In this document: piece by piece, positions 1 through 64,000 of the stretch | How positions within the stretch are numbered: the stretch's first letter is position 1 | How the letters are laid out: each line of letters begins with the position of its first letter | DNA from: Psammoneis japonica | Lineage: Eukaryota | Length of the DNA: 64,000 nt | Direction: 5' to 3' | Assembly (NCBI GenBank): GCA_008632985.1 | Contig: QPGO01000020.1 | Location: 496,001-560,000, forward strand | Notes under the pieces: generated by a model | The model's input: the letters and a program-made list of their open reading frames with translations, nothing else | Databases searched by the model: none | Told to the model about the DNA's origin: nothing | Translations under genes and position numbers: made by a program

Positions 1-690
1 TTCTGGATGTCAAAACCTGCCACTGATCTGGAGATTGAAGTGTCAATGAAAGATGACGAGGACAAGGCATTGAATCCTCTAACATCAAAAGAGGCACCAG
101 CAGAAGATGGGTGCGGAGCTCCGCCTGAAATGAGATCCGCAGAAATGCAAGGCAACCTGCAAAATTGGAACCCAGACATGCAGCTCAAAATGAATGAAAA
201 AGTGATGGGAGGTGACGCATTCAAGGAATTGGATTCCAAGACAGAAGCAACACTTGAGGTTGAAAAAGAGCCGGTGGCCAAGTCATCTGAGGAGAAAGGG
301 CCAGGCGCCGAGGGTGCGATGTGGAGTCTCAATGCGGAGCCAGCAGTGACCCAACCCATGGAGAAGGAGACCACCGAGATGAATGAAAATGTTGATGAAG
401 AAGATTCCCCGGAAGTTGTTGGGAAGTGGACAGGCAGAACACCACTTGCCCCACGACCATGTGTGGCTGGTGTGGCCGCCTCCAGACTGCTTGGGAGATT
501 TTGACCCTAAATGTTGCGCAAGGATGACGGGTGACAGTGAGCTGTTCCCCACAGTGCTTGGCATGGCACCCCCAGCACTGTCGAGTGCACACGGAAGAAG
601 TGAATGTGTCGTTGTGCCAGCCTGTGAGGCCGCTCCTCAACTCATGGGGACAGAGAATGACACCCAGCTGACATTTTCGATCAAGAGTTC
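1..690. other. TpA-depleted block (end of a decayed repeat/TE-like region) containing a Tyr-free acidic ORF 7..504
   Basis: Very few TA dinucleotides up to ~690, then normal TA use; ORF 7..504 has no Tyr and no recognisable domain. Confidence 0.5.
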
Positions 691-1040
691 ATTTCCTTGT
701 TACGCTGAGTGGTGTTCATTGTAGAGAAGAGCTCAAAAGTAGATACTATCCATTATGAATAAATCCAACATTAGTCTCGGCCTCTGATTCTTTCTCCTGC
801 TAGGGAGCCCACGAGGAACCGAATGCAAACGTGCCAGCCTCCCGTCAAAACTTGAAAAGCGTGACTGACTGTCGGCTTTTCTACAGGCTTCTCCAGTACA
901 GTTTCTACGCATTCACGAATGGTGTCAGCCTCAGCAACGAGCGACCGTCTCACTCACCACAAACCACACAAAAATCCAACACTGTTGAATTGAAACACCC
1001 TGTACCAATCTCTATCTGTCTTGATACTATTACCCCCATT

Positions 1041-3050
1041 ATGATTGCATACATTGCACTAATCATACTCTTTATGAATCTCCTGCTACGTGTATATCAC
1101 GGTAAGCAGAACCACGGCCGAATCGTCAGCGGTTTCCTTTGGAATTCGTGCGTTACTGTAAACAAGATTCGATGCACGATTCACGCTGTCGTGTCCTTTG
1201 TCCTTGCGGTCTGTAAAGTTCTCCTCGCTTTATATGCTGTGACATTCATATACTTGGTGTTGAAGTCAATTGGCAGTTATGTCTATTACTTGTACCGCCG
1301 AATTATGGACATTGACGACCTGACGACTCTTCTTTATGATCGAGCGTGCGATGCTGTTGCGGCTATTCTTGCGGTTGCAGTGGTTGTATGGACCATGTAT
1401 TATGCCGTATATGTTCCATTGCGATTTTTATCCCCATGGCTGCTGCTCTTGAAGCGTAAGCTATTTTGTCGCGGTCGGATCAGATGGAGACCGGACCGAA
1501 TGCTTGTTCAAGGCATTGACGTTGGTGACTCTCCTCCAGTCCCAACCGGCGTGGTTGCTCCACGAGGACTTCGGATCCCTCGATACACTCGTGTAATACC
1601 CGTATTGGATGAACAGCGATTGGCTGCAGCTCTGCGTGAGTTTGAATGGAAGCAGGACCAATGCATTCGTGAATGTCAATCGCACCCAAGATATGATCAC
1701 TGGCGTGGATGGGAACGGACTCCAGCGGCCATTGAACCAGCTGATGCCATGGGCAACAATCCTACTGCGGTGGAGGATGTAGCTCCTGAAGCTGATGATA
1801 CTGTTGATCCTTGGGATGCCTTGAACGAGCCTGCTGTGGATGTTGACGATGCTCCAGTCGATGTGGAGGTGGGCGTTCCTGTTGCCGTAGTAAAGGAACC
1901 TGTGGCTGAAGCATTAGACGATTCTGCAGTAGCTGTTGACGACGCCAAGCGCAAAGTATGTGGTCGCGGTCGGATCAGATGGAGACCGGACCGAATGCTT
2001 GTTCAAGGCATTGTCGTTGGTGACTCTCCTCCAGTCCCAACCGGCGTGGTTGCTCCAAAAGTTCTTCGACATCCAAAGTATACGACCAAGATTCCAGTGC
2101 TATCGGGTCAGACGTTGAACGTTGCATTGAGACGAATCGACGAGAAGCATGACAAGCTGGCTCGGCAGTATCATCAGCGGCATTTAGGGTGGCTGCCAGA
2201 TGAAGACCTGATCAAGAATATCTTTGTCGGTGACCTTCCTCCAATCCCAACTGGCGTGGTTGCTAAACCTGTTCTTCGACGTCCACGTTACACTCGGGTT
2301 CTTCCCCTCCTGAATGATCAGCAGTTGACTGCGGCGCTGCTTGAGTTTGACTCGAAACAAAACCTGTACATTCATGGATGTCAATCGCACCCAAGATATG
2401 ATCACTGGCGTGGATGGGTACGGACTCCAGCGGCAATTGAACCGGTCGAGGCCATTTTTACTCCGCCAGATGCAGTGGTTGAGGAACCCATTGCTGATCC
2501 TGCTATTGCTGTTGATGATGATCCTGTCACCGAGGAGGAAGCTGTTCCGGTGGATGTAGTCGTTGAAGGGCGTGAGGAGCCAGACGATGCTTTGGATGCT
2601 CCACCAGACGAGGAAGTACCGATGGACGATTCAGAGGATCCTGTAGGCGTCGGGTTACTGCAACACGACCTTGTTCCAGAAGGAGAGGGTGAAGAGGAAC
2701 CCTTGGGGGAAGTCGTTCCGGCAGCTGACGAGGAGCCTGATGATGCCTTGAATGATCCACCAGATGTGGAACAACCGATGGACGATTCGGAGGAACCTGT
2801 GGACGATGGGTTAGTGCAACATGACATTATGCCAGAAGGAGAGGATCAAGACGTGGAGAACGCGGAGTTGCCAGACGAAAACGTCGATCCGGTAGGCATT
2901 GTTGTTGTTGCAAGAAACGAGGAGAAAGTAGCCCGTCCTGTCTCTTTGAGACGCTCGCCTAGGCTCGGTGGAGTAACGGGCAGTGTCTTCCTTTCGTCTA
3001 ATACTGGGCGTGTCGTGCGTAGATCCGCAAGGATCATGAGTCGCCGCTAG
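1041..3050 (+). CDS. Hypothetical protein: N-terminal hydrophobic (TM-like) segments, three internal repeats, acidic region, basic C-terminal RRSPRL/RRSARI motifs
   Basis: Uninterrupted ORF (track 831..3050; first ATG at 1041), normal TpA/Tyr content, internally repeated modules. Confidence 0.65.
   Translation: MIAYIALIILFMNLLLRVYHGKQNHGRIVSGFLWNSCVTVNKIRCTIHAVVSFVLAVCKVLLALYAVTFIYLVLKSIGSYVYYLYRRIMDIDDLTTLLYDRACDAVAAILAVAVVVWTMYYAVYVPLRFLSPWLLLLKRKLFCRGRIRWRPDRMLVQGIDVGDSPPVPTGVVAPRGLRIPRYTRVIPVLDEQRLAAALREFEWKQDQCIRECQSHPRYDHWRGWERTPAAIEPADAMGNNPTAVEDVAPEADDTVDPWDALNEPAVDVDDAPVDVEVGVPVAVVKEPVAEALDDSAVAVDDAKRKVCGRGRIRWRPDRMLVQGIVVGDSPPVPTGVVAPKVLRHPKYTTKIPVLSGQTLNVALRRIDEKHDKLARQYHQRHLGWLPDEDLIKNIFVGDLPPIPTGVVAKPVLRRPRYTRVLPLLNDQQLTAALLEFDSKQNLYIHGCQSHPRYDHWRGWVRTPAAIEPVEAIFTPPDAVVEEPIADPAIAVDDDPVTEEEAVPVDVVVEGREEPDDALDAPPDEEVPMDDSEDPVGVGLLQHDLVPEGEGEEEPLGEVVPAADEEPDDALNDPPDVEQPMDDSEEPVDDGLVQHDIMPEGEDQDVENAELPDENVDPVGIVVVARNEEKVARPVSLRRSPRLGGVTGSVFLSSNTGRVVRRSARIMSRR
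1467..2445 (+). repeat. Three in-frame copies of a module (GRIRWRPDRMLVQGI.VGDSPPVPTGVVAP...CQSHPRYDHWRGW.RTPAAIEP) at ~1467-1740, ~1963-2160 and ~2200-2445
   Basis: Near-identical DNA: gtcgcggtcggatcagatggagaccggaccgaatgcttgttcaaggcattg at 1468 and 1963; gtcaatcgcacccaagatatgatcactggcgtggatggg at ~1675 and ~2380. Confidence 0.9.
2574..2845 (+). repeat. Two in-frame copies of an acidic repeat (EEPDDAL..PPD.E.PMDDSE.PV..GL.QHD..PEGE)
   Basis: Visible at both DNA and protein level. Confidence 0.85.
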
Positions 3051-3818
3051 ATTCATTAACTGCTTGTTTTGTACTGTTGGACATCGAGCATGCATGGGGG
3101 CATCTCTTGGTTCCATTTCACGGTACAATGCAGCTTTTGTGCGCATCAAAGACTCGCCAACATTGCACGAGTTTGTCGTGCAATTCAAATACCATGGGGT
3201 GCGCTCGTTGTGCTACGCTACATTCGAATGCACCCCCAATGTAAGTCGATTTCGTGTCTATTTTGCTTTTCATTCGAGATTTGTTTACTGACATTGCTTT
3301 TCATCTTCATTTTGTCGACAAAGAAATACACCCTCACACCGGTTCGACCACCCAACTTGAAACGATGCGGCAGTCAGTCTTTGTTGAAATACCAAGGTTC
3401 AAGTAACAGTGGGTCCCGCCCCGCGACTTATGTTTTCCGGAACAAAATGTGTACCAGGCATGATTGGTGCTTCAACGATATGACGACTCTGTATTTGCTC
3501 AAGACCCGCGGTAGTCAATGAACCAAACCCTTACTTATTTCGGACGCGGAGAATGAATTGTGGAAGAATGAAAAGAATAAGGTAAGTAGTGGCGTCACGG
3601 AATGGTTCTGTCTATGCGCCAGGAAGGATAGCGGCTCCTCTCTATGGTAATAAACGATGGAAGGCATTCTGTGGCGCCTAGAATAAATATAGAACTTTGT
3701 TATTCATGTAGCTTTTCAATCTTCTCGTTCAAATGGATCCCCATACAATCTTGTTGTTGCCAAACATAACCATTGCTAGGAGGCTTGATCCACACTCTGC
3801 ATCGCGGCTTTTGGCTAT

Positions 3819-4108
3819 GGCCCGTTGCCGATTGGCGTCAAGTTGTAGCCATGGAAATCGAATTCAGGGAGAGAAGCCTATAGAGTAGGATCAACACATA
3901 CCGGGTTAGTACATGCAGTGTCATGCTAAAGTTCTATTTTGTAGTTCAGAATATACTTTGTGTTCTCTACGGCCTGTTCCCGATTGGCGTCAAGGAAGCG
4001 ATCGGCCCTAGTAGTAGTAGCCCGCGAAACCAAACCGAAGGAGAGAAGCCTAGAGAGTAGGATGAAATACATACCGGTGGGGCTAGTTCATGCAGCGTAA
4101 TGCTTAAG
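3819..4108 (+). repeat. Imperfect tandem duplication (~110-140 bp units at ~3819-3931 and ~3971-4108)
   Basis: Shared ccgattggcgtcaag ... ggagagaagccta.agagtaggat.aa..cataccgg ... catgcag.gt.atgct. Confidence 0.75.
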
Positions 4109-4153
4109 AAGTGGTAGTTTTAATCGTTTGTTTTACTGCTTGGCTTCGGGCAT

Positions 4154-6720
4154 TTATCTCTGAACGATGGTGATGCGACCTCCCAAACTCAGAGCAATGC
4201 AATGTATCTTGGAACGAATCCGTTTGTATCCAGCCAACTTGCCGTCGTTGTCATCCTTCTTCCTATTAACAACGGCGTCTTCACCAAAATCACTACCAAA
4301 ATCAACAATAGCACGCTTGTGTTAGTTCACGGTTTAAAGACAACGAAACTCGAGCTCTATCAGCGAATAGACATGATACACCACTGCGCTAAAGTACGCC
4401 TAAGGATTGATCCACACGGGTACGCACCCGTGCTTGCAATAGTGCTGCATACGTCGCAAGGTACCTTGTCGGTGCCAACAGTTTCGCGAGAAGTTTCTTT
4501 CTCCCGGTAGTGACAGTCACTGCTCATGAAAAAGCGTGATACAGTACGCAGTATTCAACACGAAACCGCGCCGGGAAACAATCGGAAAGCGCGAATCGAC
4601 AACAAGCACTGTCTTACTTGCGTAGAGATTGGCGGCAAGGAAGTTCACCATTTCCGAAGTGTCGTGCGGAGTGAGGCAACGCATGTTGGTCGACTCGACA
4701 ACGTGATTGAGAAAACCCAATAAGTTGGGAATCAAGGTTGAAATGGCAACCTTGTTTTCCCATTCAAACTCGGCCCACATGAATCGAAAGGCTTCGTCGG
4801 TACAAGTTGCGGGGCAAATGTATTACTTAATGTCCATGTGAATATCATTGAGATTGATGTATCCCTTCTCTCGTGTCGCCGTGTCTTCGTAGACAATGGC
4901 TCCAAAGATGTGCCCCGCATCTCGGTGGAGAAGACCTTGATGGAGGCGCTAACGGTGACCTGATCGAGAGGGCCAATATTTTGAGACTGCGGTCGTTCGA
5001 CATTCTTCATGTCTCACCTATGGAGGCGAGCTCCACCGCCAAGTTGGCTAGTGTGTTGGGAGTAAGATTGATGACCAGAATCTCTGACAAAGGCCTTCGC
5101 GTAGACATTATCCGCAAACCCACTGAGTTGGTAGACATGATTCAGTTCGAACTAAGCACATCGTTGGCACCGGCATAACCAGTGGCACGTTCCAAATCGT
5201 CTGCGTCGTCAAGGTCGACATCACCACCCTGAACAGCCATGGAAACCTACTGACGAAAGCGGATCAAGTCGTTAGGCTGCGCCGTGACGAGTTTGCCTGC
5301 GTCGTCCTCACCGTCGGTCGAATCATCGTTGGTTTGTTTGTCCTTGAGTGTCTTGAGAAACCGGGCAGACGTTGCATTGCCATCGTTCAGGAGAGCGTCC
5401 TTGAGTAAAGCCTTGGATTCCAACAGCGCACGGCAAACGTGTAATGCGTTCTGAACAATCAGCCACGGCGGGACGCTGAGCTGAAGCGCTGACCTCGGCC
5501 ATTTTGACTACACCACACATGATAAGCAGCGTATCGGACGTCATTTTCGTAATCACCAATGGGTCCACTAGAGGCAGATCCGTAGCCCTCAAACACAAAA
5601 AGAAGCTAGAACGGTTCACAAGACATCTTGCGCAAATGATCTCATTATCTGACTCGTCCGGAAGAACGGCTTCGGAGTAGACGGTCTGGGTTGCATAAGT
5701 ACCGTCGGCCAACACAACGTTCTTGGTAATCATTTTGGGAGCCTCTCCTTCTTCGTGCTTCCCTTCATGGTTGTCTTCCTTGGCAATCAAGAATAGGGTC
5801 GGACTTAGCTGTTCCAAAATAGTTTCAAAGGTCACCACTATGGTTTCCTCCGTATCCGATTATTCGCCAAAGATCCAGAGGCATACCGGTACGCACATAA
5901 CGTTGCTAGAAGAAATGTCCTCATCGGCACCCAACAACTTGGGCAAGATGGATCTTGGCAGTGCGGGGTACTGTTTGACAGTGGCTCATGACAAAATAGC
6001 AACCTACATGCCACCATCAGTGTCCAAAAAGTCCATAAAGGTAAAAGCAACCGACTCGGCAACATTGGTGAATCGCACAGCGCATCCGTGAATGGCACGA
6101 ATCAGCATGTTCCGGTAGGCCATGCCCTAAGCTTCCGCCATGGTGAAGTCCTGCTGTTTGAGCCGTCTTAGCAATCTCGCGCTTGAGCGTCGATACCACA
6201 TCAGCGATATTACGAGGGGTGACAATGTCCATTACAACATCGAGGACCTTCTTGCAGATATCAGCGCTTGGGGACCTAAGAGCACGAGGAATGTCCATGG
6301 GCAGCTCCCGCAAGATCTTGCAATGACGAGTCTTGAGGTCTCCCCCCAATCGCTCAAGAACAATAAGCATGATGTTGTTGTCATTCTTGCTATTCAGAAA
6401 GTTCGTAAACGTGACAGCGGCAGCCTGAGTGGTAGCTGGCGCCAAAGAAAGCGATACTAGAGTCCAAACTGCCTCGTAGGACACGGCAGCAGACGTGCTG
6501 GAAAGCATCTAACACAAGACCCGGACAAATCGTGACTTTTGGGTAGGATCACGATGACACATCTTACAAGTTAGTTCCAGAACAAGCAAGGCGAATCAAT
6601 CTCCGCAGCCCTATTTGCCAACGTCGTCCATGTTTTGGGCCAAGAACTGAATGGCCAAATTCTCCGACTGACTGAAAAGCACGAGAAAAGCGTTTCTCCT
6701 CGCAGCCATTTCTGCTTCGA
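4154..6720 (-). pseudogene. COPB1: Coatomer subunit beta pseudogene (5'-truncated, frameshifts/stops, retains an intron ~4295-4617)
   Basis: Motifs [67 protein letters not shown]|gtaag...FGEDA, GYKRIRSK..IALSLGGRITIVQR* spread over several frames. Confidence 0.9.
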
Positions 6721-8074
6721 ATGCTTGGAAACGACGGCATTTTCTTTTTCAAACCCAATTCGATTTCCGTGTCTTCCTTTTCGTCGCAAGCGTCGGCATT
6801 TAAAATCAAAATTTGGAGTTTGACTGGGGCAGGACCAGAGCAAGTAGCGAGAGCCTTCAAAATACCACATGTGCACATGATAGACGGTCTGAAAGCAGGA
6901 GAGGGGAGATCAACGACAACGAACGGACAGATTCTATGATAAGGTCGGCATGCTCATCGAATCGGTACCTTGGAACACGAAAGAACTGTCTGGTAAGGAC
7001 GCAATCCGGAGGACACAGTCGATGGCGCCGTTTTCTGTGGCCTCGGCCGGCACATCCCTCGAGCATCTCGCTGTTGGACTTAAGGATTCTCGAACAGTTT
7101 CAAGAATGTTGGCAAGAGCAGCCAATGCGTGATAAAGTTCGATCCGAATGTCCAGCTCTGCGGAAACACGGGAGCCTTCGTTCCTCGGTTCGCGTGAAGT
7201 TACGCGGGTCCGCGTGTCATGTGTCATCCAGATCTTCCACATCCTCGCACAGGACCACAGAGCTATCGCCTTGGCAGCTTTGTCTCTGCAAAGATGCAAC
7301 ATAACGTTTCTTACAGGGTGCAAGTCTTACTAAATAGCCTGTGTGTACAAGATAGCCTCAACGGCCCACGGCTGCGTGATTCCGCAATCGATGCGAAAGA
7401 TGGAATTGCCAATAAATTGATTTTTTCCCTTACTGCGTCGACGAGCATTGGAAATGTGTGTTAAACACGAGAATAATTGAAAGGGGAGGCAGTCTGAAGA
7501 ATCTTCAACAGCGCAGCAGCACTCACGAGATGCTGTAACGTCGTCAATTGAACTTGCATCTTTGGTGACTTCGTATCTTCACCTGACAGCACAGCTCAGC
7601 GTCATACTGTATACCGCAACCCCTCCTTTTCTGCAGCAAGAATGAGGACTTTGTATTCTGCCATTTCCCAGGTGTTACTCTTGACTTTATTAGACTGCCA
7701 TGAACGATCGCAACCTCTCTCGTCATATCATGTGGATAATGCTGTTGGGAGTTGAAAATTGAAATGGTTCATTTCTGGTTGCATGCTGAAAAGATTACAC
7801 GGCTAACGTACAGACAGTACGAGGACTGAACGGTAATTCCCCTTTGTAGGATCTGGTACGCTTTCTAACATTTATTTCCCTAAGTAGAAGCGTACGAGTT
7901 TGCCGCAGTACTTTCAGGTATAAACGATATACGGGGACATTGGAATAACAAATGTACAAAATTTTGAAATCAGAATTTCTCCCTCCGACCTCCTCCGCAA
8001 AACAAGAGGCCGAAGCGACAAAAAAAAAAGATTGAGAGAAGACACATCACATCGCACATACAGCGAACCATGGC

Positions 8075-8283
8075 ATGGCGTCGTCAGCGGCTGTCCTGTC
8101 GAAACGCGTCAGTCTTCCCAAGTCGGGTGGAGATGCAGTTATTCTGTCGTTAAATCGTCCCGATCGTCTGTACTGTTTCAACACACAAGTTTGCGAATTG
8201 TTGTCGAGACATGTTTCCGAGTAGTTGGTTTTGGATGCAGAAAATGTGGTTGCAGTGTTTTTGACGGGAGAAGGGAGATCAAA
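8075..8283 (+). pseudogene. N-terminal fragment of an enoyl-CoA hydratase/isomerase (crotonase) family gene
   Basis: MASSAAVLSKRVSLPKSGGDAVILSLNRPDRLYCFN...*LVLDAENVVAVFLTGEGRS matches the crotonase LNRP...LTG.GR pattern; in-frame TAG; truncated. Confidence 0.7.
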
Positions 8284-9689
8284 TTGGCGCGATGGTAGGA
8301 ATGTCCAAGGATCGGCATCACAACGTTGCAGGGACAGCAGCAGCGATCGATTTTTACACAATTTGAAAACCCGGTGCAACAAAGAGTATTCGAGTCGTAA
8401 CAATCGAGTATCGAGTACTCTCGGTAATAAGGGCTTGACTGTGAGCGACATTGCCAGAGAAGAAGAATTGCGGTGGTTACGTTGAAAGCAATTCAACAAT
8501 GGCAACCATCCAACACGAGAGTGATCACGCGCAGCACTTGCAGAACGTCTGCAGGAAAATGGAGGATATGTCATTCTTGACCTCGGCAAAAGCAATCAAG
8601 CAGGTGGAGAAACTGATATTACGGCGGACATGTGGTCCAGATGCTTCCACCACAGCATTTCGTTCCTTCTGATGATCATGCCGAGAGCACGAAATCTTGG
8701 ATGTGAAGGCAGATTCTTGCTCGGGAGAACCAGCAGGGTAAGAAGAAAACGTCACTTGTGGCCGTTCTGGGTGAGGACGGCACAAGGGCAGCTGAACGCT
8801 CTTTTGATCTGTTGTTGAATGTTGCGACAAGTGCGGTTCATGAAGTGTTACCTTTCATACAAAAATGGCAAAGACAAAACAGAGACAACGCTAGAGCAGA
8901 CACCATCATAGACAGTGGGAGGGAAAACGATGATGCTTTTGGAGTTGATGACAGGCCATAGAGTTGTTTGGTCCATTGATTCTGTTAGCACCTGAGTGGT
9001 CCAAATAATAATGCATCAGAGACGCTCCGAAGCCATGCTGATTGGACACTAGTTAAAATTGTCCCTGTGGCTGCAGTCTCGGGGCCACAAGTATGAAGGT
9101 CTTTGGACCAGGCATGGACGTGTCCAGAAGAAACTGCTCATACGGTCAACGATGATAAATCTCGGTATAGGTGTCATGCCTGGCAAGCGGCTTGAGATGC
9201 TCACGAATGGAGCGATCCCCGCAGCTGTACATCGGGTATAGTTGTTTATTCTAACAAGAATAGCTGTCCTAGAATGCGCGAGCCCTTCGTTTTACGGCTC
9301 AGGAGGCGAGTTGCTGAGGATCTTCAGAAATAGTTTGGCCGCGAAGCAAATTCCCGATCCAACCAAATGGTATCCCCGGCGGAATGCATGAATCAATATC
9401 TTTGGGAAACTTACCGCTAAACCACTATGACATTCACTGGATTCTCATACTTGGGATAGAGTGCAATCCTTCTCACGACTCTGGCTTCTGGAGTCCCTTG
9501 CAAACCCTCTAGTTGGTACTAAAGAGACTATCATTGCGCTAGTAGTAGTCATTCAAATATTTGATAAATCCTCAGAAGAGAGTATCTTTCTCTAAGTATT
9601 TTTCTGCACCTTGTATGTCTCATCGCGGAAAAGGGAATGGAGTAGGTCGTCTACAAGCAATCATTCTCAAAGTAGGCGTCGACCTACGT

Positions 9690-10900
9690 CTACATCATTT
9701 GTATTCGAGCGTCTCCCTTGCTGTCCGTATCGTTGCTTCGACTGGTAACACTACCATCAAAGGAATATCCTTCTTCTTCCGGCCCAACCTCGGTGCGTAT
9801 CCTTGTCTTCGTTCTGCACTATGGCCATTTCCAAGTTCTTCTCTTCATTGTTCATTTGGTTATAATCATCATTGTCGCCTTCGACAATATATCCGCTCTC
9901 GGTGTATTAACCGAATTTCTTTACCATGAAGCGGGCATTCCAAATCAAAAAGGGGCGACCGCCATTCCCACCAAGCTACCGTTTGCAACCAAGTATGACG
10001 CAGAGTTAGAGAAGGCGGTCGTCACAACACTGCCCATAGCCTAAAGGTAAAAAATTGTAAAACATTTGAGGGATATACAGGTAGATGTGAGTACCCTTCA
10101 TCATATTCGAGGCGACAAGTGTGCGACGAGCTTGCGCTTACCTTGCTTCCACGTGCACCAAAGATATCAATCCACGACTTTGGCTTGTATTTGACAGCAG
10201 GCAAGGTTGGTTGGTAGAGCATTTCCTTGGTGGGATTGTTCAAGGCGTAGGAGCAAGCCTTGGCATCATTACGGCTGCAAACACAACGTAAAGGGACCGA
10301 TGAAGTCTGACAAAGACAATGATAACCAGACAGAGCAAGGAGAACAAGAGGAGCGTCAAGCGCAATCCCAAATAACGAATGACTGCATTCGTTCCCAACA
10401 TGTTCAAGAGGAAGGACAGTGTGTTGATGGCTTGCCCGAAGAGTCCCACAAGGTGGTAAAGGCGGCGGTTGCGTCTTGCGACATGACGTGGTCTCCGGCA
10501 TCAGGTTTGTGGCAACTCATACCTTCAAGACAAGGATGAAGATGATCGCCAAAGTAGTCTCACGCCAACACCTTCATGGTGTAATCATCAATGGTGACTT
10601 CAACCACGAAGAGGTATGAAATGGCGAAAATGCCCTTGACGTACTGATGGTCCCAGAATAGTTTGAGTCCTTCCAAGATTCCAGCCTTTCTTTCCTTCAC
10701 CTTGCTGTTCTTCGACCAAGAGTATACAGAGGGCACCAACAAGGTAACACTTGGCAGCAACCCAAGTCGCACCGTATCGATTCACCACAGTAGGACCAAT
10801 GATACTTCCGACTTGGGCCATGACTACCATGACTCCGTAACTGGCCTTGTCTGTCTCCAACGAAAAGTTGGAGTTGGCGAAGGACCATAAGGGCGATACC
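9690..10900 (-). pseudogene. TLC/NTT-family nucleotide (ATP/ADP) transporter fragment, degenerate
   Basis: [84 protein letters not shown]; frameshifts, stops, intron ~10045-10142. Confidence 0.8.
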
Positions 10901-10924
10901 ATGGATAGTTTACTTCTCAACCAC

Positions 10925-11279
10925 TCACCAATAACGATGAACTTGTCAGCGCAAACCTCCACAATCTTTTCCCTGGGTAAAGCTCTGCCGTCTCCCTTGC
11001 TAAGGTTGAGATCAGGATCGACTTCGTCGGCACCGTCTATAGCAACGTCCAGCTTGGAATGGGTCAACAACGGAATGTCAAGGCTATCAGCTTGATTTTT
11101 TTGTACGGATCGAAGTTGGAATGGCAAGGATGTTTTTGAGTTCACCAGACTTGAGCAATTCGCCAACACGCTCGACAGCATAGTAAGCAGTGGCTCCCAA
11201 CCACCATGCCGCTCTGAATGCAATCATCAACGGCCTTGCATCCGACCATCTTTTTCAATTCGTCCTGGCTCAACGCCAT
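10925..11279 (-). pseudogene. rpiA: Ribose-5-phosphate isomerase A 5' fragment
   Basis: [28 protein letters not shown]...AYYAVERVG...[32 protein letters not shown] (DGADE signature); deletions and frameshifts. Confidence 0.88.
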
Positions 11280-12354
11280 GGAAAGCAACACATGGTGGTG
11301 ATGTTAGCAACACGCAATCAAGATAAAAGAATGTGAAGAATCTTTATCATACGGCAGTATTTGCTGCTTGGTCCGAGCAGCTGTGGCATCCAGGGAACTC
11401 CCAAAACATCGTAGTGGCACTGAATCTCAGACGGCCTGTCATCGATCATTTTCTTTTCTTACTCCCTTTGCTTCAGTCACTCCAGTGAATGAATCGTAGC
11501 ATTGACGCCTTGTTCACCAGCACGTTGAAGAACAGAGACGACAAACATTGAGACGTGGGCCTTTCACTCAAATTTTGGCCGCTGTCATGTCGCAACTTGG
11601 AACCGGCACAGGGCAGGACCACAGCAAGCAGAGCCACTGTTGCAGTCTTTTTCGAGCAAGAGCAAATCGTCAAGGCGAAACTTGCATTTTGGGTCCACCA
11701 AAGGATGTCACAGCCACCACGAGAACAAGCGTAGTCGACTGTTCGAGTCGAGAAGTCAGGTCAACGAGGCATCATCACTCGAGCTGTCTATCTGTTGGTG
11801 TACAGTGCGTTTGCTTGTGGTTCTGGTTCCAACATACCGTATTGCTTCTTCTGCTCTTGGAAGCGACGACATCATCGTTGCGCTGTTTTTTGTTCTTGGG
11901 CGAAGGGCGAAGAGCGTGCGGTGTGTTTGGCGGAGGGAACGATACAGTATCTTGGAGTTCGGAGCTCGTCCTGTGATGAATTTGGCGAACGTCATCGGGG
12001 TTCGCATACATAATCGTCTTTTTTACACAAAATGTGATAGTAAAAGAAGCCTTTGGCTTCCCGCCACATTTTAAAAAAGAAAAATTCGAAACGCAAGCCG
12101 GACAAGCAGTTCCGAACATCACTTTGCTCATTGTTGCACGAAGCACACAAAAAATCTCCATTTGACCTTTTGAAACACAACACTCGCTTGATTGCCATGG
12201 TTGCGTCAGTTCTCTGCCAAAGGTGAGTCGATCGTCTCGTTCTCGTTGCGAATTGGATCTGCTGGAGTTAAGTCATTGAATGTCGTCCGCACACGATTAC
12301 CATGTAGACCTGAAGGCTTGGGTCCTTGACGGTTTTCCTCTGTGCGTTTGATTG

Positions 12355-13375
12355 CGTGCATCTTTGGAAGTCGGTTGAGGTGAAATGACGATTGCCTGTC
12401 AAAGCAGTCCGTGGTTCCGACGGAGATGCACCACGATTGCCAGCAAACTCGCTTCTTGCGTGTGCGCTGAATGCTTGTAAACGTCCAATACGGCAGTGAC
12501 CCGGTGCCAACCAACGCACTTTTTAGTGCAACGGTTGTTTGAGCAGGAACTCTGTGAGGGCCAGCCTCTGCTTTCTTTTTGAATGCACGCTGAACGCCTG
12601 TGGACGTCGTGGACTAAGACGGTGTGCTTGACACCCCGAAGGGCAGCCTTTTTCGTGAAGGTTGTAAGGTGGTTCAGACCGCTTGAGTTGCTCATTGAGC
12701 ATCTCACATCTGATCCCCCATAGGTTTAATACTCCTGTGGGTCGCCGGCCCGTTTTGTCAGCTGTGTTCTCCACGTCCCACAGCGTTTGAAGATCTGTTT
12801 GTTTCGTTTGCGATTGTGACCGTCTCGCTGAGTTATACTTTATAACTCACACTCTTTTTTCAGAATTGATTTCTATCATTTTGAGCAGACGATACGAAAG
12901 GAGAAATGCTACAAGGAGAAGACATGCATTTACAGTCGCATCTAAAGTGTTGAGACGCATCGGCAAGGGTTTATTCTCGAGAGTCGGGTGTACATAAAGG
13001 GTTTTCCTCGGGCTCCTTCAAGTATCTGTCATTCGAGTCACTCGGTTTGAGACGTGATAGTGAAAGCACATCTGCCTCCAATATTTACGTAATCCACACC
13101 GTGGATGGCGTTCTTACGCAACAGGCGCGTCTCTGGCCCTTGGCGGTTGACGTGTTCCCCGAGAAGCATCCCTCTCGCGACACTCCTACGGTACAAATGA
13201 CGCGACTCCCTGAGCCTTGGTGGTTACTTTGTTTGAAACTAGGATGCCGGTAGACAATCGAGAATGCCGCCCAGTCGCTCCATCCAATTTATGTAAAAGC
13301 GGTTCTGCGTTGCGAGCAGTCGACCCGAGTGCGTTCTCCAAGACGCAGCAGTCACTTCAATCAATTTCAACAAGC
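12355..13375 (+). repeat. Dispersed repeat copy A (homologous to ~22385-23570), less decayed
   Basis: Collinear blocks gattgcctgtcaaagcag, ttgccagcaaactcgctt, gggcagcctttttc, gtttgaagatctg, cattttgagcaga, tgcctccaat, tctccaagac. Confidence 0.85.
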
Positions 13376-13894
13376 ACTCGCAGTTTCAAGCCCGCCGCCC
13401 CAAGCCCATTCACCGTGTTCGCCCTTCTTCTTGTGGCTCCTTACATAAAACAGATCGTTTTCCGAAATTGCAGAGGGCTGCGTCAGGGCTGCACCATTTG
13501 CTGAGTGCTGAAAGAAGGCACAACGAAGGAGGCGATGCGGTCGACGCAGCGAAGCACCACCTCCCTCGTTTGAGTCATCAACGCGCTTTGGGTCCACCCA
13601 AATGGCCCTGAAACAATCCCTCATGCAGCAACTTGATGGGCAAGCAATGTCACATTCCCTTTTTGCACTTCGGACACTGGACCGATTAAAATGCATCTTT
13701 TAGCTGGCAAGCATCTCAAACGGTTTAACGCACTCGCAAGAATCCCAATTCTAGGTGCCACAGAGAGAAGTGGCATTGACACCACATGCCAGCAAAGGCT
13801 TTGGCTCTTTCATGGTCTGAAACAAGAAAAAATGCCGTGTTGTGAGAGACATGTGCAAACAGTCGCCAGAAAGCAAACGAGTCAGATTGAGTTC

Positions 13895-15882
13895 CTAACT
13901 GCGCACCTGGAATGCGGTGATCCATGCCTGCTCCCATGGCGTTCTGGTCAAACATCCTCTGCTCATCCTCTTCGCTCATCTCAATCGGAATTTCCGTCAC
14001 CAGGCACTCAGTCGTGAGAACCAATCCAGCGACACTGGCCGAGTTTTCAATGGCGTTAACAGCCACCTTGGCTGGGTCAATGACACCTCTCTCCATCAAG
14101 TCGCAGCATTCCAGGGTGGCAGCATCCCAGCCCCAACCAAACTTCAAGAACAGAGGACAACGAGAAGATTCCGTGAGGATGCATGACAACAACACTGGGG
14201 CAGCAGGATGCAAAGACAACTTGCTCCCTTTTCTTCCATGAGAGCTTGAATCTTGGCTAGAACCACGGCTCCTTCGACACCTACATTCTCTGCAACTTGC
14301 ATGGCAGGAGCCGACAATGCCTTGATGAGAATGGGAGCACCTTGCTTTTCATCGTCGCTGTCCATTGCTTCAATGCTCTTGTCACCCACAACGTTTTGGG
14401 GATGCACAAGGCACGATCCTCCGCCGGGTAAAATTCCCATTTCTCAGCACTGTCGACCAAGTTGAGGGCATCCTCGTGACGGAGCTTCTTGTCCTTCAGC
14501 TTGGTTTCGGTGGCGGCGCCCACTTTGATTCGTGCAATGCCACCGCCTAAGGCAGCGATGCGCTCTGGACACTTTTCACGATCAAAATCCGTGTCCACCA
14601 CTTCGGAATCCTTTCGAAGCTGCAGGACATTGCATTGATGGATTCTTCCTGTTTGCTGTCCGCAACAATCGCAGTGAGTTCCGTGGCTGTTCCCAACACG
14701 TCAATTGTGACAGAGTCAAGCGTGACGCCAACTTCTTCTGCAACAAAGGTGGCACCTGTGGCGAACGCAATGTCTTGTGTGTGCTCCCTTGCCTGTTTCT
14801 TAATCTGGGAGCCTCAATGGCAACCACGTCCAACACTCCTTGCATCTTGTTGACATTGAGAGCAGAGAGGGCTTCACCCGTTACGTCTTTCGCAACATCA
14901 AGATGGGGTCCTTGGTCTTGACCAATTGTTCCAAGAGGGGGACGACGTCAAGGACATTTTCAATCTTGGAGTCCGTGGCCAAGGCACGAGGATTGACCAA
15001 TTCTGCTGCTTGACGTTGTGGGCTTAAAGTGCACGGAGAAATGTGTCCGCTGTCAATGGTGAGGCCCTCAGTGAATTCAATTTCGTCCACCAGAGTCTGA
15101 GACTCTTCCACCACGGTAGATCCATCCTCTCCAACCTTGTCAGCAGCCTGAGCAATGATGCGACCCATGTCAACCGATCCAGAAGCAATGGTGACAATGT
15201 TCCTCAAATCGCTGATGCCAGTCACATCCTTCACAGAGGTTGCAATTCACGTGAAAAAGATGAATTGGGCATGCAGCACAAACACGATGCGGCACACAGT
15301 CGAAAGACGAGTGATGTTAAAATGCAAGAATGGCACAGTGCACAAAAGTTGCCGTGCCTGTGCCAACTCCTTGATTTCGTCCGAAACGATCCTCGTTTCC
15401 TTGCGAACACCTGTGTTGAGTGCGACGAGGTTGACTCCTGACGTGGCAGATCTCATGCCGTCATTGACAATGGCCTGTGTCATGATTGTCGATGTGGTGG
15501 TTTCATCGCCCGCCTTGCTGTCACTCTTGGATGCCACTTCTTGAGTGAGTCTCGCTCCAACATTCTGCCCGTGGTCTTTTAAGGGAAATCTCTCGCGCAA
15601 TCGTGACGCCATTGTTGACAACTTCGGGAGCTCCACAGTTGCAATCCAACACCACGTTGCGACCCTTGGGACCGAGAGTCACCTTGACAGCATTGGCAAC
15701 GGCGTCAATGCCGTCGACGAGGGCTTTGTGCGATTCTTCACGAAAGGTCACCTTCTTGACGTGAAGCGAGGTGTCAAAGGCAACAGGAGGTGTTTTGATG
15801 CGCGAGAGACAAACGCACTTGTGGACGACGACTGTGTCCGCACAATGGCCACCAACAGCGAAACGGCAATGGAAAATCTCAT
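13895..15882 (-). pseudogene. cpn60: Plastid-targeted chaperonin 60 (GroEL family) pseudogene with two introns, TpA-depleted
   Basis: Presequence [14 protein letters not shown]...[75 protein letters not shown]; many frameshifts. Confidence 0.93.
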
Positions 15883-16354
15883 GGTGTGATGGTCGTAAAG
15901 CGTGGCTTTCAACACACACTTAAACACCTGTTGTTTCACACAAGCATCGCGCAAAGTCAAATGCCGACTGTCAGCCAGTCACGTGCGTCCCTCAACGCAT
16001 TTTGGTTTGAAGCTCGTGGACAGCGGAAGACAAGTTGAGAAGCTCTAGATCCTTTTCCTTCCAGTTCGCCAGTCCCCACTGACAAGGAGCTTCTCCTTCT
16101 CGACGCGCCATGGTGTCATTCATGCAGAGTTCCACCGACTTGACAGAATCATCGAGATCGGTCGTCTCAACTGCAACACCAAGATTTGTCGAGACAAGGC
16201 TGAAACGGACGCCAAGAGGTCCCTCGGTTTGTTTGGGAGTGGGTGGAGGAGTGGGACCTGGCACAGGCCGCGGGGTCGGAATGGTGGGAGAAGCTGGTTT
16301 GGGTGTTAGACTACGTGGTCCAGTGCTTTATGATGAATTTAACTTTCGGCGAAG

Positions 16355-16520
16355 ACTGCACTTGTCAATTGATGTTTTGGCGATTTTGTCGCACGTACGA
16401 TCGGATGCGACAAATTTTGTCGGACGTGCGACAAATTTTGTCGCATCCGACAAACCCCGACAAACCCCGACAATGTACGACAAACGCCGACAAGAGCCGA
16501 CAAACGCCGACAGACGGACG
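16355..16520 (+). repeat. Left terminal/subterminal inverted repeat with palindromes (cgacaaattttgtcg) and ~10-bp cgacaaa repeats
   Basis: Read directly; reverse complement of ~22000-22220. Confidence 0.75.
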
Positions 16521-16778
16521 TTTGCGACACTGTCTCCACGAGATTCGCCCAGAGTGCGGCAGAGAGCTAGAGGCCCCAGCTGCCTGCTGATAAAAGGCAC
16601 AGCACAGCAGCGCACACCGGCACATTCCGCTCCACTGTGTAGAAGCGTGCGATGTTGTCCCGGTGTTGACGAGAGTGTGACATTCGGGGACATGGAACAA
16701 CAATGCAAAATTTCGAAATCAAAAAAATCTCATGCTCACACACTGCATGCAAATCAATCGTCTCGCATCTTCTGTTGT

Positions 16779-17741
16779 CCAAACATCACAGAGCTCCGAT
16801 CCGTGCTCCATTTGGTGCTGGACAGCAACGCAAACCGCTTCAAATGCCCAGGGATGCTTCCAAACTGCATGACGGAATCTGTCTCGTAACACTGCAAAGT
16901 TTTTAAGCCGTCCATTGAATGACTCATGCCGACAGCGAGCTCGGCTCTTGAAGTTCTTTAGCATCGGGGGATCAATGGAGCTTGGCAGCGCAATCTTCCT
17001 GCCCGAGCACCCCCCGTCAGCAATGGCACACTTCCCAACTGGGATTTTGTCTCGGAGCGCTTGGTTGAGGTTCCCGAAGGAGCTCTTCGCGAAGTCGCCT
17101 GTCGTGCTCATCCTCCTCACCCGTGAAAATTGTGAGATCATTTTTTCCACCTCTGAAGGGACCGGCAATCCACACACAGTTTGAAGAGTGGGTGTGGATT
17201 CCAATCTCGCCTTGAGAGCAGGACCATTGAATTTGTGAGACCAGTGCCGTCTGTCTTTGTTGAGCCGCGGATGCTTTTTCTCCCAAATCGGAAAGTCGGT
17301 CGTGTCCTCCGTAATTGCAAGCATTTCCGCATCTGGATCATCAATTGACGGAAGCCAAACGATTTTTTGAGCTTTCAATGCTGCGATTCGGCGAATCCAT
17401 TTCCACACATGCTCTCCCCGGGAGTGTCGCTCACAAACTCCAAAGCGCTTTGAAGCAATCTTGGCATTCTTTGGGCAAGTGAAAAGAAAGCAGTGCCCGA
17501 TCATAAACATCTTGAAGCCATTCTCTGACACCTCTTGTTCCTCGGGTCTTGCTGCATTGTTGTTTGTGCTGCATGGATCACGCCAGACATTGGCCACAAC
17601 ATCTGGGTTAGAGCCATGATGAGCCTTGAAGATTTCTCGGCTGGTCTTCAAATGCTTGGCGTCGGTGATGCTGTTGTCAAAATCGATGCGGAGGTGCTTC
17701 ATTCCACGCGTGAGCACATCACTCGCAGTGAGATTGTTCAT
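16779..17741 (-). pseudogene. Harbinger/ISL2EU-type DDE transposase, frameshifted and hypermutated
   Basis: DTTDFPIWE, WSHKFNGPALK, CVWIAGPFRGGKNDLTIF (other frame), IADGGC, RARCRHESFNGRLKNF..L.DRFRH, AFEAVCV.VQHQME. Confidence 0.88.
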
Positions 17742-18354
17742 TTTTGGTTGGAGATCCAGTTGGATGACATTGTGAGATGATTCAAGTGTGCTCCTTGTGT
17801 GATCTGGCAAAATCATCGCTGAAGAGGACTCGCTTGTGTGCATGTGCTTGGACTCGCCAGTGCACTTGCATGCGTTAAAACGGCAGAGCTTCACTTTTTT
17901 GCTTTCAAACTTTCGTGGGAAGTCCAACAATGTCCCAACTCGCATTCCCACAATTGGGAAAAAAGCATCATGATGGATTGTCAGGAGGGTGATCGAATTA
18001 AAGTGTCAAAAGGGAAGTTTGAGAACAAGCTCGCAACCTGCACCAAGGTTTGTCCGCAGGCGTTGCCACTCAGGTTCGATGACAGGTCGTCACCTGACGA
18101 CACGTTCTCAAGCGTCAGCTCGTTCATTTGGACGAGAATGAAGAGCTCCAGGGTCTTCTCGATCAAATCAAGCAGCTTGGCATTTATGACAGAGGGGAAC
18201 AATTCAAACAGGACGTTACACACATTTGTTTGGGCGACAGACGACGACGAGCGACAAGGAAGAGCAAGGACTGGATGCGAGGAGTGACAAGGAAGAACGA
18301 GGAATGTGTGAGGAAGAACAAGGAACAGGAGCAGGTGATAAAGAGTGGTGTGTT

Positions 18355-18470
18355 CTGCTGCTGCTGCTGCTGCCAGCACTGCTGCCACTTGCGAGCACTC
18401 AAGGAACAGAACTGCTGCCACCACTGCTGCAACTGCCTGCTGCCACTGCCACTGCTGCCACCACTGCTTG
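18355..18470 (+). repeat. Mixed CTG/CCA trinucleotide tract (inferred ex-(CTA)n)
   Basis: ctgctgctgctgctgccagcactgctgcca...ctgctgccaccactgctg...ctgccactgccactgctgccaccactg. Confidence 0.8.
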
Positions 18471-18504
18471 CGGCACGGTGCAATGCCAATCAAGAAGCAC
18501 CGGG

Positions 18505-19658
18505 CTAAAACTGAACATTCGCGTTGGAGACCTGAATGTTGCTGGCACCCGCGGCCTTGGTGCCTCCTTCTTCGGCAATCAACCACCACTTGACGCATCC
18601 AGTAATGTCCTGCTTGATGCCTGCAGTTGCCTCTGTCCATTTAAGAAAGACTTCCTGGCCCCTGACGTTGGGTTTCGTCTGAGAAGATGCGTTGACCAGC
18701 TTGGTGCCACGTGGGAAAACCAACATCCAGCATTCACAGGGGTCTTGAGCGGATGCCTTGAGATTCGCATTGAGGTGAGCCTCCTTCGCGACGTCCTTTT
18801 GTGGCGGTGGTGGCAGAGTCTGCTTTTTGTTGGTTCCATCGTTCATCTTGTCATGAATTTGTTCAATGTCCTTGAGCTCAGAGCTCACAGCCGGCCCCTT
18901 GATGCATGCAACACGGCCATGAACACTCGACGGCACAGAATCCGCTCCTGGAATGAAAGCAACCCACTCGTTTCTGTCGAGAACAGAAACAACACGACGA
19001 ATCTCGAATCCCGACCTGTTGAAGGACTGGTGCGTGATCTTGTCAATGTGGACAACTTGAAAGCCACCGAGCCTGCAGTTGTCGAGACCCACAGGAACCC
19101 AATGGGGGTTTTCCAAAGAACCCAAATCAGTTTGAGCAATGAGGTTATCAACAATGGATGCTGACTTCGAGGGAGTCGTCAACACACGGCTGGCGCGACG
19201 AGGGGTCAAGCCAGCCATGCGCGACACATGAGCCACTCGAGGTGGAGACCACAACACGTCATCGTCGTCGTCATCATCACCCAAGTCCACCAATGAAATG
19301 CTGTCAACCATTTCATGAAGCTTCCTCGACTTTGTCCTCAGCTTTATGGTTGGCCTCCTCGGCCTCCTCGGCCTCCTTCATCAAGTGTTCCTCGAGCCTT
19401 GGAGGGTGTCGGCAGCTGGCTCCACCTCACACTTGTGCAACAGTTCGATGTAGGAGGTGATCTTGGACTTCTTGAAGTTGTCACTTGTTTCTGAAACCAA
19501 CGGTGTTTCTTCACATTGCCGTCCATTCATCCTCCTTTTCCGTAGAAACGAGGGTTCGAATCACAAATGTCCTTGAGTTTGGCTGCAAAGAGCCCGCCAT
19601 CGTGCTCAAGGTCCTGGACCAACTGCGCCCATTTCACGTTTTTCTTGACTTCCTCCAT
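18505..19658 (-). pseudogene. Frameshifted accessory ORF inside the transposon, function unknown
   Basis: Protein-like segments in consecutive frames (MEEVKKNVKWAQLVQDLE...; 268-aa ORF 18505..19311 with no Tyr). Confidence 0.45.
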
Positions 19659-20088
19659 GATTTTACATGAGCTGAGTGAAAGTGTAACATGACAAAAGAC
19701 CGTTGTGGCGTTTTGGGATTGATGTCGTTGGGTTTTTGAACTTAATGTCGTTGGGTTTTTGAACTGCGCAAAGAGAGAAATCATTCGCGGAAGAAAAATT
19801 CCAAGAATTTGAAGTTTCACTCCAAACGAAATTTGAAATTTTGAAATGTTAAAGTGCCCGTGTGAAGATTCACATTGAAATCATGGAAAGTTCTTAAAAA
19901 CCGACCAGGATTGGATTTGTAAAAATTTCAATGTCGTTGCGTCTGCACTGTCAGATTTGAATTGACCCCCACAGCGATCGACCGCAGCTGGGGTCTGCTA
20001 GCGAGAGCTGCTCCGTCCCAATCCGTTGCGACTCATGACTCACTCACAATGTCGTGCGCATGGCACAGGGCCTAATTTGTCTGCAACG

Positions 20089-20722
20089 ATGCCGAAACCA
20101 AAGAATTCTGAGTGTGTTGACTGGACAACTAGTGAGGCAAAGATGGTGCTATATGCCGATTTGCAGAGTGGCAGGTTGTCACTGAACGAGAGCGAAGTGA
20201 CGGCCGAAGAAGCATGGGAGCGTACAGAAACCATGCTGCATTCAAAGGCATCGTCATCTTTGAACAATTCAACCTGCGCCTGCGAGATCATCGTAAACAA
20301 ATTCTGTTGAAGAGAGAGAAATCGAATGATCAAATGAAGGCATTGATCCATGATCGACGGCTCTGTCCAAGGAAGGACGTGAACAACCGTGGCGAGCCGG
20401 TGTGGGACATTTCACCAGCAAAAGAACTCCTCAAACAAGACCTCTTGCAGAAGAAGCACTTGCACATGACACCATCCGAGCTTCGCGCCTCAAGACCAGA
20501 ATTCAAATCTTCTGCAAGACAAAGTTCAAGGAGCACATCCATCAAGCAGTCCGCAAGGAGAAATTCATAAACTGCCTGGAGCAAGTCCGCAAGAAGAAGG
20601 AGGAGAAGGCAAAACAAGACAAAGAGAAAGCAATGCAAGCGAGGATAGAGCTGCAGAGAAAGAAGGAAGAAGCTCGAGCAAAAGAGGAAGCAGAAAGAAA
20701 CGGCAAACGCAGATGCAACTAA
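20089..20722 (+). pseudogene. Frameshifted accessory ORF inside the transposon with an internal two-fold W..S.AK..L..DL motif
   Basis: DWTTSEAKMVLYADLQSG... and VWDISPAKELLKQDLLQK..MTPSELRASRPEF..FKEHIHQAVRKEKF across three frames. Confidence 0.5.
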
Positions 20723-20910
20723 AAGCAGCAGCATTGCCGCAGCAGCAGCAGTGGCAGTGGTGGCAGCAGCAGTGGCAGCAGCAGCAGCATCCATTCATTA
20801 GTTCTACAGTGGCAGCAGCAGCAGCACTAGAGCATTCTTTCCATTCCTTGTGGCAGCAGCAGCAGTGCAGCAGCGAGGAGCTCCTGGCAGCAGCAGAGGC
20901 AGCAGCAGTG
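20722..20910 (+). repeat. Mixed CAG/TGG trinucleotide tract (inferred ex-(TAG)n)
   Basis: cagcagcagcagtggcagtggtggcagcagcagtggcagcagcagcag. Confidence 0.85.
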
Positions 20911-21457
20911 GTCAAACTAAAAAGAGCACTTGCAGACAAGGCAGAAGCAGAGATTCTACAACAGTTAAGAAGTGGAGATTCTACAATGCCAAATTGTCAG
21001 TTCTGCTGCCAGACAAACAGTTGCAGTGCCGAAGACGACAAGTTGCCAACGGGAACGCCGTGCCCCCCCCCCTGGCTCTTTCAAGACAATTGTGACACCA
21101 TTGCTGCATCTCATTTCCCTCAAATGCAGCAACAGCACCACATCCCAAAGGCACCATAGAGTGTGCGAAGTGCAATGCTTTTGTCTTGGACAAACAAAAT
21201 GTCGCCAGAAACCACAGGAGGGAAGCACCCGTCACTGTCCCCATGAGAGTCGCAAGTTTCGAGGTGGAAAATCATTCCACCATCGCCCATCATAGTCTCC
21301 CCATCCCAGTCCATGCAAGGAAGAGCAGAGAGAATTCTGGGACTGCTGGCGAGCAAATCACCAAGCGAACATGCAATCAACACCACTGATGGGCAAACCA
21401 ACTCGGGAAATGACATGGGATCCCCAAACCGCACGTTCAATTCGTCCAACAGAAGTG

Positions 21458-21916
21458 TCAAACAGGAGCTGCGCAGCTCAACTGCTGAGCTGATGATTGA
21501 GCTTGGAACCCAATCTTCAAATGTGGTGTCACCGTCAGCGGCACGCATTGATAGAAATGGCAGAAATGCTCGGGATGGAGGAACGGCAGTCCGTTGTCGA
21601 TGAGCTGGTTAAATTCGCCAGTGTTGGCATGGAAACTCCGCATGAGGTCACACATGTCTTCAAGCAAGGAAAGGACCTCCATCCATCGCTTGATCATCAG
21701 TTTTTTTCCCACGCCAATGTTGTCTCGGAGATGCGGTCGGGTGCTTGCAAGGCGTTTCCACGCAACATGTGTTTCTCGACCAAGGCACCAGCGCACAGCC
21801 TCGAAACGCCCCAGACTCTTGACATCAAGGAATGTCAAGATGTGATCTTGCAGCATGCTGTTGTGGATGAAATGTTGGAGACCGCCGAGAGCGGCATGAT
21901 CGTCGCTTTGCATCAT
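21458..21916 (-). pseudogene. Possible F-box-like gene fragment carried within the transposon
   Basis: LQDHILTFLDVKSLGRFEAV....W resembles the F-box pattern (I.sFL....L.r...V.k.W). Confidence 0.35.
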
Positions 21917-21999
21917 CGTGCAAAAGAGACACAGTGTCAACGGAGACGTTGGCGGTTGCTGTGGCGTGTGCAGTGGGGGGGGTGGGTGTTTCGTTCGTG

Positions 22000-22220
22000 A
22001 GTCGTCGTGTCGTGACGTGACGTGACGTGTCGTGACGTGTCGTGTCGTGTCTTGTCGTGTCGTGTCGTGTCGTGTCTTGTCGTGTCTTGTCGTGTCTTGT
22101 CGGATGCGACAAAAATTTGTCGTATCCGACAAATTTTGTCGGATGAATTTTCGTCGATGACATCGATCGCCAAATTCTGTCAATTGCCCCACTTGTTGAA
22201 ACGACATCGCCAAAGTGCAG
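22000..22220 (-). repeat. Right terminal/subterminal inverted repeat: (gtcgt/gacgt/gtctt)n pentamer array plus cgacaaattttgtcg palindromes
   Basis: Read directly; mirrors 16355-16520. Confidence 0.75.
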
Positions 22221-22384
22221 GTTGGTTGTTAATGACATTGATCATTTTGTGACTTAGTTGAACAATGTTTCTGTCCCGTTTATCGCCAACCCGGACATTT
22301 TGTCGCAATTCGCGTCTTTTCGTGACAAATCATCAATTCATTTAAGAAATTGTCGCCAAATGCGACAAAATGCCGTGTGTCCCT

Positions 22385-23570
22385 GCGCATGTCTTTGGAA
22401 GCTGCCGCTGGTTGTTTGCCAGAGGTGAAATGCTGATGTGATGATTGCCTGTCAAAGCAGCCCGTGGCTCCGTCGGGGACACGCCACAATGTTGCCAGCA
22501 AACTCGCTTTGTGCATGTGCATGGAGTGCTTTTGCAGGTCCAACCATGGAGTGGCATCATGCATCACAGACATCGCCGCCCAGCCAACGCACTTTTTGAG
22601 TGCTTGTGCTGTTTGGGTGCTCTGGAGAGCCCCCCAGCTGCTGCATTTTTTGAAATGCATGCTGAGCACCTGCTGACATCCAAGACCAAGATGGTGTGCA
22701 TGACAGAGGGCAGCCTTTTTCATGAAGGGTTGTGAGGCAGCTCAGATCGCCACTTCAGTTGCTCTTTGAGCACTCTTTGAGCACTCTCTTTGAGCACCTT
22801 GCACACTCACACATCTGAGCTCCCAAGGCCTTCAATGAGCTGCATTCTCCATGCCCCACAGTGTTTGAAGATCTGCTTTGTTGCACTGGGGTTGCTGTGA
22901 TGGCCATCTTCTTGCTGAGTTGCCACACTTGACAGCTCGCGCTTTTTTCAGAGTTGACTTCCATTGTCATTTTGAGCAGATGCAAGACATGAACAGAAAA
23001 ATGCAACAGAGAGAAGCCATGATTCTGCAGTCATGTGTGCAGTTGCTGGTGATGTTGACAGGGCAGCAGCACTCTCACAGCTCTTGCCAATGTTGTGTGC
23101 AAAAAAGTGCAAAAAATGCCGAGTCAGATCAGCAAGGGTTTTGAGGCATGATGCAAAAAAAAAGCACGTGTGCCTCCAATCTTCATCCAGTCCAAACCAA
23201 AGCAGCAGACAATGATTTTGCACAACAGGCGTGTTTCTGCATTCAGTGTGATCAACCAGGCTTCTCTTCAAAGCTGCTCCAAGCATCTGACTCTCAGTGG
23301 AAGTGAGTCAACCTGCAAACTTCTTGTGATGCTCCTGCTCAAATGGCACACCGTGAGCTGTTTTTGGTTGCTCCACTTGATGTGCTTGCCAAGGAACATG
23401 AGAGTGGCCAGCAAATGCTCTTTTGCACAACTCAAGGGATTCTTCAAACTCTGATGGCTGGCCCATTGTATTAAAGTGATGGTGGCCGGCACACTGCTTT
23501 GCAGCAGTTTGACCCAAGAAGACAGCACTCTCCAAGACACGGCAGCCACTGCAGCCAATTGCAACACTTG
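22385..23570 (+). repeat. Dispersed repeat copy B (homologous to ~12355-13375), heavily depleted of both TpA and CpG
   Basis: Collinear shared blocks with copy A. Confidence 0.85.
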
Positions 23571-24668
23571 TGTTCACAGAGCTGCTGCCACAAGCCTGTG
23601 ACAACAACATGTGTGAGCCAAACAGTGAGCATTTCATGATTCCCCATGTGAGAGCCACTTTCTGCAAAGAATCACCTGCAGACAAGGGGCACAGCTTGTG
23701 CTCTCATGTCCTCACATGAAGCTGCTGGCTGTTTGGCACTTGTGTGACTGCCACAATTGTGCTCAAGAACCTGAGTCTGGACATGGAGATCAGGTGCTCT
23801 TGTCAATGACATGCAGCTGGCAACTCAGCCAGCTCTGCCAATGTGCACAGAACATCTGAGACAGCTGTTTTCAAATGTCTTCATCCAGCGACATTGCACG
23901 ATGGGCACTTCCCCAAAACTCCAGAGAAGGGTGGTGCCAACGCTGCTTCATTCAGAGGGTCCCAATCTTGCCTCTTTGTTGGCTTGTTGTGGTCATGGAC
24001 ATTTGACACCAGACATCCTCTTTGGACCATTGAAAGCTTTCTGACATGTGAGTTTGCTGCTTCGCTGTTCTTGTGGGCACACATGCGCCAGGCTCGTCAA
24101 GCTGTGACTTCTCCTGTCAACATTGTGGGTTTCTGCAAAATGGCACACAAAGGCAGCACATGATGAAAGAAGTGAGTTTTCTGTGCATCTCATCTTTGAT
24201 GAGTTGCTCAACATTCAACCTTGTTTTTTCTTCGTCTTCCTCATTTTCATTTTCATCTTCTCTTCCTTTTCTCAGCTTGGGCCACCTTGATTGACAGACA
24301 CTCTCCAGATGACCAGCTCACTCTTGCGACATAAATCCATCTTTAGAAAATGATGGCGACGGACAGTGGTGACCTTTCGACGGAATGCCGCTCTGCGGGC
24401 ATTCAACAGCTTCAGAGCAATGATGCAATGATGTCGTTGCTTTGCATGGCCTCGGAATTTTTTGTTTTTGATTTTTTTTCTTGTGGTACTGTGTGGTGTC
24501 TTTGGAAATCATTTTAAAGCTACGTCTCCGTAGGAGACATAATCGTATTCAATCTGTGTTGAAATGTACTTACGCCTATTTTACGTGCTTCTATACCATG
24601 AAGCCGGAATTGCGGGTTCCACGTTCTCTCAGAAATTTGTCAAGCAGCCAGCAGAACGGAGCCGCACC

Positions 24669-26223
24669 ATGACGAATCCTTCCGGTACTCCTCGCTCGTC
24701 GCTGCCTCCCGCGGACGAGCCATGCCTAGATGATAATCATAACGAAGCAAATAGTGGATCAAGTTGTACTGACGGAGCCGATGGTATGCAACAAGAAGAA
24801 CAGGAACAAGTCTCTGACGAGGAAGCTGAGATATCAGATGATGAAGACGAGGAAGACTTTTCTGCATCAGAAGACGACGATGACGACGAAAGAAGCGAAT
24901 GCCATTGCGATGATTGTGAACGCGAGCGCGCCATGTCTGCACTATTTTGCTCTGCCATGGTCACGGACTGCGACTGTGAAGCATGTACGCACAACCGCCA
25001 TATGGCCATGTTTCAGCTCATGATTGAGAGTGGTATTCTCGGAAGAGACGACTCTGATGACGACGAGGATTCTGATGACGACAGCGATGATGATTCAATG
25101 CCTCCATTGCTTGAGCGTGACACACTAGTCAAATGCCGTCCTTGCGTCCCCGTAATAGGTCGGATGACGATCAAGATACCGATAGTGATATGCCTCCGTT
25201 GGAGGGGGACACTGATGTGGAAGATGATGATGTACCACAGGAAAAAGACGATGAAGAGCAAGACGATGACGAAGGCAAGACGAAGACGACGATCAGCAAT
25301 GCTGTGCTGTTTGCTTTTCTCCGCAGGGTCTCGTCGTCTTGCCGTGCTGCGGCTCTGACGGCCGGGAGGAGACTTCCACCACTCGCTTTTGCCGACGGTG
25401 TCTCTTGCAGATTCTGGATTATCAGTCGGCGCAAGTTCTGGTTGGACCATGCCCTCGCTGTCGAATGTTGATTGCTTGGAAGTACTCTGAGGATATTCAT
25501 GTGGCTTCCTTTCGTCAGTGCGTCTTACATGCCGAAAGCCAAGAAGATTCGAGCTACAAGTCCATTCTCTTGTCCATGGCGTTTGGTAATCCTAACTTTT
25601 TGCCATTGGAAATTCTCGACGATGGCCCAGAAAAGGTCAGGCAAATGGTGCAGTGGAATGTTCTTAAGCCTACCAAACGACAAGACGTCTTCAGCGTGGA
25701 GCTTAGTAACCAAATCTTTCTGCGAAAACACCTCGAGCAAAGGCTTCGATCGTACAATGACGACGAGGACGACAGTAGCGACATTTGCAAGGGGTGGATG
25801 CTGGTAGCAGGAAGAATGCTATTTGCAACTTGGGACACGCTGTTGAAATTCAAGCTTTTCGTTTGCGCCCGGCTCCTGCACGAGGCGAGTGTTACTTTTC
25901 TTCGCGCAACAGGTTTCTTCCCATTGGAGCCGCTGTCGCGCTGGCAAGAGGGGCTGGTGGTGCTTTTGAATCTTTTCTTGGGGTTCTGGTTTATTGTCGT
26001 GTTGTGTTTTCTGCTTGTCTGTTTCGTGGTTTGCTACACGTGTGTAGAGGGCGTCAGTGGAATGCTGGGAATGCCAAAGACCGACACGAGAAAGATTGCG
26101 TTTCGGTGTACGTTCAGAATTTTGACTGCGAGCTTTGCTCTTTGGTGGTTGATGACGCACCGTGGTAGTCTCACGGCCTTCATGGCCGGCTTGGGTTTTG
26201 AGCAAACAGAACCGGAGCTGTGA
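24669..26223 (+). CDS. Acidic N-terminus + RING-like zinc finger + C-terminal TM segments; paralog of 28344..29672; two frameshifts (~25140, ~25272), so pseudogene or assembly error
   Basis: CAVCFSPQGLVVLPCCGSDGREETSTTRFCRRCL...GPCPRCR; shared MAFGN..FLP.E, QMVQWNVLKPT, RLLHE with the paralog. Confidence 0.7.
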
Positions 26224-26529
26224 ATGATTTGGTACGCTTTTCATTGCGTCCTTTCTCACTGCTGATCGACGATGCATGGGGCTTGAATCATACTATAATG
26301 TCATTTTTCACGCGATTAAAGGCTCTGGCAAGGGAGTCTTCTGCTCTACTTCTAGCTAGTCTCACATCTTACCTGCTGTGTACAAACAGTATATCCTATA
26401 GAATGTCACAAATCTAGTCGCTTGTACCCTTTTGCTTGCGCACCTGCATACCGGTATCACCACTGTCGACACTAAAGTAAGTAACACACCGCATACTCTC
26501 TAGCTAGCTGCTTGATGACTCTCTACAAC

Positions 26530-28290
26530 GCTCGTGCGCAAGAAATTGACGGCGTCTCCAAATCGAACTACGACTGACCAGGATTCGCACAGCAACAGCT
26601 GCCACTGGAGCCAGTGGAGCTGGCCAACGCAGCGGACGCAAAAAGCTGTCCGCGCGCGACACACACCTCTCAGTTCGGCTCCAACAATGTCTGTGACCTT
26701 GGCAACTCTCAGGCTAAAGGAGTGCACTCCATGCTTGCCTTGGTCAGGTCCTGTTACAATGGCAGTCCAGAGGAAAGCAAAGCTGCTTGCAAAGAATTGG
26801 GAGAACTTCTCTGTTCTTGCCATCACGGTGCGGCAAAGAAAGGGTGCTGTCTTTGCATTGGAAGAGAAAAACTTTTCACTTTGTTCAACAGCAACAAGGA
26901 AAACACCCATCTGATCAAGTGCTTGACTCTGCTCCTCAAAAGCTCAAAAGGTGGAGGGCAAAGGTCACCCATGCCTGCAGAGGCAGCACCATGAAGCCAT
27001 GAAAAGCAAGTGTTGCCAAAGCAAGCAATCCCCCCAGAAGCCACTTGCTGTTTTTTGAGCACATCTTGGCTGGAATGTTGCACTTTGTTCCCAACACTTG
27101 ACCTGCTTCAAAACACAGCAATCCTGCCAGCGAGAGAATCAAATTTTGATTTTTTGCAAGAGGGGCCAACAAGAGACATTGAAGAGTGTTTTTGTGGGGC
27201 AGAGGGTCACAGCAGCATCTTGAGTTGTTTTTGGGTGTGTGCAATTATCTGGCAAAGGCCAAGTCTGCCAATCCCAAAATGTGCCAACTTTGCAAATTGA
27301 GCACTGGACAGATGACAAGCAATGGTGTGTTCTTGACAAAGGTCTTCCAAAAACTGGCGCACTTTGCATGGTGCAGCTCATTTGTTTTTTTGACAAGTGT
27401 GCATCAAATGTGCTCAACAGCAGACCTGCACACTTGCAGTGCCCTTGGCCAGCTCAAAAGTGCCAGGCAGGCAACCAGATGACTGCCTGACAAACAACCA
27501 TGCAAACAATGAAAGCAGTGCCCAATGAAAGAAGAGTCAACATGTATGGGGAGCTTTTTGGCTTTCTTTTGAAAACTTAAATCTCACCTCATTGTCATCA
27601 TGGCGCGGATGGTTGGGTCTCACATGCGCTGTTGCTCTTGTGGCAGTGCTGGTGCACTGACAAACCATGTTTTGTGTGGAGGGAGTTTCTGAATTTTTCC
27701 AAATCAGTGATTTGGATGGCATGTGGTCTGACCCTGGCTGGTGCAGTTGCTGGCAGAGTGCGGCAATGCACGGTGTGAACAGCAACCTTGCAATGTGGAG
27801 ACACCCAGCTGCGTGGCTGCGTGCACAGCATGAGTTGCTGCTCTGCAGGACATCAAGCTTGCAAGATGGTGACTCTCTCACAATCTTGCAAATTGACAAG
27901 GTTGAGGAGGTTGTCATTTGTTTTTTCATTGTCACGAGCCAGTCTGGCAGTGTTGTGTTTCTTTGTTTTTGGGGCGTTGTCGGCGATGCTCGGCTTTGGG
28001 CACATTTGCTTGGGGGGCAACTCCAACACCCCGCACATTTTTCTAGCAGAATTTTTGCACTTTTAGAGCCACAGGCAGAGATGTTGCCTCACACAAAAAA
28101 CATTGCCATTTGCTTTGGCTCACTGCTATTTTTAGAGTGTTGGCTTCAACCGCCGCGCTGATCAGACCGCGCCCGCGCCCGCGCGCTGCCCGCATCACCG
28201 CCATGACGCTCGATGCCCGCAACCGCAACCCGCAACGCACAGCCCATGGTACTTTCTCCCCTTTCTCTCATCACCCACCACCAGCACTCT
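26530..28290. other. TpA-depleted decayed insertion between the two RING-like paralogs
   Basis: TA nearly absent, CpG low in the core, CpG-rich ends; no identifiable protein. Confidence 0.65.
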
Positions 28291-28343
28291 AACGTAATAT
28301 CACTCCCAACATTGATCACCAACCACACTTACGAAGCTCCATC

Positions 28344-29672
28344 ATGTCTGGAAGTTATGACGATGAAGAAACAGTAAACTCTGGCGAAGAAGAAGAAGAA
28401 GATTCTGATTATGTTGAAATCATGTATGCGAGCGACATCGACTCTGACAATGTTGATGATGATTCATCTGTCTTTGACTGCGTCTATGATTGCGAAAGCG
28501 ATTGTCCTTGCGACTCGTGTCAACGTGATCGAGTGAGGCGTCAGAATCAGTGCAATTGTGACAGTTGTCAAATTGAGCGTCAGCGAGGATTATTTCGTTT
28601 CTTTTTGTTTGGCGCTCCCTCCTCCGCGAATCACAGCAACGACTACAGTAGTGATGACGATGAAGATTCCATCAATAACAGCATTGATAATAGCCAAGAC
28701 ACTATTGCAGAGCAAGATCAGTACTGTGCCGTCTGTTATGGAAAAGCCACCGAGATCCCTGAAGGTTTGGCGACGCTCCCGTGCTGTGGTTCGGACGGAC
28801 GAGAAGACAGTTCTAGTACTCGCTTTTGTCCCAAATGTCTCATTCAGATTCTACAAGTACAGCGTCATGGACTCTTGGTGGGTCCCTGTCCTCGTTGTCG
28901 CCACTTAATTGCTTGGGAGTTGCGACAAGAGATTCGAAGCGCCACTTTTCGTGAATGCATGATGTTTGCAGAGTCGCGCGGTCCGGGATACAGAAGCATC
29001 CTACTCAACATGGCGTTTGGCAATCGGCGCTTCTTGCCGATTGAAATGCTCCATAAGGATCCAGGACAGGTGCATCAGATGGTACAGTGGAATGTGCTGA
29101 AACCCACCGGACGCGACGATGTGTTTTGTGTGGAAGGAGCGAATCAAGCCGTTCTCCGAAGCTATCTAGAAGGCAGGTTTCGGTCCTTTGTCACCGATGG
29201 GACTGCCTTTAACGGATGGAAAATCGCGGCTCCCGTCATGTTCCGTGCAAGTGTGTACGCTTTGCTCGATTTCAAATTGTGGATCAGTCTGCGTCTGCTA
29301 CACGAAACGAGCATTGTCTTTCTTCGATCCATTGGTGTCTTTCCTTTGGAGGATCTGTCGTGGTTCAAGACTGCCGTGGTGGCACTCATGCATATCTTTG
29401 TTGCCACGCTAGTTGGTATTGTTGTCACGTGTCTCTTTGCCTGTCTAGTGGCAACCTATGTCGCTGTCGAGTTGTGCAGTTTGATCTTGGGCAACAAAAT
29501 GACTGGAATTCGGCGACTCCTCTTTATTTTTACTCTTGCCATGATTGCGATGGGGGTTGCGCTCTCCTTCTTGACAAAGTGGTTGTTTTGGGGCAACGCT
29601 GCGATCAGTAGTGCGGATATTGCTGATATTACTTGTGTTGCAATGGAGGACCAAGTTCGCATTGAACTATGA
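28344..29672 (+). CDS. RING-like zinc finger membrane protein (442 aa), putative E3 ligase-like
   Basis: Intact ORF; CAVC..LPCC..FCPKC..CPRC spacing; C-terminal hydrophobic helices; normal composition. Confidence 0.85.
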   Translation: MSGSYDDEETVNSGEEEEEDSDYVEIMYASDIDSDNVDDDSSVFDCVYDCESDCPCDSCQRDRVRRQNQCNCDSCQIERQRGLFRFFLFGAPSSANHSNDYSSDDDEDSINNSIDNSQDTIAEQDQYCAVCYGKATEIPEGLATLPCCGSDGREDSSSTRFCPKCLIQILQVQRHGLLVGPCPRCRHLIAWELRQEIRSATFRECMMFAESRGPGYRSILLNMAFGNRRFLPIEMLHKDPGQVHQMVQWNVLKPTGRDDVFCVEGANQAVLRSYLEGRFRSFVTDGTAFNGWKIAAPVMFRASVYALLDFKLWISLRLLHETSIVFLRSIGVFPLEDLSWFKTAVVALMHIFVATLVGIVVTCLFACLVATYVAVELCSLILGNKMTGIRRLLFIFTLAMIAMGVALSFLTKWLFWGNAAISSADIADITCVAMEDQVRIEL

Positions 29673-32600
29673 TAATAACATGCGAACACACTTGTTCTGT
29701 GCCGACTAAAAGTTACATTTAATCAGATACACTCTTCTCTCTTACCGTAGAGAGCAAGTGCAATAGTCGCTAGCAGGGTCCACTCGCTGGACTAGTTCTG
29801 CTGGAGCTCCAGGGAGATCCGTTCGTTTACCATGCAACGGACAGTTGTGATGGTTCGAGGAATGCGGCGTTTCGTTTCGTTTTCAGCCAGGAGGGTCCGC
29901 AAAGTTTGGAGATGAGGCGAGGATGGGGCAGACATACAAATAATGGAGGTGCGGCACTCGCTCTAATTAGATCGGGAACCTGTCCAAATTGAAACAGACG
30001 CAAGGACAAAAGTCCGGTTTCAACGGATTTCCGTTGACCACAATGCTTTTTCACTGGCCTTGAATGTTGCATTCATGTTGAGCAATGAAAACTTGCTCTC
30101 TTTGTGGCATGGTGTTTGCACAAAATGTGCAAGTCCACAACTTGCATTGCCAACATTCATCGTTGAACATGCACATTTCCCAGTTGCTCGCAACACGCCC
30201 AAACTGCAGCAGCACAAAGTGGTGCATGCCGCCGGGTGCCGCGATGTCTCAATGCGCCTTTTGCCGATTTTCCATTTTTGGCACACCTTTTGCCAATTTT
30301 TGGTTTTCTTGCTTCCTTTTTGATGACAAGCGCGCAAGTCATCCCACAAGCTTGGCCCCGCTGCGCGCCTGCAGGTTTGCGGGTTTGTCAAAAGTGCCCC
30401 AAAAAAATTGGCTGTGTGCCGCTGCCTCGACTCTCAGCAGCACTTTCGCCAGCCTTTTGCTGATTTTGCTGCCTGGGCAATGCTCCAACACACCCCGCAA
30501 GCTTTTTCCTTGCAGATCGCTTGCTTGGTTGCGCCCTGGTTGAGTGCCGAGCACTGAGTGGGTGAGCCACGCAACACCCCGCTGAACATGCACAGCACTC
30601 ACCTCTTGCTTTTCTTTGATCTGCGCCCATTGTGCTGCAGAAAACTCTGGAGCATGGAGCAGCTTCAGCGGCAGTCTGCAATCTGCTGCTGCTGGGAAGA
30701 GCAGCGCTGAGCCAAGACCGCTCTTCCGCGAGTGGCCAACCTGCCGCTTTTGGGAAGAGCAGCATTGCTGGGTGGTGAGCGCCAGCAACAAGCACAGCTG
30801 CGCTGCCACAAGCAGGTGGGGTGAGAACACCTGGCAGCTGAGTGGGCAGCACAGCCCTTTTTGGCATGCATCAAAAGACTTGCTCTGCACTCCAAACTCT
30901 TGGCCACATTCGCCCCCATTTCCAGCGCTGGCCTCTCTGCTTGCTGCATCTTTTCTGGGGTTTGCACTGCTCTGCACAGGCTGATGTGGAGTGCACTTGC
31001 TCTGGAGCAGATGGGTGGGGAAAGCAAGCTCTGCTTTGTTGTCATTTGGCCAGGTGCACCCTGCTGGCAACGGGGAAGGCATCCAAGTGTTTGTCTGCTG
31101 ACACCGCGCAGACGCTCTTGCTTGCCTGAGCAAACTTCCACTGCTGCTTGTTGAGTCCCGTCCCTTGGCAATGCTCAGCATGACATGAAAAGATTTGTCC
31201 ACACCGCATTTTCAACATCTCCTTTTCTCACCTTTTGCTCATCATTCTTTCTTCTTGCTCCAGAAGACACAGCATTTTGAAAAGGTTGGTGGCTGGCACA
31301 TGGAGCACAGCCGGGTGTGTGCACTTGCCAGGAAGCAGCTTGCCCACAAAGGGAAGGGCTGCAGCTGGCTCTTGGGGCAGGGGCAGAGCTCTGCACCATT
31401 TGTGCTGTTGGCATTGGAGGCATCTCCCGTCATCGTCAAAGCTGTGGCGCTCCTTGCTGAGCAACCCCGGTCTGTTGAGTTGAGCCTCTCAACTTTTTTT
31501 CAAGGCTTTGTTTGCTTCTTTCATTTTTGGCACAGTTTTGGCAATGTCCCCGGCTTGCTTGAGCTCCTTTCAACATGCCATGAAATGGGGTGCATTGTTG
31601 TGCATCACATCAATTTTTGGTCTCTTGCCATCAAAAATTTGACATTTCACCCCGCTGAATGCGTGGACAGCTGTCCGCTCATTCTGCTTGTTGGCTGTTG
31701 TCACTTTGACAGCTGGCGCAGCTCCAACAGAAAAAAATGATTTCTGTGGGTGGCTCAACCAGCTTGATGATGCCTCTTTTCTGATTGAGTTTTTTTGCAA
31801 TCCAGAAGGCTGGTGCAGGTGACTCTTGGTGCTTGGGTGCAGACTTTGGTGCCGCCAACTTTGTGTGCATCAACTGTCCTCAACACTTTGTCTTCTGGGC
31901 TGCTCTCTCAGGCAATGCCCTTGATGTCAAACTCCTCCCAACCATTTTTGAAGTCTGCAGTTGTCTCCCACTTTGAAGGTGGTGCTTCAAGCAGCTCTTC
32001 CCATGACACACTGACCTTCATTTCTTGCTCAACTTCCCAGCCACTGCAGCAGTTGGCACATTTTGTGGGCAGTCTGAAAACATGAACACTCATGTCATGG
32101 CTCCAATGGTGAACAAATTTATGCAACAAAGCAGCAACAAACCTGGGAGAGTGGCTGAAGGCCCAGAGCAGCTGTCTCACTTTTTGACAACATCCTTCAA
32201 GTGCAGTGGCTCCATGAAGGCACTTGAAAAGCGGGGCTCAGTGTGAGTCAGTGCCAACCTGAACACAGCATGACATGGAAGTGTGCCCCTTTTGTGTGTG
32301 ACAAAGCACCGCCTTGTGCAGGTTCCGTGCTTTCTGTTGAAACAGTGGCTTGCTGATCTTTGCATCAAGCACATTTGCAAGAAGATTTGCTGGCTTCATG
32401 AGCTCTCTCTCCAGCTCTTTTGGGCCCAGAACAATGCAACGGACCTGCGTTCAAAAAGAGTTCCAGGGCAATGTGTTGATTTTGTCTTTGCTGCAGGCAC
32501 TCTTTTGCAGTGCTTCCTCAACAACCTCAGTGATGTTCCCGCATGGGACAAAGAAAACATCAGATGATCGAGCCATGAACACTCCAAATGCACCATGGTT

Positions 32601-32699
32601 TTTTGACAGAACCTCCCTGAGCCAAGTGAGTGTGTGCCCAATGTCTTGTTTTGTGTGGAGACCATGCTGCAGCTGTGTTGGCTCATCTTCAACATTTGT

Positions 32700-34195
32700 G
32701 TCACACTTGTCCCCATCATCTCCATCTTGATTCTCAGCATCATGGGCTGCAGCTGGTGGGGAGCATCTTTGTCATCATTGCCATCATCATCTTGATCTGA
32801 TGCTCTCTCCTGTGCTCTTCTCATGTGTGCAGTGAACTCTGCCAGCACTTGTTGCTGTTTGGGTGCAAAGTGCAAGTTTCTGACTTCCCGCGTGACCCCT
32901 TTTGTGCACCATCTGCAATGGTGTCCTCAGTGCTTTGGTTTGACATTTTTGGCACAACTGCTGCAGGTTGCTTGGCTGTGTCCATTCAAACTTTGACAGC
33001 AGCATGATTGAAAAATGCCACGTGCAGATGCCGGCTCTGCTGCACCCAGAATTTGTTGGTTGTGCACAGCAACAATGAGTCATTTTCCTTTGGTTCCTTC
33101 ACATCTGGTGGTGGAGTGGCTCTTGGGTCCACAAAATGCATGGCAGTCATTTTCAAGCTCATTTTCAAGCATGACATCATTTGAGTGTGCAAGTCAGTGG
33201 CAGCGCGGCAAAACAGTGCTCCTCATCAACAGCAGCTTGCTCCAATCAAACAGTGTCACAGTCAGCTGTGCATGTTCACTCCCATCCAAAAGGAGCCATG
33301 GCTGTGTCATGAAGACCAGCTGTTGTTCTCTCCACAACACCTTGCTCCCTTTCAATCTGAGCCAGCTTCCTTTGTCTGCATCAACCTTGGAAGCCACTCT
33401 TGTCTTTGGCATTTGCACACACTCAGCCTTGTCATCTCCATCTTCATTCTTGATGTCAGGTGGCAGGGCTGCAGTGGGTGGAACATCTTCATCATCGTTG
33501 CTGTCATCTTGATTGGACACTCTCTCCTGCACTCTTCTTGCATGGCAGCACATGGTGAAATCTGCTGGTGTTTGTTGCTTTTCAGGTGCAGCTCAATCAA
33601 AAGTTTCTGGCTTCCCACACAACATCTTTGGCCCCATCTGCAACAACCACATCCTCAATGCTTTGACTCAACATTTTTGGCACAACAGCTGCAGGCCACT
33701 CAACTGCATTGATTCAAACTTTGATGGCAGAGTGCAGTCAATGGAAATGCCACAAGGAGCTGCTGACTCTGCTGCACCCAGAAAAGCAGCCTCTGCAGCT
33801 GCCACACAGAGACTTGTTGGCTGTGTGCAGCAAGAACAATGAGTCATTTTCCTTCAGCTCCTTTGTGTCTGGCAGTGGAATGGCTCTTGGATCCACAAAA
33901 TGTGCAAAAGCCATTTTCAAGCATGACATCATTTGAGCGCATGAGTCAATGGCAGCATGGCAACAGCTCTCATCATCAATGGTGGCTTGCCTCCAATCAA
34001 ACAGTTGCAGTTGGTTGTCTTTGTTTGCTCCACATCCAAAAAGAGCCTTGGCTGTGTCATGAAGACCAGCTGCTGCCCTCTCCTCCACAACACCTTGCTC
34101 CTTGACCATGTGCTGCAGGCATGTTGCATTGGCCAACAATGCTCCAGTCTGAGCCAGCTTCCTTTTGTCTGCATCAATCTTGGAAGCTGCTTTCT
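32700..34195 (+). repeat. Diverged tandem duplication (~32700-33410 and ~33420-34195)
   Basis: Shared acatttttggcacaac, ctctgctgcacccagaa, aacaatgagtcattttcctt, ttttcaagcatgacatcatttgag, ggctgtgtcatgaagaccagctg, tctgagccagcttcc. Confidence 0.88.
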
Positions 34196-35908
34196 TCATG
34201 AGTGCAGACTCCCCCAAGAGAAGCTTGAGTTCATCAAGCAATGGCAACGCAAAAATGCTGTTTTCCAAATCTGGTGCAGTCACTTGAGCAGTGGGGGGGG
34301 GGCACCCTTGGCCCTGACAGTCCACTTGGCATCAATTGACAATGCGCCCCAGTTGTTCTTGGCACATTTGATGAGGATGTCCTTGGAGGTGGCATCTGCA
34401 ACTTGCTCGGCAGAGAACGTGATCGGCAGCTTGAGAATGTCAAGACATGCAACAAATTTGAAACCTGTTCAAGGCTTCCTTGTTGGAGCCCATTTCACCT
34501 TGCTCTTTGTCAGCTGATGCCACACCACCCAAGAAAGCATGCTCCATTTCTTTTTCTGTTTCTGGAATGAAGGAATGGAGAATGGGCTCCTTGCCATTGC
34601 TGTTGTCTCCTTTGCAAAATGAGCACTCATCACAGCACATCTGTCTGCTGTGACAACATTTGGGCCTTCAAAGCCATGCACTTGACTCTGTTGGTCAAGG
34701 CCATGCAGGCTGTCCCCCACTTTCAATGGGGTTGTCCCCACAACAAGTCAGAGCATCAGCATCTGTCCAAACTCATTCATTGCCAAGTGCAGACCAACAA
34801 AACCTCTTGCACTCTCAGCCAGGAGAGCGACCTTTCCAGTTTTGACAAAATGGTCCCCAGACAGGAATGGGCCACCATTTGTTGTCATTTTGTGGTGACA
34901 GTGAGAAATGCTGGATTCAATTTCTAATGTTGTTGCTTCCAATGGACAGATCACAGATGGCACCTGCATTTCCACCCACTCATCATCAAAAGTCAAAATG
35001 CAAAGCTCAGTTTTTGATGTGACTCTCTTTCCCAACCAAGTTGTGAGCAAAACTGGCATGTCCTTGCCATGTCTTTGCTTTCACAGCATGTGTTGCTTGC
35101 ATCTCTCAGTCAGTGACTTGACAAGCCCAAACCTGCTCATGTGCCACATGACAGCTTAGATCTCATCTTGTCAGCAAGCACCCATTCTTTGATGGCACCT
35201 TCAGGGGCAATTTTGTGTCCATTTTGCTGCCACCAATTTTGAGCATGCTCAGGTGATTGTGACAAGAATGATGCAGAGTCATGACCACAGAATGTGCGGC
35301 TCTCTCTGTTGCTTGTGCAGCGGCTCTCCTTCTGCACTTGTGTGCACATGCACATGCCCAACACTGGCTTCATTTGGATGCTCCCCACATGCATGCCTGG
35401 CACAATCTGAGCATCCAAGATGGCTGACACACTCAGTTTCTCCAGGATGAAAAAGGCAGCAGGGCCTGCATTCTGGCCAAAACAGTGACCGCCAACAACC
35501 CCCCAGCCCAAAAAACATGATGGGTGGCAGCTCTGCAAAATCCTCACAAGAGAGTGGCATGGTGTGCTCTTTTTCCACATTTTCGTGTCCTGGACCAAAA
35601 TGAAAGTCATTTGCTGTGTCAGAAGACAAGCCAACCATTGAAGAGCAAAACATCTCTGATGCCAGCTTCCACATGGCTCATGTTTGCCATTCAGCTTGAA
35701 CCCAACATGCTTTTTGAGATGCTCTGACAACTTGTTGCACACTTTCAAGGTGTGTGTGCCATCTTTCACAAAAGGTCATTCCTGTCTTGTTGCGAAGCCT
35801 TTGCTGTTCCATTGGAAGCACAAGTTTCTGCTGCCCTGTTTCCATGGTGACTCCTGGCAGCAGCTGCAGCGCCAATGGCAAAACTGTTCTCCTCTGCTGT
35901 TTTCTTTG

Positions 35909-35973
35909 CTGCACTCATCATTCTTGCCACTGTGTTTTCTGCACTCATCATTCTTGCCACTGTGTTTTCTGCA
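35909..35973 (+). repeat. Perfect 30-bp tandem duplication (ctgcactcatcattcttgccactgtgtttt x2)
   Basis: Read directly. Confidence 0.9.
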
Positions 35974-37682
35974 AACCAGTTGTCCCTTCTTGTGGCTTCA
36001 TTTCTTGCAGAGTGTGGGTTGTCGACCACTGCACAGGACTTGAGCCTTGATTCATGTTTGTTGCCCAGATGCAAACAAGCACATCAAAGTTCAGAACATG
36101 GGCAGATTGCAAATTCATTTGTGTGCTCATTGCCTGGATTTGTCCAATGATGTTCTTAAAGTGCACACCAGTGGCAACCTTTGTTCACTGGCAACATTTC
36201 TGCAATGGCAACCCTGGTTCACGTGCGACATTTCTGCATTGCTCAGAATTTGACATCATCTGACCACTGTTCATTTGATTTTCTTTGTGTCAAAATGGAA
36301 ACAACACACTCAATGATTTGAGTTTTGGCCTCAAGTCAAACAACCTTTTTGGGTTGTGGGCTTGTCGTCATTCAGCCATGATCATGAAGTCTTTGCTGAC
36401 AAATGGACAAACTCACAGCTTGATTTTTTGCTTGTGTTCTGCAGCTGCTGCTTCTGTCAAACAAGATGCAAGAAAAGGCAGGTTGAGTCATCTCCAGATG
36501 CAGCAGAGTGGTGTGCAGGCACTGCAGCTCAGCTGCACAAGAGCTCTCAGCAAGCCACAGTTTTGAAAGCAAGGGTGCTTGCCATGGCCGCCACAATGCC
36601 AAAACTGTGTGTGCGATGATGAGAGCAGTGAGGTGGAGCAATGGAGCAGACAAAAGACAACATTGTTGAATGAAGCAAGAGAAAAAAGTGGTGGTCTGAA
36701 GAGCAGTGGTCAACAGAGTGAATGAGCTGGGAGAAGAATGAGCTCTCACACACAAAAATAAGATCCAACACTTCTGCACAAGTTGATCAAGTTTTGTGTG
36801 CACTTGCATGCTTTGGCAAAAGAACACAGAGTGCAGTGAAGAGCAGTTTTTGCCTTCGCCCTCCTCCTTGTTGTGTTTGTTGGTGCAGAGAAAAATCATG
36901 TGATCAATGGGCTCTTGCGGCAGAGCCTGTTGTTGGATGGGCTCAGGCAGTTGCTGCCAACTTCAGATCTGACAAGATTAAGAAGGTGGGCACACATTAG
37001 ATAACCCAGAAAACATTTCTTCACAATTATTCAAGCGTCACGGGCGTGCGGAAATTTGGAAGCAGGAAAAAGCATTAGATGCTTCTCCCGATGACGACGA
37101 CTAGTCAATCTTTTTGCTTGCCGATGTTACTTGCAAAAATTCCATTCGGTTCCGTTCCATGCTGGAGGAGTTTCTGCAAAGTCTCTGCAAGAATGATGAT
37201 GCTGGAGTAATGTAGATTGTGTGGCAATTCTCAACAGCGAACAAAACGAAGACTTGTTTTGCAGCGGAACGGTTCTTTACAAATTACTATGGCAATACAA
37301 GAATCGTACAGACTTATTAAGTGAGTGAGCTACCCCACTAGAGAGAGCATGGCTATATATTATATATTGTTGAAGCTCGGCATGATTTTTCATTACGTAC
37401 TCATTTCTCTTTGTGCCTTCGTTCCTACAAGATTTTTCTCGATAGTCCAAACGGTTGCGGTAGCTTGCACCAAGACGGGACCAAGGTGACTGATTTAGGA
37501 ATGCGTGTGCAATGGAAAATCGAACGGAAAACATTTGGTGAAACAGTGGCGACAAAACAAATCGGGCCTGACAATCCTACCTCGCATCGGTTGTGTCATT
37601 AGAAATACTTTAATTCCAAAATGCGAAAAGAAAGTTTTCAAGGGAGCAAGAGGCGAGTACGTATAAAACAAGCGCAAGACGA

Positions 37683-38913
37683 TCGATTTGTATTGGCAGT
37701 GTCCTTTCCAACTAGAACACCAAGACAACAACACATCCATTGCTGCCATTGAGATACTTCAGAATCTCGTACATTCCCGTGGACATGAAGCCAACCTCCG
37801 TTATCATGACGCAAGGCCTTGACAGCTGTTCTCCAACCGCCCTCTCTGCTCGGGAGTAGTCCAAGACTGACTCGATCAAACTTGTCGACCAGCTTATGCC
37901 GTCGAGCGATATGCCGACAATCCCCCACGTATACTGTTGCTCTATCCGCCACACCATTTTGTTGAAGGTTGTACTTTAGGGCAAACGCAGCATGTGGGTT
38001 CCACTCACAAGCAACAACGTGAGATGCCTTGCCCTTGATTAGGGCCGGAAGAGTATAATAACCAATACCAGCGTACATATCCAGCACCAAATCACCCTCT
38101 TGCACCAGTTCATTTCCAAATCGAATTTTCTCGGTGATATTGCCTCTGCTGAACATAACTCGCGTCAAATCAAAACTCTGTCGAATTCGCTGTTCCGTGA
38201 CTGTAATCCATCCCGGCGAACTGGGACCAACACAATCCGACGCGTCATCGACACTAGGCCAGAGTAAGACATGTCCACTCTCACGAATTGGACTGTTAGG
38301 GTCGACATCACCGCGGCGCACAACTCGGGGGCTGTCATACAGATTTGCCAACCGTCACAATATCTTAACCAGGGTCGTATTAACCCGAGGGTCGTCCCTG
38401 CCGTTGATTTTGGTACAGAACGCAATCAATGACAAGAATTCGCTGTCTCTTAAAAAAAAGGCACGTTGAGGTAGGACCAATGTTCTGTCGTCGCCCATAA
38501 GCTCAAGCTTTTTCGGACATGTGGAAACAGATAGCTTGCACATCGATCATTGTTTCCACCAGAGATTGCTGAGTTGTTGTCATTCCAGCATCGAAGCTAT
38601 GCAATACCGTCGTGGAATGCTACTTGCGGTTTCCCAACAGCGCCGTGCTGTCGCCCAGCGTTGCATCAAAGAGAATGCCAATTCAATAGAAACAGCTGTA
38701 ATGGCAATCAACCCAGAATAAGGTTGGGATAATTCGACTGAATCAGTATCGCTGTCGATCGAGATCCCAGGTCGTGGTGTCGACCTTTGTCATACGAAAG
38801 TCCTTACCGGTATGAAGCAAATCATGTTTCTCCAAAAAGATCTTGATCATTCGTTTGTCATTTTTGCGTTCGAAATACAAGACGCTTGGACGATTTGCCT
38901 GCTGATCTACCAT
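37683..38913 (-). pseudogene. TYW2: Inverted, internally deleted and 3'-truncated copy of the TYW2-like gene at 43746
   Basis: Near-identical to 43746-45059 in reverse complement; deletions/frameshifts in the 5' part; homology ends after KDTANTNR. Confidence 0.9.
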
Positions 38914-39333
38914 ACATAATTTCATAAGATACAAACGCAACAAAACAAACAAGCTGGAGAAGCGGCTACGCGGTCTCTGTGAAGAGTGAAGATCATCGTC
39001 GCAATAAGCGAGCTTGTCAGAGCTCCCAACTGGGCCAACTGGGCTGGGAGGATGCACGCGATACGCGCGATCGATGCTCCTTCGGTTGTCGTCTGTGAGT
39101 CTGTCCCAGCAAAACGCGATGCGCGCGGTGAATGCTGTAAAATATGTCCTAGCGTTTGTGACTCATTTTTTGTGCATTTTTGATACTGAGAAGAACGATT
39201 GGGAGTGATCTGTTTTTGACCGTTGGCATTCATTTTGATTTCGCGCCGCCGTCAGGCTCTCGTCCATCTCGCTCACTTCTGCTATGCTGTTCAAGTTTTG
39301 CTTGACCTCTGCACCCAGCAACAGAGAACGACC

Positions 39334-41567
39334 ATGGCCGGACCTGAAGGCTTGCTACTTACCAAGGGCAAGCGCAAATGGCGCGTTGGACGCCAGCTTG
39401 GCTCAGGTGCTTGTGGTACTGTACACGAGTTGAAGCCGAAGGACAGTACAGACAGAGACGACGAGATAGGGTACGTCGTGAAGATAGCTCCTGTCCCACC
39501 TGTCGCGGCAAACCCAAAAAAGAAGAAAACGGAAGCGCAAATGAACGCTGACCTCATGTACTACGAGAGCCTTGTGTACCATACACATCTCCCGTCGCTG
39601 CAGGGCAAGCTCATTCCTATGTTGCCTAGGAAAGACAAGTCGTCTCCTCCTTGCAACGGCGATGTCGATGGTAAGTCTTTTGTCAGGATCGGTACAGTAC
39701 TTGAAATCCCTATTGATTTGTTCAAGTCATCTCAACCATACCCTGAAACGCTCTATTAGGATATCGATTTCTCGTCATGGAGAGAATGGCTGGATCGCTT
39801 ATGGAAGCGGTTCCCTTGCTGATGAAGCAGCACAAGTCCAAGAAGAAGATTCCGTTTGGTCCCGTTGCTTGCGCACTCGTGACGTGCATTGAAGCTGTTC
39901 ACGATCAAAGGATGCTGTTTGTGGATGTCAAACCGGAGAACTTTATGCTTGCTCGCTCAGCCGTGACGCTAGAGAAGCGAATCCGAATGATTGATTTGGG
40001 ACTAGTCAAGCCAATCAGGGATACTTCGGGACAACACAAGCAGAATGAGGGCGGACAACTCGTTGGAACGCCTCTCTACTCCTCCCTCAATGCCCACCGA
40101 GGCGAGACGCTTAGCCGAAGAGATGATTTGGAAGCTCTCGGATACCTTATTGCTGAGCTACTCCTTGTTTTACTCCAGCAAGCTGTCCGTGGCTCCAAGT
40201 CGAAAAGCGAAGAAGTCTTTCCGTGGAGCAACGGGAAATCGGAAGACGATATTTTCCGTATCAAGCAAGCGCAAGTGACGGATCCAAAGTCAGATTTCTA
40301 CGCAAGTTTGAGTGTAGGTGGTAATGAGCATATCGCTAAATGCTTATGGTCGTATCTCAGTGAGATCTGGACTATCGGTTTCAAGAAGAAACCAGACTAC
40401 GGCTCGCTCAAATTTCATCTCAAGGGTTTGGACGTGCTCGTTGGAGCCAAGGCCTCCCTGAAGAATAACCCAAAGCGCGCTTCTGGACGTGCCGGCATTG
40501 CTACCGCCCCTATCAATGTAGATAGTGATTCAGAACCAGAGGAATCTGCCGCTAGGGTGACGCGACCTCGACGAGCTGCCAAGCGATCCTCTGGTCAAGA
40601 TCGCAGTTCCGAGCCTTCCAAATCTCGTCGCGTCGAGAAAGACGATAATAGCGAAGCTGAGGTGATCGCCATGGATATTTCAGATGAGGAAGAATCTAAA
40701 GATGTTGGCATGGAACTGGAAGAAGTCTCTGACGAGAACAATGCCCCTTCAAGTAACGCTGCCTCGGCTTCCGAATGCGGCGTCCTTCTTTTGGTATCCG
40801 AAGGACCGCATCTTGGCGAAACCTTTGTTCTTCAGTCCGGTACTACCGACACTGTTGTCCTCGGAAGCAACCCCCGATCCAGAAACGGAGGAAGATTCGT
40901 CTTGTCAAATGATTCCGACTTGGAGGCTTCTCATGTCAAGCTTGTTCTTGCTGCCGCCAAGAAAGTCTGTTCCGTTCGAGTCGTCGATCTCAAGTCTGGC
41001 GGAAGTACCTACGTGAATAGCACAAAGGTGGCGAAAGGAAAAGAACACCGGGCATTCATCAACGATGAAATTCACATTGGAGACACGACGCTAAAGATTC
41101 AACCCCTCAAGGCTGCTGCCGGGAAGCCGAGATCGAACCAAACGAAAGCGAAGAAAACTGCAGGTACACGGGCATCGTCGAAAAGCACGGCAAACAAGAA
41201 CCAATCATCTGCGACCAAGGTCAAGTCCGGTGGTCCCGGAGTCCGTCTCGTATTTATCGAGGGTCCGCACAAGGAGGAAGTGTACTCGCTCACACAGGGC
41301 GAGGTTGAAACAGTTGTGCTTGGGACCAATCCGAAAGTAAAGTCTGCTGAAACTTTTTGTCTTGCCGATGATGAGGCCGACGCATCGCATGTCAAGTTGG
41401 AACTTGTCGCAAGCAAGAACATGATCTCCGTACAAGTAACCGACTTGAAATCTCAGACTGGTACGTTTGTCAACGGGAAGCAGATTCCAAAGGGAAAGTT
41501 TCGCCGTGTCTTTATGAATGACACGATCCAGGTGGGAGATTCCGTCATCAAGGTCAGCCCCCTTTGA
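39334..41567 (+). CDS. Casein kinase 1/VRK-type protein kinase with two C-terminal FHA-like domains (exons 39334-39670, 39760-41567)
   Basis: LGSGACGTV, YVVK, GYRFLVMER across a GT-AG intron, DVKPENFM, IDLGL, GTPLYSS, SRRDDLEALGY; two EGPH..F.L...V.LG.NP..ASHVKL..DLKS..TYVN/TFVN repeats. Confidence 0.9.
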
Positions 41568-42829
41568 GGCAAGAATCTACCTTCGATGACTCGGCAGCGA
41601 CGGAAGGATCCGTTGGCGGTCAACTTACATATGTAACGGAATGCTATACAGTAGTACATACGGTATATAGTAGCCATTTTTCTCTCATACTTATTATGCT
41701 TGAGTCATCATCCCACCACTTTGTTACGCTGATGCCTTCTACCAAGAATCATGGGGCTACTCTAGTAGGAGGAAATCGCAAACCCTGAGAGACGCGGGCA
41801 GCTATTTACCTTGTCGTATAATTGTGCGCCACACCATGTGGTTGACATCTTATACTCACTACCGGTAGCAGAATTCATCAGTGGTTGTAACGTACAGATG
41901 ACACAGTGTCGGTAACGAAAATGAAAGGGAGTGACGAAAACGGGGTGCTTACTATACACTTGCATCATGCCTTAGGTTTTCTTCCACCATCGGTTTCGAT
42001 CCACTTCTCAGCGGCCTCGATGTTGGCCTTGCTGTGGGAGTTGCATTCTTCCACAAAAAAAACTTTATCTCAAAGCTGTCCGTTCTAGACTTAGTTACCA
42101 CACGGAGGACCTGGGGTGAAAGGAGTAGACATCATGCTCCGATGCGTCCATGGTCAGTGCTGTCACGTCCGTAATATGTTGCAGCAGGAGTCCCTCTCCA
42201 TAAATTTCAACGAACGTGGGAAACAACAGGCGGCTGTAGGCCCCAATCAGTTTCCCATCGTCCACCAAGTTCTGAAGAAATGTATCCATGGCTTTTTTCT
42301 CTAGAGTATAGTCGGACGAGAGCGCATGTGCAAGTTTTCGAGGATACCCGGGAGCCTTTTTGCAGAGCGACTTGGTGAGACACCGAGTGGGTTGAACTAC
42401 CTGAATCGATTCTGAACATAGATCCAGCATGGCAGCGCCTGTAGGTCCTCCTGTACCATAAGAACCGTCCAATCTTGAAATCAACACGTCTCATGGGTGC
42501 AGTGCAACAGCATCGGGGTAGACGGCGAAGCCATGGTTCAATGACAACCCCAAGAGGGTGTCTGCCGCGATTTCCATAAAAACAGAACAAGTGTCAGCTT
42601 TCATCCACACATCTCACAATGATGCCAAGTCACCTCGTTCTTTAAACTCAAACACAGTGTCAGAGAAACAGCAAGCACAGCAACACGACAAAGAAGAGTG
42701 CTGAACTTCGTGGGACGACATTGTCTTTGGGTCAACCCACACGGTCTAAAACAAGGTCGTGAATCGGATCTTGCGTCAGGACGAGACGAGACAATGCCTT
42801 TCGAGAGAAGAACCTACTGAAGATACGAA

Positions 42830-43220
42830 ATGAATGAATAAACATCAAGGTATGGGTCGGTGTTAGTCGCAAAATGCCGATACGAGACCACACGATTGCG
42901 ACCGATATTCGTCGCCCCAGATCAAACACACAGCATACACAAGACAGGGGACATTTTTCGTCTCTATAATAAAGAGATACCGGCAATGATACGCAACAGA
43001 GCAGGTGTATTGAACGAATAAACATCGAAGTATGGGTCGTGACAATTTCCTATTTTGCGGTGTTTCCAGTCAATGTGATGTTGCAACATTTCTCGACAAA
43101 AATCAAACACACAGCATACCCAAGACAGATTATACTTCTCTCAACTATGATAAAGAGACACCAGCAATGGTCGGCAACAGAGGAGGTGCAATGAACGAAT
43201 AAACATTAAAGTATGGGTTT
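42830..43220 (+). repeat. Imperfect ~180-bp tandem repeat (2+ copies)
   Basis: gaataaacat..agtatgggt three times; atcaaacacacagcatac.caagacag and ataaagaga.acc.gcaatg..gcaacagag twice. Confidence 0.8.
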
Positions 43221-43745
43221 GCCGCTCAGAAATGGCTGACAACAGCGAAACGACCCACATTTTGATTTATACACAACGACAACGCCGTTTCTCGCCAAAC
43301 CAAGGGCCTTACCTAACAATAAGGACTCATAAAAGTAGCAGCCGTGTCTTCAATGAACGAAAACGATCAAGAATAGCTCAAGCAAGGCGAGTGTGTGTCG
43401 GTGCTGCGCTCTTCATCTCCGATCTCCGCAAGCAAAGCAGAACCTCAAAACAAAAAACAGCGAAAGTCTGTCCGCGCTCCCACGTCGCGACAAAAAAACA
43501 ATACTGTATTCAAGCACAGATAAAGCTTGAATGTATGATGCGATTTATATTTTTATCGAGATTTGACATCATGCTTTGCCTTGCGGTGCGGCCAAGGGTG
43601 CGTGCGGCACCACGAGGTGGTGTGCACATGCTGAGCCTGTGTGTAAAACGTCGCGTCGCTATCGCAGTGACTCGTTCGTCGATGAGCCTGATATCTCATA
43701 TGGTGGGAATCAACGACCAGCATTCTCAAATCATCGAATATTGAC

Positions 43746-45308
43746 ATGATAGATCAGCAGGCAAATCGTCCAAGCGTCTTGTATGTCGAAAGCAAGAATG
43801 CCAAACGAATCAAGATCTTTCTGGAGAAACATGATTTGCTTCATAAGGACTTTCGTATGACAAAGATCGACACCACGACCTGGGATCTGGACAGCGATAC
43901 TGATCCAGCCGAATTATCAAAACGTTCTTCTGGGTTGATTGCTGTTCCAGTCGCATCTATTGAATCAGTATTCTCTGTGATAGAAGAGAATGCCGACTGC
44001 AAAAGCATAGTGGTTGCCACTGGGCGACAGGTTTGCCCGTACAGCACGGCGGTGTTGGGAAACCACAAGAAGCTTTCCACGACAGTAGTGCATAGCAGTG
44101 AGGCTGGAATGACAAGAACTCAGCAAGCGCTTATGGAGGCAATGCTCGATGTTCAAGCTAGGAACAACTCAAGCAAGCAAGATGATTTGATACAAAGAAT
44201 TACGAAGTTATCTGTTTCCACATGTCCTAAAAAGCTTGAGCTTCTGGGCGACGACAGAACATTGGTCCTACCTCAACGTGCCTTTTCTTTAAGAGACAGC
44301 GAATTCTTGTCATTGATTACGTTCTGTACCAAAATAAACGACAGGGACGACCCTCGGGTTGATGCGACCCTAACTGAGATATGGCGACAGTTGGCACATC
44401 TGTATGACAGCCCCCGAGTCGTGCGCCGCGGTGATATAGACCCTAATAGTCCAATTCGTGAGAGTGGGCATGTCTTACTCTGGCCTAGTGTCGATGACGC
44501 GTCGGATTGTTATGGTCCCAGTTCCCCTGGATGGATTACAGTCGCGGAACAGCGAATTCGACAGAGCTTTGATTTGACGCGAGTTATGTTCAGCAGAGGC
44601 AATATCACCGAGAAAATTCGATTTGGAAATGATCTGGTACAAGAGGGTGATTTGGTGCTGGATATGTACGCTGGTATTGGTTATTATACTCTTCCGGCCC
44701 TAATCAAGGGCAAGGCATCTCACGTTGTTGCTTGTGAGTGGAACCCACATGCTGCGTTTGCCCTAAAGTACAACCTTCAACAAAATGGTGTGGCGGATAG
44801 AGCAACAGTATACGTGGGGGATTGTCGGCATATCGCTCGACAACATGAGCTGGTCGACAAGTTTGATCGAGTCAGTCTTGGACTACTCCCGAGCAGCGAG
44901 GGCGGTTGGAGAACAGCTGTCAGGGCCTTGCGTCATGATACCGGAGGTTGGCTTCATGTCCACGGGAATGTACGAGATTCTGAAGTATCTCAATGGCAGC
45001 AATGGATGTGTTGTTGTCTTGGCGTTCTAGTTGGCAAGGACACTGCCAATCCAAATCGAGATGAGTGGATTATTCTTTGCAACCATGTTGAGAGGGTCAA
45101 GTCATACGCCCCCAAAATCCACCATTATGTAGCAGATATGTGGCTGGGACCGCCCAGAGAAGCTGTGAGAATAGACGCAGGTAACCACAAGCTATGGATC
45201 GCTCGAGATGGATGTTTTGTCCCTTGCCCCACTGAAGTCGAAAGCCCATCGTGTGCAATTAGTGCCTCCGGTGTATTGAACCAGAGTTGGATGATGGATT
45301 GCGGATAG
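43746..45308 (+). CDS. TYW2: tRNA wybutosine-synthesizing protein 2-like (Trm5/TYW2, Met-10+ family SAM-dependent transferase)
   Basis: GWITVAEQ.I..SFDLTRVMFSRGNITEK.R, VLDMYAGIGYYTLP, ACEWNPHA, DRVSLGLLPSSE.GW, GGWLHVHGNV, VKSYAP...HYVAD; the 5' end could have an upstream exon. Confidence 0.88.
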   Translation: MIDQQANRPSVLYVESKNAKRIKIFLEKHDLLHKDFRMTKIDTTTWDLDSDTDPAELSKRSSGLIAVPVASIESVFSVIEENADCKSIVVATGRQVCPYSTAVLGNHKKLSTTVVHSSEAGMTRTQQALMEAMLDVQARNNSSKQDDLIQRITKLSVSTCPKKLELLGDDRTLVLPQRAFSLRDSEFLSLITFCTKINDRDDPRVDATLTEIWRQLAHLYDSPRVVRRGDIDPNSPIRESGHVLLWPSVDDASDCYGPSSPGWITVAEQRIRQSFDLTRVMFSRGNITEKIRFGNDLVQEGDLVLDMYAGIGYYTLPALIKGKASHVVACEWNPHAAFALKYNLQQNGVADRATVYVGDCRHIARQHELVDKFDRVSLGLLPSSEGGWRTAVRALRHDTGGWLHVHGNVRDSEVSQWQQWMCCCLGVLVGKDTANPNRDEWIILCNHVERVKSYAPKIHHYVADMWLGPPREAVRIDAGNHKLWIARDGCFVPCPTEVESPSCAISASGVLNQSWMMDCG

Positions 45309-46099
45309 GTATGTTTTGCGTTCAATGCTTGGAATTCCCTGTCTAGCTAGATATCGGGCAGTTCAAGCTCGGCTCATTTGGGAAGTCTAGGTAGCTAGCC
45401 GCTCTGGTCGCCAGCTAGAGAGAGGGTAGCCCAATTGCCGGCGAGAGCTGCTACAGTAGGCTGGTGGAAAGAGCTAAAAGTTCTGTTGTACGAGCTCGTC
45501 GAATTCTTTTGCAAGAAAGCGCTCAACGCAGTCAAAGGGTATACTTCCAGTATTGGATCTAAGAAAGACCTTTTGACGTTGCTGGCTAATGTTAATATTG
45601 GAGAAGTTGTTTGTGCCGCTGACAAGATCGCTGGTATTGTGTTCTATCTTCTCTTCGCGTTGGAACCAAGAGAGCACCAGCAAGAAACATTGGCGGAGAA
45701 GAGCTTGAGGTACCAGGGGTTTCACGGTGTTGGCGGCGGTGGAAGTCCATCTTATCCCAACGATGCGCCAGTTCCAATTCGCAAAAGATCTAAACTCCAG
45801 CGGCTATTGCTAAATTGAAGAGCAGCGAAAATGACAAATCGAAGAAATGATGTGACGATATAACGGAAACTGCAAATCATTAGACCTTACAGGGGACTGT
45901 TGCCCGACAACTGCTGGCGTCATGCTAGCTAAGATAAAAGAGAATACCAGCATCTCATCTCTCTATTGTTTATAGTCCGTGTCAAATCTTTCAATTGGTC
46001 AGAGAAACTGCCTCCAGTGGAGCACAGATTGCTCACTACAACACACACTTTTTCACATTTACCCTCTCTTTCACATCATGCTAAGAATGAATCATCCTG

Positions 46100-48340
46100 C
46101 TTGACCCGCCGCCCCGCCCACGGACGCAGAGGTTGTGCTTCACGGTTGAAAGGCAGACAAACAAACAAACCATGTCGGCCGGCGCGTCCCTGACAGATGG
46201 AATGCAGTTTCAAGTGAATGAAGGCTCGTTGGGACTGCACTCACAACACCCTTGTTTGACCATTGTTCACCTCTGAGAAGTGGTCTTGGGCTTCTTTGTG
46301 GCAGAACAATTGTTCACCTCTGAGAAGTGGTCCTGGGCTTCTTTGTGGCAGGACAAAGGAGAGTTGATGAAGAGGAGGGCTGCTGGTGCTCTTTTTTTTG
46401 AGGAGGTGGTCAGTTTGTGCTCACAAAGCTGTGGCAAGGTGTGTGCACTGTGAGAAATTGAAAATGACACAGGGGAAAACAAACAGGTCATGAGATTTTT
46501 TCAAAATCACAGCAGTGCCCTTGGCCCTTGCAAACATGGCCCAGCAATTGTGTCGTGAGAGAGAAGCGCAAGATTCCAAGCAGCCAAATCAGCCTTGCCC
46601 TTGCATTTGGACAAATCTTTTCACCATCAATTCTGACCTGTCTGGTGATGCTGGCTGTGACACCTTTGTGATTGCTGCTGCACATCCAGACATGCAAGCC
46701 CACTCTGTCAAGAGCTGCAACAGTTGAGCCTCTGGGGCAGAACACGCCTCTGTGCCCTCTGTTGTCATCCGCAGCATCCAGTGCATGACACTCACATGCA
46801 AACCCTAACTTGGCTGAGTCTGCCAAGATCCACTGCTTCCTTTGGATGTTGCTGACAACTGCACCTTTTTGCTTGGTTTGGTGTCATCCAATGTTGTCTC
46901 ACTGACAAAATGCACTTCCTGTTGCCGAACAAACCTGACAGCACACCACACACCCCAGGTGGCCTTGTGACCCAAACATTCAACACCTGAGGCTGGCACA
47001 ATGACAGAATCTGTTGCCAGTGCTCCCTCCTTGCTGGACAAGTCAGACTTGCCACCAACATTTGCTCCACACTGGACAACTTCTGTGAACTGCACACCAC
47101 AGAACAAAGGGCAAGTTTACCCTCCCCCCTGGGCCCACCACCATGCCAGCATGCCAAGCCCACTTCAGGCACTCCAATGCAAGCTGAAGCCATCCAAGCA
47201 AACTGCCCTGAGCTGAACAGACAATGCTGGCACCCTCTGTTGCAAAAGCAAGCAATCTGCCACCACTGGTGTCATCAAGCAAGCTCCTGAGCTCCTGCAC
47301 TTCCAAGCAACATCCCCAGCACTCCTTCTGTTGGCTGCTGCCTGTTGCAGCATGATGGCTGCCTGGCACCAGGGCCCGCTGACACTGTCATCAATGATGC
47401 ACCCCAACTTCAGCCATTGTGCGATGTTGCCTTTTTGCATGATTTTCACAATCATTGTCTGCCGGCTCTGTCCAACATCACAACTTTCTCTGCATTGCAC
47501 AAAATGCCATTGCCCATGGAGTTGCCTCTTCTGCTGCCTCCTCCTCTGGCACACGCTGCACACCAACATTTTCTTGGTGCTTGGACCTGCCAACCTTGGG
47601 CCAGCACCCCCGCCAGGCCAACTTTGCATTTGGCTCTTTGGCCATGAGACCAACATCAATTTAACAAAATGCTCTGCTGCTTGCACCTTCAGGTGGAGCC
47701 AGCTGTGTGCAAGAACTTTGCTTGCTGCATCCTCGTTGGCGGCAGTTTTGCTTTTCTCCCCAATGCCCAGGTTCCGCCCACCACCAAGCCAAGAGCCTCC
47801 TCTCAACCATCATGTGTGTCTCAGCACTGCTGTGCTGGTGTGTGCCTTGCACTGCAGTGCATGTGCGTGTCACTGGAGCAGCCACACCACTCTAGATTTG
47901 GAGTGGAAAGGGACCAGCATTGTCAGCAAAGTCTTTCCATCCTTGCAATCTCAGCTCCCAAAGATTGTTTGCATGCCCAGATCAGAGCTGCAAGAGGTTG
48001 AACAAAGTGAAGCCAGTTTCTGGCCTCATCAAGACACCAGACAAAGGGAGATGCTTCTCATTGCCAGTTGAGCTTGCAGCCCCTGGCACCCCCCTCATCA
48101 CCAATTGACTGTGAGAGCAAGTTGGAAAACCAGCGCTGTCACTGCTCTCTCTCTCCTCTCTCTCTCTCACTCTTCTTTGGAAAAGCTTCTGAGCAGCAAG
48201 AAAGTCCAGCGGACAGGCCAAAAGTGCTCCCACCTCCTCTCACTCCCTCTGGCCATGCCATTCCAGCATGGGAATGGAAAGGGACCAACCACGTCAGCAA
48301 AGTCTTCCCATCCCTGCAAGCTCAGTTTCCTTGCGTGCAA
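46100..48340. other. TpA- and CpG-depleted decayed repeat block, with a 47-bp tandem repeat (46262-46356) and ~60-bp direct repeats (~47898 and ~48270)
   Basis: Composition and repeats read directly. Confidence 0.75.
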
Positions 48341-48760
48341 TTTCTACTCTCGCCACTGCTCTAGAGAGACCCAGATCACGGAAGAGGTCGAACGGTGGCA
48401 AACACGAAAGCGACGCCATTCGCTTTAAATGACTTCTTGAAACGCGCACTCATGCCGGTAATCCAACCCACACATCATCGCGAAGCAGCGCTGTCGCGCG
48501 TTCCACCCCGCCACTCCGCCCCGCCCATGCCAAGCAACAAAGATAGGCCCTACAGATCTCGAATCATCATCGCATTCATCGCATCTCGTCGATAAATTAC
48601 ACCCCGCTCATGTCATTGATTTGACGACGGGTAAACAACACTGACGGCGCAAAACTACCCTCCTGGCTGAGGCTGATCGACCGTCAATGCTTGCCGTAAA
48701 GATTGAAAACAGGCTGCTGGTTCAGAAGAGATATCTGGTGAAGGTACAAGCACCAACAAC

Positions 48761-51700
48761 ATGAAAAATTCCGACGAAGATGAATTTGAGGTTTTGCTGC
48801 ATGCCGCCCGCGTGTCTACTGTATCTGTCGATCCTGTGAAGGAAGAGGATCCTCAAGACAACGGAGATCTTGATGATACATGCCACAAAGTGAGTTCCAA
48901 AGAGGGTGATACTACTGCAACCGGCAGCAGCACTGCGTCTGACGAAGCAAATCAACACGACGAGCAACTTATTCAAGACCATGATCCCCGATCAAGCAGT
49001 AGGAGCTCCGCGGCATTTTGGTCGTCCATGCCCCGCAACGACGTCTCCAAGAAGGGCTTCATCACTATTGATAGTGACGACGACAGCAGCAGTGATAGTG
49101 ATGATGATGAGAGTATACAGGGACAGGACATCAAGAACAACGATAAGCCCAACCTCCAGAAAAAGAGTTCGTTTATTGCCGATATGGACGACGAGGCTTT
49201 TGAACAATTCCTACAAGAAGCCGCCCCACAAGACGCCCGCCCTAAATCAAAGGCACTCCGACACGAAAAGGACGTCGGTGACGAGGTTTATGCCAAGTTC
49301 ACCAACGGGCTGTGGTATTGGGGTAGGGTTGCGGAACGACACAAAGTCCCAGTTCCTGGGGCCAAATCCAGAAACGTTTATACTGTAAGTTGTTTGAGTT
49401 CTTATGAATGTTTCAATTCCGAATCGCACTCTTGTTTCAGTTGTTCTTATTCTCGTTGTGTTTTTATACTGTACTAGATTCGTTTTCATGACGGAGATGT
49501 CTTGGAGAATGTACGAGCCAAAGACGTGTGCACAAGGGCAGCTTTCGAACGACTACGACGAAAATTGGCGGGTCAGTCAGAAGAAGAAGAGAGAGGTGGA
49601 ATTGCTCAAGAGTGTCTTACCAAGTGCCAAGAAGCAACTACAAGACTTGTACAATCAGCGTTGCGACAACTGTGTCCTCTGTCTTGCACCCGATTGTCAA
49701 GCGTGCGAAACATGCTTAAAAAGCAGCAAGCATCACAACGGAACCCGCAAGTATGTTTGTCTGCAAAAGGTATGATATTTTCTATCGTCTGGGTATGGCG
49801 CTTCTCTGTCCCGCGAAGCTTTGTTTTTGCTTACGAGCACCCTTGTCTCTCTTTATACCAACTTTCTCAGATGTGTCTGGAAATAGGCGAGACCGACAGG
49901 GCCGTACCAGCACCCGGCTTTCCAGCGGGATGGAAGTTTTTCGTGTCTAAACCAGATTTTGACAAGAGGCAGGGGCTTGCCATTCTCGGTCCAGGTCGCC
50001 CAACGCAATACAGGTCTGTGGATGCGGCCAAGGGACATTACTCGACTCTCTTGCGATCCGTCATTGCCAATGACTTTTACAAGAAAATTGGCTTGGACTG
50101 TGCTGCTGCTACCAAAACGAGCGGTGTGGACAGCAAGAGGGATGAACCGGTCGACGTCACGACGGCCGAAGCCTTCATGACTCAAGTCGAGCAGCAGCTT
50201 CAAAGCTTTCACTTGAAAGGTTTGGAGTGCTCGTCGTGTGAGATGTGTCTCAGACAGGACTGTCAACAGTGCCTCGCATGTCTGAGCAACAAGAATAATT
50301 CGCATAGCAGTGATTCGAAGCTCGTTTGTATCCAAAAGGTACGCATTCATATCGATGAGAGTTAATTGACGACGATGTGTCGTTCCGATCTCATTGAAAA
50401 CAACACGGCGATGTACCCCAATGGGTTGCATGCTTTCGATGATGTTGCGACTAACTCTGACTATACATCCTTGTGTAGATTTGCTGTGACATTGACGAGG
50501 AGGAAAAGACCCTACCTGCACCGGGTCTTCCAGTGGGATGGTCGTTTAGGATTGAAAAACCTCGAACGGGAAATCGACCCAACATTGAGCTTATCCTTTG
50601 TGCTCCGAATGGAAAGCATTATTATTCGGTGGAAGCCGCCAAGAAGCATTTCGGCGTAATCTTGAATTCGATTCCTTCTCATTTGTTTTACAATTTTATT
50701 GGAATGGCAAAACGATCTCCGGACAGAATAGCGAGCGATGGTATGACCCAGCGATCTGGGAATAATAAAACGGGCGACCGCACTAATATCGATAGCAACA
50801 GTGCGCTACAGCGCTTTTATCAGGGTCGCTGCAAAGAGTGCAGTCTTTGTAAGCGGTTTGACTGCGGGAAGTGTGCTTCTTGTCGAAATCCTTCCAGCGG
50901 GGGAACGGCTGTTTGTTTGCAAAAGGTAAGGTGATCCATTGAATTTCGATGCTCGTCGACCACTTCAACTTACCAAATTGCGTTCGTTGCCCTAGATTTG
51001 TTGCGAGAATTTTCCTGAGCATGAGCGAGCTCTACCGATTCCTGGTTTTCCAGAGGGTTTCACCTTTGTGTTGAACAAACCAACAGGACGCGAAGGCGTA
51101 TTGGAAAGGCTTGTTCTTTTCATCAAGAAAAACAAACGTCTCCGTACCGTTAAAAACGCCAGAACCATGTGCCCCAGGAGCCTCGAAGGCGTGTCCCACG
51201 AGGCGTTTTATCGCTACATCGGCGCGGAATACAGCGACGAGTCCGATGAGGAGTCTTTCTATGAATCTATTCCTCAGCGGGCGGAACGAAAAAGGAAGCT
51301 ACACTCCCTGGATGGTGCTGATTCGAAGCGCTCCCGAAAAGGAGGCTCTAACGAGGGCTGTTTGATATCCTACAACTCGAAGAGCCCAAAGGAACTGCAT
51401 GAACGCAAGTGCGATTCCTGTGAGCTCTGCGTCAAATCAAAGTGCGGAGCATGCGCTTCGTGTGTCCGCAATCGGAGTCGTGATGATGGTAACAAGGAAG
51501 TCTGCCTCCGCAAGGTTAGTGGTGCTAGAGAAACGAATGGTTTGCTTCGTTCTTTTAGAAGTAGGGTTTTGATGGCTCATGTTATGTTCTGTTTTTCTTC
51601 CGCTATAGATGTGCTGCCGAATTCCGGTCGAAGAGAAGGCGCAACCCGCGGTTGGCTTTCCTGCTGGATGGCGCTTCTATTTCGACAAGCCAGAAACGTC

Positions 51701-53184
51701 GGCCTTTCCCTTGTATCAGAAAGGTTTGGAGGGACTGGTGCTGCTAGCAAGCAATGGTCGCAACTACAACTCAGTCAGCGAAGCGATCAACCATTATCCA
51801 AGATCACTGAATCCTGTTCGGATCTACCAAGAATTTTTTGAGCATTTGGGATATACCTTTACTCTCCAGCATTTGCGTGATGAATTTGTGGGAAAGTCAC
51901 TTGTCCAAGAATGGACCGACTTGCAGGGCCGCAACAAGTGTTTGAGTGGCATAGTCATTGGTGTCGATGGAGTAGTGTGACAACGAGGAAAAAACGGTTA
52001 CGGTGGAGTACTTCGACAAATCCTTGTTTTTTGCAAACTCGTTGGGGAGCAAATCTGGGTCAAAAGTACCCAAACGGCGGTCGCTAAAGCTCCCGATTGT
52101 ACTGGGTGCGATCAAAGCATACCAGAAAATGATGAATCAAGGCTTTGAGTCTGTTGAATATCCTGCGACTCACAGCAATTGCCTAGGATATACTTGGGTC
52201 ACTCCTGAAAACCGTCACGAAGAACTGCTGGACGTTGGGGAGGGCTCGAAGCTCCCTCGTTTGACACTTACACTTCGCCGCGGCTTTTGTTTAGTCTTTT
52301 CAGTTCAGGAGTCGACCATCCCTGGAGCCGGGAGTGGTGTGTTTGTTAGGGCCGAAAATGCGTTTGGTGACACCCCGCTAGGACCGAGGAGTCGTTTGAA
52401 ATGCAACCAGGCGAGCTCCTGGATTTGGGTCGGTGCGCTCCTCTTCAACCAGAAGACAAGATTAGAGATTGCGTTTTCCTTGTGAAGAACTACGTGCATT
52501 CCTTCAAATGCGAAGAGTGGTGCTTTGCTAGCGGTAAGTCTCCGGCGGCAAGCAACCAAGTGCATCTTGTACGTTTGTTTGATGTACACCTCATGCTGAC
52601 ATGTTGGGCTGCTTTCAGATGACAAAGGCTATAAATTCGACATGACTGATGATTTCACAGGAACCCCTCACGAAATTGCGAAACATTACATCCCGGCATA
52701 TGTAAATCGATGCGAGTCTGCCGAAACGGCCGCATTGCGGGCGGAAGTTGATCCAGAGGGTAATGTGCACTTTTTGTTTGGGATGGTAGAAGGGGTGGGC
52801 CTTTCGTTACCGGTAGGTGTGGACACGGAAATCTTTGTGGGCTGCAGCGTTAAAAACGAGTCGGCACTTCGAAAGCAGAACTCAGAGACACCAGAGGAAT
52901 GTCTCGAAAAGATCAGCAAATTCTCGGCCAACGACGTGGCACAGTGCGTCGAGTTTTTTCACAGCATGTTTGAAAGAACCGAAAATGTGTATTTGGCTGG
53001 TGACAAGCTTGGATCGCAAGCGAGGGAACGCGCGCTGGTCGTTTCTAAAGTTCTTGCGCAACGAGCAAGGGAGCTAGAAGAAGCTGGCGAAGAGGTTGAT
53101 GTGGAATCCTCGGCAGAACTAGTGAAGATTGCCACGTGTCTTTGTCGCAATGTTCGCCCTGTGATGCATCCGAGCGTGACATGA
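48761..53184 (+). CDS. Multi-exon chromatin-reader-like protein: Tudor-like + four (CXXC-like zinc finger / MBD-like) modules + SET-like C-terminus; three apparent 1-nt frameshifts
   Basis: GT-AG introns 49385-49477, 49770-49870, 50339-50478, 50926-50995, 51515-51608, 52534-52618; VGDEVYAKFTNGLWYWGRV..IRFHDGD; CxxCxxC..DC..C..C..C.QK|.C; PG.P.GW.F...P.GK.Y.SV; STIPGAGSGVF...YVN...EIFV. Confidence 0.78.
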
Positions 53185-53467
53185 AATCCCTTGCTGGAAC
53201 AAGGGACTCTTCACAGAGAGGAGGAACGCGATGGCAAATGCAAATTAGTGCACTCTGGTTGGTGATTAGGAAGATTGTATTGTCCTTTATAGCAACTCTT
53301 GAGCCAGAAGATTTTCTAAAGCTTTGACACCAGTGTGCATGCCCCCACGATGTATGATGCTACTGTAGTGGCGATCTTTCTTTGACATGTGTTGCTTGTT
53401 TCGCGTTTCTATAATAGCGGCCGTTCTTCCATCTTCCGTTCCAGTCTTGCTTGTGTCGTGCGCCAAA

Positions 53468-53550
53468 CTCCTCCCTCTACTCTACTCTCTAGCTAGAGAG
53501 TACTCTAGAGAGTAGTAGAAGTAGTGGAGTAGTAAATAGAAGTACTGTCA
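53468..53550. repeat. TA-rich low-complexity/palindromic tract (ctctctagctagagag, tagtag) between convergent genes
   Basis: Read directly; an unmutated example of TAG-rich simple sequence. Confidence 0.6.
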
Positions 53551-53704
53551 TTGAGTAGTGCCCCTGGCAGCTTTACAAGAAAGAGCATAGAGAGAGGGGG
53601 GAAGAGAGATACCGTACCGATGACCATAACTTCGACCTATACTAAAAGAAACTACAACCTTAACATACACATTAAAACTACAATAATTTTGCGGTTCAAC
53701 GCCG

Positions 53705-55570
53705 CTAGTCGACCGCCTTGGCTTTCAACTCATTCATTGCAACAGCTTCGTAGGGTTCCTTCTTTTGGTGGGTGAAAACATATACAAGTAGAAGCATGCC
53801 GGTACCGACAACTCCTACTCCGGCTCCAAGCATGAGCTGAACATGATCCATCCAGTGAAACACCTTATCGGGTTCTCCGATGAAGAGGGTCGACATCATT
53901 CCAGTGTCCTCGTGAGCAAGGAAATGGCAGTGAAAAACCGTCTTTCCTGTATAATTCTTGTACTGAACCCAAACGCGAGCCCTACCATTCGGAGGGACCA
54001 CAACAGTGTCCCTCCATGCGTTTCGATCAAAGTCCAGTAAACCCGCAAGCACTGGGTATCTATCGGTGGATAGCTCAGACCCCATTTCTTTTACCTGAAA
54101 ACGATTCACATGAATGTGGAAGGGGTGGACATTGTGGTTGGCGTTGATTAAAACGTATTCAACCGCCTGTCCGGGGTGTGCCGAGAAATCCAAACGGTCT
54201 GGATCAAAAGAGCGACCATTCACAAAATATTGAGGAAAGGGCGCCTCGTTGCGATTGGCTCCCATGGAAAAGACAATAGTCTCTGTCTTATCAATCTGGT
54301 GTGCTTGAATGGCTTCATCTTCTTCGTATCCTGGGGTGAATACCATGTCTTCGATTGAAACGGTCGGGAGCTGCGTTCGGATCTTTGTGTCCACCGTGAT
54401 TGTGGCGAGAATTTGATCATGAGGATGACCCCACATGTCAAAGAACTGCATTCCCTGAATTCCTTGTTGAGAAATGACATACTTGCCCGGCTTGTCAAAC
54501 TGAAGCAAAATTTCCTCGCGCTGTCCACCCGCAAAGACAAGCATTGTATGCTTCTTTGGCTTTCGGTACGTGACACCATCCGAACCAATTACCCAAAACG
54601 GAATTGCAGATTCGTCCCAATGGTCGTCTTCCTTTCCTTCGGGGTAGACAATAAAGGTATTTTCATTCTCAATGGTCCCGCATAAGGCTCGTAAATGAAG
54701 AACTTCGCCAACGCCAACTTCAAAGCTCGGAGTGATTTCCCCATTCACCACAAACGGATGGATCTTGGATAGGGTCGTTTGTCCCATGAGGAACTCATCG
54801 ACTTCAAGGTTGTGTGTGGGTTTATCCACAGTCTTGAACACTGGATCCCAAATGACAAATTCTTGCGAGTTGGTAATGCCATACGTGGCAAGCTCGTCCT
54901 CCATAGGACCTTCGACATACAAAAGACCAAGCATTCCGCTCCAGATCTGGAGAGCCGTGGAGCCGTGTAAATGCGGATGGTACCAATACAGGCCTGTTGG
55001 GTGGTGATCTGGAATGTTAAACTTGTAGCAGTAGCACTCGCCTGGGCTGATGGCAATGTGTGGAGCTTCCGGGTTGTGCGTTCCGACGGGATCAAACATG
55101 TGTACTTCAATGTCTAGCCCGTGAAGGTGAAGGTTGGTGGCATCAAAGTTCTTGGCCATGTTTGGCCAGTCTACTTCCAGTTGTTCAGGATCCTCCACGG
55201 GCTTCTTGTAGTATTGGTACTTGATGTGTTCGCCAGGGTTCTCCACCATTTTCCAGTAATCCAAAGCCGTGGGTGGGTTGGGACCAATCGACTCTGTAAT
55301 GTTGTTCTCCAGCTTGATCCAAAGCGACTGCCCAGGTTTCACCCGCATGGTTGGCCCCATAAAAGAATCCGATCCTTCCTCAGAGTATGTGCGCCCCTTG
55401 TACGTGTAATTCAGCATTTTCATGATTCGAACGGACATGGCAAGGTTGTAGTTGACGTCGCCCCCATTGCAAGGATCCGAGCACGGGATGAAACCCGTCT
55501 CGTCACCCACGGCATGCTTCACAAAAGACACTAGCGAGAGGAGAATAACGTTGCAGGAACTTATACGCAT
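53705..55570 (-). CDS. Multicopper oxidase with signal peptide and C-terminal TM anchor
   Basis: All four Cu motifs: NLHLHG, WYHPHLHG, HPFHIH, HCHFLAHEDTGM; N-terminal MRISSCNVILLSLVSF; hydrophobic C-terminal helix. Confidence 0.93.
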   Translation of the reverse strand: MRISSCNVILLSLVSFVKHAVGDETGFIPCSDPCNGGDVNYNLAMSVRIMKMLNYTYKGRTYSEEGSDSFMGPTMRVKPGQSLWIKLENNITESIGPNPPTALDYWKMVENPGEHIKYQYYKKPVEDPEQLEVDWPNMAKNFDATNLHLHGLDIEVHMFDPVGTHNPEAPHIAISPGECYCYKFNIPDHHPTGLYWYHPHLHGSTALQIWSGMLGLLYVEGPMEDELATYGITNSQEFVIWDPVFKTVDKPTHNLEVDEFLMGQTTLSKIHPFVVNGEITPSFEVGVGEVLHLRALCGTIENENTFIVYPEGKEDDHWDESAIPFWVIGSDGVTYRKPKKHTMLVFAGGQREEILLQFDKPGKYVISQQGIQGMQFFDMWGHPHDQILATITVDTKIRTQLPTVSIEDMVFTPGYEEDEAIQAHQIDKTETIVFSMGANRNEAPFPQYFVNGRSFDPDRLDFSAHPGQAVEYVLINANHNVHPFHIHVNRFQVKEMGSELSTDRYPVLAGLLDFDRNAWRDTVVVPPNGRARVWVQYKNYTGKTVFHCHFLAHEDTGMMSTLFIGEPDKVFHWMDHVQLMLGAGVGVVGTGMLLLVYVFTHQKKEPYEAVAMNELKAKAVD

Positions 55571-55819
55571 CTCTTTTGCTCTTCTACTGTACGAGTCAAG
55601 GTTCAGTGTCGACAACGCGAAGCATGAAAGTGATGAAGGCAGAAGATACAAATTATCGAGATCGCGGAGAAATTTGGAAATTGGATTCAGAAAAGAGCCG
55701 AGCATTCGGGGGTATCCCCCCATCCATACCCCTAATATTATGTTTTTTATATGCTTTAATTACTTTTATCTTCTTTGGGACAAATAATTTATACCCGTAC
55801 TCCTATTTTTCGCTCGTCG

Positions 55820-58800
55820 CGCCACCTGCCGATTTCTCTGTTTCCCGCCACCGCGTCATCGCGTGCTCCTGCATTCTGTGTGTTTGCATCAATCTTCCTC
55901 CTCCCTGTTCTTCATGGGAAGAAACGGTGTCTGGACAAGTAGGGAGTGAGTTGAGTAGGGCCATGCGAGCATTCATTCTGTTCTTTTGCCTCTCCACAAC
56001 AATTGAGAAGGAGCAGCAGCACAATTTTTGTGTCAACATTGGGGGGACGCGGCTTGAGGCTTGAACAAAAAAGTTGGTGCAAAGAGTCGGGCAGCGGGTT
56101 GTTGGGAGGTGGTTTTTTGCATTTCATCCAGAGTTCATCATGCATGGGCAACATTGCGGCTGGGCGGGGGGTTGCAGATTTGCACTGGGATGGACACAGT
56201 CAGTTGCACAGCGATGCCATCCGAGCAAGGACGACGGACGACAGTCTGTTTTCAGTTTGCAGCTTCAGGATGCGCGCAACATGTGGAGTCAGCCCAGTTC
56301 ACCGCAACATCGTCGGGAGTTCGCTGCAACAAGGTCTCGGCGAAAGTCCAGCATGAGAAACAAGGGGCGCTGTTTGTTCCATGGTTTTGTCAAGCTGCGC
56401 GCCATCAACGATGACATTCCCAGCTGTGTCTGCCGCTTGGCTCTCCCAACAAAAGACCACATGTTGAATGGACTGCTCAGGTGCATGTGCCACAATCGTG
56501 GAGCAAAAGTGGCAGCACGGTTTTGGTCAATCGCAAATGGATGTTGGATGAAACATGTCGGGAACAACAAAAAATGCTTGCTCTCTGGCTTCCCCTCTCA
56601 GGACTGGAGCTGAGTCCAAGGCCATCACTCACGTCAGTTTCATCACGTGTGACTGGGTGTCGTTTCCGAGGATGCAGCATTCGGTTCGAGGACTTTCTTG
56701 TCATGCCAGAAAATGTGTCTATGAAACGTCCATCTGAAGATTCCTGTGCCGCAAAGTGTTCCACAAAGTGCAAGGAATGATCGGGTTTGGAGTGAATGTT
56801 CACCCGACTTTTCCTTGGAGCACGAATGGACTTAAAATGGAGAGTTTTGACCCGCGCAACTCGACATGGAAGAAAGATGATTTTCTCCATGGTCACTGCT
56901 CTTCTCAAGACTGGGAACAACCTGACAGTGGGATGTGCGATGGCGCTTCCGAGAATCATGCTCCCTGTTGTTTGGACGTTTTCTCTTGTCACCCGAGCAC
57001 TCATCGACAAAGAGGCATTCATTCGAAGGCTGGCCAGCAATCTGTTGCATGACACTTGTGAAGTGATTGCGCTGCAAGCGCTGGTTGCAACACTGGAGGA
57101 GCCTTGATTCATCTGAATGCACATGAATCGGCAACCATCCAGAAAGTTCCGGCAAAACTGGCAAACGCGACAGTCTCAAAATGCCTTCGGATGGTGTGTG
57201 CGGTCCCAAGGCAGTCGACTCCGTCAACTCATCAAGCAAGTGCATGTTGGAGGTTTCATGTTTATTTGGAATGGCAGTCACCTGAACGAGCGGCTGCCAT
57301 TGGAGACATTTTGGAAGGCTTCCGATTCTCGAAAGCTGCACGTCACGTTCGAGCTCCGCTTTGGTCAGCCGCCGGCTTCTTTTCCTCCCCTCGGAAGTCT
57401 TCCATGTCATTCAAGCTCGGCCCATGGCTTCCATTGGAACTGTGCGGGTAGAGTGATTGCATCTCATGGTTTGTTGGTGCATCATGGATGTGATTGATTT
57501 TGAAAAGCATCGTGAACTGTGTGTGGTCTTTCGAGCGCTGAGATTTTGGCGTTGCAAGCAAGGTTTGTGTGACTGCGCATTTATCGTAGAAACGCACAAG
57601 GGTGTCGCACCACAATCTTCTTGTCAAAATGTCCGATCGCCAAAAATGGTGTGTTGTTCAAGGCATGTGCACAACGAGCACACAGCAGCGCAATGTCAGA
57701 CAGACGACAGTCGTGCATTTTTTGTGATTTGCGCGACAAATTGCCGTCGACGCCGATGATGACGATGACATTTTTCTCAAGCTCGTGCAGGACGACTTTG
57801 AAATGGGCACTCATCACAATGATCGATTGCACCATTTAGAACACGTGTGTGTAAAGAAAGTCCCCCTGACGAAGTCTCAATCGTTCAATGATGAATGCAC
57901 AACAGTGACAGGTCAGAAAACAGAGCTCGGCATTGGCGTGACGTTTTGCTTTCGAACGGAGATTGCTCTCGGGGACTGTCATGACTGAGTGCATTCTCAA
58001 ACTCAACAAACTAAATGTCTGCAATGACAAAAGACTCTGGGACATGTCGCTGTCATCGCTGTTGTCATGACAACGCACGTGTCATGTCACCGATTTTCAG
58101 GGATGATGCGTGCAGCGCGCACGAAGTTTCCAGTGCAAAAAAAATTCAGAAAGTCCAATCATCTTGCCATCCATCAGCTCGTTGTGCGATTGCCTTAACC
58201 GAAACTGTGTGAAGCATTTGAAAACCAATTGGTTCCTCCTCTCTAAGGTGGAACTCTCTGCTTTTGAAGTCTGAAACCGAAAGATTTTGGATTGCCGCAC
58301 TCACTGCTGTCAGAAAATGGAGGCGTGATGATTGCTTGCACCAATCATTTTGCTGCATTTTTTTACCTGTCAAGTGAGTTTTGCACCGGGCGTCCAAACC
58401 AATTTTAATGCACAATGGTTGTTCTTTCGAAACAGGGTGCCACTGTGCGGCACGCACTTCTGCACGACCCACGCGACCTGACTAATGTGCGTTGGGGCCA
58501 GAGCAGTGCGTGGTGCTGGTTGTTTTGCTTCTGACCGTTCTGTCTTCTGTGAGGTTTCACGAGTTAACTGTGCATGTTGATGTTGTCTAATTCGAGGTGC
58601 GGTGGCTTGAGTGAAAGTGCAAGTGTGCGAAATTTATGCATTGATGCAGTTGTCTTTGCAAAACAGCCAGCAGTTGTGACTTGCACCCATTCCATCATTT
58701 CTGTCCATGCTCGATCCGCGGTGGCTCAAGTGAAAGTCCAAGTGCACGAAATTTACGCATTGATGCAGTTGTCTTTGCCAAATGGTCAGTTGCAGCTTGC

Positions 58801-59760
58801 GCCCATTCCATTGTTTCTGCCCGTGCTTGCTCCACAGGATCCTTGCTTGCTCCTTCTCCTGCTCCGTTGCTCCCGCTTGTTCCAGCTCCTCCTCGGTGAA
58901 AAATCTCCCACCAGTCTGTGGTGGTGCTGCCGCCCACACTGCCTTTAGCTCCTCCATGGTTGAATCATCCCTGGGCACGACCGTTGCTTCCACACGACAA
59001 CCGTCCACTCTCGTGTTGTCTGGCACAAGTGCAGATGAGACATCACAATTTCCTGAAGCAAGCTCGAACGCCGCTCTTGCTTCTTCCACCGTGATCTTCT
59101 CCCCGTCTTCTTTGTTCATTGCTGACTGAAACAGTTCCGCATCTGTCTGCACCCTTTTCTTGTCTTCTCCAGTTTTCTTTGGCTCATCTGACTTCTTTGT
59201 TTGTTGTTGCAAATCCATTTTTTTTCTCTGTTGCTCCGTTTTGTGCGACGTTTGCGTTCACGTGCTCTTGGTTTGTTGGAGTCATGGCAACTGCCGCCGC
59301 AGTCATGCCTTCAGCGCCCGTGAGTTCTCCCGCAACTTCCGGAGCTGCTTTGCCAGACGGAACGATGTTCTCCTCCGCCATTCTGACGCCGTGATGACAG
59401 AGGTGTGCTGACTGCTGTGTGCTGTGTTCCAGGCATTGGCGATCCACATCCTTCTGTGCGCACAAACGTGTGACACTTCGTGCCGAATTCGACGTGCCCA
59501 ACGCACCCCACCTGCCGCTCCCGAGTTCCTCAACGGCCTGCCTCCACCACTTGTGAAGTCGCCGGGACGTGGCGTGTCTGCACCTGTGTGCATCCGTCTG
59601 CACTGCGTGCTGCGGCACTGCTGCACAGCACCCCGCATCAAAACTTCATCAATGTTTATTTTTTGCTTTCGATTCCTTTTCTCTTCTTCTTCTGGCTGAG
59701 AGGAACTGCTGGACAGCCTGGGTGTGTCCAAAAAAAAAGAAACACCGATGAAAATTGTGA
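55820..59760. other. TpA-depleted decayed repeat/TE-like region, unidentified
   Basis: TA scarce while CpG is largely retained; fragmentary protein-like frames. Confidence 0.6.
58599..58833 (+). repeat. ~119-bp tandem duplication
   Basis: gcggtggct..agtgaaagt.caagtg..cgaaattta.gcattgatgcagttgtctttgc twice. Confidence 0.9.
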
Positions 59761-59768
59761 TCACCCCG

Positions 59769-62700
59769 TGTTGGAAAATGGTGAATTAAAAGTTCAAACA
59801 CCGAAATTAGATGGCGCAAAGAAGACGCATGCGTCAGCGCTCATGTGCTCTGCGTGAGGCACTGAAACTGCCAATGAAAGCAGTCATTGTTCTCTTTCAA
59901 CTCTCAGAAAGTATTGTGATAACAAGCTTGTCTATTTTAGCCTCAGGATCAGACCTCAGAGGACTGAGGTGGCTCTGAAATGGTTGCCAGAAGGATGAAT
60001 TACAACAGTTAAAAGAGAATGATCCAGCTGAGAGCTGTGAAAAGAAAGTAAGAAAGAAAAGAGTCATTCTCACGGTGTGTGAGATATTTTGCTGCTTTGC
60101 CTTTTTGTCATGAGTGGAAGAGGCAAAGGCAGAAATGGCAATAGAAGCCAAGGAAGAGGACCCTCAGGAAGGGGCAACAAGAGTGGCAAGCAAAGCAACA
60201 AGGGCATCAATGATCATGTCTGTCACGTTGGAAGTGCCAAGCAAGCATCTGATTTTCAGATTGCTGCTGAGTTCATCATCAACCACATTGAGAAGACTTG
60301 TGAGTTTGGAAATGACATTGCAACTGCACTCAACACTTTCACTCCATGTGACATGAGTTCTAAGAAGCCGACTTTGCAGGTCAGCTTGACTGGAGATGAC
60401 AAGGTGGACGTGCCATTGAACAAACAGCATGAAATTGAGTTCAAGACAGAATTTGATGCTCACATCAAGAGGACCCAAACTCATGAGAACAACCTCATCA
60501 AGGCTTGTGCTTTGCTCTGGGAGAGATGCTCCAAGGCCATGAAGAACAAGATTCAAGCAAGAACCGACTTCCAAGCCAAAATTGAAAATGATCCTGTCGA
60601 ATTGCTCAAGGCCATTAAGGAGCATGCATTGAACTGCCAAGAGCACAGGCATGACATGGCTGTCATCTCAGATTCAATGAGAGCAGTGCTAGAAACCAAG
60701 CAGAAGGAGAAGGAGAGTCTCCAAGATTGCACCAAGAGATTCAGGGTTGCAAGGGACATCATGAAGTCTCACATTGGAGGACCAATTGTCCTCACCAAGG
60801 CAGTGCAAGGCATGTCAGAATGTGACGAGCACAATGCGGATGCCATCAAGAAGTGTCAAGAAAAGGCGTTCAGCCAATTGATGGGTTACATGCACTTGGA
60901 GAATGCAGACCAGCGCAAGTGTGGATCAATTCTAACAGGATTGAACACTCAGCAGTCCCTCAAGAACGACCAATGTCCCAAGTCTATTACGGAAGCCAAC
61001 ACGGTGTTGAGCAACCACACTTTTGACTGCGTTGGTCAGCCTGACAACCACCGTAACAGGAACAATCAAAACAACAACTCTGACTCCAAGAAACAAGAAG
61101 AAAACCAAGAAATTGCGCTGTCCTTCACTCAGTTAGAAGGCAAGTGTTGCTGCTGTGGCAAGGCTGGACACAATTCCAAAAATTGCTGGGAAAGGAAAGG
61201 AAAACCTCAAGCAGAATGGGCCATCAACAAGGCCAAAGCCAAGCAAGAAGCAAGCAACACTCAAGCAAGTGACGATGCCAGCACAGCCAACTCTTCCACC
61301 AAAGAATCCACTGGAACAAAATCTGCTGTTTCAGGATGGGCTGGCACGCACATCGATGCATCTCTCTGCCAGGATCAATCTGGCAGCATGAGAGACTGGA
61401 TTTTATTGGACAACCAGTCCACAACCACAATCTTCTGCAATGAGAAGCTCGTTGCAGACATCCGTCCGTCGGATGAAGCCATGCGTTTGCACACCAATGG
61501 CAGAGTCCTAGTCACGACACACAAGGCCACGGTGCCAGGGTTTGGTGAGACTTGGTTTAACCCAGATGCAATCACCAACATTTTTGCTTGCTCTGACATG
61601 AAGAAGAAGCACAGAATCACAAGTGATTCTAAGCAAGACAATGCATTCACCGTTCATCTCCCCAACAAGAAGGTTGGGTTCGAGGAGGACGGAAAAGGGC
61701 TGCACATTTACAAGCCCAAGATTAACGACACTGGAGCTCAGCTCCAATTTGTGCAGAGTGTGGAAGAGAACAAGAAGTTCTACACTCCACGACAGTTCAG
61801 AAAGCCAAGAGGGCTAGGGAACTGTTGCACGCATTGGGAAACCCAACCGTGAACGATCTGAAGGCCATCATTCGCATGAACAGCATCAAGAACAATCCCG
61901 TCACAACGGAGGACGTAGATTTGGCCGAGAAGATTTTTGGACCAGACATTGGAAGTCTAAAAGGCAAGGTGACAAGGCAGAAGCCAGACCCAGTTGTAGA
62001 AGACTGCACAGAGATCCCGAAGGAGCTCATTGCAGCACAGCACAAGGTCACTCTTTGTCTGGACAGCCTCAAGGTGAATGGATTGCCATTCCTCACCACA
62101 GTGTCACGAAACATTTTTCATCGCACGGCACAACCGCTCAAGGACTTGACCCAACCAACTCATCAAGAAGCTCTGGAAGATGTGCTGCGAGTCTACAACA
62201 AGGCCGATTTGAAGGTCACACGCATTCATTGCGACAACGAATTCAGGCCCATTGGGAATGCACTAGAAGACAAGTTTGATCTCAAGGTGAGCTGCGCAAA
62301 TGCTCAGGAGCATGTCCCACAAGCCGAAAGAAACAACCGAGTTATTCAAGAACGTGCCAGGGCAGTCTGTCATCAGCTGCCATTCAAGCATCTGCCAAAA
62401 CTCATGGTCGAAGTCATGGTCACCGAAGCTGCTAAGAAGCTCAATTGTTTTCCAGCCAAGCACGGCGTTTCCAAACATTGCAGTCCAAGAATGATTCTCC
62501 ATCAAAAGAATCTAGACTGTGACAAGAGCTGCAAGATCACGTTCGGCACTTGTGTGCAAGCTCACAACGACCCGGACCCCAAGAACACCCAAGAGTCACG
62601 GACCTTAGATTGCATTTGTTTGCACCCCACTGACAGCAACCAGATTGGACATGAGTTGCTGCACTTGCAAACCGGCAAGAAGATCACTCATCGCAAGGTC

Positions 62701-64000
62701 ACCCCTGTGCCCATCACTCCCGCCATCATGAAGCAGGTTCATCGTTTGGCTGAAATGAACAAGATGCCCAACGGTCTCAAGATTCAGAGCCGCACTGGAG
62801 CTGTTTTGTATGACAGTGCTTGGCTTGCAGGAGTGGATTATGATGAAGATCAATTTGAAGACGAAGGTTGTGATCTAGAAGAAGACATTGAAGGCTGAAG
62901 ACGATGAGGAAGAAGAGCTAGACTGGGGAGACTATGACAGAGTTAGTCAAGAAGAGCTGCAAGACACAATTCGGGAACAAGAATTGGATGAAGAAGCCAG
63001 CTGCATCAGTTAACAACAAGACGAGACTCAAGAAGAAACCTCCAATGATGAGCATCTCGGAGACAATGACGAAGTTGGTTCTCAACCATCAGACGGCAGC
63101 GGAATCTCACAAGAAATCGATGACATGATTGACCACATTGATGAACAACAGAGGCTGGAACAAGAGAAGGAACACTCTCCGGAAGTGCAAGAGATCATCG
63201 ACGAAATGAAAGACCTGGAATCTGATGACGAATCTGGAGAGGAGCAGAGTGAAACCAAAGAAAGTGTCCAAGAAGAGCCTGTTGCTACATCCAGGGCAGG
63301 AAGGACTCTCAAACCTCCAGTTAGATTGGGAGACTGCCAATGCCATCTGCAGACTCAAGCCCATTCACAAGAAGAAGCGTGCAGCTTGGAGACGGCCAGA
63401 ATCATGGCCATGACAATGTGCCAGTGGAACGAAAAGGTTAGCATGATTTCCACTGATGAAGAAGCACACCAATTTATTCAGACTTGCAGCTTGGCACGAG
63501 GACTCCAGAAGTTTGGAGAAGAAGGCCACAAGTCGGCAGTGTTAGAGCTGAAGCAAATCCATGACAGAGTGGTTTTCAAACCCATTCACATCAAGGACAT
63601 GACTCCACTGGAGAGGAAGAGAGCCATGGAGAGCCTCATGTTTCTCACAGAGAAGAGAGATGGACGAATCAAGTCAAGGTTGTGTGCAAACGGAAGCACG
63701 CAACGAGAGTGCATGGACCGAGATGAAACCGCCAGTCCGACAGCATCAACAGAATCCATTCTCATTGCAGGAGTGATCAATGCCAAGCAAGGCAGAGACG
63801 TCATGACGGCAGACATTCCAAACGCATTTGTGCAAACGGACATCGAGGTCAAGGATGAAAAGATCATCATGAAGATCCGTGGAAGGATGGTGGACATGTT
63901 GCTGGAATTGGATCCAGACACTTGCCAGGACTGCGTCGTGTGCGAAGGCAAACACAAGGTTCTCTACGTTGAAATGTTGAAGGCACTCTACGGAATGCTG
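59769..64000 (+). mobile_element. Ty1/copia (CoDi-like) LTR retrotransposon running off the window; putative 5' LTR from TGTTGG at 59769
   Basis: Gag, zinc knuckle, protease, integrase, RT in copia order; the LTR boundary is tentative because the second LTR is not in the window. Confidence 0.9.
60110..64000 (+). pseudogene. gag-pol polyprotein, frameshifted (~61800, ~62890), with pervasive Tyr->Cys/His
   Basis: CCCCGKAGHNSKNC; WILLDNQSTT; LCLDSL / IHCDNEF / HVPQAERNNR; IKSRLCANG, VMTADIPNAFVQT, LKALYGML. Confidence 0.92.

Follow-up and report, generated by a model that had tools for sequence, protein, structure and literature searches.

TpA-poor blocks in nuclear DNA of the diatom Psammoneis japonica and a candidate TpA-to-TpG/CpA hypermutation of mobile DNA

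TpA-poor blocks and their contents

The window analysed here is a 64,000-bp stretch of contig QPGO01000020.1 (positions 496,001 to 560,000) and is nuclear DNA of the pennate diatom Psammoneis japonica. Five gene regions with a TA observed/expected ratio (o/e) of 0.51-0.61 lie between six sharp-edged TpA-poor blocks (Table 1). Together, these blocks cover 30,655 bp and hold 175 TpA, against about 1,186 if TpA were as frequent as in the genes next to them; the 33,345 bp of normal DNA hold 1,290. The whole-block TA o/e is 0.09 versus 0.58 in normal DNA, with little shift in AA, GA and AT. At the normal rate, about 19 TA are expected per 500 bp, and many 500-bp intervals of the blocks contain 0-3. 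The o/e of TG and CA climbs from about 1.1-1.25 to 1.44-1.95 in the blocks. The density of YpR steps per base is nearly equal in normal DNA (0.2423) and blocks (0.2398) and only their partition changes: the share of TA falls from 0.16 to 0.024 and that of CG from 0.235 to 0.135, while TG and CA together rise from 0.605 to 0.841. Block edges can be placed to within tens of bases, with consecutive TA positions at 29968 and 32120 at the left edge of block 30020-36970 and at 508/701, 36759/36979, 46082/46806, 47893/48345 and 55804/55940 at other edges. The blocks lie where the original prediction, made from the sequence letters, had placed them.

Table 1. Coordinates of TpA-poor blocks, genes and control sequences in the window.
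Feature	Position	Strand	Description	Composition
Block	1..690		Runs past left window end	2 TA in 690 bp; TA o/e 0.05, CG 0.46, TG 1.93
Unmutated paralogue	12386..12937	+	Control, just outside block	TA o/e 0.31-0.55
Composite block	13500..24330		10.8 kb	80 TA in 10,831 bp; 13500-22400: TA o/e 0.14, CG 0.81; 22400-24330: TA 0.02, CG 0.22
Cpn60/GroEL gene copy	13923..15882	-	Nuclear gene copy with intron-like insert; Pfam Cpn60_TCP1 pieces
DDE transposase remnant	16722..18005	-	PIF/Harbinger-type DNA transposon; 54 homologues
TpA-free paralogue of 12386-12937	22439..23032	+	Inside composite block
Block	26530..28290		Between two genes; unclassified repeat	11 TA; TA o/e 0.10, CG 0.45
Block	30020..36970		Most extreme; unclassified repeated DNA	5 TA in 6,951 bp; TA o/e 0.01, CG 0.21, TG 1.77, CA 1.93
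Internal duplication	32716..34101	+	Inside block 30020-36970; copies 32716-33348 and 33432-34101
Inverted duplicate pair	37683..45059		TRM5/TYW2-like gene; negative control, not hypermutated; copies 37683-38913 and 43746-45059
Block	46100..48340		Unclassified	4 TA; TA o/e 0.03, CG 0.19
Block	55820..64000		Runs past right window end; left part unclassified, right part Copia-type retrotransposon	73 TA; 55820-60000: TA o/e 0.11, CG 0.80; 60000-64000: TA 0.18, CG 0.46
Gag(-protease) ORF	60083..61849	+	Copia-type; 6,042 homologues at E<=0.001; CCHC knuckle
Reverse transcriptase RVT_2	63014..64000	+	Same Copia element, cut by window end; PF07727, E=6e-07, slightly under gathering score

All three targets named in the original prediction were verified; they are a Copia-type retrotransposon, a PIF/Harbinger DDE remnant and an intron-bearing Cpn60/GroEL copy. 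In a tblastn comparison with diatom Cpn60, the latter covers amino acids 1-591 with a shifting frame and is probably a pseudogene. It keeps 245 of 287 conserved codons, neither of its two Tyr codons (now TGT and CAC) among them, and presents DETTT in place of the DGTTT motif; its N>D, K>E and I>V changes come after codons ending in T. The intron-like insert of 129 nt has the donor GCACGG, and in this one donor examined GCA is what a GTA donor would become by TA>CA. Most of the 54 homologues of the DDE remnant carry PF13359 (DDE_Tnp_4), the best with 46% identity. The remnant contains 0 Tyr in 428 aa, compared with a median of 3.1% in 50 of the 54 homologues, and none of five conserved Tyr columns is kept (2 His, 2 Cys, 1 Ala). 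The gag ORF is still open across 589 codons, yet encodes 3 Tyr in 589 aa versus a homologue median of 4.0% (n=150); over 188 consensus columns, Tyr is kept at 1 of 16 positions, the others being 8 Cys (TGY), 6 His (CAY) and 1 Ser. Neither the DDE nor the gag ORF yields a Pfam match, and in this way the process would conceal transposon proteins from Pfam. Additionally, the ORFs of block 26530-28290 have zero Pfam matches and the six read-through frames of block 30020-36970 lack any Pfam domain. Most of the block DNA could not be assigned to a type of element. Spurious ORFs are lengthened because TAA and TAG vanish, and composition-based annotation of diatom genomes would likewise be distorted. 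Within the 64-kb window, TpA loss is limited to discrete mobile or degraded blocks and the gene regions are ordinary, a confinement that had been predicted. Jointly with the process proposed below, we consider it likely that the TpA-free blocks represent silenced mobile and passenger DNA, comprising Copia, PIF/Harbinger, unclassified repeats and a dead Cpn60 copy.

Direction of the substitutions

Conserved tyrosine columns and paralogous sequences allow the changes to be polarised. Pooled over the three degraded genes, 23 conserved Tyr columns now present 1 Tyr, 11 Cys (TGY), 9 His (CAY) and 2 other residues, i.e. 20 of 23 read TGY or CAY, while 73-86% of the non-Tyr conserved residues are kept (gag 147/172, DDE 103/142, Cpn60 245/285). 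The 11 Tyr>Cys versus 9 Tyr>His changes imply that both strands are about equally affected. The second comparison concerns the TpA-free sequence 22439-23032 and its paralogue just outside the composite block, which share 67% identity in a self-BLAST. The 17 TA of the normal paralogue face TG (7), CA (6) or other dinucleotides (4) in the TpA-free copy, and its CG face TG (12), CA (9) or CG (6); a second alignment of the pair gives an agreeing picture. The predicted lesions, TA>TG and TA>CA, are supported by these sequence comparisons with a paralogue and with protein consensuses. Moreover, the two copies of the internal duplication differ by 119 transitions versus 40 transversions, and 72 of the 119 transitions belong to 36 TG<->CA double differences at neighbouring bases. 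The two copies have resolved common ancestral sites differently, and such doubles are likewise found between the window sequence and other genomic copies. The inverted duplicate of the TRM5/TYW2-like gene provides a negative control: at 93% identity over 1,218 aligned bases it shows 45 transitions versus 40 transversions, 2 TG<->CA doubles and 39 shared TA, in a region with a TA o/e of 0.61. With this pair untouched, the predicted 'repeat-targeted' action, in the sense of repeat-induced point mutation (RIP), was not supported.

Methylated repeats are known trouble spots for sequencing and assembly, and it could be argued that the pattern stems from errors of base calling or polishing where the DNA is modified and rich in repeats. 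The assembly seemingly derives from long reads, and its differences from contigs of run X1 are mostly small gaps (23 gaps versus 9 letters in a 3-kb contig). These short-read-like, accurate-read contigs, however, carry the same TpA-free sequence, matching the blocks with few differences at a word depth of 53-61, which is the single-copy depth also seen in the flanking genes; X1 is one sample, maybe the assembly's own source, and its agreement is therefore not independent support. Further X1 contigs at 80-95% likeness to block 30020-36970 mark other copies. In addition, the changes are protein-coherent (Tyr>Cys/His) in otherwise well-kept frames, and Tyr-poor homologues with Cys or His at the same columns are present in other public assemblies. 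An artefact is accordingly very improbable.

The TpA loss of the blocks is a directional mutation from an ordinary starting composition and not a native composition. That the elements themselves avoid TpA, for example to evade a nuclease or silencer that reads TA, is highly unlikely: the replacement of conserved Tyr by Cys or His and of DGTTT by DETTT in Cpn60 is destructive rather than adaptive, a host pseudogene is affected as well, and relatives of both transposon families are normal in TpA and Tyr, which also answers the question, raised with the original prediction, of natively TpA- and Tyr-free elements. Among related metagenome loci, TA o/e is at least 0.52 in 21 of 22, with a minimum of 0.31. 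As these 22 environmental loci lack a comparable depletion, the process is not general among the diatom elements so sampled. Several related environmental elements show CG>TG/CA loss.

Flanking context and CpG decay

The loss of TpA depends on the flanking nucleotides. From normal DNA to blocks, YTAR falls from 204 to 89, contexts matching on one side from 674 to 75 and RTAY from 412 to 11 (chi-square 132, p=2e-29), and in both large blocks YTAR contexts are in excess and RTAY contexts almost absent. The order of erasure is thus RTAY fastest and YTAR slower, with TTAA nearly spared, and TAG survives better than TAC and TAT. Part of the residual TTA and TAA could have been newly made by C>T instead of being spared. 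The preference for a 5' T and a 3' pyrimidine, as read from the residual sites, resembles the UAC in the anticodon loop of tRNA-Arg, the substrate of bacterial TadA. The simplest single-strand reading of the flanks, with A followed by a pyrimidine, fits poorly; it predicts almost only Cys at T-TAY, and Tyr codons preceded by a pyrimidine gave 7 Cys and 4 His.

Two further sources of A>G changes can be weighed with these contexts. Polymerase eta makes A>G at WA, and error-prone repair by this enzyme had been offered as an option in the original prediction; AA is not depleted, with an o/e of 1.22 in the blocks versus 1.14 in normal DNA, and the option is not supported. ADAR, in turn, prefers a 3' G, opposite to the sparing of TAG. 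If ADAR-like A-to-I editing of RNA had been copied back to DNA, editing of the sense strand would give Tyr>Cys only, whereas Tyr>His makes up 9 of the 20 changes, and the DNA transposon and the intron-bearing copy are also affected. The shared feature is the U before the edited A, which ADAR prefers according to a recent preprint (Mettrop et al., 2026; bioRxiv 10.64898/2026.01.13.699255). Taken together, the ADAR and polymerase-eta explanations are extremely unlikely.

CpG is depleted in the blocks too, an observation that the original prediction had overlooked. Six of eight sub-blocks (1-690, 22400-24330, 26530-28290, 30020-36970, 46100-48340 and 60000-64000) have a CpG o/e of 0.19-0.46, and in block 30020-36970 the losses of TpA and CpG are both saturated. 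In 13500-22400 and 55820-60000, CpG o/e is near normal (0.80-0.81) despite the loss of TpA: here TpA falls from 0.58 to 0.13 and CpG merely from 0.98 to 0.80. Within the same blocks, TpA loss is about 3-7 fold ahead of CpG decay. The flank bias of CpG (TCGA most depleted, GCGC least) is unlike that of TpA. Since TpA loss is larger and is also present where CpG is near normal, CpG decay constitutes a second, separate layer and not the explanation. In this DNA, the ordinary decay of CpG to TpG/CpA proceeds alongside the loss of TpA, at a lower rate.

Proposed process and comparison with known systems

The blocks were rewritten by a DNA-level process that converts TpA into TpG or CpA, and as the likely explanation we propose that it acts on silent mobile and passenger DNA and is enzymatic, directed by chromatin and active in place. 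The process turns the T:A pair of the TpA step into C:G, yielding TpG or CpA about equally often, and at each block edge it halts over a distance of tens of bases, leaving adjoining genes untouched. That its targets include a DNA transposon and a gene copy with an intron places the process at the level of DNA, and the predicted DNA-level action on both strands was borne out. An enzyme is presumably responsible, and its targeting may follow the chromatin domain, i.e. silent DNA, and not sequence duplication. In the likeliest chemistry, the adenine of 5'-TA-3' on either strand would be deaminated to hypoxanthine and read as G. Tyr codons and other TA-bearing signals are lost in this way, so that the element would be inactivated heritably.

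The same trace would be left by thymine oxidation, as TpA is self-complementary. In this alternative, a TET/JBP-type dioxygenase would generate 5-hydroxymethyl- or 5-formyluracil in the TpA of silent DNA, and mispairing with G would produce T>C. 5-Formyluracil is known to mispair with G, and 5-hydroxymethyluracil of dinoflagellates is enriched at TpA and TpC. Given the palindromic TpA, A>G and T>C are indistinguishable from the letters, and TG and CA products near 1:1 as well as a chromatin-domain-like effect with sharp edges fit this chemistry. Among the papers listed in a literature search, however, none on diatoms contained the terms 5-hydroxymethyluracil or TET/JBP, and for the chlorarachniophyte Bigelowiella natans the authors of the preprint prefer an ADAT2-like adenine deaminase, itself a proposal (Mettrop et al., 2026). 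Overall, thymine as the mutated base is rather unlikely.

The sharp edges would equally fit elements that were mutated before insertion, e.g. by APOBEC3-like hypermutation of an extrachromosomal copy, be it cDNA, a transposon after excision or foreign DNA entering the cell, that was inserted already TpA-free. The TG/CA pattern individual to each copy and the otherwise well-preserved gag frame are in line with this possibility as well. Nevertheless, the strands are equally affected (11 Cys to 9 His), unlike in deamination of single-strand cDNA, and one block encloses a host gene copy with an intron, together with the flanks of this copy, as well as a paralogue of unique DNA next to the block. 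Depletion also grades with CpG decay across the blocks, as if both accumulate after insertion, and the mutations described for B. natans in the preprint arise in DNA already integrated (Mettrop et al., 2026). Hypermutation before integration is therefore improbable, and action in place on integrated DNA is suggested by analogy with B. natans.

The original prediction knew of no description of such a system, and this has been overtaken by the 2026 preprint on B. natans. There, localised TpA>TpG/CpA hypermutation is described in integrated DNA of NCLDVs and virophages, with de novo changes in integrated viral DNA at about 1000x background in mutation-accumulation lines, and reverse transcriptase and DDE endonuclease domains are over-represented in TpA-poor clusters rich in CpA and TpG; the authors put forward an ADAT2-like deaminase as the candidate enzyme (Mettrop et al., 2026). 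TpA-specific A:T>G:C hypermutation of integrated foreign DNA has so far been represented by this one preprint on one rhizarian alga, and our literature search found no report of TpA>TpG/CpA hypermutation in diatoms. With a saturated footprint in a pennate diatom, the process would span two SAR lineages, making it a candidate widespread genome defence and not a curiosity, and its targets widen from viral inserts to ordinary transposons and passenger host DNA. Tentatively, and at somewhat less than even confidence, it is hypothesized that diatoms and chlorarachniophytes share, or have twice evolved, a dedicated chromatin-guided editor of double-stranded DNA that turns TpA into TpG/CpA in silent mobile DNA with a preference for RTAY, a heritable 'reverse RIP' defence by an adenine deaminase or thymine oxidase that would be new to chromosomal DNA, would outpace CpG decay and could remove almost all of its target sites. 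The flank rule (RTAY fastest, TTAA spared) is a constraint that any candidate enzyme must reproduce. Furthermore, the question moves to diatoms, for which CRISPR tools exist as well as methylomes and chromatin maps and in which deaminase or TET/JBP candidates are open to knock-out.

Several known systems share some of these features. Fungal RIP in ascomycetes is likewise a heritable transition hypermutation of mobile or repeated DNA that destroys coding capacity in sharply limited tracts. RIP, however, proceeds by C>T changes, for the most part CpA>TpA, and enriches TpA, opposite to the diatom blocks with a TA o/e of 0.01-0.18 and TG/CA of 1.44-1.95. It is also described as set off by duplication (PMC3318451; PMC7296669), whereas the 1.2-kb inverted duplicate of 93% identity is untouched here, a comparison of one pair in which RIP thresholds need not hold for a diatom. 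Decay of 5mC at CpG is expected in diatom transposons, which are reported as 5mC-methylated (PMC9998398), and resembles the CG>TG/CA loss of the same blocks; it cannot remove TpA, and the loss of TpA is larger, faster and of another flank bias. APOBEC3 on cDNA and ADAR on dsRNA likewise counter mobile elements by editing, and do so in a strong dinucleotide context. Their substrate, however, is a single strand of a replication intermediate, and only retroelements are affected, whereas in the diatom the changes fall on both strands and extend to a DNA transposon and a gene copy. The B. natans system as described in the preprint shares the almost exclusive A:T>G:C transitions, TpA as the target, TpG/CpA as products and the restriction to discrete foreign or mobile regions in an otherwise ordinary genome (Mettrop et al., 2026); for the diatom, the comparison covers 64 kb. 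The two hosts belong to Rhizaria and Stramenopiles, respectively. In B. natans the mutations were recorded as they arose, whereas the end state alone is visible in the diatom. The NCLDV region of B. natans is only partly depleted (Rho 0.45), while the diatom blocks reach 0.01-0.18. Compared with the A:T>G:C changes reported for B. natans, the diatom blocks carry a separate, superimposed CG>TG/CA component and also include a host gene copy, and they show a flank preference (RTAY >> YTAR, TTAA spared), a context on which the main text of the preprint is silent.

Extent of TpA loss and contents of the blocks

In 500-bp windows across the window, the observed/expected ratio (o/e) of TpA is bimodal, with values of 0.51-0.61 in gene regions and of 0.01-0.18 in six blocks, which confirms the TpA-poor stretches of the original prediction; its core reading, hypermutation of these blocks, is judged right and the feature real and striking. 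The blocks contain 175 TA steps in 30,655 bp, compared to 1,290 in the 33,345 bp of normal DNA, i.e. the intervening gene regions. Only 5 of them fall within the 6,951 bp of block 30020-36970, and block boundaries are sharp, within tens of bases. The o/e of TG and CA reaches up to 1.44-1.95 in the blocks. The density of pyrimidine-purine (YpR) steps is equal (0.2423 per base in normal DNA and 0.2398 in blocks), while from normal DNA to blocks their shares shift from 0.16 to 0.024 for TA, from 0.235 to 0.135 for CG and from 0.605 to 0.841 for TG and CA together, as predicted for transitions within YpR steps. Residual TA sites are distributed in a near-Poisson manner (variance/mean 1.15-1.4) and no periodicity was found in the spacing of residual TA and CG. 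The stop codons TAA and TAG are gone from all TpA-free blocks and TGA is the sole common stop, so that long meaningless open reading frames (ORFs) are frequent on both strands and would mislead gene callers.

Features of the window (positions in window coordinates)
Feature	Position	Strand	Description
Six TpA-depleted blocks	1-690, 13500-24330, 26530-28290, 30020-36970, 46100-48340, 55820-64000		TpA-depleted
Copia-type element	60083-64000		gag ORF with CCHC knuckle, 6,042 homologues; RVT_2 at 63014-64000
PIF/Harbinger DDE transposase remnant	16722-18005	minus	54 homologues, PF13359 in most
Cpn60/GroEL nuclear gene copy	13923-15882	minus	Full-length, frames shifting
High-copy repeat	21334-22667		Short; inverted partner in same block (16405-16503 vs 22144-22052)
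Paralogue pair	12386-12937 / 22439-23032		Outside copy (normal TA) / in-block copy
Internal duplication	32716-33348 / 33432-34101
Inverted duplicate	37683-38913 / 43746-45059		1.2 kb, 93% identical
TRM5/TYW2-like methyltransferase gene	37683-38913 and 43746-45308		Pfam PF02475; is the inverted duplicate
ORF with weak zf-CXXC match	49502-50365		E=1.2e-4, under Pfam cut-off; normal DNA between two blocks
ORF without Pfam match	831-3050		739 aa, TpA normal; internal direct repeats 1452-1573 / 1947-2068 (92% identity) and 1521-1750 / 2226-2455 (79%)
Ordinary genes of intervening DNA			Adaptin, ribose-5-phosphate isomerase, kinase-FHA protein, TRM5/TYW2-like genes, multicopper oxidase

The LTR retrotransposon, DNA transposon and intron-containing gene copy that had been proposed for the blocks were identified as the Copia-type element, the PIF/Harbinger remnant and the Cpn60 copy. 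The latter, whose best match is diatom Cpn60, presents DETTT in place of the DGTTT motif and a 129-nt intron-like insert (15231-15361, minus strand) with the donor GCACGG. Since a GTACGG donor would read GCACGG after TA>CA, splice donors may be lost to the process as well. This copy is probably a pseudogene that arose through DNA-level duplication. A Pfam search with 146 block ORFs, with all six frames of 30020-36970, 15900-22400 and 55820-60100 translated through their stops (as X), and with the three forward frames of 61726-64000 treated likewise returned nothing beyond Cpn60 pieces and RVT_2, and most block DNA is without a domain. No convincing pair of LTRs or terminal inverted repeats was detected using BLAST and a purine/pyrimidine-coded space, which hides transitions. 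When contigs of the sequencing run X1 were compared with 20000-39999, those of 80-95% likeness accumulated on the blocks, indicating that the blocks are members of repeated families. Additionally, the high-copy repeat has a summed X1 depth of 548-3,573 and displays a tandem peptide-like periodicity in read-through frames.

Among the genes of the intervening DNA, the multicopper oxidase has its best named matches in raphid pennate diatoms (Fistulifera solaris 71%, Seminavis robusta 66%, Cylindrotheca closterium 63%), with unnamed matches as high as 79%. An exact look-up of five proteins of the window yielded no recorded entry for any of them. The zf-CXXC domain, weakly matched by one ORF, binds unmethylated CpG in other organisms.

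Direction, strands and flank preference of the change

Conserved tyrosines allow the polarity of the change to be followed. Among 188 gag columns with a residue common to at least 60% of 60 homologues, 1 of the 16 Tyr columns is kept (8 read Cys (TGY), 6 His (CAY) and 1 Ser), compared to 147 of 172 non-Tyr columns. In the DDE remnant, 0 of 5 Tyr columns (2 His, 2 Cys, 1 Ala) and 103 of 142 other residues are kept, and in the Cpn60 copy 0 of 2 (TGT, CAC) and 245 of 285, respectively; here, N>D, K>E and I>V after T-ending codons represent TA>TG across the codon boundary. The overall Tyr content is 3 in 589 residues for gag (median 4.0% among 150 homologues) and 0 in 428 for DDE (median 3.1% in 50 of 54 homologues). 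The paralogue pair provides a second comparison, in which TA sites of the outside copy read TG (7), CA (6) or other (4) within the block, and its CG sites TG (12), CA (9) or CG (6). The predicted TA->TG and TA->CA lesions are thus borne out by both the Tyr columns and this pair. The internal duplication differs by 119 transitions and 40 transversions, and 36 adjacent TG<->CA doubles account for 72 of these 119 transitions, which implies that one and the same palindromic step of the ancestor was resolved independently in either copy. In an unmutated duplicate elsewhere, the two copies are separated by 45 transitions and 40 transversions, with 2 such doubles.

Active elements that are themselves free of TpA and Tyr had been named as a finding that would count against hypermutation, and healthy gag and DDE relatives are instead normal. 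Across 22 related metagenome gag loci, strong TpA depletion is absent (TA o/e of 0.52-0.81 in 21 and of 0.31 in one). Native composition as the cause of the TpA loss was therefore rejected, as conserved Tyr is lost and relatives present normal Tyr and TA; as judged from these alignments, the TpA loss is directional mutation.

Changes of conserved Tyr add up to a Cys:His ratio of 11:9, which, together with the fact that a cut-and-paste transposon and an intron-bearing gene copy are affected, excludes that the changes arose mainly by editing of sense-strand RNA or by deamination of a single cDNA strand, and demonstrates a process that works on both strands of DNA. ADAR editing was rejected on the same grounds. 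Along gag, 9 Cys/His runs were counted where ~7.9 are expected, and no strand-coordinated clusters were found. Mutagenesis by polymerase eta, offered in the original prediction for its WA hotspot, would also act on AA; the AA o/e is unchanged (1.22 in blocks and 1.14 in normal DNA), which speaks against it, and this candidate was rejected.

The loss depends on the bases flanking TA. From normal DNA to blocks, counts fall from 204 to 89 for YTAR, from 674 to 75 for one-sided contexts and from 412 to 11 for RTAY (chi-square 132, p=2e-29), and in both large blocks YTAR contexts are in excess and RTAY nearly gone. Relative to normal DNA, retention is 0.90 for TTAA, 0.45 for CTAA/TTAG, 0.25 for CTAG, 0.14 for GTAA/TTAC, 0.13 for both CTAC/GTAG and ATAA/TTAT, 0.08 for ATAG/CTAT, 0.04 for GTAC, 0.03 for ATAT and 0.02 for ATAC/GTAT. 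All ten retentions can be fitted by an additive model in which a single neighbouring base determines the rate on each strand. The products that it predicts for Tyr codons do not agree with those counted after a pyrimidine (7 Cys : 4 His), and the model was rejected. The contexts of TG<->CA doubles are mixed (R..Y 11, Y..R 7, Y..Y 7, R..R 7). Part of the residual TTA/TAA could be newly created and not spared.

Targeting, CpG decay and read support

The original prediction had the mutator target repeats. Duplication alone is no trigger, as the 93% identical inverted duplicate keeps its TA and is not hypermutated, and the duplicate of 12386-12937 is mutated only within the block. RIP, whose direction is also opposite, was rejected. 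Targeting may instead follow the chromatin domain. The TRM5/TYW2-like duplicate has a summed X1 depth of 341-413, compared to ~60 for single-copy genes, so that this gene seems to be multi-copy and nevertheless is without TpA depletion.

While the TpA loss of the proposed blocks stood, a co-occurring CpG depletion had been missed: CpG o/e is 0.19-0.46 in 6 of 8 sub-blocks and near normal (0.80-0.81) in 13500-22400 and 55820-60000. In the least CpG-decayed blocks, CpG changes from 0.98 to 0.80 while TpA drops from 0.58 to 0.13; the oldest-looking blocks reach 0.21 for CpG and 0.01 for TpA. Computed from these o/e values and assuming a common start, TpA loss outpaces the decay of CpG in this DNA ~3-7-fold. 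The gag frame is open across 589 codons. In the CpG-poor stretches 22400-24330, 26680-27930, 30720-36970, 46230-48340, 60000-64000 and 1-690, TCGA has the lowest retention (0.13) and GCGC the highest (0.53), the reverse of the polarity seen for TpA loss. Given this different flank bias, CpG loss is taken as a separate second process, and CpG decay as an explanation of the TpA loss was rejected. Most simply, CpG loss is the decay of methylated CpG, and CpG methylation of transposons is documented in diatoms, as far as described in one report (PMC9998398). The flank bias of CpG loss may reflect a methyltransferase preference or TC-type cytosine deamination.

A base-calling artefact would be an alternative cause of the TpA loss. 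The Logan contigs of X1 contain 0.86 of the sampled words from 28300-38299, and on 20000-39999 they cover TpA-free blocks at a word depth of 53-61, the same as flanking genes. Their few letter differences from the window, mostly small gaps, fit accurate reads compared with a long-read assembly and argue against such an artefact. X1 is not an independent confirmation, since X1, X2 and X3 share a single sample and study, from which the assembly may itself derive. However, the changes are restricted to mobile or dead DNA, where they strike Tyr codons in frames that are otherwise preserved, and Tyr-poor homologues occur in other public assemblies, both of which speak against the artefact. Among these proteins, P0387 and P0354 (gag family) and P0439 and P0432 (DDE family) contain 0-0.95% Tyr, the same conserved Tyr columns being occupied by Cys or His, and by sequence look like further hypermutated copies. 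The contigs of X2 cover mainly genes and little of the blocks, no RNA run with the sequence was listed, and no contigs of X3 were placed on the window sequence. At 20050-20051, 20863-20867, 21522-21523 and 23247-23248, the only covering X1 contig shows adjacent TG<->CA differences from the window at a depth of 37-61, approximately single-copy at all but one site. Such sites may differ between alleles, in which case mutation would have occurred in place, or the contig may stem from a paralogue.

Candidate chemistry and comparison with Bigelowiella natans

The direction of the change, its dinucleotide and flank dependence, its action on both DNA strands, its restriction to the blocks and the CpG decay laid over it are all shown by the window itself, and an enzyme that is directed to silent chromatin and acts on integrated DNA is inferred. 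With the phenomenon accepted, the most likely chemistry is deamination of the adenine of 5'-TA-3' on either of the strands, given a chance slightly short of even. The preference for a 5' T and a 3' pyrimidine resembles the UAC of the anticodon loop used by TadA. As TpA is palindromic, sequence alone cannot separate adenine deamination from thymine oxidation; the latter, with a TET/JBP-type enzyme that oxidizes thymine at TpA and subsequent mispairing, is the main alternative and is considered improbable.

No diatom description of TpA loss was found in the literature searched, including diatom transposon and mutation-rate papers. The original prediction knew of no description at all, which has been overtaken by a preprint on Bigelowiella natans (bioRxiv 10.64898/2026.01.13.699255) that reports this kind of process. 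According to its main text, 231 of 302 nuclear mutations in mutation-accumulation lines lay in two regions of integrated viral DNA; nearly all of these were A>G or T>C and all were at TpA, with a rate ~1000 times background and in some lines only. In addition, 124 TpA-poor, CpA+TpG-rich clusters enriched in reverse transcriptase and DDE domains were described, and an ADAT2-like adenine deaminase was proposed by the authors. As far as this text goes, the process in the diatom is of the same kind, in a different SAR lineage. In contrast to B. natans, the diatom case is known from its end state only and is far more saturated, it affects transposons and a host pseudogene, and it follows a flank rule, none being mentioned in the preprint's main text. 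Hence, the kind of process is very recently known, whereas the lineage and several of its properties are new.

Follow-up and report, generated by a model that had tools for sequence, protein, structure and literature searches.

Why do the few TpA steps that survive in one stretch of diatom DNA fall so often within the tetramer TTAA? The question is raised by a region of a 64-kb stretch of nuclear DNA, here called the window, in which a preliminary description had counted by eye about 18 TA steps, about 8 of them in TTAA and about 14 containing TAA or TTA; the exact count over the 2280 nt is 18, 8 and 14. That description proposed a mutator with a preference for sequence context, in which a 3′ A protects the site. 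Here, we argue that a regionally targeted, flank-reading process acting on DNA, which turns TpA into TpG or CpA in transposon relics and in a silenced cpn60 duplicate while leaving neighbouring genes untouched, is very probably responsible, and that the TTAA excess among survivors is the remnant left by a flank-dependent mutator.

Results

TpA loss is confined to sharp blocks of the window

Seven blocks of the window are depleted in TpA, with observed/expected ratios (o/e) of 0.01–0.14 as against 0.52–0.61 in five large normal blocks of 1.9–12.6 kb (Table 1), and their boundaries are sharp. TG and CA steps reach o/e values of about 1.3–2.1 in 1-kb windows of the depleted blocks, and GC content is nearly equal in the two kinds of DNA (0.49–0.52 in depleted and 0.48–0.51 in normal blocks). 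Host genes are confined to the normal blocks, and DDE_Tnp_4 and RVT_2 relics lie in the depleted ones. The left edge of the most extreme block is bridged by a read contig (28211-30591) with 2 other letters, and a further read contig (30938-31853) matches the inside of the same block with 4 other letters in 916. A Pfam search of 76 long frames returned only a weak RVT_2 match from depleted blocks, and terminal repeats, sought at block ends to delimit elements, gave none that was convincing. Most of the depleted sequence is unrecognisable, and the region itself sits in a mosaic with a Harbinger transposase and a copia element.

The outcome of the process can be read from an element present both inside and outside a depleted block. 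The 18 TA steps in the aligned stretch 12301-13000 appear in the depleted copy as TG (7), CA (6) or other letters (5), and never as TA. The conserved Tyr columns of the Harbinger relic are likewise altered, reading H, H, C, C, R (CGT) and A, with His or Cys in 4 of 6. Depletion is not a common trait of this transposon family, since none of 77 related Harbinger loci from metagenomes is depleted as a whole (lowest TpA o/e 0.37); at one of them, L013, the first 500 nt alone look depleted in TpA and CpG.

Table 1 Coordinates of the features discussed, in positions of the 64-kb window
Feature	Positions	Strand	Basis or remarks
Region under study, cpn60 pseudogene area	13681..15960 (2280 nt)	.	TpA count and shuffles
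cpn60/GroEL-type pseudogene	13923..15826	-	Pfam Cpn60_TCP1, tblastn, Tyr columns
Retained intron of cpn60 pseudogene	14142..14224	-	Protein gap; contig joint 14141>14225
Second retained intron, limits approximate	15228..15356	-	Protein gap; contig joint 15227>15357
Surviving TTAA	13686..13689	.	Tetramer count
Surviving TTAA	13725..13728	.	Tetramer count
Surviving TTAA	14056..14059	.	Val-Asn codons GTT AAC of cpn60
Surviving TTAA	14800..14803	.	Tetramer count
Surviving TTAA	15024..15027	.	Tetramer count
Surviving TTAA	15317..15320	.	Within intron; count and protein/contig alignments
Surviving TTAA	15579..15582	.	Tetramer count
Surviving TTAA	15920..15923	.	Tetramer count
TpA-depleted block	1..700	.	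TpA o/e 0.05, CpG o/e 0.46
TpA-depleted block	13303..20567	.	TpA o/e 0.14, CpG o/e 0.82
TpA-depleted block	20987..24486	.	TpA o/e 0.06, CpG o/e 0.57
Block low in TpA and CpG	26575..28043	.	TpA o/e 0.05, CpG o/e 0.29
Most extreme block	29972..36978	.	5 TpA in 7007 nt, TpA o/e 0.01, CpG o/e 0.22
Block low in TpA and CpG	46088..48344	.	TpA o/e 0.03, CpG o/e 0.19
TpA-depleted block	55806..64000	.	TpA o/e 0.14, CpG o/e 0.64
PIF/Harbinger (DDE_Tnp_4) transposase relic	16722..18005	-	428-codon open frame, 0 Tyr
Copia-type reverse transcriptase relic	63014..64000	+	Weak RVT_2 match, below Pfam cut-off
Depleted copy of element	22439..23032	.	Pairs with non-depleted copy 12386-12937
Non-depleted copy of same element	12386..12937	.	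Pairs with 22439-23032
Control: TRM5/TYW2 gene duplicate, TpA kept	37683..38913	.	85.5% identical to 43746-45059, inverted
Control: TRM5/TYW2 duplicate partner	43746..45059	.	39 TpA common to both copies

A silenced cpn60 duplicate records the direction and the target of change

The cpn60 pseudogene carries at least five frame changes, retains its intron positions and differs from the other copy by 1-nt indels at 14445, 14896 and 15581. None of its six conserved Tyr columns still reads Tyr; five now read His (3) or Cys (2). A spliced, intact paralogue, 90–95% alike to the window, is seen in read contigs. Those of run X2, a run with no recorded RNA status, skip the introns and are thus cDNA-like; the run gives no cover over the transposon blocks, which we do not count as evidence. 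A cpn60 protein of the same species is absent among the best 120 protein matches listed. The best match listed, P0010 (80% identical), has differences that are unexplained by TpA loss.

Set against the run X2 contigs, the window has G where the other copy has A at 40 positions and C where it has T at 38, and the reverse at 17 and 18, giving totals of 78 and 35, with 24 transversions. Forty of the 406 difference rows, to which the comparison by row is confined, include 24 in which the window has TG or CA where the paralogue has TA, and 4 in which CpG has become TG or CA. Among the 28 A/T>G/C changes in these rows, 24 fall on TpA and 4 off it. The change is thus directed from A:T to G:C and restricted to TpA, and GC-biased gene conversion or drift can be rejected on this ratio and on a GC content that is barely raised. 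Together with the non-random survivors described below, the same counts bear out the earlier suggestion of an enzyme-like specificity in place of GC-biased drift. The process acted on DNA, because the introns of the pseudogene are both kept and mutated: the intron at 14142..14224, with the 5′ splice site GCAAGT, holds three TpA>CpA/TpG differences (rows 14193, 14197 and 14201). For the same reason, the target was DNA or the gene in place and not an RNA that was later retro-copied.

It is conceivable that the changes are only apparent, TG and CA being long-read base-calling errors caused by a modified base at TA steps of silenced DNA. Blocks lacking both CpG and TpA are indeed expected sites of base modification, and yet we assign this reading a negligible probability. 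Contigs from run X1 (word depth about 50–60), which is from the same sample as runs X2 and X3 and may not be independent of the assembly, match both depleted and normal DNA with few differences; run X1 also contains, as a distinct sequence, the paralogue with its TA steps, and Tyr-free Harbinger proteins are found in other public data sets.

Surviving TpA steps are enriched in TTAA

The tetramers around the 18 survivors of the region are TTAA (8), CTAG, CTAA and GTAA (2 each) and TTAG, CTAC, TTAC and GTAG (1 each), and no ATAN, NTAT or GTAC occurs among them. When the region was shuffled with its dinucleotides preserved, TTAA occurred 1.55 times on average and reached 8 in 0/2000 shuffles. The 13 YTAR tetramers (shuffle mean 5.2) were likewise reached in 0/2000, and RTAY, with a shuffle mean of 3.9, was observed 0 times (P = 0.012).

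The preliminary description had proposed comparing NTAN tetramers between depleted and normal DNA. Run on the 64-kb window, the comparison gives proportions among survivors that differ from those in unaffected DNA (10 strand-symmetric NTAN classes, chi-square 155, p = 7e-29). With the non-depleted DNA of the window as reference (TTAA in 41/1296 TpA), the TTAA share is raised in the region (Fisher p = 7e-8), in all depleted blocks (33/163, p = 4e-14) and in the depleted blocks without the region (25/145, p = 5e-10). The size of this effect needs care. The normal blocks are coding-dense and themselves poor in TTAA (o/e 0.37 against a Markov-1 expectation), as well as in CTAA/TTAG (o/e 0.55), with ATAC, GTAC and CTAC over-represented, so that the 6.4-fold enrichment over unaffected DNA is overstated; relative to local composition, the enrichment of TTAA is about 2-fold over the whole window and about 5-fold for the region alone. 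Per kb, the region holds 2.9 times as much TTAA as normal DNA (8 in 2.28 kb vs 12.2 per 10 kb). Given this TTAA-poor coding baseline and TTAA-dense cpn60 region, an absolute estimate of TTAA survival (proxy 0.89) is unreliable. The claim that survivors are enriched in TTAA thus stands against shuffles and at the cpn60 locus, and its size relative to normal DNA is inflated.

The low o/e in normal blocks and the high TTAA density of the region raise the possibility that a mutator without any flank preference acted on a TTAA-rich start, or that a TTAA-avoiding coding reference creates the excess. We regard this as very improbable, since the shuffles use the region's own dinucleotides, RTAY is almost gone from every depleted block, and mutated and surviving sites at a single locus differ in their flanks. 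In this last test, the cpn60 paralogue was assumed to be ancestral: YTAR accounts for 13/20 survivors and 3/23 mutated sites (p = 6e-4), and TTAA for 8/20 and 0/23 (p = 9e-4). One GTTAAC>GTTGAC change is visible at the locus, on the loose end of a contig; counting it, TTAA makes up 1/24 mutated and 8/20 surviving sites (p = 0.006).

Survivors might also be new rather than old, formed when some of the plentiful TG and CA steps, which are enriched 1.5–2 times in the blocks, later underwent ordinary G>A or C>T substitution; their contexts would then reflect the supply of such steps. Differences with A in the window and G in the other copy do occur, at 13092 and 15194, and are few. TTGA and TCAA together amount to about 155 per 10 kb of depleted sequence, which we estimate at roughly 8% of TG and CA steps, whereas TTAA makes up 20% of survivors. 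No surviving TTAA is touched by the 40 of 406 difference rows compared, and the one at 14056..14059 is probably ancestral, as its sequence encodes Val-Asn of cpn60 (Ile-Asn in the aligned homologue). A mostly recent origin of the survivors hence has only a slight chance of being correct. TpA steps have not survived at random, which implies that loss was context-dependent, as expected of an enzyme.

Both flanks and position +2 influence survival

In the normal DNA of the window, RTAY and YTAR occur in a ratio of 412:210. The ratio is 4:30 in block 13303..20567 (p = 2e-10) and 3:36 in block 55806..64000 (p = 2e-13), and the four small depleted blocks are shifted in the same direction. Purine-TA-pyrimidine sites (ATAT, GTAC and ATAC/GTAT) are nearly extinct in depleted blocks, and pyrimidine-TA-purine sites (TTAA, CTAA/TTAG and CTAG) persist. 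Survival is equally poor with a 3′ C and with a 3′ T, and intermediate with a 3′ G. Position +2 also has an effect, which implies that the footprint spans at least 6 bp: TACC and TACT belong to the most strongly depleted half-sites, and TACG counts among the TAC half-sites that are retained better (ratio 1.09). Loss of TTAA is slowed, not prevented: its density of 12.2 per 10 kb in normal DNA drops to 2.6 where depletion is strongest. The proposed T-A-not-A target accordingly holds in part: a 3′ A or a 5′ T does accompany survival, but the real rule is broader, with RTAY lost, YTAR kept and position +2 counting.

How a flank protects is a separate matter, and the event counts do not support the idea of a 3′ A guarding the adenine that it follows. 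Where a single A/T flank protects a site, mutation struck the adenine followed by A 5 times (clean events at 13651, 14478, 15462, codon 17616-17618 and 12665) and the other adenine 5–6 times. Numbers are small, and hits this even suggest that protection belongs to the duplex site and not to one strand. The alternative would be a single-strand deaminase with the target T-A-(not A), under which a 3′ A would protect the adenine before it and TTAA would enjoy this protection on both strands. Density ratios favour it, as they fit the product of per-strand factors f(A).94, f(G).41, f(C).16 and f(T).14, with predicted (observed) values of.027 (.030) for GTAC,.021 (.028) for ATAT,.024 (.025) for ATAC and.17 (.22) for CTAG. 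The additive fit holds also in CpG-retaining blocks, and at G-flanked mixed sites the predicted adenine changed in 5/7. Such a deaminase would, however, place at least 93% of events on the unshielded strand, as opposed to the 5 shielded and 5–6 other events seen, and the extreme blocks do lose TTAA. The two strand readouts, density ratios additive per flank and event counts of 5:5–6, thus disagree on small numbers, and gains of product tetramers are noisy, giving opposite answers in CpG-retaining and CpG-lost blocks. On balance, we consider single-strand action unlikely and favour a process that reads the duplex site.

Discussion

Our analysis shows an order of loss in which RTAY sites go first, mixed sites next and YTAR sites last, with TTAA the slowest. 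The agent is presumably an enzyme, one that would read TpA as a duplex step and not on a single strand, and the likeliest candidate is an adenine deaminase acting on DNA, converting A to inosine, which is read as G, as a recent preprint proposes for Bigelowiella natans. The loss of CpG in several blocks would be a separate, slower decay of methylated CpG. By sequence alone, an A>G change on one strand is a T>C change on the other, so the primary lesion could instead lie on thymine, an oxidised or otherwise modified T at TpA being misread or misrepaired to C with the same TG and CA products. Dinoflagellate DNA contains 5-hydroxymethyluracil as a modified T, and a flank effect at the level of the site suits any duplex-reading enzyme. 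A literature search on such a base returned best matches that were all dinoflagellate and none diatom, and, chemically, the route from T to C is less straightforward than that from A to inosine. We consider a thymine lesion distinctly unlikely.

No literature report of TpA-depleted repeats in diatoms was found, and the precedent for TpA-only hypermutation, as far as our search extended, is one 2026 preprint on one rhizarian alga. By its account, two viral regions integrated in B. natans gained 231 de novo mutations, of which 230 are A>G or T>C, without exception at TpA; the raised rate was measured in living lines and is on in only some of them; DDE endonuclease and reverse transcriptase domains are over-represented in TpA-depleted coding sequences; and the agent is proposed, not shown, to be an ADAT2-like DNA adenine deaminase (Mettrop et al., bioRxiv 10.64898/2026.01.13.699255). 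The diatom mutator matches this TpA-only A:T>G:C hypermutation. In both algae, (i) A>G and T>C changes are nearly exclusive (here 78 vs 35 in reverse and 24 transversions in run X2); (ii) changes fall on TpA (here 24 vs 4 off TpA in the 40 of 406 rows); (iii) TpA is lost and CpA and TpG are gained in clusters within foreign or mobile DNA, the remaining genome being spared; and (iv) targets are viral or transposon-derived (here Harbinger DDE_Tnp_4 and a weak RVT_2). The two systems also differ on the preprint's account. B. natans is a chlorarachniophyte (Rhizaria), whereas the host here is a diatom; TpA o/e here has fallen to an end state of 0.01–0.14, as against 0.45 in the NCLDV region of B. 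natans; and a duplicated host gene is mutated here and several blocks are also CpG-poor. A flank rule is reported here, and the main text of the preprint makes no mention of flanking context (bioRxiv 10.64898/2026.01.13.699255).

Other mutational systems resemble the diatom process in part. Like repeat-induced point mutation (RIP) of Neurospora and other fungi, it works at the DNA level with a dinucleotide preference, on repeat or mobile DNA only, includes introns and non-coding sequence, and spares genes. RIP, however, changes C to T mainly at CpA and so raises TpA, as the Discussion of the B. natans preprint states (bioRxiv 10.64898/2026.01.13.699255), whereas TpA is destroyed here, in the direction TA>TG/CA. 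RIP also hits both copies of a duplicate; the picture here is mixed, as the cpn60 duplicate is mutated, its paralogue keeps its TA steps and the 1.3-kb TRM5 pair, at 85.5% identity, is untouched. Hyper-editing of double-stranded RNA by ADAR shares the A>G change with a 5′ U/T neighbour. ADARs are known as an animal family and prefer a 3′ G, in contrast to the 3′ C and T favoured here, with G intermediate. Deaminases of the TadA/ADAT2 type naturally target U-A-C-G in the tRNA anticodon loop, and their 5′ T and 3′ C fit the commonest losses, including the strongly depleted TACC and TACT half-sites; unlike them, the diatom process finds 3′ T as good as 3′ C, retains TACG comparatively well and displays no evident strand-specific protection in the small event counts. 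Methylated-CpG decay likewise yields TpG and CpA in transposon blocks, several of which have CpG o/e values of 0.19–0.29. TpA loss nonetheless concerns another dinucleotide and is faster, as the region keeps its CpG (o/e 0.68 and 0.92 in the 1-kb windows within 14001-16000) while TpA stands at about 0.1.

The process has a practical consequence for annotation. Because TAA and TAG stops are erased together with all Tyr codons, dead transposons keep long open frames, which gene callers turn into Tyr-free 'proteins', such as the 428-codon frame of the window and P0210, P0314, P0269 and P0169 in public collections. The flank hierarchy, running from RTAY through mixed sites and YTAR to TTAA, with position +2 counting, constitutes a testable specificity. 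The end state reached in a diatom suggests a wide occurrence of the process within one of the major groups of ocean primary producers. We tentatively propose, while thinking it rather less probable than the local account, that a duplex-TpA adenine-editing defence whose footprint covers 6 bp or more, preferring RTAY and resisted by YTAR and TTAA, is common to diatoms and chlorarachniophytes and is aimed by chromatin state, not by repetition. If shared by these two groups, the system may be old within the SAR supergroup; if aimed by chromatin, it would also destroy host gene duplicates that land among transposons; and the flank spectrum would then offer a fingerprint by which to recognise the enzyme.

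TpA-depleted blocks in the window

The window is a mosaic. Segmenting it into two states of TpA density, with parameters that we chose ourselves, gives seven depleted blocks with TpA observed/expected ratios of 0.01–0.14; the five large normal blocks (1.9–12.6 kb) have ratios of 0.52–0.61. CpG is also low in four of the seven depleted blocks (observed/expected 0.19–0.29), and TG + CA is enriched 1.5–2 fold in depleted blocks. The 419 nt at 20568–20986, called normal within the depleted zone, hold nine TpA, five of them pyrimidine-TA-purine (YTAR) and none purine-TA-pyrimidine (RTAY), and probably belong with the depleted class.

Features of the window
Feature	Position	Strand	Remarks
TpA-depleted block	1-700		
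TpA-depleted block	13303-20567		
TpA-depleted block	20987-24486		
TpA-depleted block	26575-28043		CpG-lost
TpA-depleted block	29972-36978		CpG-lost; most extreme
TpA-depleted block	46088-48344		CpG-lost
TpA-depleted block	55806-64000		
cpn60/GroEL-type gene	about 15826-13923	-	Pfam Cpn60_TCP1 on 3 fragments
cpn60 intron position kept	14142-14224		
cpn60 intron position kept	about 15228-15356		
PIF/Harbinger transposase relic	16722-18005	-	428-codon open frame; homologues carry DDE_Tnp_4
TRM5/TYW2 methyltransferase inverted duplicate	37683-38913 and 43746-45059		1.3 kb, 85.5% identical, ~4.8 kb apart

Several further observations concern the depleted DNA. The most depleted block contains a tandem duplication of ~750 nt (32716–34101, 70% identity), both copies of which are without TA and almost without CG. 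In the three CpG-lost blocks of the table, CpG loss is flank-dependent too: relative to normal blocks, GCGC is retained in full (from 27.1 to 24.5 per 10 kb) and CCGC/GCGG for the most part (from 60 to 41 per 10 kb), whereas TCGA, ACGT and TCGT/ACGA are down to about a tenth. The stretches 16336–17002 and 21672–22338, where summed word depth in contigs of sequencing run X1 reaches 1325 and 3054 against ~50–75 nearby, have an inverted match of ~100 nt in common (16405–16503 / 22144–22052) and may represent a high-copy small element; a 50-nt palindrome lies at 16401–16450.

TTAA excess and the flank rule

The by-eye count of the preliminary description for 13681–15960 proved exact: 18 TpA remain, 8 of them TTAA and 14 with TAA or TTA. 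Our own count adds that ATAN, NTAT and GTAC are absent from the survivors. TTAA makes up 33 of 163 TpA in depleted blocks versus 41 of 1296 in non-depleted window DNA (Fisher p = 4e-14), a biased baseline that is coding-dense and TTAA-avoiding, and still 25 of 145 when 13681–15960 is left out of the depleted blocks (p = 5e-10). The preliminary description named a comparison of NTAN proportions between depleted and normal blocks as its test; across the 64-kb window the ten strand-symmetric classes do differ (chi-square 155, p = 7e-29). In normal blocks the observed/expected ratio, against first-order Markov expectation, is 0.37 for TTAA and 0.55 for CTAA/TTAG, and ATAC, GTAC and CTAC are over-used. 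Because of this bias we added shuffles that preserve each stretch's own dinucleotides. Eight TTAA in 13681–15960 were reached by none of 2000 shuffles (mean 1.55); YTAR was observed 13 times (shuffle mean 5.2) and RTAY not at all (shuffle mean 3.9, P = 0.012). Large depleted blocks depart from their shuffles in the same direction, normal blocks in the opposite one. By three controls the TTAA excess is thus greater than chance, and the observation is confirmed and significant.

The density of each class in depleted relative to normal DNA of the window descends from TTAA (0.89) through CTAA/TTAG (0.39), CTAG (0.22), GTAA/TTAC (0.15), ATAA/TTAT (0.14), CTAC/GTAG (0.10), ATAG/CTAT (0.07), GTAC (0.03) and ATAT (0.03) to ATAC/GTAT (0.025): RTAY is lost first and YTAR last. 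The RTAY:YTAR ratio is 412:210 in normal DNA versus 4:30 and 3:36 in two large depleted blocks (p = 2e-10 and 2e-13), with the same direction in four smaller ones. Position +2 has an effect as well (pooled p = 3e-8), the best-kept half-sites being TAAC, TAAA and TAGA and the worst-kept TACC, TACT and TATA. The half-site ratio over all depleted blocks is 1.09 for TACG versus 0.20 for TACC and 0.18 for TACT; a CpG straight after TpA may hinder the mutator.

The cpn60 locus allows a comparison that avoids the baseline problem, with 20 survivors (13303–15960) and 23 mutated sites visible there. YTAR accounts for 13 of the 20 survivors versus 3 of the 23 mutated sites (p = 6e-4), TTAA for 8 versus 0 (p = 9e-4) and RTAY for 0 versus 7 (p = 0.01).

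Direction and level of change

The window's cpn60 copy, 73–85% identical per segment to diatom plastid chaperonins, is a pseudogene, with at least five frame changes; its six conserved Tyr positions hold His at three, Cys at two and Tyr at none. Two intron positions are kept, which marks it as a duplicate made at the DNA level rather than a retrocopy. Named matches to cpn60 and to the normal-block TRM5/TYW2 are all from diatoms, with TRM5/TYW2 identity at most 56%, which places the source organism among the diatoms.

Contigs of two sequencing runs from the same sample, X1 and X2, were aligned to 13001–33000. X1 reproduces the window in both normal and depleted DNA, differing in 2 of 2380 letters over the block edge at 29972 and in 4 of 916 within the extreme block. 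A second cpn60 sequence, 90–95% alike, is present in each run; its X2 version is without both introns and therefore comes, as a spliced product, from an intact paralogue. Against the X2 sequence, window G faces A 40 times and window C faces T 38 times (17 and 18 in reverse; 24 transversions). Among 40 of 406 differences, 24 are TA in the other copy versus TG or CA in the window, 4 are CpG to TG/CA, 4 are A/T to G/C off TpA and 8 are other. Three TpA changes lie within an intron of the pseudogene, and the 5' splice site of that intron (14219–14224, minus strand) reads GCAAGT, the expected product of GTAAGT after TA to CA; the change was thus made on DNA. A further copy pair within the window points the same way: the 18 TA in the stretch aligned around the normal copy (12386–12937) read TG at 7, CA at 6, other at 5 and TA at none in the copy at 22439–23032, where CpG sites read TG/CA at 21 and are kept at 6.

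Strand choice

The preliminary description was right in kind that the mutator is context-dependent rather than drift; its target of T-A-not-A gives way to RTAY versus YTAR, with TTAA slow and strand-specific shielding unsupported. Nor is TTAA immune: in the CpG-lost blocks, which are the most depleted, its density is down to 2.6 per 10 kb, compared with 12.2 in normal DNA, and GTTAAC at one loose X2 contig end is GTTGAC in the window. Under a strand-wise model, each adenine would be protected by a 3' A on its own strand. The density ratios fit additive rates per flank very well (our arithmetic), but at sites with one protective flank the model predicts that the unshielded adenine is the one changed in at least 93% of cases, far from the split seen. 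The adenine with a 3' A changed in 5 cases (13651, 14478, 15462, codon 17616–17618 and 12665) and the other adenine in 5 or 6 (13371, 13629, 14389, codon 17475–17477, 12615 and 12931), two more cases being ambiguous. On our reading the flanks govern the duplex TpA step: they would act at its recognition, after which either adenine would be open to change.

Tyrosine-free open frames

Loss of TpA erases TAA and TAG stops together with all Tyr codons, so that dead elements retain long open frames. The Harbinger frame has no Tyr, versus 2–4% in homologues, and carries H, H, C, C, R (CGT) and A at conserved Tyr columns. This CGT (17580–17582, minus strand), at a column with Tyr in 22 of 40 homologues, would require TA to CG, that is, both strands hit at one site. 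Three of the best 150 Harbinger-related representatives are Tyr-free (public-collection proteins P0210 and P0314, JGI, and P0269, ENA), P0169 (ENA) is a fourth such relative, and all four have His or Cys at conserved Tyr columns; the same damage thus appears in other copies in environmental data, reported as proteins by gene callers. Whole-locus depletion was found at none of 77 related loci from metagenomes. The first 500 nt of L013, a microbial-mat metagenome contig, adjoin a Harbinger gene and resemble the depleted state (6 TpA, 2 CpG, 108 TG+CA).

What aims the mutator

Normal blocks hold host genes (adaptin, ribose-5-phosphate isomerase, TRM5/TYW2, an FHA-domain kinase, CXXC proteins and a multicopper oxidase), and in depleted blocks there are transposon relics or no sequence that can be recognised. 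Duplication alone is insufficient, since the TRM5/TYW2 copies have 39 TpA in common and normal TpA content in both, and the expressed cpn60 paralogue retains TpA. We infer from this that genomic position or chromatin state, rather than a RIP-like homology search, more probably directs the mutator. CXXC domains read unmethylated CpG; two adjacent frames in a normal block (49478–50931, plus strand) match zf-CXXC weakly, short of the Pfam cut-off (E = 1e-4 and 7e-4).

Relation to known systems

Fungal RIP is a functional analogue; as the process itself it fails on chemistry, because RIP creates TpA. ADAR does not fit the 3' neighbour or the intron evidence. The literature searched held nothing relevant on A-to-G repeat mutation or TpA depletion in diatoms. 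According to the main text of a preprint (bioRxiv 10.64898/2026.01.13.699255), mutation-accumulation lines of Bigelowiella natans, a chlorarachniophyte, have two integrated viral regions that mutate ~1000x faster than the remainder of the genome, with A>G or T>C in 230 of 231 changes, all on TpA; DDE endonuclease and reverse transcriptase domains are enriched in 324 TpA-depleted coding sequences, and an ADAT2-like adenine deaminase is the proposed agent. That main text nowhere uses the terms context, flanking, trinucleotide, tetranucleotide, TTAA or diatom. The diatom window carries the same TpA signature, far more advanced and, in some blocks, combined with CpG decay. The underlying mutator is of a type that has been reported a single time, very recently and from a different lineage.

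Follow-up and report, generated by a model that had tools for sequence, protein, structure and literature searches.

The cpn60 copy and its surroundings

The window (the whole 64-kb stretch of DNA that was analysed) contains a degenerate copy of a plastid-type cpn60 gene beside the relic of a DNA transposon. Both lie in a domain that is poor in the dinucleotide TpA. The features are as follows.

12381..13372, plus strand: repeat A, TpA-normal, collinear with A' at 22434-23566 (TpA-poor, CpG-poor)
13300..24500, no strand: TpA-poor domain (cpn60 copy, transposase relic and an older block)
13817..15882, minus strand: plastid-type cpn60 pseudogene, an intron-bearing copy of the whole gene (3' end of the CDS approximate)
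15358..15882, minus strand: exon 1, frameshifts near 15797 and 15586
15229..15357, minus strand: intron 1, retained, GC donor (GCACGG at 15357-15352)
14225..15228, minus strand: exon 2, frameshifts near 14897, 14790, 14623 and 14444; contains GHISPC
15031..15048, minus strand: GHISPC where chaperonins have GYxSPY (TAC to CAC; TAC/TAT to TGC)
14142..14224, minus strand: intron 2, retained, GC donor (GCAAGT at 14224-14219)
13907..14141, minus strand: exon 3, C-terminal part of cpn60
13817..13906, minus strand: third spliced interval, GT donor intact (GTGCGC), without TpA
15883..16322, minus strand: upstream host sequence, co-duplicated with the gene; includes the end of the open frame 15995-16327
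16350..16750, no strand: repeat of high copy number, including a palindrome (16401-16450) and short repeats of the CGACAAA type
16722..18005, minus strand: PIF/Harbinger-type (DDE_Tnp_4) transposase relic, likewise TpA-depleted

The copy, whose frame opens at ATG 15882 and encodes a signal-like N-terminus, is 75-80% identical in amino acid sequence to diatom CPN60, and its match to PF00118 scores 29.5 bits, below the curated cut-off of 34.3. A functional Cpn60/GroEL has an uninterrupted frame, GDGTTT and GYxSPY; here there are six frameshifts, GDETTT and GHISPC, and exon 1 also has NCGAPE for NYGAPE. The copy is a pseudogene of the Cpn60/GroEL family (PF00118), and a tblastn search across the whole 64-kb window found no second cpn60 copy. 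The replacement of GYxSPY by GHISPC, reported in an earlier note on this DNA, is confirmed by the minus-strand codons at 15048-15031 (agc gga cac att tct ccg tgc, S-G-H-I-S-P-C). Among 20 orthologs, Y236 is present in all 20 and Y232 in 19, which suggests that both of these codons encode Tyr in the parent gene. None of the five conserved tyrosines is kept in the copy, every one now being His or Cys, and 345 of the 412 conserved positions are unchanged. Three of the five tyrosine changes are seen directly in public sequencing runs of the same organism (X1 and X2): 15636 C>T gives TAT against TGT in the window, 14478 G>A gives TAC against CAC, and a loose end of an X2 contig at 14791 has TAC against CAC. 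Over all conserved codons we count 14 TpA-type changes, 18 transversions and 16 other transitions.

The open reading frame 16722-18005 has no Pfam match of its own at E<=0.01. Against proteins of about 300 amino acids, it gave 1191 matches (best E 4.6e-62), to DDE_Tnp_4 proteins, in agreement with the earlier note, which had placed the cpn60 copy next to a transposon. Eight of nine scanned homologs match PF13359 at E<=0.01, seven of them above the Pfam cut-off. The relic has no tyrosine in 428 codons and keeps none of four conserved ones. The repeat at 16350..16750 has an inverted partner at 22048-22117 and a summed read depth of 737-4122, compared with about 66-100 further right, and is probably the terminal region of the transposon. 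Homology to contigs of the parent-type gene ends at 16321/16322, where both X1 and X2 contigs have loose ends. Some 440 nt upstream of cpn60, including the apparent end of another open reading frame, are co-duplicated.

Introns and splice donors

Both intervals that start with GC are genuinely spliced in this gene family. X2 contigs join 14141 to 14225, the excised interval having the ends CT..GC on the plus strand, and 15227 to 15357, with three ambiguous letters and GC..AG ends after a shift of one. For the third interval (13807/13817-13906), the X2 joints are 13816 to 13907 and 13806 to 13907. The intron starts GCAAGT (14224-14219) and GCACGG (15357-15352) read as the earlier note had given them; its own caveat was that GC donors also occur naturally. 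The orthologous intron 1 begins GTGAGT in L078 (one genomic locus with GTG), and the orthologous intron 2 begins with GTA, as GTACGT or GTAAGT, in four distinct genomic loci; the protein of a relative (P0010) reads V-S-I-L into intron 2. By comparison with these orthologous introns, the parent gene would have GT donors.

Differences between the copy and the parent-type gene

The cpn60 gene in the window is a duplicate. Contigs of X1 and X2 contain a diverged, spliced, parent-type cpn60 as well as near-identical copy-type pieces, among them X1 record 3, a copy-type contig that spans 13455-14021 with two differences, and X1 record 4, which spans 14509-14729 with one difference and no gaps and matches the window around the 14623 frameshift. 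X2 looks transcriptome-like because its contigs are spliced; no RNA run that matches the stretch is listed. At two of the six frameshift places, 14445 and 14896, the parent-type contigs have additional letters, the one at 14445 being absent from part of the X1 depth.

The earlier note had proposed tabulating the differences from the parent cpn60 by dinucleotide context, and the outcome is a strong TpA bias. Our spectrum rests on the best-supported 40 of 418 differences, which are not a random sample. In 29 of these 40 the window has CA or TG where the reads have TA, in five it has TG or CA where the reads have CG, and in none does it have TA where the reads have CA or TG. The 29 TpA-type sites gave 15 CA and 14 TG, so both strands are affected alike. 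Within the same best-supported list, a window C that is T in the reads is followed by A in 15 of 16 cases (background 0.34, binomial P ~1e-6), and a window G that is A in the reads is preceded by T in 14 of 15 cases (background 0.33, binomial P ~2e-6). None of the best-supported 40 of 418 falls at the altered bases of the two GYxSPY codons (15032 and 15045) or of the two donors (14223 and 15356). The totals, given as window>read, lean in the same direction: in X1, C>T 87 and G>A 96 against T>C 37 and A>G 47 (183 vs 84); in X2, C>T 61 and G>A 60 against T>C 22 and A>G 28 (121 vs 50). There are also 52 transversion places in X2. So many non-TpA differences imply either great age of the copy or a superposition of several diverged copies in the comparison.

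Could the signature arise from a modified base in repeat DNA that a long-read base-caller misread, with the indels as assembly errors? Only 0.56 of the window's sampled words are present in X1, only some of the frameshifts could be compared with reads, and at some places all the contigs placed there differ from the window; at 14 of the 29 TpA-type sites, with 14389 and 15636 as examples, the window's base is in no X1 contig placed there, which is unexplained but is weak evidence, since contigs drop minority variants. However, at the other 15 sites both states are present in X1, copy-type contigs (TpA-poor, depth 33-50) match the window with zero to two differences over 221-567 nt, and the region of the 14623 frameshift lies inside an identical contig. 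The graded loss by flanking base described below, with old CpG decay alongside it in the cores, also speaks against misreading. We regard such an artefact as the least probable of the explanations considered.

The segment may instead be a degenerate allele at a rearranged locus rather than a duplicate. We searched the window, allowing up to three mismatches, for the parent's sequence beyond 16322 (an upstream 22-mer) and for the repeat's sequence left of 16321, and each search gave zero matches; with both empty, the simple reading of the same locus with an insertion is not supported. The parent protein was not found when the 121-aa open reading frame was searched against longer and near-length proteins, the best matches being 80% and 85% identical (the latter over 32% of the query).

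TpA depletion in the gene copy and in the domain

The exons of the copy contain 10 TpA in 1764 nt (rho 0.10). In 61 orthologous diatom CDS, the mean is 71.6, the minimum 24 and the minimum rho 0.40. CpG is normal, at 96 in the copy against a mean of 95.3 in the same 61. The set derives from 80 metagenome-DNA loci, from which 19 were dropped because the longest open reading frame fell outside 1650-1900 nt; all 80 are about 70% identical at the DNA level and were used as orthologs only. Of 12 surviving TpA in the gene copy, eight are in YTAR and none in RTAY.

The depletion has the structure of blocks. TpA runs at 2.4-9.3 per kb in the domain, compared with 38.5 in the normal parts of the window; the left edge of the domain is fuzzy (13295-13450) and the right edge sharp (24487-24515), and the older block within it (22434-24500) is CpG-poor as well. 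Counting this domain, the window has six TpA-poor blocks, with 1.0-11.2 TpA per kb against 38.5 elsewhere. Where CpG is normal, TpA is down by 30.3 per kb and CA+TG is up by 36 per kb, and CA and TG are balanced in six of eight TpA-poor blocks. A Pfam scan of 150 open reading frames from the TpA-poor blocks gave only RVT_2, from a copia-type reverse transcriptase at 63014-64000, apart from weak chance-level matches, and an Atlas look-up of the frame 18190-19161 gave no usable match.

These observations bear on a route through RNA, in which an ADAR-like enzyme hyperedits a transcript from A to I, and reverse transcription and integration follow. The 5' U preference of ADAR would yield a TpA bias (discussed in bioRxiv 10.64898/2026.01.13.699255), and the copia-type reverse transcriptase is in the window. 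But the copy keeps three introns and flanks that do not look transcribed, other A contexts are unedited, and the same signature runs over the DNA transposon and intergenic DNA as one continuous domain. The even products, in the gene copy and in most blocks, also count against this route, which we consider very improbable. The earlier note had argued that retained introns exclude a retrocopy, and the data support this: in addition to the three introns, the co-duplicated upstream sequence and the balance of CA and TG (15 vs 14) agree with it. The process appears to act on DNA in place.

A second alternative is a homology-triggered defence like fungal RIP, in which the cpn60 segment would have been mutated as a duplicate and not for its position. 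The segment does duplicate an expressed gene, and between the collinear repeats there are 11 changes from TA to CA/TG in A' and none in A. RIP, however, mutates both copies, whereas the parent shows no reverse changes (zero of the best-supported 40 of 418). The left domain edge (about 13300-13450) falls where parent-type contigs still show homology to the window (X2 record 11 covers 13315-13744, and X2 record 9 covers 13000-13222 at ~98%). A TRM5-type 1.2-kb inverted gene duplicate in normal sequence, 85.5% identical, serves as a control and is untouched, with 49 and 56 TpA and 12 of 85 substitutions at TpA, split 8 and 4. A single-copy region is targeted in Bigelowiella natans (bioRxiv 10.64898/2026.01.13.699255). 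A homology-triggered system is in our judgement unlikely. The sparing of the parent and of the unrelated duplicate pair speaks for position or the inserted unit as the basis of targeting; we suggest that the target is transposon-bearing (probably silenced) chromatin or inserted units, and not sequence homology.

Relative to normal sequence, the surviving TpA density is 0.025-0.04 in RTAY, 0.08-0.16 in mixed contexts and 0.28-1.03 in YTAR. A model in which flanks act strand-specifically (TAY only or RTA only) does not fit, the 29 read-supported sites splitting evenly in every class. Since TpA is self-complementary, sequence alone cannot tell which base is attacked, A or T. Modification of the thymine of TpA (for example hydroxylation of the 5hmU/base-J type), which would then mispair with G, is accordingly to be weighed against deamination of the adenine: T-to-C on one strand is indistinguishable from A-to-G on the other, and the RTAY flank preference is symmetric. 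The present data favour neither base, and 5hmU:A pairs are not known to be strongly mutagenic; we hold this alternative to be improbable, about as much so as the RIP-like one. The agent would be an adenine deaminase of the TadA/ADAT2 type that acts on T-A, most rapidly in RTAY and most slowly in YTAR, TTAA in particular.

Proposed mechanism

We are fairly confident in the following model, in which a DNA-level duplicate of cpn60 lies against a PIF/Harbinger-type transposon and the domain containing both was hypermutated at TpA nearly to saturation while the parent was spared. Its observed parts are the duplicate, its decay into a pseudogene, the sense and context of the base changes, their symmetry between strands, the transposon beside the copy and the block pattern. 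A host locus of at least 3.3 kb would have been duplicated, taking in the entire plastid cpn60, introns included, together with about 440 nt before the gene and at least 0.8 kb after it. The duplicate would abut the PIF/Harbinger-type DNA transposon at 16321/16322, and both, along with the sequence on their right, would belong to one domain of about 11 kb. Across this domain a TpA-specific process of A:T-to-G:C transition would have run almost to saturation on both strands, changing Tyr codons to His or Cys and GTA splice donors to GCA and leaving CpG nearly untouched in the gene copy, while the expressed parent gene elsewhere would retain its TpA. The idea in the earlier note that the process reaches host-derived sequence beside a transposon gains support from the TpA-type differences and the adjoining transposase relic.

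More tentatively, with the odds somewhat against it, diatoms may possess a heritable genome-defence mutator, a DNA adenine deaminase that acts on transposon domains, erases TpA and kills gene duplicates that have landed there. If so, it erases TpA over whole sharp-edged domains, with RTAY fastest and TTAA spared; shared by Rhizaria and Stramenopiles, it would be an ancient and widespread system, akin to RIP but of opposite chemical direction.

TpA-specific hypermutation had been described in one preprint, for viral inserts in a chlorarachniophyte; it is now seen in a diatom and on host-derived DNA, and our literature search turned up no earlier account of it in diatoms. The cpn60 copy, hypermutated at TpA, shows that host-derived DNA too can be destroyed by this newly reported process. 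A mutated copy and a live parent in one genome allow a direct reading of the spectrum, the context and how far saturation has gone. The preference for RTAY over YTAR gives the search for the enzyme a concrete starting point. Because TAA and TAG stops are nearly absent from TpA-free blocks, these yield long spurious open reading frames and unrecognisable transposons.

Comparison with known systems

The closest parallel is B. natans, where hypermutation from A:T to G:C, at TpA only, affects integrated NCLDV and virophage DNA and an ADAT2-like candidate has been named (Mettrop et al., bioRxiv 10.64898/2026.01.13.699255, 2026). In both processes nearly all changes are A:T-to-G:C transitions that are restricted to TpA and yield CpA and TpG; the cpn60 copy also has changes of other kinds, as expected of an old pseudogene. 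In both, the mutations are confined to blocks, the loss of TpA is matched by a gain of CpA+TpG, and DDE-endonuclease and reverse-transcriptase genes are among the depleted sequences. Foreign or mobile DNA is hit in each (here the DDE_Tnp_4 relic and the copia RVT_2), and here a host-derived gene copy too. Unlike the chlorarachniophyte, our organism is a pennate diatom (Stramenopiles), the depletion is far deeper (rho 0.0-0.1 vs 0.45 in the B. natans NCLDV region), and what is destroyed is the duplicate of a host gene, with the live parent as an internal reference. RTAY is fast and TTAA spared here; a search of the preprint's main text by terms turned up no flank preference. The B. natans process was measured with mutation-accumulation lines; the diatom process is known from sequence alone. 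The tRNA adenosine deaminases TadA and ADAT2-ADAT3 act in the context U33-A34, and the preprint cites reports of DNA activity for some (bioRxiv 10.64898/2026.01.13.699255). A target adenine preceded by T/U makes them a plausible enzyme class, and we infer a possible link to the diatom process.

Like fungal RIP, the process is an irreversible, dinucleotide-specific transition mutagenesis of repeats that pseudogenises genes in or beside them and leaves blocks with sharp borders and a skewed dinucleotide content. Fungal RIP can leak into neighbouring single-copy DNA. The diatom process differs in direction, since RIP converts CpA to TpA (C-to-T) and here TpA is destroyed, the parent having TA where the copy has CA or TG; moreover, the parent copy is spared, as is a pair of gene duplicates located in normal sequence. 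With ADAR hyperediting and APOBEC3 editing of retroelements, the diatom process shares a deaminase-type hypermutation clustered in mobile elements. Those enzymes act on RNA or reverse-transcription intermediates and on one strand, whereas here both strands of intron-bearing DNA and of a DNA transposon are affected, and TpA alone is hit.

The cpn60 copy

The window comes from the nuclear genome of a raphid pennate diatom, and its cpn60 frames match diatom CPN60 proteins at 75-80% identity. They form a complete plastid-type gene on the minus strand, from 15882 to about 13817, with a signal-like N-terminus (14 residues, not shown, then ...SAF) and these intervening intervals:

15357-15229, minus strand, coding-region intron 1, starts GCACGG
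14224-14142, minus strand, coding-region intron 2, starts GCAAGT
13906-13817, minus strand, third spliced interval

Frameshift-aware alignment to the related CPN60 protein P0001 places six frameshifts (near 15797, 15586, 14897, 14790, 14623 and 14444) and gives a stitched path with no in-frame stop. Three motifs are altered: GYxSPY reads GHISPC (15048-15031), GDGTTT reads GDETTT and NYGAPE reads NCGAPE. The earlier note had reported GHISPC and both GC intron starts, and the minus-strand sequence bears it out.

The exons hold 10 TpA in 1764 nt (observed/expected ratio, rho, 0.10) and a normal 96 CpG. Orthologous coding sequences (61 from 80 metagenome loci, the 19 whose longest ORF fell outside 1650-1900 nt being dropped) average 71.6 TpA, with never fewer than 24 and a rho never below 0.40, and 95.3 CpG. 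Among 20 orthologues, 412 positions are shared by 90% or more; the copy is unchanged at 345 of these and keeps none of the five conserved tyrosines (three to His, two to Cys). The other 62 changed positions were classed as 11 TpA-type, 11 CpG-type, 16 other transitions, 18 transversions and 8 multi-base, ambiguous changes going by priority to the TpA and CpG explanations. Non-TpA differences are numerous.

Donors were compared at ten orthologous loci. Four distinct genomic loci carry a counterpart of window intron 2, in the same place, with the donor GTACGT (L078) or GTAAGT (L070, L022 and L064, the last the same as L065 and counted once); L078 also has a counterpart of window intron 1, which starts GTGAGT. 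A relative's gene call, P0010, runs on into intron 2 as V-S-I-L, against A-S-C-L in the window. Together these point to GT, mostly GTA, as the family state. The GCA donors of the window are what a TpA-to-CpA change predicts, and the parent would, judging from its orthologues, have GT donors.

The parent gene in public runs

Three public runs of one sample contain sampled 31-letter words of the stretch at fractions of 0.56 (X1), 0.13 (X2) and next to none (X3). Their contigs, aligned to 13000-17000 at 80% likeness, are of two kinds: copy-type, matching the window, and parent-type, 86-96% alike. Copy-type X1 records cover 13455-14021 (record 3; 2 differences, depth 50) and 14509-14729 (record 4; 1 difference, 0 gaps, depth 33), the latter spanning the frameshift near 14623. 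The X2 contigs are transcriptome-like, and the parent-type ones are spliced exactly at all three cpn60 intervals. Parent-type contigs have one extra letter each at 14445 and 14896; the latter restores ATT GTT (Ile-Val), as in orthologues, and the former coincides with another frameshift of the copy.

The earlier note had expected differences from a functional parent to be biased to TpA. Among the best-supported 40 of 418 differences, 29 have TA in the reads and CA (15) or TG (14) in the window, 5 have CG in the reads and TG/CA in the window, 6 are of other kinds, and none has TA in the window with CA/TG in the reads. X1 totals by kind of change agree with this spectrum (window C to read T 87 and G to A 96, versus T to C 37 and A to G 47). 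Tyrosine changes are visible directly: reads TAT, window TGT at 15636; reads TAC, window CAC at 14478; and, compared by eye, a loose X2 end with TAC, window CAC at 14791.

The window base is absent from every aligned X1 contig at 14 of the 29 TpA-type sites. This is weak as evidence because contigs drop minority variants, but strain differences or ongoing mutation could lie behind it. All aligned X1 contigs differ from the window at 13074, 13098, 13358, 14007, 14389, 15636 and other sites. Such mismatches, with little over half of the words present, indicate that run and assembly do not agree letter for letter. The two may differ by strain or haplotype, variants may have been dropped from the contigs, or mutation may be ongoing.

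Homology to the parent-type contigs extends from at least 13000 up to 16321/16322, where X1 and X2 contigs both continue with other sequence; this parent-side sequence is absent from the window. The segment also takes in some 440 nt upstream of the ATG, among them the end of another open frame, which argues for a DNA-level segmental duplicate. A retrocopy, ruled out earlier from the introns, is rejected on this ground as well. The window copy may be a paralogue, or a degenerate allele from a locus that has been rearranged.

The transposon neighbour

Beyond the junction, on its right, the summed depth rises abruptly to 737-4122.

16350-16750, high-copy repeat with CGACAAA-type short repeats and a perfect-looking palindrome (16401-16450), summed depth up to 4122

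An inverted partner, with TCGTG-type repeats, lies 5.5 kb away at 21980-22117. The two repeats may be the ends of the transposon. The ORF at 16722-18005 matches proteins of about 300 aa (1191 matches, best E 4.6e-62); of nine homologues scanned, eight match DDE_Tnp_4 (PF13359) at E up to 0.01 and seven are above Pfam's cut-off. By these matches the ORF is probably a PIF/Harbinger-type transposase relic. It has no tyrosine in 428 codons (homologues, 3.15 per 100 aa) and keeps 0 of 4 conserved tyrosines. The matches and the tyrosine loss point to the neighbour of cpn60 being a DNA transposon struck by the same process. Copy and relic together uphold the earlier proposal that the process reaches host-derived sequence beside a transposon.

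Extent and context of the process

The window is a mosaic: TpA stands at 38.5 per kb in normal sequence and at 1.0-11.2 per kb in six blocks, where CpA and TpG are in excess. CpG-poor parts have 12.9-26 CpG per kb versus 56.9.

1-500, TpA-poor
about 13300-24500, TpA-poor; CpG-normal at 13300-22433 (includes the cpn60 copy), CpG-poor at 22434-24500
26500-28000, TpA-poor; CpG-poor at 27000-28000
30000-37000, TpA-poor (7 TpA in 7 kb); CpG-poor at 31000-37000
46000-48500, TpA-poor; CpG-poor at 46000-48000
56000-64000, TpA-poor; CpG-normal at 56000-60000, CpG-poor at 60000-61500

Since CpG-normal blocks exist, the TpA process either outpaces CpG decay or extends further; in them TpA is down 30.3 per kb and CA+TG up 36 per kb. 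The left edge of the cpn60 domain (13295-13450) falls where homology to parent-type contigs still continues. The right edge (24487-24515) is sharp, as is that at 56000 (25 TpA in 55501-56000, 0 in 56001-56500). Upstream of the start of this last block by about 250 nt on the plus strand's numbering ends an intact multicopper-oxidase gene (53708-55759, minus strand), so placed that the block begins in its upstream region; the proteins its ORF matches, at up to 79%, are unnamed or from diatoms (best named, Fistulifera solaris, 71%).

Direct repeats A (12381-13372) and A' (22434-23566), about 10 kb apart, are about 67% identical; A is TpA-normal and A' is TpA- and CpG-poor, with 11 TA-to-CA/TG and 17 CG-to-TG/CA changes (0 and 4 in A). 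The summed depth of X1 over 13000-13400 is roughly double its value over the cpn60 copy, and there are probably further copies for this reason. A copia-type element (60083-64000; RVT_2 at 63014-64000, E 6e-7; long ORFs at 60083-62895) lies in a TpA-poor block and has a strong CA excess on the plus strand (CA 113.8 vs TG 76 per kb). CA:TG is balanced in six of eight TpA-poor blocks.

Because TAA and TAG are nearly absent, TpA-poor blocks (e.g. 16083-19377, 30082-36962) have long open frames in all six frames. A single credible Pfam match was found among 150 ORFs of at least 90 aa, and gene callers would over-predict here.

Survival depends on the flanks: relative to normal sequence, density is 0.025-0.04 for RTAY, 0.08-0.16 for mixed contexts, 0.28 for CTAG, 0.45 for CTAA/TTAG and 1.03 (undepleted) for TTAA. 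The 12 TpA left in the cpn60 copy include 8 YTAR and no RTAY sites. The mixed flank class gives both products, roughly 60:40, and no flank class has a product bias among the 29 read-supported sites. An inverted pair of TRM5/TYW2 methyltransferase genes (37683-38913 and 43746-45059; 85.5% identical, open frames) is TpA-normal, keeping 49 and 56 TpA, with 12 of 85 substitutions at TpA. As this pair is spared, duplication alone is insufficient.

Discussion

A duplicate gene and its transposon neighbour have been inactivated by TpA-to-CpA/TpG change on both strands, and the parent is spared. What the earlier note observed is real, and its interpretation is supported. We suggest that the process would act on DNA and would target a chromosomal domain or inserted unit containing the transposon, rather than homology. 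It could have spread from the transposon into the cpn60 copy, or the whole inserted unit could have been targeted with cpn60 as a passenger. Analogy would make a TadA/ADAT2-like adenine deaminase the likeliest agent; a thymine-modifying route would be a possible alternative.

Fungal RIP mutates both copies of a duplicate. It is a functional analogue, with the opposite direction of change and both copies hit, whereas here the parent is spared. Our literature search found no report of TpA hypermutation in diatoms. The same signature was described in April 2026 in Bigelowiella natans, for two viral regions integrated in its genome; mutation-accumulation lines served to measure it, and an ADAT2-like candidate was proposed. 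In the part of the preprint text available, the terms 'diatom' and 'flanking' and tetranucleotide terms were not found (bioRxiv 10.64898/2026.01.13.699255). With the cpn60 copy, this very recently described kind of hypermutation gains a further case, one that lies in a diatom and affects host-derived DNA.

Follow-up and report, generated by a model that had tools for sequence, protein, structure and literature searches.

Introduction

To our knowledge, repeat-confined hypermutation serving as genome defence is known only in the C-to-T direction, as in RIP and APOBEC. In ascomycete RIP one dinucleotide is nearly saturated with transitions, the borders are sharp and the dead copies become hard to recognise; the same is seen at the locus described here, where Pfam fails on the ORF of a decayed transposase. 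RIP is limited to transposons and duplicated genes, and here transposons and a host-gene pseudogene are hit. The direction differs: in the accessible part of the RIP literature C:G is converted to T:A, mainly CpA to TpA, and repeats become TA-rich and AT-rich, whereas in the islands described here T:A has become C:G, TA is erased, TG and CA are enriched, G+C is unchanged and Tyr (TAY) becomes His or Cys. RIP acts on any duplicated DNA, yet here an 855-bp gene pair of 95.4% identity is untouched. RIP belongs to fungi, whereas the genome here looks like that of a raphid pennate diatom. Diatoms have a relative of RID, DNMT4, whose function is given as unknown in the accessible part of the source (PMC9998398).

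APOBEC/AID enzymes convert C to U (G to A) in TC, CC or WRC contexts on cDNA, according to the available portion of one paper (PMC4866542). Their products share with this locus an enzyme-like, strand-local hypermutation of short context recorded in genomic transposon copies, but at this locus A:T turns into G:C at TAY, and the sequences affected include a DNA transposon and a host pseudogene. ADAR and fungal ADAT-type editing also change A to G, and they need a 5' U/T, as is seen here. The loss of a stop through UAG to UGG is a hallmark of fungal sexual-stage A-to-I mRNA editing. Such editing acts on RNA and leaves the genome unchanged, whereas here DNA is altered on both strands, non-coding sequence included, and unlike ADAR the order of the 3' base is C~T > G > A. 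Laboratory adenine base editors (TadA on DNA) take A through I to G, and the 'YAC' context given for one TadA variant in the accessible part of a review (PMC13109818) overlaps TAC here; these are man-made enzymes, while here only a mutational footprint is seen. The same part of that review describes DNA adenine deaminase as 'not found naturally' (PMC13109818). Finally, CpG decay of methylated transposons converts CG to TG/CA, as in the older islands here (CG o/e 0.19-0.30), but it cannot remove TA and lags behind the TA loss. A literature search, with paywalled papers and supplements lying outside its reach, found no description of TA to TG/CA hypermutation of repeats.

We put at about 0.8 the probability that repeat-confined, near-saturating T:A to C:G hypermutation at TpA explains the Tyr-free, decayed Harbinger transposase found in one window, that is, the whole 64-kb stretch of diatom DNA that was analysed. 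The features referred to below are collected in Table 1.

Table 1. Positions of the features in the window
Feature	Position	Strand	Basis
Island 1: CPN60 pseudogene, Harbinger element, older TA-free block 22255-24330	13900..24330		
CPN60/GroEL pseudogene (host gene copy), frameshifts, in-frame stops, Tyr to Cys/His	13923..15769	-	tblastn
PIF/Harbinger-like DNA transposon, about 5.9 kb, ends approximate	16322..22254		inverted ends, run X1 loose ends
Left subterminal repeats: 10-nt CCGACAAAC-type units and GCGACAAATTTTGTCG palindromes	16401..16516		families D3, D6, inverted pair I7
Read-through tail, 19 codons, ends TGA 16721-16719	16719..16778	-	
TGG at the family's stop position	16779..16781	-	47/54 homologs end at preceding V column
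Transposase CDS remnant: 300 codons, 0 Tyr, catalytic D/D/E columns retained	16782..17741	-	alignment to homologs
Putative 61-nt intron GTGAGG...CCAAG (GT..AG), restores frame	17060..17120	-	alignment only
Broken codon 'GC' at the family's KYEI Tyr; 1-nt deletion, frame shifted	17209..17210	-	
Right subterminal repeats, inverted counterpart of left set	21980..22143		families D1, D6, inverted pair I1
Island 2: 4 TA, CG o/e 0.23	26755..28044		
Island 3: 5 TA in 6.8 kb, CG o/e 0.22, without Pfam match	29968..36759		
Island 4: 5 TA, CG o/e 0.19	46082..48345		
Island 5: contains Copia-type element running off the window	55956..64000		
Copia-type reverse-transcriptase ORF	63014..64000	+	RVT_2, E 6e-7

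A transposase gene without tyrosine

The initial annotation had reported a Harbinger transposase with no Tyr in 410 codons. These codons, counted from the ATG at 17951, sit within the stop-to-stop ORF 16719-18005(-), whose 428 aa include 0 Tyr, 22 His and 15 Cys, so the count was borne out; the motifs it had listed (IADGGC, RHWSHKF, KAHHGS, FTCPKN and VQHQME..LCDV) are each found in the same ORF. Were Tyr as frequent as in the family (3.0%), 410 codons would contain none with a probability of 3.8e-6. A direct Pfam search of the whole ORF gave 0 families at E<=1, and the C-terminal piece scored 11.8 bits (E 0.19) against PF13359, below the gathering cut-off of 24.8. By homology the ORF is nevertheless assigned to PIF/Harbinger (DDE_Tnp_4), through its 54 homologs, 42 of which carry PF13359. 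The best of them, P0001 (E 2e-72), itself matches PF13359 with 34.2 bits against the cut-off of 24.8, over profile positions 1-156 of 158. It aligns with the gene model end to end, as expected of the transposase claimed, once a frame break and an intron are allowed for (residues 3-302 of 302 aa, 51% identity, 283 bits). Only about 300 codons (17741-16782) are real transposase; the remainder is read-through, kept open by the absence of TA, without which neither TAA nor TAG can occur.

In the homolog alignment (A1, 55 rows) the columns D234, D330 and E361 are invariant, also in the row of the window, and, judging by the motifs DGTD, ADxGY and RHE, they probably form the catalytic triad. A frame-B ORF, 17020-17337(-), carries NCVWIAGPFRGGKNDLTIF, the counterpart of the family's VWIxGPxRGGxHD, and the 61-nt stretch 17120-17060, which must be skipped to restore the frame, is likely to be an intron. 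Unlike intact PIF/Harbinger elements, the window copy is Tyr-free, frameshifted and stop-less; the transposase gene is dead.

It is clear from the alignment that the homologs do have Tyr at the affected sites. The 5 conserved Tyr columns are occupied in the window by H, C, H and C, with one codon broken; among columns at least 70% conserved, Tyr is retained at 0/5 and other residues at 86/109 (Fisher p=6.7e-4). Where at least 30% of homologs have Tyr (8 columns), the window has H, H, R, C, H, (broken), C and H, that is, His or Cys in 6/8. Nor do the homologs generally extend past the terminal DV, since 47/54 terminate precisely at its V column. In the window the codons of DV run to 16782 and are followed by TGG (16781-16779), just as had been read; the only single change there that would fit the regional process is TAG to TGG. 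No homolog aligns to the tail at 16719..16778 except by chance extension. The His and Cys residues and the TGG at the family's stop position agree with the proposal that Tyr and stop were lost through TA to TG/CA. A variant genetic code was ruled out, and so was a working enzyme without Tyr, as host ORFs have normal Tyr and the transposase gene is frameshifted.

Zero Tyr is to be expected in this ORF because local TA density is low (8 TA in 1,287 nt), and the missing Tyr is a property of the region, not peculiar to the transposase gene. Metagenomic loci of the same transposase family, obtained by an alignment-based search, were TA-poor in no case, with TA o/e of 0.37-0.78 in 80/80 against 0.10 here; a related-locus search with a single protein as query found no relative.

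Extent and composition of the TA-poor islands

The window shows a shift in composition that has a direction and a context rule and is confined to islands, which total 28,822 bp and hold transposons and the CPN60 pseudogene. On the presumption that islands and gene DNA had similar starting compositions, the islands contain 157 TA against 1,115 expected at gene-DNA density (5.4 vs 38.7 per kb; o/e 0.09 vs 0.58), CG is at 31.8 per kb vs 57.3, and TG+CA at 202 per kb vs 147. The combined loss of TA and CG (58.8 per kb) is close to the gain of TG+CA (55.6 per kb), so that about 95% of what was lost reappears; CG loss makes up about 25.5 of the 58.8 per kb and contributes nothing to the loss of TA. 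Island G+C is unchanged. TA-free runs reach 2.8 kb in the islands, and TA density steps within about 100-150 bp at the borders 24332, 29968, 36759/36979, 46082, 48345 and 55956.

Four sub-islands have a CG o/e of 0.19-0.30, the signature of CpG decay with its own gain of TG/CA. In young islands CG o/e still stands at about 0.8, although about 85-90% of TA has been lost; with TA loss so far ahead of CG loss, the two are therefore not coupled. Microsatellites were considered as a cause of the TG/CA excess and rejected, only 72 of the 28,822 island bases lying in (TG/CA)n runs of at least 4 units. Foreign DNA with a composition of its own was rejected as well: the affected CPN60 copy is diatom-like, and the other copies in the sequencing run read TA at the same places.

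Tyr makes up 1.3-4.1% of host-gene ORFs and 0-0.9% of island ORFs, and 129 of the 219 window ORFs of at least 100 aa overlap islands. A Pfam search of 128 island ORFs (at least 100 aa) returned only CPN60 fragments, RVT_2 and chance-level matches. Elsewhere in the window a gene pair duplicated 6 kb apart (855 bp, 95.4% identical) has normal TA, at 42-45 per kb, and its differences have a broad spectrum, with 15/39 transversions. Duplication alone is therefore no trigger, unless selection keeps these genes clean. No LTR pairs were found within the window, where self-BLAST gave only 4 repeat pairs of at least 150 nt.

Sequence context and strand symmetry

Survival of TA in the islands depends strongly on its neighbours. 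For RTAY the ratio of island to normal DNA is 0.026-0.03, and it climbs to 0.98 for TTAA. A multiplicative model fitted per strand (R2 0.986) gives survival of 0.89 for TAA, 0.51 for TAG, 0.18 for TAC and 0.155 for TAT; the order TAA > TAG > TAY holds in 7/8 sub-islands, and TAA is the best survivor in 7/8. The transposase contains both Cys (TGY) and His (CAY) outcomes, and across the islands TG and CA have the same o/e, 1.62. As both strands and non-coding DNA are affected, the change must be at the DNA level. The initial annotation had concluded as much, arguing that a cut-and-paste element has no RNA intermediate; its conclusion stands, but that argument is weaker than the evidence of the window itself, where both strands, non-coding DNA, the element ends, the CPN60 pseudogene and the Copia element are hit. 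Its term 'editing' does not hold up, however. Dead copies throughout whole repeat islands have been destroyed by hypermutation, which is different from the recoding of a single working gene.

Other sequences with the same signature

A tblastn search with Nitzschia CPN60 (P0068) recovered the host-gene copy as pieces in three frames, with stops; its named best matches are diatoms. In this pseudogene NYGAPE reads NCGAPE and RGYISPYF reads SGHISPC, and 3/4 alignable Tyr read C, H and C. For the Copia reverse transcriptase, family columns were taken from the best 150 of 5,859 relatives: Cys (TGC) stands at 4 of the 6 Tyr columns and Tyr at 2, while conserved Phe and Ile are each kept at 5/5. The pattern recurs in unrelated database proteins: P0049 has 0 Tyr and C/H at 5/5 Tyr columns, P0042 has C/H at 3/5, and the Copia relatives P0230, P0232 and P0321 have 0-0.2% Tyr. 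Public protein collections thus already contain Tyr-free transposon proteins.

Copies in public sequencing runs

Differences between the window and contigs of runs X1 and X2 point the same way. Among the best-supported 40 of 465, the window has TG/CA against TA elsewhere in 25 and the reverse in 2; 15/16 G>A follow T and 10/10 C>T precede A. At several of these sites TA is present in every X1 contig and TG/CA in the window. For the TA vs TG/CA differences within the same best 40 of 465, TAY accounts for 16/25 against a baseline of 58.6% (p=0.69); with no extra TAY signal here, it is composition that carries the context rule. An X1 contig at a depth of about 57 spans 16666-18042 with 15 differences (about 98.9% identical). 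Their density in islands, 15 in 1,377 nt, exceeds that in gene DNA, where there are 2 in 2,380 nt. The mismatch between the window and X1 is a strain, haplotype or copy difference, or some assembly error. No RNA run is listed as sharing sequence with the window, and 16670-23339 lies outside the coverage of runs X2 and X3; neither observation bears on expression.

Proposed explanation and its alternatives

In the hypermutation proposed here, TA would become TG on one strand, equivalent to TA becoming CA on the other, with the strands hit independently and in DNA. The rate would be set by the base 3' of the adenine, in the order TAC ~ TAT >> TAG > TAA, and the process would halt about 100-150 bp from the island borders, sparing adjoining genes and ordinary intergenic DNA. 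CpG decay (CG to TG/CA) would be another process, slower than the first and restricted to the islands with the least TA. The transposase would lack Tyr and a TAA/TAG stop because the whole repeat block underwent near-saturating TpA transitions. By analogy with RIP, though with the opposite chemistry, we infer an active, repeat- or heterochromatin-directed hypermutation that resembles genome defence. The likeliest chemical step, though we hold it tentatively, is deamination of adenine to hypoxanthine in 5'-TAY-3'. More doubtful is the full proposal that this diatom lineage possesses a natural repeat-directed DNA adenine deaminase, converting TAY to TGY on either strand in transposons and duplicated genes.

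TA is self-complementary, so that 'A after T and before Y' is equally 'T before A and after R', and the attacked base may have been thymine. An oxidase of the TET/JBP kind would turn T in 5'-RTA-3' into 5-hydroxymethyl- or 5-formyl-uracil, and 5-formyluracil mispairs with G, giving T to C. Thymine and 5-methyl-C are both 5-methylpyrimidines, and the losses of TA and CG coincide in the older islands; they are uncoupled in the young ones, however, and oxidation should also yield transversions, yet nearly all of the lost TA and CG reappears as TG/CA, which leaves this route improbable, with an outside chance. TA loss would likewise be linked to methylated, CpG-decaying repeats by error-prone patch repair, in which T:G mismatches from 5mC deamination attract mismatch repair and a polymerase-eta-like enzyme that mutates nearby A:T, much as happens when antibody hypermutation enters its second phase. 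TA falls within the WA hotspot of polymerase eta. But the islands have no shortage of AA (o/e 1.23 vs 1.13 in gene DNA), the changes are by mass balance nearly all transitions and TA loss runs well ahead of CpG loss in young islands, all of which makes such repair very unlikely. We find it scarcely credible that the changes arose by A-to-I editing of transposon transcripts by an ADAR- or ADAT-like enzyme and became fixed in the genome when transcripts were reverse-transcribed or served as templates for repair. RNA adenosine deaminases classically favour an A that follows U/T, with which the A to G changes here agree, and 4/4 changed Tyr codons of the Copia reverse transcriptase are TGC, a sense-strand A to G (n=4); the transposase, on the other hand, shows His (CAY, an antisense-strand change) as well as Cys, TG and CA are equally enriched, and the sequences hit include a cut-and-paste element with its untranscribed ends, as well as non-coding DNA and a host pseudogene. 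The 3' preference for Y and then G is also unlike that of ADAR, which favours a 5' U and a 3' G.

It might also be that the base-caller behind a long-read assembly misread a modified base in the TA steps of repeats, and 5mC in CG, as G or C. Of the words sampled from the window, a fraction of just 0.61 occurs in X1, the best public run, many of the differences (best 40 of 465) set TG/CA in the window against TA in a contig, sometimes with no contig backing the window, and the differences to X1 are denser in islands than in gene DNA. Contigs drop rare variants, however, and a window allele missing from the X1 contigs is therefore not evidence of absence. Restoring TA at all 15 X1 differences would give only about 17 TA per kb vs 39 per kb in genes, the pseudogenes carry frameshifts and stops as well, and Tyr-free transposon proteins occur in unrelated public assemblies; an artefact is thus highly improbable. 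TA is under-represented throughout the window, even in gene DNA, as it would be if no special process were at work and the pattern came from neutral decay, from general TA under-representation or from selection on the element to avoid TA. We regard this as next to negligible: the islands show a further seven-fold drop in TA with step-like borders, all 80 related loci have far more TA, and the control duplicate gene pair shows a broad spectrum of change. Conserved Tyr and the stop were lost in a gene that is frameshifted, and selection on function therefore cannot operate there.

If hypermutation at TpA is confirmed as the cause, erasure of TA by A:T to G:C changes under a three-base rule would be a second chemistry for genome defence, in a major marine algal group, and would suggest that an enzyme working on adenine (or thymine) in DNA exists in nature. 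A deaminase system would be the chemically inverse counterpart of fungal RIP, a natural A to I on DNA. It would be relevant to base editing, where, in the accessible part of the source, such an enzyme was evolved in the laboratory (PMC13109818). Island repeats fill with long false ORFs because the TAA and TAG stops are all lost, and these ORFs, together with proteins that escape Pfam, will mislead gene prediction and transposon annotation in such genomes.

The Harbinger element around the gene

PIF/Harbinger transposons have terminal inverted repeats, a 3-bp target-site duplication and a second gene, for a Myb/SANT-like DNA-binding protein. At the approximate ends of the element the 3 flanking bases do not match and no target-site duplication was identified. 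A search for the second gene gave a weak HTH_74 match at 21247-21600(+) (E 0.005), and another candidate, ORF 18505-19377(-), had no homolog at E<=0.001 among 897 candidates. The ends resemble each other in inverted orientation, with inverted arms at 16433-16502 and 22048-22117; loose ends at 16321 occur in five contigs of run X1, and one X1 contig connects 16726 to 21875, which makes it a short deletion derivative. In its transposase of about 300 aa with D/D/E columns, its inverted subterminal repeats and the short deletion derivative with high-copy ends, the element is like other PIF/Harbinger transposons. Its left 350 bp have near-normal TA (9 TA), at odds with the pattern of the islands.

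Results

A dead Harbinger copy without tyrosine

The ORF described in the initial annotation as 410 codons without tyrosine (ATG at 17951 to TGA at 16721-16719) is contained in a longer reading frame that is likewise free of tyrosine (see table), and all of the quoted motifs were found there. The chance of zero Tyr in 410 codons is (1-0.03)^410 = 3.8e-6. Of 2,612 candidates from a word-index search, 54 proved to be homologs at E<=0.001 (best 2.1e-72; length about 300 aa), and PF13359 (DDE_Tnp_4) is present in 42 of these. Eight alignment columns hold Tyr in 30% or more of the homologs, and the window has H, H, R, C, H, A, C, H there; where column conservation was at least 70%, Tyr was kept at 0/5 positions versus 86/109 for other residues (Fisher p=6.7e-4). 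It is clear that the absence of tyrosine is genuine and goes well past what chance allows in this transposase family. The proposed lost stop also has its counterpart in the homologs; DV ends at 16782, with TGG as the next codon (16781-16779), and the V column just before it is the exact end of 47/54 homologs. The alignment suggested as a check thus agreed with the claim, the Tyr columns being mostly H/C and most homologs stopping at the V column.

Only about 300 codons of the ORF are transposase; the homologs' N-terminus, MLLSPADVL, resembles MNNLTASDVL of the window, starting at the ATG at 17741. The fifth conserved Tyr column shows "A" only because the frame is broken: where the family has KYEI, only GC (17210-17209) is left between AAG (K) and GAG (E), and homologous sequence (NCVWIAGPFRGGKNDLTIF) runs on after it in another frame (ORF 17020-17337). 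Further along, removal of a putative intron would restore the frame. The model corrected in this way, with X at the break, aligns to residues 3-302 of the best homolog, P0001, with 51% identity and 283 bits, compared to 254 bits without correction. The Pfam search did not recognise the window protein (last exon 11.8 bits, cut-off 24.8), while P0001 is recognised at 34.2 bits with the same cut-off. In every row of the alignment, the window's included, the D, D and E residues are unchanged; with the 54 homologs and the P0001 match, this upholds the Harbinger assignment. The gene is a dead PIF/Harbinger copy.

Positions and properties of the features discussed
Feature	Position	Strand	Properties
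CPN60/GroEL pseudogene (host-gene copy)	13923-15769	(-)	Frameshifts, in-frame stops
Harbinger element	about 16322-22254		About 5.9 kb, ends inferred; ends alike in inverted orientation
Tyr-free ORF	16719-18005	(-)	428 codons open; 0 Tyr, 22 His, 15 Cys
Putative intron	17120-17060	(-)	61-nt GT..AG stretch
CTG/CAG-rich tracts (CTGCTGCCAC-type)	18351-18473; 20734-20910		Mutually inverted, about 2.3-2.5 kb apart
TRM5/TYW2-type methyltransferase gene copies	37683-38537; 44205-45059	(-); (+)	Inverted duplicate, 855 bp 95.4% identical + 249 bp 85%
ORF with CXXC zinc-finger match	49478-50365	(+)	Weak match, E 1.3e-4, under Pfam's cut-off
Copia RT ORF	63014-64000	(+)
Sub-islands: pseudogene, Harbinger and one other	(other) 55956-60000		CG o/e about 0.8; 7-9 TA/kb
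Sub-islands, low CG	22255-24330; 26755-28044; 29968-36759; 46082-48345		CG o/e 0.19-0.30; 0.7-3 TA/kb
Sub-island, intermediate	60001-64000		CG o/e 0.46; 11 TA/kb

Tyrosine loss follows TA-poor islands

The loss of tyrosine is a regional property. The observed/expected ratio (o/e) of TA is 0.35 in the whole window and 0.10 in the Tyr-free ORF, and by 1-kb steps it is bimodal, with values of 0.45-0.8 across gene DNA and 0-0.3 across five islands. These islands, 28,822 bp in total, hold 157 TA against 1,115 expected at gene-DNA density, a comparison which presupposes a similar starting composition; the longest TA-free run is 2,805 nt. Tyr content is 1.3-4.1% in gene-like ORFs, where TA density is 22-43 TA/kb, and 0-0.9% in island ORFs, where it is 0-16 TA/kb. 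Since the Tyr-free ORF has only 8 TA in 1,287 nt, zero tyrosine is expected; similarly, because TAA and TAG cannot occur without TA, islands should contain long ORFs, and of 219 ORFs of at least 100 aa in the window, 129 overlap them. At the borders the density drops from about one TA per 10-30 nt to none inside about 100-150 bp, a sharp step seen at 29968, 46082, 55956, 36759/36979, 24332 and 48345, and intergenic DNA between the genes still has a TA o/e of 0.5-0.8. CG o/e and TA density by sub-island (see table) indicate that CpG decay is the slower process and TA loss the faster. Microsatellites as an explanation of the islands were ruled out by direct count.

The island block beginning at 29968 has 5 TA in 6.8 kb, a CG o/e of 0.22 and a TG/CA o/e near 2. 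No ORF of at least 100 aa there had a Pfam match, and the element is therefore taken to have decayed past recognition. AT skew is strong (+0.22 to +0.26) in segments 20001-22000 and 60001-64000.

TA is converted to TG or CA at the DNA level

The islands are short of 33.3 TA and 25.5 CG per kb and show a surplus of 55.6 TG+CA per kb, with little change in other dinucleotides. When the Copia RT ORF was compared with the best 150 of 5,859 relatives from an exhaustive search, Cys (TGC) stood in 4/6 columns where 50% or more of these relatives have Tyr, while conserved Phe (5/5), Ile (5/5) and Val (6/7) were kept. The CPN60 pseudogene, whose best named relatives are from Nitzschia, Fragilariopsis, Fistulifera and Cylindrotheca, shows the same kind of change (NYGAPE to NCGAPE, RGYISPYF to SGHISPC); as this is a copy of a host gene, the process is independent of transposition and of an RNA intermediate. 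Among the 40 best-supported of 465 inter-copy differences, the window has TG/CA against TA in 25 and the reverse in 2, with TG/CA against CG in 5 and other changes in 8; in the same 40, T precedes 15/16 G>A differences and A follows 10/10 C>T. Transitions make up 334/405 and 139/171 of the listed differences to contigs of the public sequencing runs X1 and X2. Both His (CAY) and Cys (TGY) are seen, and enrichment is the same for TG and CA (1.62), so adenine is attacked on either strand. The claim that the change acts on DNA therefore stands, both strands, non-coding DNA and the host pseudogene being involved: in this one window, T:A has been converted to C:G at TpA in a strand-local and repeat-confined way.

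The TRM5/TYW2 copies, used as an internal control, have normal TA density (42-45 TA/kb), and the 39 differences between them span many kinds of change, with 15 transversions and 9 TA/TG-CA differences in both directions. Thus duplication alone is insufficient, or selection keeps both genes clean.

Sequence context of the conversion

Tetranucleotide ratios of island to gene DNA, both strands pooled, were 0.026-0.030 for ATAC, ATAT and GTAC, 0.077 for ATAG, 0.114 for CTAC, 0.13 for ATAA, 0.15 for GTAA, 0.23 for CTAG, 0.41 for CTAA and 0.98 for TTAA. A survival model in which the adenine of each strand is independent and governed by its 3' neighbour (R2 0.986) gave TAA 0.89, TAG 0.51, TAC 0.18 and TAT 0.155. 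The order TAA > TAG > TAY held in 7/8 sub-islands, TAA being the best survivor in 7/8; in the exception, 60001-64000, TAG is slightly above TAA (0.52 vs 0.50). Because TAA survival falls to 0.05-0.16 in the most depleted islands, the rule is an order of rates and no site is exempt. Judged from these patterns, such half-site behaviour matches an enzyme that reads a single strand (5'-TAY-3', or for the thymine equally 5'-RTA-3') and not a reader of a 4-bp palindrome. Counter to the rule, TAY accounts for 16/25 of the inter-copy differences (of the best 40) versus a 58.6% baseline (p=0.69); perhaps fast sites are exhausted in all copies, hence no TAY excess between them.

Discussion

That TA loss is an artefact of sequencing or assembly is very improbable. 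The best run does contain only 0.61 of the window's sampled words, differences between window and runs are denser in islands than in genes, and at some places the window's letter lacks support from any contig, run contigs being prone to lose rare variants. However, the X1 contig across the transposase is about 98.9% identical to the window, and even with all differences turned back to TA the region would still be well below gene density. Pseudogenes with indels and stops, and a TA o/e of 0.37-0.78 in 80/80 metagenomic loci of the transposase family, also argue against it, as does the same footprint in unrelated database entries: the Harbinger relatives P0049 (0 Tyr, C/H at 5/5 Tyr columns) and P0042 (C/H at 3/5), and the Copia relatives P0230, P0232 and P0321 (0-0.2% Tyr vs a median of 3.0%). 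In the alignment, 49/55 rows are without C/H at Tyr columns. Transposon proteins with Tyr at 0-0.2% and with Cys/His at family Tyr columns are already present in public protein collections.

We infer an active, defence-like hypermutation. In the simplest chemistry, adenine would be deaminated to hypoxanthine, which would pair with C, and a natural DNA adenine deaminase may lie behind the signature. In tRNA adenosine deaminases the target A34 comes after U33, and this preceding U resembles the 5' T needed here. A 2026 review gives a "YAC" context for one evolved TadA and describes DNA adenine deaminase as "not found naturally" (PMC13109818). Attack from the thymine side, with T in RTA oxidised to a base mispairing with G, would give the same sequence pattern but appears less likely. 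Polymerase-eta-like repair fits poorly, as AA is undepleted and transversions are few; so does RNA editing, since the changes reach both strands and non-coding DNA and Y is favoured on the 3' side.

For the proposed hypermutation, the closest system is repeat-induced point mutation (RIP) of fungi, but its direction is opposite: RIP creates TA where the process in the window erases it. The available portion of PMC9998398 describes diatom DNMT4 enzymes as related to RID, the methyltransferase of RIP, with function unknown, and makes no mention there of a mutation signature. Searches of the main text of openly accessible full-text papers turned up no account of repeats hypermutated from TA to TG/CA. 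We class the signature with repeat-confined hypermutation, a known phenomenon.

Other features of the window

One X1 contig joins 16726 directly to 21875. Read depth at the Harbinger ends is 25-60x the single-copy level, and word depth in X1 reaches about 1,400 across 16003-16669 and some 3,200 across 22006-22672, versus about 55 for single copy; from these, the ends (16322-16726, 21875-22254) are those of a family of short deletion derivatives, about 0.8 kb long and present in many copies. Neither a target duplication at the approximate ends nor a Myb-like second gene in the element was demonstrated. The left end has near-normal TA (9 TA in 350 nt), unlike the interior.

Segment 12000-13900 is partially depleted of TA (o/e 0.34-0.42), is of very high copy (X1 word depth 1,100-2,300) and holds many of the inter-copy TA/TG-CA differences. 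CXXC fingers, of which one weak match was seen (see table), bind unmethylated CpG in other organisms. The ORF across the second CTG/CAG tract of the Harbinger element is 15% Gln.

Follow-up and report, generated by a model that had tools for sequence, protein, structure and literature searches.

The TA-depleted blocks of the window (the whole 64-kb stretch of diatom DNA analysed here) can be read, with a probability that we put at about 75%, as defunct mobile elements, a defunct host-gene copy and further remnants in the nuclear genome that were altered by two separable transition processes acting on DNA (Table 1). The first would convert TpA to TpG or CpA, site by site and on either strand, most likely through a TadA/ADAT2-like deaminase that turns DNA adenine into hypoxanthine and may be aimed at silenced or foreign chromatin. 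The second, slower by at least an order of magnitude, would be the ordinary CpG to TpG/CpA transition expected of 5-methylcytosine, its presumed substrate. The blocks that lost only TpA (D and E) would have undergone moderate exposure, with about 80% of TA gone, YTAR largely kept and CpG intact. Exposure would have been several-fold greater in the blocks poor in both dinucleotides (A, B, C and C2), leaving a TA floor of about 1 per kb, no YTAR, a CpG loss of about 80%, GpC raised by a weaker A-to-G drift at ApY, and all pyrimidine-purine steps ending as CA or TG.

Table 1. Coordinates (window positions) and character of the features discussed in the text
Feature	Position	Strand	Character
Paralogue of block B, left part	12381..13237	+	little mutated; polarises the block B changes
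Block D	13500..22300	.	TA o/e 0.15, CG o/e 0.80; TA-depleted, CpG kept
Pseudogene of nuclear cpn60/GroEL	13923..15820	-	frameshifts, one stop
PIF/Harbinger (DDE_Tnp_4) transposase	16722..18005	-	open 428-codon frame, zero Tyr
Block B	22400..24330	.	TA o/e 0.02, CG o/e 0.22; TA- and CpG-poor
Block C2	26750..28050	.	TA o/e 0.06, CG o/e 0.23; flanked by two paralogous genes
Block A	29968..36970	.	TA-free, CpG-poor end-state DNA; 5 TA in 6951 bp (0.7 per kb)
Tandem duplication inside block A	32682-33412 and 33399-34205	+	copies hypermutated independently after duplicating
Block C	46082..48345	.	TA o/e 0.03, CG o/e 0.13
Block E	55820..60000	.	TA o/e 0.11, CG o/e 0.80; TA-depleted, CpG kept
Ty1/Copia retrotransposon	60083..64000	+	gag, protease, integrase, start of reverse transcriptase; cut by the window end

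TA was depleted (at most 5 TA) in 49 of the 128 intervals of 500 bp, or 38% of those making up the stretch. Within these intervals CG counts were bimodal (18 intervals with 0-8 CG, the others mostly with 12-44), the only three intervals combining at most 8 CG with more than 5 TA lay within depleted blocks, and none of the 128 was CG-poor with normal TA. These counts uphold the original prediction that two classes of blocks exist, and show CpG depletion to be nested within TpA depletion. Three background stretches, which are mostly genes and stand in for the ancestors of the blocks, had o/e ratios of 0.56-0.61 for TA and 0.97-1.00 for CG, a CG density of 56.7 per kb and, over 28.4 kb, no gap without TA longer than 235 bp. 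The longest TA-free runs of block A extend over 2805 bp (32120-34925; chance probability P ~1e-49) and 2152 bp (29968-32120). Block boundaries are sharp, within 250 bp, and the flanking genes in the window are not hypermutated. A multicopper oxidase of the window shares 71% identity with Fistulifera solaris and 66% with Seminavis robusta, which places the host among the raphid pennate diatoms.

The assignment of individual regions to the two classes needed some revision. Intervals 30020-36970, 22400-24330 and 46200-48300 are poor in both dinucleotides, as predicted (TA o/e 0.01-0.03, CG o/e 0.13-0.22), and 26750-28050, missing from that list, belongs with them; the description of the 7-kb block fits most of its length but not the left end of about 750 bp (29968-30750), which is without TA yet keeps 10-12 CG per 250 bp. 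Loss of TA with retention of CG, claimed for 13500-22300 and for 55820-64000, holds for the former (TA 8.7 and CG 52.0 per kb) and for 55820-60000 (6.7 and 50.2 per kb), both with a CG o/e of 0.80, whereas 60001-64000 is intermediate in CpG (TA o/e 0.18, CG o/e 0.46).

The composition of the blocks points to the products of the change. Over 30020-36970 the o/e ratios were 0.01 for TA, 0.21 for CG, 1.93 for CA and 1.77 for TG (in block A, CG 12.8 and CA+TG 229 per kb), CA and TG were equally raised in the depleted blocks, as expected of a strand-symmetric pattern, and the order of TG and CA along the blocks was random (runs-test z -1.4 to +1.9). The sum of TA, CG, TG and CA per kb was 242 in the background, 227 in the Copia element and 235-246 in the other six of the seven blocks, a conservation of pyrimidine-purine steps that fits a change of TA and CG into TG and CA; GC was 0.50-0.52 in the TA-only blocks against 0.48 in the background. 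The little-mutated paralogue aligned to the left part of block B (22434-23343), beyond whose ends the homology had no significant extension, gives the same picture: its 25 aligned TA sites correspond to TG at 8, CA at 8, other letters at 9 and TA at none, and its 51 CG sites to TG at 12, CA at 16, CG at 6 and others at 17, which bears out the suggestion that the missing CG became TG or CA.

Moreover, coding remnants record the change at tyrosine codons. In the Copia element Tyr makes up 0.61% of residues against a median of 4.08% in 120 relatives, and among 38 columns with conserved Tyr (Tyr in at least 70% of 30 relatives) only 5 keep it, 18 having Cys (TGY) and 10 His (CAY); other conserved columns are kept at 491 of 589, and at 5 of 35 conserved Arg columns a CGN codon has given way to one for His, Trp or Gln. 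Block D is a composite of a host-gene pseudogene and a DNA transposon. The transposase frame is longer than all 200 simulated ones and has 1191 relatives, with DDE_Tnp_4 in 8 of the 10 checked; its Tyr content is 0% (median 3.4% in relatives), and its five conserved Tyr columns have become His (2), Cys (2) and Ala (1). The pseudogene follows diatom cpn60 colinearly over residues 7-591 (82-85% identity over the last 73 residues), contains a probable intron remnant of 126 nt at about 15232-15357, and keeps none of the 6-10 reference Tyr, most of which are now Cys or His. Tyr-to-Cys/His replacement thus recurs in Copia (28/38), Harbinger (4/5) and the pseudogene, and, polarised by outgroups, the change is TA to TG/CA on both strands. 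Since a DNA transposon and a pseudogene with a probable intron remnant were hit, and Tyr turned into both Cys and His, the process acts on DNA and not through RNA editing. Block E yielded no Pfam family.

The original prediction regarded TpA loss as decay; the survivors indicate instead a targeted transition process. Contexts of surviving TA differ from the background (chi-square p = 2e-25), and survival at sites with zero, one or two TAY strands was 0.72/0.19/0.044 in block D, 0.52/0.16/0.019 in block E and 0.96/0.23/0.039 in Copia, two-strand survival being about the square of one-strand survival. Loss was fastest at RTAY, intermediate at TA with one TAY strand and slowest at YTAR. The real target is 5'-TAY-3', with each strand struck independently.

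CpG is essentially untouched in blocks D and E. On a log scale, taking background density as the start, block D lost 1.51 in TA and 0.087 in CpG, and block E 1.77 and 0.12, so that here the loss of TA is roughly 15-fold that of CpG, in keeping with the proposal that TpA goes before or faster than CpG. Converting only TA in background DNA by simulation lowered CG o/e to 0.84-0.85, which makes the value of 0.80 in these blocks largely arithmetic, and reproduced every one of the ten strand-symmetric dinucleotide classes of the two blocks. Of 42 Copia loci in public records, 19 were CpG-poor (<0.5) and none TA-poor, which, together with the fit of the simulation, indicates that the TpA and CpG processes are separable. 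In the blocks poor in both, YTAR survival fell to 0.07-0.26 (only 1-3 YTAR counts per block), and adding a weak ApY-to-GpY rate outside the T context cut the misfit of the simulated dinucleotide profile, 12.2 per kb without it, to 4.8, as a post-hoc fit with one free parameter. The missing refractory YTAR, the loss of about 80% of CpG and this drift indicate much more exposure to the same process, combined with CpG decay.

The idea that the two ratios could date repeats is unsafe. With YTAR as a clock, CpG loss in the blocks poor in both is 2-3 times what a constant rate predicts. The Copia element has a TA loss similar to that of blocks D and E with a far larger CpG loss, and its public relatives range from 0.23 to 1.37 in CG o/e with normal TA, so low CG can be inherited. 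Copia and the CpG-keeping first 750 bp of block A are the two regions that depart from a single time axis and make such dating unreliable.

Among the alternatives, the one that fares best, and that overlaps with our explanation, is that the tiers mirror how methylated the blocks are rather than how old: all blocks would undergo the TpA process, CpG would be lost only where it is methylated, and the blocks that lost TpA alone could match the rest in age. We regard it as possible, if on the unlikely side. Along block A, contiguous and TA-free, the loss of CpG is graded: CG falls from 10-12 per 250 bp at the left end to 0-4, which points to local methylation and not age alone. Diatom methylation lies mainly on transposable elements and requires DNMT5a (PMC9998398). 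Besides, CpG in block A is still unstable: 7 of the 22 listed differences between the window and contigs of a public sequencing run are CpG to TpG/CpA transitions in either direction, and one is a CA/TG double. For continuing TpA change, the sole hints between window and contigs are a CA/TA and a CA/TG difference. However, the blocks poor in both also lose refractory YTAR more fully, show ApY drift and lack any coding remnant, which indicates more exposure or greater age independently of CpG. The likeness to 5-methylcytosine decay lies in the CG sites that correspond to TG/CA, the confinement of loss to transposon-like DNA, the ongoing polymorphism in block A and the methylation of diatom transposons (PMC9998398); the difference is that CpG loss in the window occurs only on top of TpA hypermutation.

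The absence of coding remnants bears on the further claim that the end state is beyond recognition by homology. For standard searches this is accurate: none of the 52 ORFs of the blocks poor in both reached a Pfam curated cut-off, nor did any family in block A, tblastn with Copia proteins found no match in these blocks, and their longest ORFs are no longer than chance allows (in block A 290 aa, reached in 36 of 200 simulations). It does not extend to purine/pyrimidine recoding, which raised nucleotide identity from about 70-74% to 88-90% between the tandem copies of block A and from 64.5% to 78.7% in one repeat pair. The tandem copies differ by 143 transitions and 44 transversions, and their aligned sites comprise 43 TG/CA, 49 TG/TG and 52 CA/CA (101 concordant), compared with 2 of 168 sites with TG opposite CA in a non-mutated gene duplicate; the 43 mismatched sites indicate independent conversion after duplication.

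A process resembling fungal RIP, in which duplication triggers mutation and any duplicated DNA is struck, is distinctly unlikely. It would account for the host cpn60 pseudogene being struck alongside the Copia and Harbinger elements; diatom DNMT4 enzymes are related to the fungal RID protein (PMC9998398), and the parallels with RIP include genome defence, a single transition class in a dinucleotide context, killed transposons and a dinucleotide footprint. The direction is nevertheless opposite, as RIP changes C to T mostly at CpA, creating TpA and lowering GC, whereas the blocks of the window have lost TpA and gained GC. Two observations tend to speak against a trigger by duplication: an inverted gene duplicate of 1.2 kb with 93% identity, its copies about 5 kb apart (37683-38913/43746-45059), is not hypermutated, and the hypermutated viral region of Bigelowiella natans is single copy (bioRxiv 10.64898/2026.01.13.699255, main text).

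We consider it decidedly improbable that thymine is the mutated base, with T in TpA enzymatically modified or oxidised and then turned into C through mispairing or error-prone repair. Because TA is palindromic, sequence alone does not distinguish T-to-C from A-to-G at TpA, and the TAY rule reads equally well as RTA for thymine. We know of no mutagenic pathway of such a kind, whereas A-to-G follows directly from adenine deamination. A 5' U or T beside the target A is, moreover, the natural TadA/ADAT context (bioRxiv 10.64898/2026.01.13.699255).

Very improbable is a single deaminase attacking C in CpG as well as A in TpA, which would make the two tiers one process. ADAT2 homologues of Trypanosoma and amphioxus are reported to deaminate both bases (cited in bioRxiv 10.64898/2026.01.13.699255), but in blocks D and E, where some 80% of TA is gone, CpG density is still 89-92% of background, as in the TA-only simulation, and CpG-poor Copia relatives with normal TA exist elsewhere. 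RNA-level A-to-I editing, or ADAR/APOBEC-like editing of cDNA during reverse transcription, would suit a Copia element and the preference of ADAR for a 5' U (bioRxiv 10.64898/2026.01.13.699255), yet it is extremely improbable given an equally struck DNA transposon and pseudogene, both Tyr-to-Cys and Tyr-to-His on the Copia sense strand, and symmetric CA and TG excess. APOBEC3 and ADAR share deaminase-type hypermutation, inactivation of mobile elements and a neighbour-base preference with the pattern described here, but act on cDNA or RNA, APOBEC3 with strand asymmetry. Hardly worth entertaining is an artefact in which modified bases of repeats that really contain TA and CG were misread: miscalls at modified TpA and CpG, falling on either strand at random, would likewise mix TG and CA, but the contigs of the sole public run containing block A (word depth ~60, up to 315 kb), which may itself be the sample behind the window's assembly, reproduce the TA-free sequence with 9 letters differing in a 3017-bp piece, further public records contain relatives of the two transposon proteins that are free of Tyr and rich in Cys and His, and TAY-dependent survival with a square law is hard to obtain by miscalling. 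The depletion is not peculiar to this assembly.

The reading that we prefer, adenine deamination at TAY followed by CpG decay, has its closest counterpart in B. natans, the only other alga for which a TpA-targeted mutation mark has so far been reported; in the literature searched we found no report of TpA hypermutation in diatoms. There, TpA-specific A:T-to-G:C hypermutation strikes giant-virus and virophage DNA that has become integrated (Mettrop et al., bioRxiv 10.64898/2026.01.13.699255), arising de novo as TpA to TpG/CpA at about 6e-7 per site per generation. Both cases share this change on both strands, regional blocks, targets that are at least partly non-host or transposon-like DNA (here the Copia and Harbinger elements, next to the cpn60 pseudogene) and a proposed ADAT2-type DNA adenine deaminase, and B. 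natans clusters in which TpA is scarce and CpA+TpG abundant are enriched in DDE and reverse-transcriptase domains. They differ in host (a diatom, hence a stramenopile, versus a rhizarian chlorarachniophyte), in targets (transposons and a host pseudogene versus viral DNA), in extremity (TA o/e 0.01 over 7 kb versus 0.45 in the B. natans viral region) and in evidence, as the rate was measured in B. natans and the diatom case is known from its end result alone. The TAY rule, the per-strand square law and the CpG layer are absent from the main text of the preprint, in which the words trinucleotide, downstream, CpG and diatom do not occur.

The findings have practical consequences. Hypermutated transposons escape ordinary similarity searches, and purine/pyrimidine recoding or transversion-only scoring restores the alignments. 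With TGA as the only stop, TA-free DNA generates spurious ORFs of 200-300 codons on both strands. As 38% of the intervals are affected, the share of transposon remnants in diatom genomes may be underestimated. The TAY rule and the independent strand hits narrow the search to TadA/ADAT-like deaminases and, with some diatoms open to transformation and gene editing, experiments could identify the enzyme and how it is targeted.

If general in diatoms, the mark would extend a recently described genome defence to a major algal group. We suggest, tentatively and at less than even odds, that diatoms run a standing defence by DNA adenine deamination at 5'-TAY-3' that drives all silenced DNA (transposons, pseudogenes and perhaps viral inserts) to a TA-free, CpG-poor stationary state with CA or TG at all pyrimidine-purine steps. 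Much diatom intergenic DNA that resists annotation would then consist of end-state remnants recoverable through purine/pyrimidine recoding, and the nested loss of TAY, then TAR, then CpG together with ApY would provide a multi-speed insertion clock. A common system in a rhizarian and a stramenopile would, furthermore, point to an old and widespread genome defence of the SAR lineage.

The window has a G+C content of 49%, and the observed/expected ratio (o/e) of TA, followed in 1-kb steps, ranged from 0.35 to 0.82 in ordinary sequence and fell to 0.00-0.05 in some stretches, where CA and TG stood at 1.7-2.0. The longest TA-free runs spanned 2805 and 2152 bp, against a background maximum of 235 bp, and the chance of finding no TA over 2805 bp is about 1e-49; the TA depletion reported in the original prediction is thus real. 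Five or fewer TA were found in 49 of the 128 500-bp windows and CG counts were bimodal among these 49, which bears out the proposed distinction between blocks lacking TA only (D and E) and blocks lacking both TA and most CG (A, B, and C). Low-CG windows of this size with more than five TA numbered three only, all located within blocks, and the block boundaries were sharp at 250-bp resolution. The three regions previously listed as poor in both dinucleotides held up, but block C2 was missing from that list, and the 7-kb block A retains most of its CpG over the left ~750 bp, where no TA is present. Besides, the first kilobase of the window is partly depleted (1-800; TA o/e 0.23, CG o/e 0.54; TA-free run at 80-508) and is probably the edge of a further hypermutated block, truncated where the window begins. 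Inside block D, positions 20470-21159 are of low complexity and rich in CAG/GCA, which translates as poly-Gln, with 1-7 CG per 250 bp and high CA.

Coordinates, dinucleotide ratios, and TA survival of the depleted blocks, and identifiable elements of the window
Feature	Coordinates	Strand	TA o/e	CG o/e	TA survival with 0/1/2 TAY strands	Remarks
Block A	30020-36970		0.01	0.21		CA o/e 1.93, TG o/e 1.77
Block B	22400-24330		0.02	0.22
Block C	46200-48300		0.03	0.13
Block C2	26750-28050		0.06	0.23
Block D	13500-22300		0.15	0.80	0.72 / 0.19 / 0.044
Block E	55820-60000		0.11	0.80	0.52 / 0.16 / 0.019
Copia region	60001-64000		0.18	0.46
Background, three stretches			0.56-0.61	0.97-1.00
Ty1/Copia element (Copia)	60083-64000				0.96 / 0.23 / 0.039	RVT_2 match; tblastn with ten Copia polyproteins matches nowhere else in the window
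PIF/Harbinger transposase frame	16722-18005	minus				Open, 428 codons; 1191 relatives
Diatom nuclear cpn60/GroEL pseudogene	13923-15820	minus				Frameshifts and one stop

The direction of the change can be read from coding sequences within the depleted regions. In Copia, among the 38 columns with Tyr in at least 70% of 30 relatives, Tyr persists in 5, while 18 are Cys (TGT/TGC) and 10 are His (CAT/CAC); 491 of 589 other conserved columns were retained, and Tyr amounts to 0.61% against a median of 4.08%, with Cys and His up by a similar amount. The Harbinger frame has zero Tyr against a median of 3.4%, its five conserved Tyr columns now being two His, two Cys, and one Ala, and at the 6-10 Tyr positions of four reference proteins the cpn60 pseudogene has lost Tyr throughout, mostly to Cys or His. 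At the nucleotide level, the 25 TA sites of the paralogue at 12381-13237 that align with block B became TG (8), CA (8), or another dinucleotide (9), with no TA left, and its 51 CG sites correspond to 12 TG, 16 CA, 6 CG, and 17 other dinucleotides. This paralogue and the sequence at 22434-23343 are ~0.9-kb direct copies, one on each side of block D; the former is normal in TA and CG, the latter is fully converted, and they are old copies, since 15% transversions separate them. No significant extension of this repeat was detected (score 67 vs 52 ± 9 for shuffles).

The four pyrimidine-purine steps together amounted to 227 per kb in Copia, to 235-246 in the other six blocks, and to 242 in background, and given this near-constant sum the extra TG and CA account for the missing TA and CG. 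The TpA process operates on DNA, on both strands and site by site: a Harbinger DNA transposon and a genomic cpn60 pseudogene were mutated in the same manner as the Copia retrotransposon, the Copia sense strand carries Tyr-to-Cys (A-to-G) as well as Tyr-to-His (T-to-C) changes, and CA and TG are enriched equally. Moreover, the order of TG and CA was random within every block (runs-test z from -1.4 to +1.9), and no strand-coherent TG or CA tracts were found in the blocks.

The 149 TAs surviving in D, E, and Copia, which retain 7-11 TA per kb, differ in their flanks from 1117 background TAs (chi-square p = 2e-25), with ATAC/GTAT, ATAT, and GTAC as the rarest contexts and TTAA, CTAA/TTAG, and CTAG as the commonest. 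When survival was expressed relative to background density and sites were classed by the number of strands reading 5'-TAY-3' (Y, pyrimidine), two-strand survival was approximately the square of one-strand survival in all three regions, as predicted by independent hits on each strand. The target visible among the surviving TAs is 5'-TAY-3'. TadA/ADAT enzymes act on an adenine that sits in U-A-C within the anticodon loop.

Random conversion of background sequence at TA alone reproduced blocks D and E in all ten strand-symmetric dinucleotide classes, the simulated CG o/e reaching 0.84-0.85 because G and C gain frequency. CpG is therefore nearly untouched in both blocks (52.0 CG per kb in D and 50.2 in E, compared with 56.7 in background). 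The blocks poor in both dinucleotides (A, B, C, and C2) have lost ~80% of their CpG, and their survival of YTAR sites, in which neither strand reads TAY, is down to 0.07-0.26, a range based on only 1-3 sites per block. Relative to a simple conversion of TA and CG, they contain, per kb, 86 vs 60 GpC, 49 vs 65 ApT, 114 vs 135 GpA/TpC, and 141 vs 121 ApG/CpT. Adding a rate of A-to-G change before a pyrimidine without a 5' T (ApY), at ~1/60 of the TAY rate and with TAR and CpG at 1/10, lowered the misfit from 12.2 to 4.8 per kb; in this post-hoc fit, the ApY rate has a 3' preference identical to that independently found in the TpA-only blocks. One old paralogue pair weakly supports the ApY rule, with noisy counts of A-to-G at 22/93 sites before C vs 7/105 before A. 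Among the surviving CpGs, GCGC and CCGC contexts are enriched and TCGA is depleted. The CpG loss is a separate layer, slower than the TpA hypermutation.

The reverse state was observed in public metagenome loci encoding relatives of Copia, with CG o/e below 0.5 in 19 of 42 loci. Low TA was found in none of these 42 loci (TA range 0.52-0.80), in a scan seeded with two peptide patterns that is biased against hypermutated copies because one pattern requires Tyr or Trp. The degraded Copia relatives on metagenome contigs L024-L042 (35-39% G+C, CG o/e 0.23-0.46, normal TA) have undergone CpG decay in other hosts, with no TpA hypermutation.

With background as the starting point, TA in D and E has fallen ~15 times as far as CpG on a log scale, in agreement with the original prediction that TpA loss is faster or earlier than CpG loss. 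On the YTAR scale, the exposure of blocks A, B, C, and C2 is at least 4-8 times that of the TpA-only blocks and their CpG loss is 12-17 times greater, so that a single path at constant rates is off by a factor of 2-3; this discrepancy lies within the uncertainty, because the few remaining YTAR sites may be newly created. Two regions fall off a single time axis, namely Copia, where TA loss is as in D and E yet CG o/e is 0.46, and the CpG-retaining left end of block A. As the Copia relatives indicate, an element can receive its low CpG from its ancestor. Should block A be at equilibrium, its 0.7 TA per kb beside 229 per kb of CA plus TG would mean that removal of TA outpaces its re-creation by ordinary transitions ~300-fold. 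The data agree with TpA loss preceding CpG loss, and the suggested use of both ratios for dating repeats requires methylation data as well as a transversion clock.

The tandem copies in block A share 74% nucleotide identity in global alignment vs 88-90% in purine/pyrimidine code and are separated by 143 transitions and 44 transversions, with TG opposite CA at 43 sites vs 101 concordant sites. Such adjacent double transitions are to be expected if an ancestral TA or CG turned into TG or CA separately in the two copies. By comparison, an untouched gene duplicate in the window (37683-38913 vs 43746-45059, 93% identical) has TG/CA mismatches at 2 of 168 sites and no TA loss; this pair, an inverted partial duplicate of a methyltransferase-like gene ~5 kb apart, shows no CG loss either, and its sparing counts against a process triggered by duplication alone. 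Terminal repeats of block A were not found in a purine/pyrimidine-recoded self-comparison (best inverted match 60, control up to 106), and ordinary repeat finders returned nothing beyond the duplication formed by the tandem copies, small tandem arrays, and one short motif that recurs. A 26-nt motif containing CATTTTTGGCACA occurs in block A at 30268, 31517, 32939, and 33667, and these four occurrences, spaced by 1249, 1422, and 728 bp, suggest that the block descended from an array of a ~0.7-1.4 kb unit. Elsewhere, paralogous genes for Cys-rich acidic membrane-anchored proteins lie on either side of block C2 (24543-26223 and 28293-29672; 77% identical in purine/pyrimidine code across ~700 bp), and a long ORF at 804-3050 (plus strand) has internal proline/valine/aspartate-rich repeats (1452-1750 vs 1947-2455, 79-92% identical).

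The multicopper oxidase of the window most resembles its counterparts in raphid pennate diatoms (71% with Fistulifera solaris, 66% with Seminavis robusta, 79% for the best match). Copia shares 45-62% identity with at least 120 diatom and metagenome polyproteins, and no Copia relatives were found in the viral contigs scanned. The DDE_Tnp_4 (PIF/Harbinger) domain was present in 8 of 10 tested relatives of the Harbinger frame. The cpn60 pseudogene aligns colinearly with diatom cpn60 from residue 7 to residue 591, its final 73 residues being 82-85% identical, and its 126-nt insert is presumably an intron, whose 5' splice site GTACGG would today read GCACGG. Pfam searches of 52 ORFs from the blocks poor in TA and CG gave no family above the curated cut-off, and five long ORFs of D and E gave nothing credible, even at E up to 5. 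Same-composition Markov chains produced ORFs at least as long as the longest in A, B, C, and C2 in 36, 164, 9, and 89 of 200 simulations, respectively, as for ORFs of chance length, and the Harbinger and Copia frames are longer than all 200. Many overlapping ORFs of 200-300 codons and chance length occur on both strands of the TA-poor blocks (e.g., 30342-31211, minus; 47217-48068, plus), because TA-free DNA offers TGA as the sole stop; such ORFs are a pitfall for gene prediction.

Among the public runs, block A was present in one only, and no RNA run among those listed contained it. The sample behind that run was also sequenced in a second one, whose contigs cover the flanking genes and no part of 29835-37174; this carries no evidence on expression. 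Between the window and the run contigs, 7 CpG-to-TpG/CpA transitions, in either direction, are among the 22 differences listed in block A, along with one CA/TA and one CA/TG double; 66 further differences exist.

In mutation-accumulation lines of the chlorarachniophyte Bigelowiella natans, the main text of a 2026 preprint describes 231 de novo mutations, every one at TpA and almost all A-to-G or T-to-C, that fell within two integrated viral regions, and proposes an ADAT2-like DNA adenine deaminase (bioRxiv 10.64898/2026.01.13.699255). The ~300-fold removal estimated for block A is comparable in magnitude to the 1000-fold excess measured there, and the words trinucleotide, downstream, CpG, and diatom are absent from that main text. 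Full-text literature searches for this footprint in diatoms returned no report, only the B. natans preprint and papers on fungal repeat-induced point mutation, a process whose direction is opposite to the TpA loss of the window. Diatom transposons undergo methylation via DNMT5a, and diatoms possess RID-like DNMT4 enzymes (PMC9998398). Which enzyme acts, what signal directs it to its targets, and whether the blocks are methylated are matters of inference here.

Four near-Tyr-free public relatives (P0222, P0396, P0455, and P0500; one Copia and three Harbinger proteins, Tyr 0-0.4%) have Cys or His in conserved Tyr columns, and control relatives retain Tyr in 5/5 and 23/25. Since these Tyr-poor proteins come from other samples, the footprint is not confined to the assembly of the window. 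Overall, TpA is lost through targeted hypermutation at the DNA level, of the type described in B. natans, which in this diatom has run to saturation.
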